Positions 1 to 20,673 are shown, counted from the first letter of the stretch. The stretch is 20,673 nucleotides of DNA from Candidatus Hermodarchaeota archaeon (GCA_048886185.1 JBHLKY010000022.1:1-20673); one strand, 5' to 3'. Notes: generated by a model not told the origin, from the sequence alone. Program-made: numbers and translations.

Positions 1-242
1 AGAATGTCAATGGAGTTGGTTTTATTCTTAATCTTTGAAAGAGCATTTTGAATGTTATTTTCTTTAGTTACATCAACTTGATATAAGTATAAATTGCTTT
101 GAAATTTATTTTTCAGTTGTTTTAGATCCTTACTCATTGTCCTATATAGAGCGTAAACCGTATTTCCACTTTCGAGGAATAATTTAACAAGTGCAAGACC
201 TAGACCCCGGTTTGTTCCTGTAATCAAAATATCATTTTTCAT
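1..242 (-). CDS. SDR-family NAD(P)-dependent oxidoreductase, N-terminal part (runs off window start)
   Basis: Not in the ORF track. My translation from ATG at 242 gives MKNDILITGTNRGLGLALVKLFLESGNTVYALYR...LYQVDVTKENNIQNALSKIKNKTNSIDI, open to base 1. It has the TGxxxGxG Rossmann motif and the DVT motif typical of classical SDRs. Confidence 0.9.
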   Translation of the reverse strand, partial: MKNDILITGTNRGLGLALVKLFLESGNTVYALYRTMSKDLKQLKNKFQSNLYLYQVDVTKENNIQNALSKIKNKTNSIDI

Positions 243-302
243 CTCTTAGCGCCTTTAAATGTTGATTGACATTAACATGCGGGTTTATTTTTTATGAAGC
301 AT

Positions 303-2732
303 CTAATTTATGAATTCTAAAGCGTGTTCAACGGCCCAAATACTTTGTGGCCGCATATACATGCTTGCACGATAATTACCAGTTATATCCCATGCTTCAG
401 GGGTACGGAACCAGTATCCTTTGTTGTAAGTGCTATTGGTATTATACACAACATTATAGATTCCCCAAGCAGTGTTCCAGGCTTCTTCTATCATTCCTTG
501 GTAAATCATCAATGCCGCAAGGGCATATGTGGTTCCCGTCCACACTTCTTGCGATTGTTCACTAGTTTTATCAATGTCACCATTAGGTCGCATGCCATTT
601 ACAGCTCCCATTTGCCCATTAGCAAACTGAAGTACATTAAAGTTATAGATTTTTTCTAACGCTGACAAGATATAACTTTCTGGTATAATGGGAGCCAGAT
701 TTGTAGCATCGCAATACCATTGCCCACTTAATTGATCCGCCATAATACTGTCAGAATGAGGTCCCTCACTTGAATCGTAATTAAAGTACTCTCCATTCCA
801 TAATTTGATCTTGTATGAAGCTTTACCTTTCTCTAACCAATTTGCATAAATGCTTGCGTTACCTGTATCACCTATCAAGATTCCCATTTCAATGGCTGCT
901 TCTAAAGCTGCCAACCACAATCCAGCACAGTAAGCACTTTCACCTGACATTTTCCATTCATCATAAGTCTGATCTGGGACTCCTTCGTTTTCAGGTAGAT
1001 GATCACCATCTGTATCATAATTGTGTAAATAATCCAAAGCCATCACAACTGATGACCATCCATCCTCCACTATAGTAGTATTATTAGTAAAGAAATAGTC
1101 ACGATAAAGCTGTAAGACAAATTTTGAGTTCATATCCTTCCACATATTGGAATCACGCCATCTATAAGTATTTACAACAAACCAGGGGTCTTCATATCCG
1201 ATATCGTGAGGACAACTTCCTGGCACTTTACGGGGACCTGATTCACCTGTAGCCCAAATTGTCGTAATAGTTGGGTCATTTATCGGTACAGCAGCAATGA
1301 AATCACTAATCGTTTGTATTTGTAATTCTGGCCATAGCTGGATTAATGAAAAAGAGGCATAATAAAGAACATCAAAAGTATTATAACATTTATAATCAAA
1401 ACATTCGAGATAACCAAATTTTCCAATGCCTTCTTCAAGAGGACCCTCATTAACAAGGCCATTCCCCCAAAAAGTTCCACCATCAACCAAATAGTATAAT
1501 TCGTTGAACAACGCAGTTTTATACCAATCAGGACGGTTTTTATCATCTAGAATTGGCTGTTGCCAAGCATCAATGGCATCTTCCCATTTGGTGTAATTAA
1601 CCAAAGCCTCAGAAGCAATACTCCAAGAATTTCTACCAGTTGTCCCAAAAAAACGAGTATAACGTTTATACCATTGCCTACTCCAATCAAATTCAGTAAT
1701 GGGAAAATCCCATGAAAGAACAAATGGTACTGTTTGTGTTTCCCCAGGTTCTAATTCTAGAGTGACTGATAAAGCTGCTCCGATCTCTTCTAGTATATCA
1801 GCATAGTTTGTATTATTGATGTTATCTAGAATACCATCTGCTGCGAAATCTTGCCAAACATCAGAGGCTCCTCCACTAATAGAAAAACGTGAACGATAAC
1901 TTACAATCCAGTTAGGATCATTTTGAGTAAGAATGGCAAATGACCCATCCCATTCTTCCTCTACTTCATCTTTTTCACGAGTAAGAATAACACCCGTCAT
2001 ATTTTTATCATCAGCAATGTAGGCGTAGTTATACTTATCCATAACCAGATTTTCTGTAGCTCCTATTACACCTATAAGGTTCTGCCATGTAAACATCAAA
2101 CCTAATGTTAATGACTCATTTGTTGGATTTTCAACAATCCATTCAAATATTCCAACTGGATAACTACTTTCTTTGTAATTTTTTGGGATGATGGGAGAAA
2201 ATTGCTTTTGTATTAAATTCACAGGTAACTCTTTCCAATTGTAAGCATACCATGCTTTAGGAAAGAGCCCATAATATGTCCCAGCACCAACAGGCATATC
2301 CCAATTCCATTCTAGCTTCGCGTCTGATGCACTTAAGGGGCTAAGAACATGTGCATTGGATTCACCATTGTGGAAAACATAAATAGAAAACTGATTTGCA
2401 TAAACTGTTTCAAATTTATGGTGCCCAATGTCCAAGTGCCAACGTGCAAAGTCTCCGCGATAAGTACGACCAATACTGCCCGCGCCCATTCCACCCAAAG
2501 GAACTCCCCCCCATTCATTGTCATCAATTATCCAGTAACTAGTTTTCGGTTTCCCAACATGTCCATGAGGAACCCCAATACCTCGTGACCAAGCTACTTT
2601 AGGTATGCTACTTGGAGTGGGTAATATATCCTCAGGAGGACTAGGCTGATATAAACTTAGAAAGATTACTCCTATAGCACTTATTATAAATAATACTATA
2701 AAAATGCCAGCAATTATTATATTCCTTTTCAT
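303..2732 (-). CDS. GH116 beta-glucosidase (GBA2 / non-lysosomal glucosylceramidase family), N-terminally membrane-anchored
   Basis: 809 aa with GVPLGGMGAGSIGR N-terminal signature, FGYLECFDY (nucleophile Glu region), PDQTYDEW (acid/base Asp region) and TPEAW/YMRP C-terminal motifs. It begins with a hydrophobic helix (IIIAGIFIVLFIISAIGVIFLSL) followed by a Pro-rich linker. Confidence 0.92.
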   Translation of the reverse strand: MKRNIIIAGIFIVLFIISAIGVIFLSLYQPSPPEDILPTPSSIPKVAWSRGIGVPHGHVGKPKTSYWIIDDNEWGGVPLGGMGAGSIGRTYRGDFARWHLDIGHHKFETVYANQFSIYVFHNGESNAHVLSPLSASDAKLEWNWDMPVGAGTYYGLFPKAWYAYNWKELPVNLIQKQFSPIIPKNYKESSYPVGIFEWIVENPTNESLTLGLMFTWQNLIGVIGATENLVMDKYNYAYIADDKNMTGVILTREKDEVEEEWDGSFAILTQNDPNWIVSYRSRFSISGGASDVWQDFAADGILDNINNTNYADILEEIGAALSVTLELEPGETQTVPFVLSWDFPITEFDWSRQWYKRYTRFFGTTGRNSWSIASEALVNYTKWEDAIDAWQQPILDDKNRPDWYKTALFNELYYLVDGGTFWGNGLVNEGPLEEGIGKFGYLECFDYKCYNTFDVLYYASFSLIQLWPELQIQTISDFIAAVPINDPTITTIWATGESGPRKVPGSCPHDIGYEDPWFVVNTYRWRDSNMWKDMNSKFVLQLYRDYFFTNNTTIVEDGWSSVVMALDYLHNYDTDGDHLPENEGVPDQTYDEWKMSGESAYCAGLWLAALEAAIEMGILIGDTGNASIYANWLEKGKASYKIKLWNGEYFNYDSSEGPHSDSIMADQLSGQWYCDATNLAPIIPESYILSALEKIYNFNVLQFANGQMGAVNGMRPNGDIDKTSEQSQEVWTGTTYALAALMIYQGMIEEAWNTAWGIYNVVYNTNSTYNKGYWFRTPEAWDITGNYRASMYMRPQSIWAVEHALEFIN

Positions 2733-2752
2733 TTACTGATCTTCCTTCAAAT

Positions 2753-5197
2753 TTAGATTATTGTTGCTTTAACAGTTACTTTTGATTTCGTTACAGATGA
2801 GAAGGGAATGATACTTCCTTTAATTGATTGTCCATCTACCTCAAGAATGGTTTTATTTCCTTCACCAGTTCTTTCAACATGAATATTGTAAATCACTCCA
2901 CGGAAGACACGTTTTACTTTAAAACCTGACCAATTCTTTGGAATGACTGGTGTAATTTGTAATCCAGTGTAAGTAGGTCGGATACCAAGAATCCAATTTG
3001 TTATAGCTATATAATTCCAAGCAGCTGTACCTGTTAACCAAGAATTTTTGGCTTCACCGAAAGTTGGAGCATCTCGTCCAGCAATCATCTGAGCATATAC
3101 ATATGGTTCACAACGATGTATTTCGCTAATGATTTCACGAGCAGAAGGATTGGTACGCATATAATAATCATATGCTTTATCACCATGTCCGATCATTGTT
3201 TCTGAGATTATGATCCAAGGATTTGTATGACAAAAAATACTAGCATTCTCTTTATATCCAGGAGGATATGAAGAAATCTCACCTAGATGTAAATAATATT
3301 GTGAGTATGCAGGCTGATGAAGCATAATTCCATGCTCAGTAGCTAAAAAGCTCTCTACAGAAGTTAGGGCTTTCTCTGCACGACCATCTTCCAGACCCAT
3401 CCCAGCAAGGATACAAAAACCCTGCGATTCGATGAAGATTCGTCCCTCTTTACATATATGGGATCCTACTTTATCCCCATAATCATCATAGGCGCGAAGA
3501 AACCACTCACCATCCCAACCATATTTAGAAACAGCTACTTTCATTTTTTCATTCCAAATAAGGCATTCTTTTACATCCTCCTCTAAATTACACTCTTGAA
3601 GGATTTTGATGTATTCCTTAACAGCTAGTATGAATAAGGCTGCAATAAAAATTGATTCTGCTACTTTGCCATCTTTGTTTGTAGTGGTCTGAAATGACTG
3701 ACCAGGTTCTTCAGAAAAGCAGTTCAAGTTTAAGCAATCATTCCAATCTGCACGGCCTATGAGTGGTAATTCATGTGGGCCCAATCTCTCTTGTATATAA
3801 TGGAGACTGCGCTTCAGGTGGTTCAATAGCTTTTCTTCTGTCCCAGATTGATTCTCATAAACTACAAGTTCATTAAGAATGTTAAAATCACCTGTTTCTT
3901 TTAAATATGCAGCTACACCTAAAATTAACCATAGAGGGTCATCATTAAAATCACTTCCAATATCATCATTACCTCGCTTAGTAAAAGGTTGATACTGATG
4001 AAAAGCACCGCCTGTTTTCAATTGCGTGGCAGCTAGATCCAAAATTCGTTCTCGTGCTCTTTCAGGAACCATATGTACAAATCCTAATAGATCTTGATTA
4101 GAGTCACGAAATCCTAATCCTCGACTAATTCCAGACTCGAAAAAGGAAGTCGAGCGTGACAAATTAAATGTGACCATGCACTGATAAGCATTCCAAATAT
4201 TAACCATCCTATCAACATGAATGTCTGGAGTATTGACTTGAAATTTATTTAATAAATGATCCCAATATGACTTTAGAGTGTTGAAGGCACCAACAACGTT
4301 TTCTTCAATCGAATATTTGGTGATAATTTTCCTTACTGTTCTTTTGTTGATTGTTTGCGATTCAGGAGGATTGAACTTCTGGTCACGAGGATTCTCGTGA
4401 TAACCAAGGATATAAAAGATTTGTTTTCTATCACCGGGATTCATTGTTAGTGTTATATGGTGTGAACCTATCGGTGCCCAACCATGAGCAGTGGAGTTAC
4501 ATGATTGACCAGTCTCGACCACCATTGGCTTCTCCCAACTCCGATATAAGCCCAAGAATTCATCACGTTGAGTATCATGTCCTTCTAGGGGTTCTGAACA
4601 GGCAAAGTAAGCAAAATGATCGCGTCGTTCGCGATATTCAGTTTTATGATAGATTACACCGCCTTCAATCTCTACTTCGCCTGTATTAAAATTTCTTTGA
4701 AAATTGGTGAAATCATCTTGTGCATCCCATAAACAAAATTCTATACAAGAAAAAATTGATAAGTTCACTTTATTATCATTCTGGTTTTCTATTATAATAT
4801 GCCAGATTTCTAGATTCTCACCTAGCGGAACAAAATACAGGATCTCTGATTTAATACCCCTATAAGCAGAACTAATTATGGTATACCCCAATCCGTGACG
4901 ACAACGATAATTTTTTAATTCAGTACGAGTGGGTTGCCAAGAAGGAGACCAGAATTCTTTGGTATTGTTATCTCGTAAATAGATATATCGGCCACCAAAA
5001 TCTAAAGGAACATTGTTATAGCGATATCGAGTAATACGTCGCATTTTTGCATCTTGGTAAAATGAATATCCTCCAGCAGTATTGGAGATAATACCAAAAT
5101 ATTTTTCACAGCCTAAGTAATTTATCCAAGGTAATGGAGTATCAGGTTGAGTGATGACATATTCCTTTCGATCATCGTCAAAATATCCGTAACGCAT
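2753..5197 (-). CDS. cbpA: Cellobiose phosphorylase (GH94)
   Basis: 814 aa starting MRYGYFDD..EYVIT.PDTP.PWINY, with GFRDSNQD, FNDDPLWL, GRADWNDCLNLNCFS (catalytic Asp), GYKENA, EPYVYAQM and NSWLTGTAAW. It is co-linear with Thermotoga/Clostridium cellobiose phosphorylases as recalled. No signal peptide. Confidence 0.93.
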   Translation of the reverse strand: MRYGYFDDDRKEYVITQPDTPLPWINYLGCEKYFGIISNTAGGYSFYQDAKMRRITRYRYNNVPLDFGGRYIYLRDNNTKEFWSPSWQPTRTELKNYRCRHGLGYTIISSAYRGIKSEILYFVPLGENLEIWHIIIENQNDNKVNLSIFSCIEFCLWDAQDDFTNFQRNFNTGEVEIEGGVIYHKTEYRERRDHFAYFACSEPLEGHDTQRDEFLGLYRSWEKPMVVETGQSCNSTAHGWAPIGSHHITLTMNPGDRKQIFYILGYHENPRDQKFNPPESQTINKRTVRKIITKYSIEENVVGAFNTLKSYWDHLLNKFQVNTPDIHVDRMVNIWNAYQCMVTFNLSRSTSFFESGISRGLGFRDSNQDLLGFVHMVPERARERILDLAATQLKTGGAFHQYQPFTKRGNDDIGSDFNDDPLWLILGVAAYLKETGDFNILNELVVYENQSGTEEKLLNHLKRSLHYIQERLGPHELPLIGRADWNDCLNLNCFSEEPGQSFQTTTNKDGKVAESIFIAALFILAVKEYIKILQECNLEEDVKECLIWNEKMKVAVSKYGWDGEWFLRAYDDYGDKVGSHICKEGRIFIESQGFCILAGMGLEDGRAEKALTSVESFLATEHGIMLHQPAYSQYYLHLGEISSYPPGYKENASIFCHTNPWIIISETMIGHGDKAYDYYMRTNPSAREIISEIHRCEPYVYAQMIAGRDAPTFGEAKNSWLTGTAAWNYIAITNWILGIRPTYTGLQITPVIPKNWSGFKVKRVFRGVIYNIHVERTGEGNKTILEVDGQSIKGSIIPFSSVTKSKVTVKATII

Positions 5198-5397
5198 TCT
5201 TCTTCCTCAATTTCTCGAATGAAAATATTCATTCTGCTTATTTGAATGGAGTTTATTTGAGTTTCAATTAACGAAATAGTATCTTATAATATCCAAAAAA
5301 GTATTTTTTATTATTCTGAACTTCCAAAAAGATTCCCCCCTTTTTATTTTAAATGATGTAAGATAGTATTAGTAAAAGAGTATAAAGTGGTATTTAC
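5198..5397. promoter_or_regulatory. Divergent promoter region between cbpA-GH116 (-) and GH3 (+), containing an 18-bp palindrome at 5217-5234
   Basis: A 200-bp, very AT-rich gap between head-to-head genes. GAATGAA-AATA-TTCATTC has perfect 7-bp arms and lies about 20 nt upstream of the cbpA ATG. Confidence 0.6.
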
Positions 5398-7575
5398 ATG
5401 ATCGAACCCTATAAAGATCCTTCACTCCCTTCTCATGAAAGAACTAAAGATTTAATGAGTCGAATGACTCTAGAAGAGAAAATAGGCCAGATGTGTCAAC
5501 TTGACCTTAGTCATGACCCCACTATTTGGATATATGAGAGAAACATTGGCTCATATCTCAATGCAAAATGGGAGGATACACAACGCCTCCAAAAGATGGC
5601 TTTAGAGACCCGGCTTAAAATCCCTTTAATCTTCGGAATCGACGCAGTTCATGGGCATTGTTTCCATGATGGAGCTACAGTATTCCCTTCACAATTAGCA
5701 ATGTCGTGTAGTTGGAATCCCAATCTATTAGAAGAAGTAGCACGAATCACAGCTCTTGAAATGATCCACACGGGTTTCCACTGGACTTTTTCTCCTATTC
5801 TCTGTATTGGTAGAGACCCTCGTTGGGGTCGTGTTAATGAAACTTTTGGAGAAGATCCGTTCCTTGTTGGTGTGTTGGCATCAGCAATGGTTAGGGGTTA
5901 TCAGGGCAACAGCTTATCTGATCCAGAAAGTGTTCTCGCTTGTCCAAAACACTTTGTAGCTTATGGTGAAACTATTGGAGGGAGAGACTCTACAGAAGCT
6001 GAGGTCTCAAAGAGAAAACTAAAAAGTATCTTTTTACCACCATTTAAGGCAGTAGTAGATACAGGATGTGGTTCCATCATGGCAGGTTATCATTCAATAG
6101 ATGGTACACCCTGTTCTGCTAATTCATGGTTGTTAAAAGAAGTTTTAAAGAAGGAATGGGGATTTAAAGGTTTTATTCTAACAGATTGGGCAAATGTAAC
6201 TTGGTTACATGAATTGCAACGTGTTGCCCCTTCATTATTAGATGCAGCTGAAATCGCCCTTTCATCTGGGAATGATATGATTATGTCTACTCCTGAATTC
6301 TATAATATTATTATTAAAAGGATAAAGGAAGGACATATTTATGAAAAACTTATTGATGAAGCCTGTTCACGAATTTTGGAGGTAAAATTCCGTCTAGGCC
6401 TCTTTGAACAGAAGGGTTTACTTAAAACAGATCCAAATGGCGGAATAATCGGGTGTTTGGCTCATAAGAAGAAGGCTTTGGAAGCAGCACTTAAATCATT
6501 AGTTTTGTTAAAGAATGATAATAATCTTCTACCTTTGAGGGAAAATATTGGCAAAATTGCAGTATTAGGCCCAAATGCGGATAATTCGATAGCCCAGCTT
6601 GGTGATTGGTCTTTTGGTAAAGTTCTTAATTGGCCCCCAAGAGATAGTGATGTTGTAAATGGTCACAAAGACAACATAATGACTGTTTTGGATGGTATTA
6701 AAAAGCGAGTGAAAGATCAGAGTTCTTTATTATATGTCAAAGGCTGTGATGTGCTAAATCTAGATGATAAGGACATTCAAAAAGCTGTTCATGCAGCAAG
6801 GGAAGCGAATGTGGCAATAGCAGTCGTGGGGGATAATCTTAGTTTAAATGGAGAACATAAAGATCGTGCCTCTCTTGATCTGACTGGAGCACAACAAGAA
6901 CTTCTAGAGTCTGTTAAAGCAACAGGAACTCCTTTGATCGTGGTTCTTATAAACGGAAAGCCATTAACAATACCGTGGATAGCAGAAAATGCAGATGCTA
7001 TTCTTGAAGCTTGGAATCCAGGAAATGAGGGTGGGAATGCGGTTGCGAATGTGCTTTTTGGAGATTTTAATCCTTGTGGGAAATTAACAATATCCTTTCC
7101 CCGACATATCGGGCAATTACCAATCTATTATAATCAATTGCCTGGTTGGCACGGAGGAAAGTATATTGACATGGATGCTGATCCGCTATTTGCATTTGGC
7201 TTTGGATTGTCTTATACAAATTTTCAATATAGTAATCTTAATTTTTCTAAGACTGAATTAAAAGAACATGAAAGATTAGTTGTTTTTGTAGATGTTAAAA
7301 ATACAGGGCATCGTGAAGGGACAGAAATCGTACAGCTTTATGTTAATGACAAATACAGCTCTATTACTACACCAATTAAGGAATTAAAGGGATTTAAACA
7401 TGTAACACTTCAACCAGGCGAAAAAAAAGAGGTAAATATAACGTTGCTTATATCAAAACTAGCATTAATCAATTCCGAGGGTGTAGAATGTGTGGAACCA
7501 GGGGAATTTGAAATTATGGTTGGTTCATCTTCAAGAGAAAAAGATCTTTTAAAAAAGAGTATTTTTGTTAATTAG
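5398..7575 (+). CDS. GH3 beta-glucosidase (BglX-like), cytoplasmic
   Basis: 725 aa with RLKIPLIFGIDAVHG, WGRVNETFGEDP, KHFVAYG, ILTDW (nucleophile Asp), SLVLLKN and LYAFGFGLSYT-like motifs, plus a C-terminal FnIII-like domain (VQLYVND..KELKGFK). No signal peptide. Confidence 0.93.
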   Translation: MIEPYKDPSLPSHERTKDLMSRMTLEEKIGQMCQLDLSHDPTIWIYERNIGSYLNAKWEDTQRLQKMALETRLKIPLIFGIDAVHGHCFHDGATVFPSQLAMSCSWNPNLLEEVARITALEMIHTGFHWTFSPILCIGRDPRWGRVNETFGEDPFLVGVLASAMVRGYQGNSLSDPESVLACPKHFVAYGETIGGRDSTEAEVSKRKLKSIFLPPFKAVVDTGCGSIMAGYHSIDGTPCSANSWLLKEVLKKEWGFKGFILTDWANVTWLHELQRVAPSLLDAAEIALSSGNDMIMSTPEFYNIIIKRIKEGHIYEKLIDEACSRILEVKFRLGLFEQKGLLKTDPNGGIIGCLAHKKKALEAALKSLVLLKNDNNLLPLRENIGKIAVLGPNADNSIAQLGDWSFGKVLNWPPRDSDVVNGHKDNIMTVLDGIKKRVKDQSSLLYVKGCDVLNLDDKDIQKAVHAAREANVAIAVVGDNLSLNGEHKDRASLDLTGAQQELLESVKATGTPLIVVLINGKPLTIPWIAENADAILEAWNPGNEGGNAVANVLFGDFNPCGKLTISFPRHIGQLPIYYNQLPGWHGGKYIDMDADPLFAFGFGLSYTNFQYSNLNFSKTELKEHERLVVFVDVKNTGHREGTEIVQLYVNDKYSSITTPIKELKGFKHVTLQPGEKKEVNITLLISKLALINSEGVECVEPGEFEIMVGSSSREKDLLKKSIFVN

Positions 7576-7714
7576 ACAGAATTGCACTTTTATTTCAATC
7601 ATTACCAAATAAAAGATATTATTAGTCCACAGATTGTACTTCATATTAAATTAGTTTATCAAAAGTTTCGTAAGAAGAAATGAAATGTATTCCGTCTTTT
7701 TTTAAAAAAAAATG

Positions 7715-7742
7715 TTTGACATAACATCACATGTATGTCTAA
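7715..7742. promoter_or_regulatory. Imperfect inverted repeat upstream of the ABC binding-protein gene (candidate operator)
   Basis: TTTGACATA-N10-TATGTCTAA has 9-bp arms with one mismatch, about 110 nt upstream of ATG 7851. Confidence 0.3.
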
Positions 7743-7810
7743 TATGGGTTCAGCCAACGATATCCTTTTAATTACTTTAATCTCGTCATTGTAGCTTGTA
7801 TTTTTAAGCG

Positions 7811-7830
7811 AAAAATTTCCTTTAAAAATA
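7811..7830 (+). promoter_or_regulatory. Candidate archaeal BRE/TATA for the binding-protein gene
   Basis: An A-rich stretch followed by TTTAAAAA at 7821-7828, 30 nt upstream of ATG 7851, the spacing expected for a near-leaderless archaeal transcript. The AT-rich background makes chance matches likely. Confidence 0.35.
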
Positions 7831-7850
7831 TAATAAATGATGGATGAAAT

Positions 7851-10034
7851 ATGAAAATCTATAGAAAAATATTTCTTGTTACAGTTCTAGCTGTAATAAG
7901 TCTTCTATTTCTCCCCCTTAGTGCAAGCGGTACATTTACCCCAGAAAAATCTATTGATCGAATTTCACAAATACCACGTGATGAAATCTTATGGAGCTCT
8001 GGATATTGGGCTGGGCCTACAAATTGGAACCCTTATTTCTGGGATGGCAAGGCATGGGGTGAATTTTTCATGTATATGCCCCTATTCGATATCAATTATG
8101 AAACAGGTGAACTCATGGGATTCATTGGCGAATCTTTCGAATGGACAAATGCAACAACAATAACCGTCACGATTCGGCCTCAAGCGGAATGGTCAGATGG
8201 TACACCAATCACATCCGATGATGTGATATTTACATACCAATTCCTCCTTTCAGGTTCCCATGCTGAGATTAATGCACGAGTTAGTTCATATGAGGCTGTC
8301 GATTCTAAAACAGTGAAATTTCACCTACTACCAGAATATCAATACAGTAAAGTAATCTTTGATCAACTTCTAGCTAACGATTACGGAGTTGTTGGTGCAA
8401 AACATGTCTGGATGGAGATTGCTGACTGGTTCGATGATGGAGAATTCAACAACAGCTTTACTGACCCCGTCGCACAACAAGGTGTAATCTGGAATCTCGG
8501 TGATTGGGCATTCAAGAATAATTGGCTTGATACAAGCTTCTTCCCCAATGGTTCAGCATTCCCAGACAGATGGAAAGTCAGCTCAGGCCCCTATCGACCA
8601 TATGAAGTCTCTGAAACCCTTGATAGACAGGTTTACATCCGAGACGATACCTGGTGGGGCAACGCAGTTTGGAACCAACCCAGACCAAAGTATATCGGCC
8701 AACTCCACTATCCAACAAACTTCAACGTTAACCAGGCTTTTGCAAATGATGAAATTGACTGGTACGGTGGATACTATCCCCGAATTTGGGAACTTCTTGA
8801 GGCAAATCCAAATATTCAGACTTGGACTCTTGGAGAAGAACCATACTTCCTCCCAATTAGTGGGATGGTCGAACTAGTACCGAACCACCTCCGATTCCCA
8901 TTCAACCAACAGTGGTTACGTAAAGCATTGGCTTACGCCATAAACGCCGAAGATATGTCAGAAGTCGCTGCGAGCGGTTATCTCCAGCGTGCTCGTCAGG
9001 GTTACATAGATGATCGATCAGCAACACAAAGACATGTCTATGATGCTAATGTACAGGCAACCTATGGCATAGATTTCAACATAGCAGAAGCATTAGCAAT
9101 TCTCGATGAACATTGCTTTAAATATGAAGGAGCATGGTACACCAACGAAGTTCCAGCTGATTCTGTCGGTATGTATGGTCATGGAAATGTTACTATTGCA
9201 GATGAAGTAACTGATGCTCAAGCGGCAGCAGCAGGAATCAATTCCACAACTGAACCAGGGTACGTAGATGGTTCAATTAATGTCAAACTCGGTGATTGGG
9301 ATCTTATGGTTGTTTATGGATGGTCTGATTCTATGCTTCAAACAACCCTCTTAACTGACTATTTCGCTAATTTTATCGGAATATCTGTTAATCCTGCATT
9401 CATTGAATATGGGACATATGTCAACAAATTCAATGCTATGGACTTTGACCTAATGAACTTCGTTATGGGTTTCGGGCCAAATGGACGCCCATGGAGCGAA
9501 CTAGGTAAGTTCATTGGCGCTGCAGGTCAATGGACCAATTATTCGGCTTGGTACAATCCAGAGTACGTTGCATTACACCAAGAATGGGAGACTATTGATC
9601 CCACAAACATAACTGGAGAAAAGGCTATCGCGAGTAGGATGCAAGAAATCCTTGCTGATGTAATACCAGCTATTCCTATATCTCCCAATGGATATTGGAT
9701 GGCTTATAATACTAAATATTGGCGTGGGTGGCCTAACAAAGATAACGCCTTTATTCATGTTTGCGCCTGTTGGATGACTAGTCAAATTGGTACTCAACTG
9801 ATGTACATTCTCAGTTTGATACCAGCTTCAGAATGGGTTCCCCCAGGAACAACACCAACTACTTCTGCTCCGCCAGGAACGACACCAACTGCAGAATCAA
9901 CACCTCCTACAGAATCAACACCTCCTACAGAAACAACTACGTCATCTGCACCTAGTGGTGCTTCCTTCGCTTTGAGTTCAGTATTAGCTGCAATAATAGC
10001 CACTGGAATAATCTTGAGACGCCGAAGAAAGTAG
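7851..10034 (+). CDS. Family-5 (OppA/DppA-type) ABC substrate-binding protein, probably for beta-glucosides/oligosaccharides, with C-terminal membrane anchor
   Basis: Signal peptide, then IRPQAEWSDGTPITSDDV (family 5 signature), SGPY, WWG...PRPKY, EIDW, EPYFLP, RKALAYAI, YGWSD and YNTKYWRGWP. These motifs match my recollection of Thermotoga maritima TM0031. The protein ends in a P/T-rich linker, a TM helix and RRRRK. Confidence 0.9.
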   Translation: MKIYRKIFLVTVLAVISLLFLPLSASGTFTPEKSIDRISQIPRDEILWSSGYWAGPTNWNPYFWDGKAWGEFFMYMPLFDINYETGELMGFIGESFEWTNATTITVTIRPQAEWSDGTPITSDDVIFTYQFLLSGSHAEINARVSSYEAVDSKTVKFHLLPEYQYSKVIFDQLLANDYGVVGAKHVWMEIADWFDDGEFNNSFTDPVAQQGVIWNLGDWAFKNNWLDTSFFPNGSAFPDRWKVSSGPYRPYEVSETLDRQVYIRDDTWWGNAVWNQPRPKYIGQLHYPTNFNVNQAFANDEIDWYGGYYPRIWELLEANPNIQTWTLGEEPYFLPISGMVELVPNHLRFPFNQQWLRKALAYAINAEDMSEVAASGYLQRARQGYIDDRSATQRHVYDANVQATYGIDFNIAEALAILDEHCFKYEGAWYTNEVPADSVGMYGHGNVTIADEVTDAQAAAAGINSTTEPGYVDGSINVKLGDWDLMVVYGWSDSMLQTTLLTDYFANFIGISVNPAFIEYGTYVNKFNAMDFDLMNFVMGFGPNGRPWSELGKFIGAAGQWTNYSAWYNPEYVALHQEWETIDPTNITGEKAIASRMQEILADVIPAIPISPNGYWMAYNTKYWRGWPNKDNAFIHVCACWMTSQIGTQLMYILSLIPASEWVPPGTTPTTSAPPGTTPTAESTPPTESTPPTETTTSSAPSGASFALSSVLAAIIATGIILRRRRK
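9843..9932 (+). repeat. Short tandem repeats encoding the P/T/S/E-rich linker of the binding protein
   Basis: CCAGGAAC(A/G)ACACCAACT at 9843-9860 and 9873-9890, then an 18-nt unit CAGAATCAACACCTCCTA repeated about 2.3 times at 9892-9932 (PPGTTPT x2, ESTPPT x2). Confidence 0.85.
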
Positions 10035-10080
10035 TTTTTTAAGTATTAATTGCTTTCTTTTCCCCTCTTTTTTTTTCTTC
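10035..10080 (+). terminator. Oligo-T (archaeal-type) terminator after the binding-protein gene
   Basis: TTTTTT directly after the stop and CTTTCTTTTCCCCTCTTTTTTTTTCTTC within 45 nt, with no hairpin. A 246-bp gap precedes the permease. Confidence 0.55.
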
Positions 10081-10280
10081 TATTGTACAGACTATAAATA
10101 TTCTGAACCACATATCCTATTACTAATCCCCGAGGTTTTACTATTTTATCCGTGAATTCTCTAAGTTATAACTAAAACTTAAAAACTTAAAAAAGGAAAA
10201 AACATTAAAGAAATCAAATCTATTACTTAATTTAAAAAGAACTTGAGTCTAGATTCAGTTTTAAAGAGGTTGCATGGGAA

Positions 10281-11366
10281 ATGGTATCGAAATCAGTTGA
10301 AAACGTGGGTAAAAAAGAAAGAAGTTTTGTCAACAGGATGAGGGGATTGATTTCACACTCTTATTCAAAATTTGTGATGAAAAAAGCATTATTCTACTTG
10401 ATAGTAATTATTATTGCACTGACTTTTGTATTTGCTATCCCACGTTTCATGCCGGGAGATCCAGTTGAAAGATTTATTCGTCCTCCTTCAGGGAATCCCA
10501 ACCCAGAGGCATTAGCACAATATCGTGAAATTAAGAGTCACATGCTAGAATTCTATGGACTCAACAAGTCCCTTTTTTTTCAATACATTGATTTCTGGAC
10601 TCACCTCCTTCAATTTGATTTAGGATCTTCTTATACAGTTTGGCCAACCCCTGTTATAGAACTAATCATCCCACGCCTCGCATACACCTTACTTCTCGTA
10701 ATTCCAGTCCTGTTTATCAGTTTCTTTATTGGTAATTGGATAGGGGGTAGATCAGCGTTTTTAAAGGGGAGACTTAATGATTTAGTGTACTTTCTAAGTG
10801 TTCTTGCAGCCAATGCACCGTTTTATTGGCTGGGTATCATTATCCTTGTCTATTTTGTAATTGGGGACAATATTTTTCTCTCACACCCTGGAGGAGTCAG
10901 TCCTCAAATAAGCCGAGGGTTCACTCTCGACTTTTTCATTGATACACTACGCCACTTCGCTCCACCCTTCATTACCTTGCTGATCGTTACTACAGGAGGT
11001 TGGGCTACTGGTATGCGTGCAATGACTCTCTACGAAAAAGAATCTGAATATCTACTATATTCAAAACAAATGGGATTCCGAACCCGAACATTACGTAAAT
11101 ACGCACAAAGAAACGCTATTTTACCTCAGTTTACTGGATTGAATTTAAGATTGAACGAACTCATCGGTCAGACAATCATTATAGAAAATATTTTCTTATG
11201 GCCTGGTATTGGCAGTTTAGCTGGTACTGCTGTAAGCCAACAAGATTATCCATTAATTCTTGGTACATTTCTTGTGACCCTCATTGTTGTTGTGTTTGGT
11301 AATTTTCTTGTTGATATTACTTATGGATTTATTGACCCCCGCGTTAAAACTGGACATGGAGGATGA
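10281..11366 (+). CDS. ABC transporter permease, OppB/DppB family
   Basis: IPRFMPGDP, YGLNKSLFFQY, DLGSSY, multiple TM helices, an EAA-like loop (EYLLYSKQMG), IENIFLWPGIG, QDYPLI and YGFIDPRV. The start may be 10281 or a later ATG such as 10338. Confidence 0.93.
   Translation: MVSKSVENVGKKERSFVNRMRGLISHSYSKFVMKKALFYLIVIIIALTFVFAIPRFMPGDPVERFIRPPSGNPNPEALAQYREIKSHMLEFYGLNKSLFFQYIDFWTHLLQFDLGSSYTVWPTPVIELIIPRLAYTLLLVIPVLFISFFIGNWIGGRSAFLKGRLNDLVYFLSVLAANAPFYWLGIIILVYFVIGDNIFLSHPGGVSPQISRGFTLDFFIDTLRHFAPPFITLLIVTTGGWATGMRAMTLYEKESEYLLYSKQMGFRTRTLRKYAQRNAILPQFTGLNLRLNELIGQTIIIENIFLWPGIGSLAGTAVSQQDYPLILGTFLVTLIVVVFGNFLVDITYGFIDPRVKTGHGG
11358..11363 (+). promoter_or_regulatory. Shine-Dalgarno site for the second permease
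   Basis: GGAGGA lies in the last codons of the first permease, 7 nt before ATG 11371, consistent with translational coupling. Confidence 0.7.
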
Positions 11367-11370
11367 TCTG

Positions 11371-12228
11371 ATGTTTAATTACTTACGGACTCATCAGGGA
11401 TTTACAGTTACTTTAATCATTTTCTTTGGTATTGTGATATTTGGCTTTATTGGCCCATTTTTTACTGTAAATCCCTATGAAGGACAATTCGACAAGTGGG
11501 GTACAAGAATGATATTTAAACCTCCTTCTCAGTATCTACTCTTAGGAACTGACGATTATGGAAGGGATGTCTTCGCTCAACTTGCCCATGCCACTCAAAA
11601 TTCCCTTATAGTCGGCATCACAACTGGTATTATAGTTATTATTATTGCTATTGCCATTGGAAGTATCGCAGCTTATAAAGGTGGATTTATAGACGAGCTC
11701 CTGATGTTGATAACAAATATTGTCATTGTTTTTCCTGTGTACCCAGTTTTGTTAATTTTAGCCGCATCTATTCCCACTGAAGACCGATCATTATTCTTAG
11801 TATCTATGATTCTCGCGGTTACAGCATGGCCTTGGGTGGCCAGAGCTATCCGATCACAAGTTTTAAGTTTGAGAGAAAGGGAATTTGTAAATTTAGCCCG
11901 AGTATCGGGGATGTCAGATATTAAAATAGCGGCAGTTGAAGTCCTTCCTAACATGTTTGCATATCTAGGATTACTATTGGCAATAGTAACAGGCGGGGCA
12001 ATTGTTGCAGAAGCGGGTATTAGCTTACTTGGATTAGGACCTGATCCACGGTTATATGTCACACTAGGGAGTATGTTATACTGGGTCGTGCAAAATGAAT
12101 CCATACGCTCTGAAATGTACTGGTTATATTACCCCCCTGGGATTATACTAACATCATTTCTTGTCATTCTGTATGTTTTACATAATAACCTTGATGAAAT
12201 TTTTAATCCACGATTGAAGAGGCAATAA
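11371..12228 (+). CDS. ABC transporter permease, OppC/DppC family
   Basis: LLGTDDYGRDVFAQL, IDELLM, WPWVARAIRSQVLSLREREFVNLARVSG (EAA loop), EAGISLLGLG and FNPRL. The start is placed at 11371 (MFNYL, with an SD) rather than 11284 from the track. Confidence 0.93.
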   Translation: MFNYLRTHQGFTVTLIIFFGIVIFGFIGPFFTVNPYEGQFDKWGTRMIFKPPSQYLLLGTDDYGRDVFAQLAHATQNSLIVGITTGIIVIIIAIAIGSIAAYKGGFIDELLMLITNIVIVFPVYPVLLILAASIPTEDRSLFLVSMILAVTAWPWVARAIRSQVLSLREREFVNLARVSGMSDIKIAAVEVLPNMFAYLGLLLAIVTGGAIVAEAGISLLGLGPDPRLYVTLGSMLYWVVQNESIRSEMYWLYYPPGIILTSFLVILYVLHNNLDEIFNPRLKRQ

Positions 12229-12232
12229 GACC

Positions 12233-13222
12233 ATGTCTGAAAGTCTTCTCAAGGTTGAGCACCTTAAAGGGTATTATAGGGGGATGTTTGGTGTTGTACA
12301 TGGTGTAGACAATGTTTCATTTAAAATGGAACGAGGAGAAATCGTAGGATTAGCTGGGGAATCAGGTTGTGGAAAAAGCACATTAGCAGAGTTGATTTCC
12401 GGCACTCCACGACCCCTCTTGTATTATGAATCGGGTAAAGTAATTATTGGCGAATATGAAGTATATCAAATAGACGCAGAGCTGCTAAGAACCGAAGTTA
12501 AGTGTAAGTTAATGTCTTATGTTCCCCAGGCATCCATGGAATCATTAAATCCTGTAAAGAGGATTATTGATTTCATAATGGACGTGGTACGAGAAAGAAC
12601 AAAGAAAAAGGGATCTAAAAAAGAAATCATTAAGCAGGCTTCAGAACACTTCTCCCGTGTTGGACTAGATGAGCAGGTTTTAAAGCGTTATCCTCATGAG
12701 CTTTCAGGTGGAATGAAACAACGGGCTGTTATTGCAATCTCTACCCTCTGGAACCCAAACTTATTGATCATCGATGAACCCACGTCAGCATTAGATGTGA
12801 CTTCACAAAAGCAAATGATCAAAATGCTTTCAGATTTAAAAAAGGAGGGAATAATTCAAAGCATCCTTTTTGTTTCTCATGACATTGCTTCCTTACGGCA
12901 ATTATGTGATCGCTGTATAATTATGTATTGTGGGGAAATTGTTGAAACTGGTAATATGAATGAGATAATTAATGAACCCCTTCATCCTTATACACAAGGA
13001 TTAATTTCATCTATTGTCTCCTTCAATCCAGATGGCACACGACCAGCTGAACTCAAGAGCATTCCTGGATCTCAGCCTGACTTACGACATCCTCCTCCTG
13101 GGTGCCGCTTCCATCCACGATGCTATTCTACTATGACGCATTGTAGAACGTATGATCCTCCTATAATCAACTTTCCTCAAAAAGAAGGACATTACGTAAA
13201 GTGTTGGCTATATAAAGAATAG
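12233..13222 (+). CDS. ABC transporter ATP-binding protein, OppD/DppD family
   Basis: Walker A GESGCGKS, signature LSGGMKQR, Walker B LIIDEPT, H-loop VSHD, HPYTQGL and C-terminal GCRFHPRC..C..C domain. Confidence 0.95.
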   Translation: MSESLLKVEHLKGYYRGMFGVVHGVDNVSFKMERGEIVGLAGESGCGKSTLAELISGTPRPLLYYESGKVIIGEYEVYQIDAELLRTEVKCKLMSYVPQASMESLNPVKRIIDFIMDVVRERTKKKGSKKEIIKQASEHFSRVGLDEQVLKRYPHELSGGMKQRAVIAISTLWNPNLLIIDEPTSALDVTSQKQMIKMLSDLKKEGIIQSILFVSHDIASLRQLCDRCIIMYCGEIVETGNMNEIINEPLHPYTQGLISSIVSFNPDGTRPAELKSIPGSQPDLRHPPPGCRFHPRCYSTMTHCRTYDPPIINFPQKEGHYVKCWLYKE

Positions 13223-13233
13223 ATGGTGCTTTT

Positions 13234-14034
13234 ATGACATATCAGGAACCAATTCTAAGGATTGAGAATTTAACAAAGATATTCACTTCAGGATTCATAA
13301 ATGTAGTAACCATTACTGCTGTAAACAATGTATCTTTTACTATTGATGAGGGAGAAATTGTTTCATTAGTAGGAGAGAGCGGATCAGGAAAATCAACAAC
13401 AGCAAATATAGTTTTGAAGCTACTTTCGCCTACTAGTGGTCAAGTATTTCTTCAGGGAAAAGATATTACTTCTTTCAAAAAAAGGACTGATTATTATAAA
13501 AAGGTTCAAGTTGTATTTCAAGATCCCTATTCTTCCTTTAATTTGGTGTATAGAATTGATCGCGTCCTCTATAACGCCTTTAACCTTCGAGAAGGGCACC
13601 ATTCAAAATCTGAAAAAAAAGAAATCATAATAGATACTTTGGCACAAATTGGATTAAATGCTGACGAAGTATTGGGACGTTACCCCCATCAACTTAGTGG
13701 AGGGCAACTCCAACGATTCTTACTTGCTAGGATCTTAATTATCAAACCCATCTTATTAATTGCTGATGAACCAACAAGTATGATTGATGCTTCCTCCCGA
13801 GCAGGAATCTTAAATCTACTTGAAGACCTTCGTGAATCTGAAAAGTTCTCTGTCTTATTTATTACACATGATATCGCTCAAGCCCAATATATTTCAAATA
13901 GAGTTTGTGTAATGAAGAATGGAGAAATCGTTGAAAAAGGATCATGTGAAGCAGTTTTTGGCAACCCTCAACATACTTATACTCAAGAATTACTCGCAAG
14001 CGTACCTGACCTCTATAGCAGATGGGATATGTAA
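13234..14034 (+). CDS. ABC transporter ATP-binding protein, OppF/DppF family
   Basis: Walker A GESGSGKS, Q-loop VFQDPYSS, LSGGQLQR, LIADEPTS, ITHD and PQHTYTQELL. It lacks the Cys-containing C-terminal extension. Confidence 0.95.
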   Translation: MTYQEPILRIENLTKIFTSGFINVVTITAVNNVSFTIDEGEIVSLVGESGSGKSTTANIVLKLLSPTSGQVFLQGKDITSFKKRTDYYKKVQVVFQDPYSSFNLVYRIDRVLYNAFNLREGHHSKSEKKEIIIDTLAQIGLNADEVLGRYPHQLSGGQLQRFLLARILIIKPILLIADEPTSMIDASSRAGILNLLEDLRESEKFSVLFITHDIAQAQYISNRVCVMKNGEIVEKGSCEAVFGNPQHTYTQELLASVPDLYSRWDM

Positions 14035-14079
14035 TTTCAGAATTGAACCAATAAGGAATTATGACTGAGGGCATTAAGC

Positions 14080-15225
14080 ATGAAGATAAGAAAAAAAGTT
14101 CACTTGGCGATGTTTCTATCTATATTTCTTATAATAGCAGTGCTTCACTTTCAATTTGTGACTGCGGATAAAAGGAATTTTAACATAAAAAGGATCGGAA
14201 AATTCGATGATGGAGGGAGATATCTAGGTATTCAACTTCGAGAACCTTTTGTTTATGCTGTCGATGGAGAGCAAGGCTTAGAAATTATTAATATAACCGA
14301 TAGAGAAAATAGCTTTCTCGTCGGGAAATTCAATCCATATGCTGGAATCCCTCAGGATGTGTTCATTAATGGCTCCTATGCCTTCTTAGCGAATAGCTTT
14401 GACGGGATAAGGATTATTAATATCACTGATCCAACCAAAGCAACCAATATCAGTCAATTTCTAGAAGTCGAGATTCAATACATCCCATTTTACCAAGAAA
14501 AGGCCAAGAGTGATTCTATCAATATCTATGTAAAAGGGACTATTGCCTATATTGCCGATGGAAAGTTTGGAATAAGGATTCTAAACCTCACAGACATTCT
14601 TAATCCAATAAAAATCGGAGAATATCCCCCTGCTGAGGCAAAAAACCCTGGTGTGACGAGTGCCATTGTAGTAAATGACTCATACGCTTATGTAGCGGAT
14701 GGGGATAACGGGATTGAAATTCTTGATATCAGTGATTTTAAAAATATTACACGAATTGGCCATTATGATGATGGAGGGAAAGCAAGGGATCTATCTCTAG
14801 TAGATTCATTTTTATACGTAGCCGATTCTGATGATGGATTCGAGATATTGGATGTTTCAGATCCAACTAATCCTGTTGAGATTGGTGGATTCTATGATGG
14901 TAGTGGCTTAGCTAATAGTGTATATATAGATGGGGATCGAGCTTTTATTGCTGATAATACTGATGGTCTTGAGGTGTTTGATATTTCTGATCCAACCTCC
15001 CCTGTTGAAATTGGACAGTTTTATGAGGAAACTGGTATCATAGGTTTGGCTCAAGAAGTCGTTGTTAATGGCTCCTATATTTACGTGGCTTTTGGGACAC
15101 AGGGGGTAGAAATATTAATTTTTGGTACCCCAGAATCAGTAATACCCATTTTACCACTTACTTTTCTCGCTGTTATAGCTCTAGGAATCATCATTTGGAT
15201 TATCCGTGGTGGAAAGGCCTATTAA
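14080..15225 (+). CDS. Surface LVIVD-repeat (about 7-bladed beta-propeller) protein, copy 1, with signal peptide and C-terminal TM
   Basis: Seven repeats of the form V.V.G.YAYVAD...GLEI.D(I/V)SDP..P..IG. It has an N-terminal basic+hydrophobic signal, a C-terminal hydrophobic helix, and lies 45 nt downstream of the ABC operon. Confidence 0.88.
   Translation: MKIRKKVHLAMFLSIFLIIAVLHFQFVTADKRNFNIKRIGKFDDGGRYLGIQLREPFVYAVDGEQGLEIINITDRENSFLVGKFNPYAGIPQDVFINGSYAFLANSFDGIRIINITDPTKATNISQFLEVEIQYIPFYQEKAKSDSINIYVKGTIAYIADGKFGIRILNLTDILNPIKIGEYPPAEAKNPGVTSAIVVNDSYAYVADGDNGIEILDISDFKNITRIGHYDDGGKARDLSLVDSFLYVADSDDGFEILDVSDPTNPVEIGGFYDGSGLANSVYIDGDRAFIADNTDGLEVFDISDPTSPVEIGQFYEETGIIGLAQEVVVNGSYIYVAFGTQGVEILIFGTPESVIPILPLTFLAVIALGIIIWIIRGGKAY
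14208..15120 (+). repeat. Long imperfect inverted repeat, copy A (paired with about 19780-20673 on the - strand)
   Basis: Identical tracts: 14241-14285 = revcomp 20595-20639 (45 nt), 14339-14393 = revcomp 20487-20541 (55 nt), 15001-15035 = revcomp 19857-19891 (35 nt). Confidence 0.9.
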
Positions 15226-15291
15226 AAACTCAATGTAATATACCTAATTCTTCTGTTCTAAGGTTTTTTGAAGTACAATTTGTTGGTATTT

Positions 15292-17649
15292 CTATCCCAT
15301 AAGTACACTTACATTATGAATTTTATTATCTCCAAATGCAGGGATTTGTTGATTCTCTATGGTTTTTTTGTCAACTTTTATCTCTTTTATTCCTTTCGAT
15401 ACCATTTTTGGATTAATCACTTCGATTTTATAGCTTGTATTTCTAAATCGTCTACTAAGCTTAAAATTTTTCCATTCCTTTGGAATACATGGATCTACAA
15501 TCAAATTGTCGAAAGTTGGTCGAATCCCAAGAATCCATTCCAAGGCTGCTTTCAATGACCAAGCTGCAGTCCCAGTAAGCCAAGAATTTTTCGCCATACC
15601 AAATTTAGGGTGATCTGGACTCGTGATCATCTGAGAATAGACATATGGTTCTGTGAAATGGATATGAGAGATATTATTTTTAGTCGTTGGAGCGATTTTC
15701 TGCCAATATTCATAGGCAAAATCAGCACGCCCAAGAATACTTTCAGCTATAATAGCCCATGGATTTGTATGACAAAATATACTAGCATTTTCTTTTAAAC
15801 CTGGTGGAAAGGTTGTAATACCTCCCAATTTGGGATAAAATCTGGTATAACCAGGTGTAAAAAGCTTGATTCCATAATCAGTATTCAAATATTCTCTCAC
15901 AGCATCCATAGCTAGATGTGCACGATCGTTTGAAGCAATTCCACTGATTATCGCCCACGTTTGCGAGTTAAGAAAGATCTGCCCTTCTTCACATTTAGCA
16001 CTACCCACAGGTTCACCTGTATCGGTGAATGCTCTAATATACCATCGACCATCCCATGCAACCTTGTTTATATTATCCTTTAGCCTTTGTGACGTTCTTC
16101 TAAACGATATGGCGTCATCTATTTGATTATATCTTTCAGCAATTTCTGACATTGATAACAGGGCTTTATGGAACTGCATTCCCACCCAAACGCTCTCACT
16201 TGCGTTATTTGGACCTGGTAGACTTAATGTGTCATTCCAATCTGCTGTACCAATTAGGGGAAGCTTATGATTTCCAAGATTATTCTGTGTGAATACTAGT
16301 GCTTGTTTAAGATGGTCATATACTGATGCCATAGATCCTTCAATATAAGGAATTTCTTCGTCTAAAATCGACATATCCCCTGATTCTTTAATATAATCAG
16401 ATACCGCGAGGATTAACCAGAGATGATCGTCACTAAAGAATAATCTATCTTTATTAATGTATTCAGGGAACGATCCTTTACGTGTTAATGGAAAAAACAC
16501 ATGATAGACTTTACCACTCTCAAACTGATTTTGAGTTAAATCTAAAAGACGCATACGTACTCTTTTCGGAAGTACATGGGCAATGGCCATTGCATCTTGA
16601 TTACTATCACGAAATCCCATGCCCCTTCCAATCCCCGTCTCATAAAAAGACACATATCGCGACCAATCGAATGTTATTTTACATTGATAAGGGTTCCAAA
16701 CATTCAACATTAGGTTAAAGTTTTTATCTGGGGTGTTTGCTTGAAATGCTTCTAGGTAATTTTTCCAGTATGTTTTGAGCTTCTGAAATTCAATGTGAAC
16801 CATTTCTTGACTAGAATACTTCCGTATTAACTCTTTCCCCTCCTTTTTCTCCTTTGCAACTCCTAGAAGATAAATGATTGTTTTTTCCTCTTGAGGAATG
16901 AGTGTGATGTCTGAGGAAGTTGCTGCTATTGGATTTCCTCCAAGTGCATGAGAATTGGAACATTTACCTTTCTCGACTCGAATTGGATTTGCTTCTGAGT
17001 GGTAGGGGCCAACAAAAGCTTCACGGTCACAATCATAACCTGTAATGTTACTATTTGAAGCAAAGAAGGCAAATTTTGTGCTTAAATCAAACAGAGAATA
17101 AAAAATCCCATTTTCATCGTAGTTAGCTACAGCTACATTTTGGATATATTGCAAATCATTCTGATCGCCTAGAGCTCTCCATAAACAGAATTCTGCATAA
17201 GAAAAAATGCTAAAATCCTTGTGTCCATCTGTATTGTTCTTTATGGTAAACATCCATATTTCTAAATCATCCGTTAAAGGGACAAAATAGGTTATTTTTG
17301 TGTTAACACCTTTATATCGAGATTTTATTATTGTATATCCTAAACCATGACGACATTGATATTCATCAAGGTTCATTAAAATCGGTTGCCATGTTGGAGA
17401 CCAGAACTCAGATGTTTGGTTATCTCTAATGTATATATACCTTCCTGGGCGATCCATGGGTATATTATTGTACCTATATCGGAGTATTCTTCGATCTCTA
17501 GGATCTATGTGGAAGCTATACCCCCCTCCTGTGTTTGAAATCATAGCACAATAGTTGCTATTACTTAAATAATTAATCCAAGGAGTAGGGGTATCAGGTT
17601 TAGTTATAACATATTCTTTCTCATCTGAGGAAAAATTTCCATAACTCAA
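15292..17649 (-). CDS. GH94 phosphorylase, cellodextrin-phosphorylase-like (specificity unproven)
   Basis: EYVITKPDTPTPWINY, RYRYNNIPMDRPGRYIY, GMGFRDSNQD, VYHVFFPLT, SDDHLWL, ADWNDTL (catalytic Asp), GGITTFPPGLKENA and NSWLTGTAAW. It resembles Clostridium stercorarium CepB as recalled. The start is probably TTG at 17649 (MSYGNF, aligning to MRYGYF); the track start is GTG at 17658. Confidence 0.85.
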   Translation of the reverse strand: MSYGNFSSDEKEYVITKPDTPTPWINYLSNSNYCAMISNTGGGYSFHIDPRDRRILRYRYNNIPMDRPGRYIYIRDNQTSEFWSPTWQPILMNLDEYQCRHGLGYTIIKSRYKGVNTKITYFVPLTDDLEIWMFTIKNNTDGHKDFSIFSYAEFCLWRALGDQNDLQYIQNVAVANYDENGIFYSLFDLSTKFAFFASNSNITGYDCDREAFVGPYHSEANPIRVEKGKCSNSHALGGNPIAATSSDITLIPQEEKTIIYLLGVAKEKKEGKELIRKYSSQEMVHIEFQKLKTYWKNYLEAFQANTPDKNFNLMLNVWNPYQCKITFDWSRYVSFYETGIGRGMGFRDSNQDAMAIAHVLPKRVRMRLLDLTQNQFESGKVYHVFFPLTRKGSFPEYINKDRLFFSDDHLWLILAVSDYIKESGDMSILDEEIPYIEGSMASVYDHLKQALVFTQNNLGNHKLPLIGTADWNDTLSLPGPNNASESVWVGMQFHKALLSMSEIAERYNQIDDAISFRRTSQRLKDNINKVAWDGRWYIRAFTDTGEPVGSAKCEEGQIFLNSQTWAIISGIASNDRAHLAMDAVREYLNTDYGIKLFTPGYTRFYPKLGGITTFPPGLKENASIFCHTNPWAIIAESILGRADFAYEYWQKIAPTTKNNISHIHFTEPYVYSQMITSPDHPKFGMAKNSWLTGTAAWSLKAALEWILGIRPTFDNLIVDPCIPKEWKNFKLSRRFRNTSYKIEVINPKMVSKGIKEIKVDKKTIENQQIPAFGDNKIHNVSVLMG

Positions 17650-17654
17650 GGTAT

Positions 17655-17660
17655 TCACCT
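17655..17660 (-). promoter_or_regulatory. Shine-Dalgarno AGGTGA for the second GH94
   Basis: AGGTGA on the - strand, 5 nt before TTG 17649. It is complementary to the ..UCACCU.. 16S tail typical of archaea. Confidence 0.6.
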
Positions 17661-17715
17661 ATTAGATAATCTCTCTCTGTTTTGCCACCTATTCGACAAA
17701 ATATTTTGAAATTAG

Positions 17716-19410
17716 CTAATTCTTCTTTAAACTGTGCTTTTTTGAATTAAATCGATAAACTGCTAATAACGCAAATATAGAGATGATCCATATTAGGACA
17801 GTAAAACCAGAAGTGGTCTTTGGTGATGCAGTTGTAGCCGATGTGGTAGAAGTAGTTGATATAATCAATGGATGAACAGTTACAAGGACTGTATCCTGTC
17901 GAGTGTATACGCCATCAGTGAATACAATTGTATAGTTAAAGGTTCCAGCAGTTCCGGTAGTAACAGTGATATAAAAAGCTGTATTGTTTTTCCAAATATC
18001 ATTTTGCGATCCAAAAACAAGATTGTCAAGATATACCGTATAAGTTCCATATATTGTGTCAGAGTCGAGAATTATCCACGTTATGTTCACGTCTTCATTT
18101 TGATTCGTTTCAATATCTTCAGGAGAATTAATGGTTGGTTCTGGGTGTTTTACAACACTCACTATTACTGTGTCATGGCCGATGGATATTCCATCAGTGA
18201 ATACAATTGTATAGTTGAATGAACCAATATTTTCTGTATTAACTGTTATATTTACTGTCGTTCCATTTTCCCAGATTTCATCCTGTTGTCCTAATAAGGT
18301 GTTGTCTAGATAGATACCATACGTCCCTGACGTATTATCAATGTCATTAATCATCCAAGAAATATTCACATCTTCATCTGTATAGGTTTCGAAATCTTCA
18401 GGAGAAATTATGGTTGGAGCAGGCCATTTCACACTACCACCAAAAAATTTTACCAACACCTCTGCTGCAGGTTTGGGTGTTCTTTCTTCTCGAAAAATTC
18501 CCCAGTGTTCTCCTACGGGTCCTTCTTGATTTATCTTCCATGCCTCATCAAATGCTTCAAAGAGATAGCTTTTGATTTTGTTTTCAGCCAGCATCGGGAG
18601 GAGATCATTATAAAATTCTTTTTGTACTTGTTCCGAATATCTATCAGGATCCCAGTCTTTCGGACCTGATGGCCATCCTGCCTCTGCTAAAAAGATTTCT
18701 TTATCTGGATATTTAGTTTGAAGTTCCTCAATACGTTCTATTGTATACTCTGCCGCAAATGAGCCATATGTTGGCGATGGTTTCCCCTCCCAGTAGCTAT
18801 ACACATGAACAAACAGGACATCACAGGCATTTACGAGCTGTGGGTACTGATCCCATATATGCCAAGGTTCTGCAGTTGTAACTGGTACAGATGTTTGGTT
18901 ATTAACAATCTCTATATATTTAATTAGTTGACTAAGAGTCATGTCCTCTCTAAGGAGAACCTCATTTCCAACGATTAATGCTGAAGAGATATCTGCAACA
19001 GCAAGGCCTTGACTAATTTCATAACTATTCAGATAATGATTATTAAGACTGTTATTGGGGACTATCCAGATTCCTGTGGCACAATCAATCCCATTTTCAT
19101 GTGCTATCCCAGGGATGACATTTTGTCCATAATTCATTCCATATGTTCTTATGTTTGTAACATTTAATTCTTTCAATATTCCAAGATCCTCTCTCACATT
19201 TTGTGGATTAATCCATTCACCAGGAGGACCAAAATATCTATATGCGCCATAACACAATCCATGGAAATCAAATGTTGATGCTTGTGCTTCCAGTGCAGAT
19301 TTAGCTTTAAGATTATTTTCTGAAGTGTTCATTTGAAGTGGTTGGAGATGTGAGAAAATGATAATAAGCCCTAATAAAGAGAAAAATGTCAAATACGATA
19401 TATTTTTCAT
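17716..19410 (-). CDS. Surface-anchored GH17 beta-1,3-glucanase/glucanosyltransferase with two tandem Ig-like repeats and a C-terminal TM anchor
   Basis: GLCYGAYR, IRTYG, VGNEVLLR (acid/base Glu), VPVTTAEPW, VHVYSYWEG, LAEAGWPS (nucleophile Glu), FEAFDEAWK and EHWGIF. It has a signal peptide, a 93-aa duplicated beta-rich domain, an S/T linker, and TTSGF + TM + basic tail. ATG at 19410 is preferred over the TTG at 19419. Confidence 0.88.
   Translation of the reverse strand: MKNISYLTFFSLLGLIIIFSHLQPLQMNTSENNLKAKSALEAQASTFDFHGLCYGAYRYFGPPGEWINPQNVREDLGILKELNVTNIRTYGMNYGQNVIPGIAHENGIDCATGIWIVPNNSLNNHYLNSYEISQGLAVADISSALIVGNEVLLREDMTLSQLIKYIEIVNNQTSVPVTTAEPWHIWDQYPQLVNACDVLFVHVYSYWEGKPSPTYGSFAAEYTIERIEELQTKYPDKEIFLAEAGWPSGPKDWDPDRYSEQVQKEFYNDLLPMLAENKIKSYLFEAFDEAWKINQEGPVGEHWGIFREERTPKPAAEVLVKFFGGSVKWPAPTIISPEDFETYTDEDVNISWMINDIDNTSGTYGIYLDNTLLGQQDEIWENGTTVNITVNTENIGSFNYTIVFTDGISIGHDTVIVSVVKHPEPTINSPEDIETNQNEDVNITWIILDSDTIYGTYTVYLDNLVFGSQNDIWKNNTAFYITVTTGTAGTFNYTIVFTDGVYTRQDTVLVTVHPLIISTTSTTSATTASPKTTSGFTVLIWIISIFALLAVYRFNSKKHSLKKN
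17860..18417 (-). repeat. Tandem 279-nt (93-aa) Ig-like domain repeat within the GH17 gene
   Basis: PTI.SPED.ET...EDVNI.W.I.D.D...GTY..YLDN...FNYTIVFTDG..DTV.V.V occurs twice. An identical 26-mer at 17912-17937 and 18191-18216 is 279 nt apart. Confidence 0.85.
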
Positions 19411-19609
19411 TAAATTCAACCTTGAATTGAAATCTATTTATTGTTCGTAAATTGATTTGAAGATTAAATCTTTTTTTAGTGATACTTGTATTTTCAAGTA
19501 AAATAATTGTGGTAAAACACTTGTGATAGAAGTAGGCATAAGTAATGTGAACTTCATGATTTAATATAATTTCACTCCTTTGAAATCCATGTTATTCAGG
19601 ATATAATAG

Positions 19610-20673
19610 CTATATAAGTTCTAATAATCTTTGTCGCCTTAGGAGTAGAATTAAAACTGAAATTGCAGTCAGTACGGAGCCAAAAGTTATAGACACTCCA
19701 CCATTAGTCACTGAAGTCGTGATTGTTTCTGGTACTGACGGGGTAGTTGTTTCTGATATTGAAATGGTCAAAGTTAATATCTCTAATCCCTGAATACCAA
19801 AAGCCACGTAAATAAATGAATCATCCACAACTACATCTTTTGCTAACCCTATGATGCCAGTTTCCTCATAAAACTGTCCAATTTCAACAGGAGTAGTGGG
19901 GTCAGAAATATCAAACACCTCCAGACCATCAGTATTGTCAGCAATAAAAGCTAGATCTCCACTTACAAATACATTAATTGCCAAGCCACTCTCATCATGA
20001 ATTTGACCAATCTCAAATGGATTGGTTGGATCAGAAACGTCCAAAATCTCAAGACCGTTGTCATAATCAGCCACGTATAAATAGGGATCAGTGAAATATA
20101 AGCCCATTGCTTTCCCTCCATCGTAATAATGGCCAATACGTGTTATATTAGAGAAGCTACTGACATTTAGGATTTCAACACCATCCTCACCATCAGCTAC
20201 ATAAGCATATGATCCATTAACAATGACACTCCTCGTACCATTCTTATCATCAATATATTCACCCACCTTTTTTGGATTGAATGGATCGGTGATATTAATA
20301 ATCCGTACACCAAATTCACCATCAGCAATATAAGCAATAGATCCTTTTACAAAGATATTGAGAGAGTCACTTTTGATTCTTTCCTCGTAAAATGGAAAGT
20401 ATTGTATCTCTACCTCCATATAATGACTGATGATTGTTGGATTGGTTGGATCAGTGATGTTAATGATCCGTATTCCATCAAAGCTGTTCGCTAAGAAGGC
20501 ATAGGAGCCATTAATGAACACATCCTGAGGGATTCCAGCATGTGGATTGAATTTCCCAACAAGAGAGCTATTCTCTCTATCAGTTATATTGATGATTTCT
20601 AAGCCTTGCTCTCCATCGACAGCATAAACAAAAGGTTCTTTAAGTTGAATTCCTAGATATCTCCCTCCATCAT
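19610..20673 (-). CDS. Surface LVIVD-repeat beta-propeller protein, copy 2 (5' end outside window), with S/T linker and C-terminal TM anchor
   Basis: The frame is open from 20671 through the track's GTG at 20521 (DGGRYLGIQLKEPFVYAVDGEQGLEIINITDRENSSLVGKFNPHAGIPQDVFING...). It is a paralogue of 14080-15225 and ends ETTTPSVPETITTS + TM + RRQR. Confidence 0.88.
   Translation of the reverse strand, partial: DGGRYLGIQLKEPFVYAVDGEQGLEIINITDRENSSLVGKFNPHAGIPQDVFINGSYAFLANSFDGIRIINITDPTNPTIISHYMEVEIQYFPFYEERIKSDSLNIFVKGSIAYIADGEFGVRIINITDPFNPKKVGEYIDDKNGTRSVIVNGSYAYVADGEDGVEILNVSSFSNITRIGHYYDGGKAMGLYFTDPYLYVADYDNGLEILDVSDPTNPFEIGQIHDESGLAINVFVSGDLAFIADNTDGLEVFDISDPTTPVEIGQFYEETGIIGLAKDVVVDDSFIYVAFGIQGLEILTLTISISETTTPSVPETITTSVTNGGVSITFGSVLTAISVLILLLRRQRLLELI

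Follow-up and report, generated by a model that had tools for sequence, protein, structure and literature searches.

A conserved locus of a Hodarchaeales-type Asgard archaeon that probably serves capture, import and phosphorolysis of beta-gluco-oligosaccharides

In the beta-glucoside/laminarin system of Thermotoga maritima (TM0024-TM0032), an importer of the Opp/Dpp family has been recruited for beta-gluco-oligosaccharides. The system comprises a secreted laminarinase, the GH3 enzyme BglB and an Opp-family ABC importer with BglE/TM0031; a GH94 cellobiose phosphorylase is also found in Thermotoga. In clostridia (C. thermocellum, R. cellulolyticum), the Cbp + Cdp pathway is served by ABC cellodextrin importers. 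Pyrococcus furiosus possesses CbtA, a cellobiose/beta-glucoside ABC transporter of the Opp/Dpp family, together with the cytoplasmic beta-glucosidase CelB, and its beta-glucoside cleavage is exclusively hydrolytic. Clusters in Paenibacillus and Acholeplasma combine GH161 with nearby genes for an ABC importer, GH94 and GH3, and a sequential phosphorolysis has been put forward for them (Kuhaudomlarp et al., 2019, PMC6484121). GH161 acts on beta-1,3-oligoglucans with a degree of polymerization (DP) of at least 3, and the disaccharides it leaves require GH94 or a beta-glucosidase for their cleavage (PMC6484121). Finally, loci known from genes alone occur in Thorarchaeota (PRDJ01000043) and Bathyarchaeia. 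They share with the locus described here a family-5 binding protein, two permeases, two ATPases and a GH94 enzyme of 785 residues (type GH94b, see below), and contain GH1 or GH130 instead of GH3, GH116, GH17, LVIVD and GH5; the Thorarchaeota locus has an additional GH94 of 814 residues.

The window analysed here, a stretch of 20,673 nucleotides, contains the features listed in Table 1. We interpret them as a conserved locus which probably serves the capture, import and phosphorolysis of beta-gluco-oligosaccharides in a Hodarchaeales-type Asgard archaeon. Pfam scans recovered, at the predicted positions, all genes named in the original prediction: GH116, two GH94 (GH94a and GH94b), GH3, an Opp-type importer, LVIVD and GH17. 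Its end coordinate, 19410, marks the start codon (ATG) of GH17. The importer consists of five genes (binding protein, two permeases, two ATPases), and there are two LVIVD propellers. The closest characterised relatives of the proteins, their predicted topology and synteny support the core of that prediction, a beta-glucan locus built around phosphorolysis. The locus is, however, not 'self-contained' as had been stated: outside the window the cluster continues with an anchored GH5 and a GH20-like gene, the latter three genes from the edge, and a GH161 gene follows after a further 13 kb.

Table 1. Features of the window (positions in nucleotides from its first letter).
Feature	Position	Strand	Basis and remarks
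SDR (short-chain dehydrogenase), N-terminal 80 residues	3..242	-	PF00106, E 5.7e-13; truncated by contig start
GH116 beta-glucosidase	303..2732	-	PF04685, 481 bits; PF12215, 327 bits
GH94a	2753..5197	-	PF17167, 535 bits; PF06165, 293 bits
AT-rich divergent intergenic region, 200 nt, GH94a/GH3	5198..5397		sequence
GH3 exo-beta-glucosidase	5398..7575	+	three GH3 Pfam domains
Intergenic region 5' of binding-protein gene	7576..7850		alignment
Family-5 (Opp/Dpp-type) substrate-binding protein	7851..10034	+	PF00496
ABC permease 1 (OppB-like)	10281..11366	+	PF00528, 113 bits; 74% identical in G010
ABC permease 2 (OppC-like)	11371..12228	+	PF00528
ABC ATPase 1 (OppD-like), oligo_HPY C-terminal domain	12233..13222	+	PF00005, PF08352
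ABC ATPase 2 (OppF-like), oligo_HPY tail	13234..14034	+	PF00005, PF08352
LVIVD1 beta-propeller, last gene of importer row	14080..15225	+	PF08309, 133 bits
GH94b, 785-788 residues	15292..17658	-	PF17167, 503 bits; predicted cytoplasmic
GH17 beta-1,3-glucanase or glucanosyltransferase, predicted surface-anchored	17716..19410	-	PF00332
LVIVD2, C-terminal membrane anchor	19610..20673	-	PF08309; 5' end exits window

Like the T. maritima system, the locus has a beta-1,3-glucanase with a predicted position outside the cell and a GH3 enzyme in the cytoplasm. The best solved relatives of its binding protein are found there, and the nearest relative of the neighbouring GH5, an anchored endoglucanase that lies in a conserved neighbourhood in G008, is T. 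maritima Cel5A (398 bits). Unlike in T. maritima, the host is an archaeon, the outside proteins are predicted to be held by a Ser/Thr/Pro stalk and a membrane helix at the C-terminus instead of residing in the periplasm or being lipoproteins, GH17 replaces GH16, there are two GH94 and two LVIVD propellers, and there is no regulator gene. As in the clostridial pathway, oligosaccharides would enter the cell uncut, one GH94 would shorten chains with a DP of at least 3, and a second, strict cellobiose phosphorylase would finish the task while ATP is saved; the cellulosome is absent here and the importer is of the Opp type. Pyrococcus CbtA/CelB likewise represents archaeal import by the Opp/Dpp family followed by cytoplasmic cleavage, but here two or three phosphorylases would do most of the cleavage, and Pyrococcus belongs to the Euryarchaeota, not to the Asgard archaea.

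The host belongs to the Heimdall/Hodarchaeales group of Asgard archaea (Hodarchaeales-type) and is related to the archaea nearest to eukaryotes. Its genome encodes an archaeal L31e and an actin (442 bits), and genomes of the same genus include G003 (Hodarchaeota WORE3), G008 (Promethearchaeota DZ2M.341) and G010 (Heimdallarchaeota bin6, CP070695.1, a 'chromosome' record of 4,943,496 bp). The host had thus been guessed correctly as Heimdallarchaeia/Asgard-like. Of the cues cited for that guess, ribosome-binding sites and terminators are not diagnostic of archaea; diagnostic value is confined to the C-terminal anchors and, beyond these cues, to the genome context. The synteny analysis that had been suggested revealed that the order SDR-GH116-GH94a-GH3-SBP-permease-permease-ATPase-ATPase-LVIVD-GH94b-GH17 is retained in G008 and G010, with 53-85% identity between the proteins (LVIVD 43-61%); synteny was seen in three species. 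The truncated SDR is part of this conservation, with a 61%-identical gene adjoining GH116 in both genomes. Fragments of the locus occur in G003, G015 and G012, and its distribution in the genus is patchy (5/21).

A contamination of the bin by a bacterial contig with an ordinary bacterial locus was considered, as the contamination estimate for the bin is 4.96% and bacterial proteins share 66-72% identity with GH94a. This reading is refuted for practical purposes. The gene order is shared with the single-contig 4.94-Mb Heimdallarchaeota chromosome and with a 394-kb contig of another genome of the same genus; as the locus is syntenic in the closed chromosome, it is not a binning artefact. The GC content of the contig (35.5%) equals that of the genome, the named relatives of GH94b are exclusively archaeal, and the cluster was found in none of 75 bacterial loci around GH94a relatives, including the closest ones.

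Prediction of topology divides the proteins in agreement with the proposed route from surface enzymes and binding protein to cytoplasmic GH94 and GH3. An N-terminal signal or anchor is predicted for GH116, the binding protein, LVIVD1, LVIVD2, GH17 and GH5, and for all of these except GH116 a helix with a basic tail is also predicted at the C-terminus. Both elements are absent from GH94a, GH94b and GH3. In GH116, which matches the TxGH116 beta-glucosidase (5BVU) with 842 bits, a hydrophobic segment (residues 1-31) follows the MKR start; the catalytic domain is therefore predicted to be outside.

The Pfam match of GH17 is weak (32.6 bits with a cut-off of 28.2), but its identity is confirmed by a full-domain match to RmBgt17A (PDB 4WTP, E 5.6e-16, residues 52-319) and by the catalytic-glutamate motifs GNE and AEAGWPS in the translation. 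A signal peptide and the GH17 domain (approximately residues 45-320) are followed by two beta-rich repeats of about 90 residues, a Ser/Thr linker, a membrane helix and a basic tail. Modules that match the repeat region occur up to 23 times in giant proteins. The best structural relative, 4WTP, is a glucanosyltransferase and not a hydrolase, which counts against our main reading and is what would be expected if the cell built or remodelled a beta-glucan of its own surface, with GH17 as beta-1,3-glucanosyltransferase, GH5 and GH116 as trimming enzymes, and phosphorylases, which are reversible, acting in synthesis or in recycling of turnover products. The predicted tethering of all outside parts to the cell's own membrane would also fit. 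We consider such a role very improbable: no glycosyltransferase or glucan synthase was detected among the Pfam-scanned genes of the locus, an ABC system dependent on a binding protein is an importer, the gene set resembles catabolic loci of Thermotoga and clostridia, and the patchy occurrence is more in keeping with an accessory trait of nutrition than with a function in the envelope.

By its sequence, GH94a is a canonical cellobiose phosphorylase (CBP), predicted to be cytoplasmic. It retains N163, Q165, R166, R351, R362, W488, D490, E649, Y653 and H666 (C. uda numbering), thus every residue of the CBP acceptor site, as well as the loop of 24 or 25 residues after D490; none of the residues named varies among the 81 members of the GH94a clade examined. 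Its closest relatives outside the Asgard archaea are from Chloroflexota. On an Anaerolineae contig, GH94a is separated by 20 nt from a 61%-identical GH116 in unchanged order; in the window, GH116 likewise lies downstream of GH94a on the same strand with a 20-nt gap. GH3, also predicted to be cytoplasmic, may prefer beta-1,3/1,6 linkages: its best NCBIfam model is exo-beta-1,3/1,6-glucosidase (873 bits, under the cut-off of 1330), and its PDB matches are mostly beta-glucosidases with some beta-xylosidases.

These scores bear on the question of whether the locus could instead serve chitin or N-glycan (GlcNAc) utilization, with the GH94 enzymes as chitobiose phosphorylases, GH3 as a NagZ-type hexosaminidase, and GH116 and the GH20-like protein as further hexosaminidases. 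In favour of this, apart from the GH20-like gene, GH94b scores 580 bits to chitobiose phosphorylase, the binding protein weakly matches a Vibrio chitin-oligosaccharide binder (E 1e-11), and a separate GlcNAc-type locus is present on contig C20 of the genome. GH94a, however, matches C. thermocellum CBP (3QDE) with 1135 bits and chitobiose phosphorylase with 516, GH3 reaches 44.7 bits on the NagZ model compared with 619-873 on beta-glucosidase models, the nearest relative of GH116 is a beta-glucosidase, and chitinase and deacetylase are absent among the scanned genes. A GlcNAc system is thus disfavoured, to the point of being highly unlikely.

Predicted features of the binding protein are a signal peptide, a stalk rich in Thr and Pro, a membrane helix at the C-terminus and a tail of sequence RRRRK. 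Its best PDB relatives are 2O7I/3I5O and 4JSD/4JSO (E ~1e-46), followed by Thermotoga mannoside binders and the Vibrio protein. We take 2O7I and 4JSD to be Thermotoga cello-/laminari-oligosaccharide binders; their PDB titles read only 'oligopeptide-binding protein'. The ATG of permease 2 is located 8 nt after GGAGGA, just beyond the permease 1 stop. LVIVD1, with a signal peptide and a membrane helix at its C-terminus, is predicted to be surface-anchored and has an orthologue at the matching position in G008 and G010. Its AlphaFold model is all-beta (pLDDT 94), and Foldseek retrieved generic WD40-type and BamB-type propellers only. Glycan capture is a putative role of the LVIVD propellers. LVIVD2 is a 73%-identical paralogue, the 5' end of which crosses an assembly gap (N run at ~C22:20674, X in the translation).

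The genes may be co-regulated. The spacer between GH94a and GH3 presumably contains two promoters; its conservation across G000, G008 and G010 is weak. Upstream of the binding-protein gene, the last ~130 nt (~7722-7850) are nearly identical in G000 and G010 while the remaining spacer has diverged, and this block may be a promoter or operator. A search for repeated operator motifs gave none, and the Pfam-scanned genes of the locus include no regulator; both points count against our main reading. Phosphoglucomutase and glucokinase/sugar kinase are likewise missing from these genes.

GH94b differs from GH94a in its acceptor site. It scores 736 bits to CBP and 105 to cellodextrin phosphorylase (CDP). 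D490, W488, R351, R362, H666, K658 and E659 are present in all 120 members of its clade; the catalytic and phosphate-binding residues of GH94b are intact. In the same 120 proteins the loop after D490 is shortened from 24 to 9 residues and R166 is lost (Tyr in the window's protein); N163 is replaced by Asp in 116 and E649 by Gly or Ala in 108. Precisely this set of changes is described as distinguishing cellodextrin from cellobiose phosphorylases (PMC7471185), and the acceptor site of GH94b is predicted to be open and to resemble that of CDP. This is all it shares with the clostridial Cdp: with 785 rather than ~1000 residues, it has no counterpart to the extra domain at the N-terminus of true CDPs, and the published CDP fingerprint, an aromatic residue in place of R166, occurs in only about half of the clade, the others having Ser or Cys. 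Named clade members are from Asgard archaea and Bathyarchaeia only. In Thorarchaeota, another Asgard lineage and Bathyarchaeia, the GH94b relatives adjoin Opp-type importers. Outside the locus described here, GH94b relatives often adjoin GH130 mannoside phosphorylases, and the natural substrate of GH94b could therefore be other than cellodextrin.

The GH161 protein on the contig (839 bits to solved GH161 enzymes) recalls the bacterial GH161-GH94-ABC clusters; unlike in these, exporter genes lie between it and the cluster, and it is unlinked to the locus in the closed genome G010. Of the other genomes searched, three hold GH116-GH94a-GH3 genes, and GH161 occurs in each of them; its orthologues in G010 and G008 have one in-frame stop each. 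The locus might be mainly a laminarin (beta-1,3-glucan) system, in which GH17 cuts laminarin outside, GH116 and GH3 trim beta-1,3/1,6 linkages, GH161 degrades imported laminari-oligosaccharides to laminaribiose, GH94b rather than GH94a cleaves short beta-1,3 oligomers or the disaccharide, and GH94a is a later cellobiose add-on. Such a system would accommodate the beta-1,3 specificity of family GH17, the top NCBIfam model of GH3, the recurrence of GH161 and the dependence of its disaccharide products on GH94 or a beta-glucosidase (PMC6484121), and T. maritima BglE, a family-5 protein, binds laminaribiose besides cellobiose (PMC8050422). We nevertheless regard it as rather unlikely, since GH94b has only 52 bits to the GH94 laminaribiose phosphorylase 6GGY, far below its CBP score, the Cel5A-like anchored GH5 and a textbook cellobiose phosphorylase are conserved in the G008 neighbourhood, and GH161 linkage is missing in G010.

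The analysis establishes which genes are present, their families, the retention of catalytic residues, the predicted topology, the synteny and the archaeal host. For the preferred reading, a broader beta-gluco-oligosaccharide locus, we infer the substrates, all steps and their order, co-regulation and the chain length preferred by GH94b from homology and predicted topology. Outside the cell, the membrane-anchored GH17 endo-beta-1,3-glucanase/transglycosylase, GH116 beta-glucosidase and GH5 endo-beta-1,4-glucanase would cut and trim beta-glucans to oligosaccharides. The stalked binding protein would pass cello- and/or laminari-oligosaccharides to the importer. [quoted passage not shown] GH161 may process imported laminari-oligosaccharides as a beta-1,3-oligoglucan phosphorylase. 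Glucose-1-phosphate would enter glycolysis via phosphoglucomutases encoded elsewhere. The locus contains no glucose transporter to match extracellular glucose release by GH116, which counts against this mechanism.

The locus is a mosaic: the module of importer and GH94b recurs in other archaea, and the GH94a-GH116 cassette is common with Chloroflexota. Its mode of working is already familiar in bacteria; what is new is the host and some of the parts.

All genes named by the original prediction were recovered by ORF listing and Pfam scans. Their coordinates are given in the table, together with those of two genes further along contig C22 (75 kb), of which the window forms the first 20,673 bases and which belongs to a genome of 4.84 Mb in 75 contigs with 35% G+C, estimated to be 96% complete and 5% contaminated.

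Features of the glucan locus in the window and, where marked C22, further along the contig
Feature	Position	Strand	Basis
Short-chain dehydrogenase (SDR), truncated	3-242	-	ORF listing + Pfam
GH116	303-2732	-	ORF listing + Pfam
GH94a	2753-5197	-	ORF listing + Pfam
GH3	5398-7575	+	ORF listing + Pfam
Family-5 binding protein	7851-10034	+	ORF listing + Pfam
Two permeases	10281-11366, 11371-12228	+	ORF listing + Pfam
Two ATPases with oligo_HPY tail	12233-13222, 13234-14034	+	ORF listing + Pfam
LVIVD1	14080-15225	+	ORF listing + Pfam
GH94b	15292-17658	-	ORF listing + Pfam
GH17	17716-19410	-	ORF listing + Pfam
LVIVD2	19610 to beyond window	-	ORF listing + Pfam
GH5 endoglucanase	C22:21575-22744		398 bits to Thermotoga maritima Cel5A (3AMC)
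GH161, 1084 residues	C22:32379-35633 (L004:13379-16633)		No Pfam match; 839 bits to solved GH161 (9QQK, 9H8V)

The cluster continues past the window, which ends at the start of a run of Ns (C22:~20674-20773). This gap falls within the 5' region of the LVIVD2 gene, and the N-terminus of LVIVD2 is lost in it. The remainder of this gene is followed, in order, by genes for a deoxyribose-phosphate aldolase, GH5 and a cytoplasmic GH20-like protein. Farther on there are exporter genes, a Cof-type phosphatase and then the GH161-type protein, orthologues of which are present in the related genomes G003, G008 and G010. GH161 enzymes phosphorolyse beta-1,3-gluco-oligosaccharides with a degree of polymerization (DP) of at least 3, and in bacteria their genes adjoin those of GH94, GH3 and ABC importers (PMC6484121). 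Two of the GH161 copies carry one in-frame stop each (TGA in G010, TAA in G008), and the G010 copy is located ~560 kb away from the G010 locus. The region also encodes an odd combination of exporter- and importer-type parts (C22:27839-31453; L004:8839-12453): a 1204-residue protein in which a MacB-type periplasmic core and FtsX permease domains are fused to an ABC ATPase bearing an Opp-type oligo_HPY C-terminal domain.

There is no regulator, phosphoglucomutase or sugar kinase in the locus, and the description of the locus as self-contained is therefore inaccurate. Five PGM/PMM genes and one ROK kinase are found elsewhere in the genome; an ADP-dependent glucokinase was not found in the whole genome. 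A second sugar locus of the same genome (C20:68301-88293, L115) contains genes for an ArsR-type regulator, GH16, GH130, an ABC permease, a 1012-residue fusion of ROK kinase and glucosamine-6-P isomerase, a 714-residue PGM-like protein and a NagA-like amidohydrolase. It also encodes an unusual 1412-residue protein in which GH2 N-terminal domains are fused to a complete GH94. By its gene content this locus looks like an N-glycan or beta-mannoside/GlcNAc pathway.

The proposed Heimdallarchaeia-type Asgard host was confirmed. The genome encodes ribosomal protein L31e (58.8 bits), a family matched only in the archaeal control genomes, and actin (PF00022, 442 bits); no rRNA genes were recovered in it. 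A syntenic locus lies within the closed chromosome of G010, a genome of the same genus. When the locus proteins were compared by tblastn with the corresponding regions of relatives, the order SDR-GH116-GH94a-GH3-SBP-permease-permease-ATPase-ATPase-LVIVD-GH94b-GH17 was found to be kept in G008 (on a 394-kb contig) and in G010. The locus proteins of these two genomes are 53-85% identical to those of the window (LVIVD 43-61%). The locus goes on with aldolase and GH5 in G008, and in G010 two GH17 copies are followed by a GH20-like gene. A more diverged version, with GH94a and GH94b back to back and then the importer, is present in G012, and only fragments of the locus are found in G003 and G015. 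The matches in G015 (L023, C1:~852500-855900) are confined to residues 1-430 of GH3 and 1-597 of GH94a, which could be due to locus decay or an assembly problem.

The same gene order in G008 and on the closed G010 chromosome thus excludes that the contig is a bacterial contaminant. Nor is the locus a bacterial one with a well-known equivalent, as none of the 75 loci surrounding the nearest bacterial relatives of GH94a carries the cluster.

GH94a has the domains, the catalytic residues and the predicted closed acceptor site of a cellobiose phosphorylase (CBP, EC 2.4.1.20). PF06165 (293 bits) and PF17167 (535 bits) match over the full length of its 814 residues, and it aligns end to end with the CBP of Clostridium thermocellum (3QDE, 1135 bits); the score to chitobiose phosphorylase is 516 bits. 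To compare the active sites of the two GH94 enzymes, residues were mapped to the numbering of Cellulomonas uda CBP by HMMER alignment and tabulated over 81 GH94a-type and 120 GH94b-type sequences. The catalytic residues Asp490 and Trp488, the phosphate-binding Arg351 and His666, and Arg362, Lys658 and Glu659 are invariant in both clades. The GH94a-type sequences also keep Asn163, Gln165, Arg166, Glu649 and Tyr653, and have 24 or 25 residues in the loop after Asp490. GH94a itself has a 24-residue loop and possesses Arg166, Gln165, Glu649 and Tyr653.

The acceptor site of the GH94b type is built differently. The loop after Asp490 comprises 9 residues and Arg166 is lost in all 120 sequences, position 163 is Asp in 116 and position 649 is Gly or Ala in 108 of them, and position 485 is Thr or Ser. 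GH94b of the window has Tyr in place of Arg166. Among the 112 clade members with the 15 commonest motifs, this position is Tyr, Phe or Trp in 52 and Ser or Cys in 60, in a region where the HMMER and MAFFT alignments differ locally by two residues.

The loop and positions 163, 166 and 649 are known to part CBPs from cellodextrin phosphorylases (CDPs). The N495-E509 loop, which obstructs subsites +2/+3, is present in CBPs and absent in CDPs, Arg166 versus an aromatic residue is a fingerprint of the two groups, CDPs have Asp at 163 and Ala at 649, and N163D and E649G together with three other changes enable a CBP to make cellotriose (Ubiparip et al., PMC7471185). The closed and open active sites of CBP and CDP have also been described in structural terms (O'Neill et al., PMC5667895). 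With its short loop, Asp163 and small residue 649, GH94b looks like a CBP-sized enzyme with an open acceptor site. The chances that it would act as a phosphorylase for beta-gluco-oligosaccharides of DP at least 3 appear about evenly balanced.

Membership of GH94b in the classical CDP group could be ruled out, because the enzyme lacks the extra N-terminal domain (785-788 residues compared with about 980-1010) and scores 105 bits to the CDPs 8XI1/5NZ7 as against 736 bits to CBP.

The two enzymes also differ in their relatives. The named relatives of GH94b (55-68% identity) are all archaeal and belong to Hodarchaeota, Hermodarchaeota, Lokiarchaeota, Odinarchaeota, Thorarchaeota, Njordarchaeum, "Promethearchaeota" and Bathyarchaeia. 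In three of these genomes, the gene adjoins those of a family-5 binding protein, of two permeases and of two ATPases with oligo_HPY, and GH1 or GH130 is close by; importer and GH94b thus form a recurring archaeal module. In one Thorarchaeote, the GH94b relative also adjoins an 814-residue GH94.

For GH94a, proteins with 66-72% identity come from Chloroflexota (Anaerolineae), Acidobacteriota, Ignavibacteriota and Bacteroidota. The exact arrangement of the window, GH94a and a 61%-identical GH116 separated by a 20-nt gap, occurs on one Anaerolineae contig (L034); on another (L057), a gene for a 54%-identical GH3 lies immediately upstream of GH94a. Both arrangements indicate that Chloroflexota-like bacteria and these archaea have exchanged the cassette. 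A tree of the 80 best GH94a relatives with GH94b as root unites the six Asgard sequences in one clade (SH-aLRT 92), which is sister to the 75 bacterial sequences and not nested among them. A transfer of GH94a is implied, and it may have run in either direction.

GH94 is distributed patchily in Asgard archaea, as would fit an accessory trait that was acquired. Five of the 21 other genomes of the same GTDB genus were found to have GH94a, compared with 0 of 19 genomes in the other families of the class that were sampled. Among 150 evenly drawn Asgard genomes, six were found to contain any GH94, usually as a pair of a-type and b-type. A trait of this rarity (6/150 Asgard genomes, 5/21 in the genus) is therefore the mark of one particular saccharolytic niche rather than of Asgard archaea in general.

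The Opp/Dpp-type importer is complete according to Pfam, with SBP_bac_5, two BPD_transp_1 permeases and two oligo_HPY ATPases in one row (7851-14034). Among solved structures, those that match the binding protein best are 2O7I/3I5O and 4JSD/4JSO (E ~1e-46), which we take to be Thermotoga cello- and laminari-oligosaccharide binders. Thermotoga mannoside binders and a Vibrio chitin-oligosaccharide binder follow (down to E 1e-11). For T. maritima BglE/TM0031, binding of cellobiose and laminaribiose is listed in a review table (PMC8050422). The binding-protein gene itself stands out as a bump in the composition profile (G+C 42.7% and GC3 33.7%, compared with 35-39% and 25-32% in its neighbours).

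Topology was predicted by a hydrophobicity scan and inspection of the termini. The N-terminus of GH116 consists of MKR and a hydrophobic helix of ~25 residues, a signal anchor, so its catalytic domain should face outside. The binding protein, LVIVD1 and GH17 each begin with a signal sequence and have, towards the C-terminus, a Ser/Thr/Pro-rich stalk and a membrane helix, followed by a short and mostly basic tail (RRRRK, KKHSLKKN and RGGKAY, respectively). The same type of C-terminal anchor is found in LVIVD2 (tail RRQR), and GH5 likewise has signal, stalk, helix and basic tail. GH94a, GH94b and GH3 have neither signals nor anchors and should be cytoplasmic. This predicted layout fits the proposed sequence of surface cleavage, capture and import, and cytoplasmic breakdown.

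The weakest call of the locus by Pfam is GH17 (PF00332, partial match, 32.6 bits with a cut-off of 28.2). The assignment is nevertheless secure, because residues 52-319 (268 residues) match the full domain of the glucanosyltransferase RmBgt17A (4WTP, E 5.6e-16) and the whole protein matches 361 library proteins at E<=1e-30, with most of the matches listed falling on the GH17 domain. In addition, the translation contains the motifs VGNEV and LAEAGWPSG; we take GNE and E-x-G-W-P-S to carry the GH17 acid/base and nucleophile glutamates. A single-sequence AlphaFold model of the whole protein reached a pLDDT of 38, and the domain layout was taken from sequence and HMMER matches instead. Between catalytic domain and stalk (residues ~331-512, window 18388-17875) there are two tandem beta-rich repeats of ~90 residues, rich in N-x-S/T sequons. 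In the representative library, giant proteins of 2,500-5,200 residues contain 8 to 23 copies of this module, and by this likeness the GH17 repeats are probably a spacer. In G010, two tandem GH17 genes (L017-L018, C1:4260932-4263349) are 67% and 44% identical to GH17 of the window.

GH116 scores 842 bits to the Thermoanaerobacterium beta-glucosidase TxGH116. The PDB matches of GH3 are mostly beta-glucosidases with some beta-xylosidases, and its best NCBIfam model is exo-beta-1,3/1,6-glucosidase (873 bits, which is below the model cut-off). Together with the other enzymes, GH17 (beta-1,3), GH5 (beta-1,4) and GH161 (beta-1,3) point to a set that would cover both beta-1,4 and beta-1,3 glucans. A chitin system is disfavoured by the score of GH94a to chitobiose phosphorylase, less than half of that to CBP, and by the 45 bits of GH3 to the NagZ model.

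LVIVD1 and LVIVD2 share 73% identity with each other and at most 33% with the roughly five further LVIVD proteins that the genome encodes. An orthologue stays after the second ATPase gene in G008 and G010. AlphaFold models LVIVD1 as an all-beta propeller (pLDDT 94, alignment of 42 sequences). A Foldseek search with LVIVD1 returned only generic WD40-like and BamB-like propellers, so the function does not follow from the fold; its sequence relatives are only unnamed or 'hypothetical' proteins. Glycan capture by the LVIVD proteins is, from their position and anchoring, a reasonable guess and nothing more.

Signals of regulation were examined in the spacers. The last ~130 nt 5' of the binding-protein gene (7722-7850) are nearly identical in the window and in G010, and this block is a candidate promoter or operator. 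The rest of this spacer and the spacer between the divergent GH94a and GH3 genes have diverged between the two genomes. No repeated, shared operator was found in the locus; a motif spotted by eye, TTGACATWAACAT, is no commoner than chance. Scans for promoters and terminators gave results at or below shuffle level, the consensus in both cases being bacterial. GGAGG-like sites precede most genes of the locus; these ribosome-binding sites had been taken as an archaeal sign, but do not discriminate archaea from bacteria. A T-rich stretch 3' of the binding-protein gene would fit a higher expression of this gene than of the permeases. The DNA of the window is present in four sediment-metagenome DNA runs from one study, from which it probably originates, with no RNA run among the runs listed.

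In its logic, the locus corresponds to the Thermotoga beta-glucoside/laminarin system and the clostridial Cbp/Cdp pathway, and it is further paralleled by the bacterial GH161-GH94 clusters. For the transporter, an archaeal precedent exists in the cellobiose importer of Pyrococcus. The term 'PUL-like' holds loosely, for a co-located set for degradation, binding and import. It does not hold in the sense of a Sus-type PUL of Bacteroidota, which has a SusC/SusD pair; no SusC or SusD domain was found in any ORF of the window and the next 17 kb. Such a pair is not expected in an archaeon that has no outer membrane.

Our literature search found no paper joining Asgard archaea with GH94, or Heimdallarchaeota with beta-glucosidase, ABC transporter and cellulose, but general CAZyme statements only. 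No paper describing the locus was found. New are the host lineage, the membrane tethering of all outside parts, the mosaic make-up and the uncharacterised GH94b clade.

Among archaea, Hodarchaeales are at present placed nearest to eukaryotes, and their diet is poorly known. Work on enrichment, stable-isotope probing and cultivation could be built on the substrates predicted here, which are cellodextrins, mixed-linkage glucan or laminarin. That an archaeal module of importer and phosphorylase is combined with a cassette also present in Chloroflexota bears on bacterial gene flow into Asgard genomes. Tentatively, and with more doubt than confidence, we suggest that the GH94b clade, whose named members are all from Asgard archaea or Bathyarchaeia and nearly always encoded beside Opp-type importers, may be a new functional GH94 type, CBP-sized and with an open, chain-accepting site reached independently of the clostridial CDPs, and that the two locus-specific, membrane-tethered LVIVD propellers may correspond in archaea to the proteins that bind glycans at the surface in bacterial PULs. 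The GH94b subfamily naturally bears changes that were engineered into CBP for cellotriose, and may serve oligosaccharide synthesis. If the suggestion is true, archaea would have their own phosphorolysis route for beta-gluco-oligosaccharides of DP at least 3.
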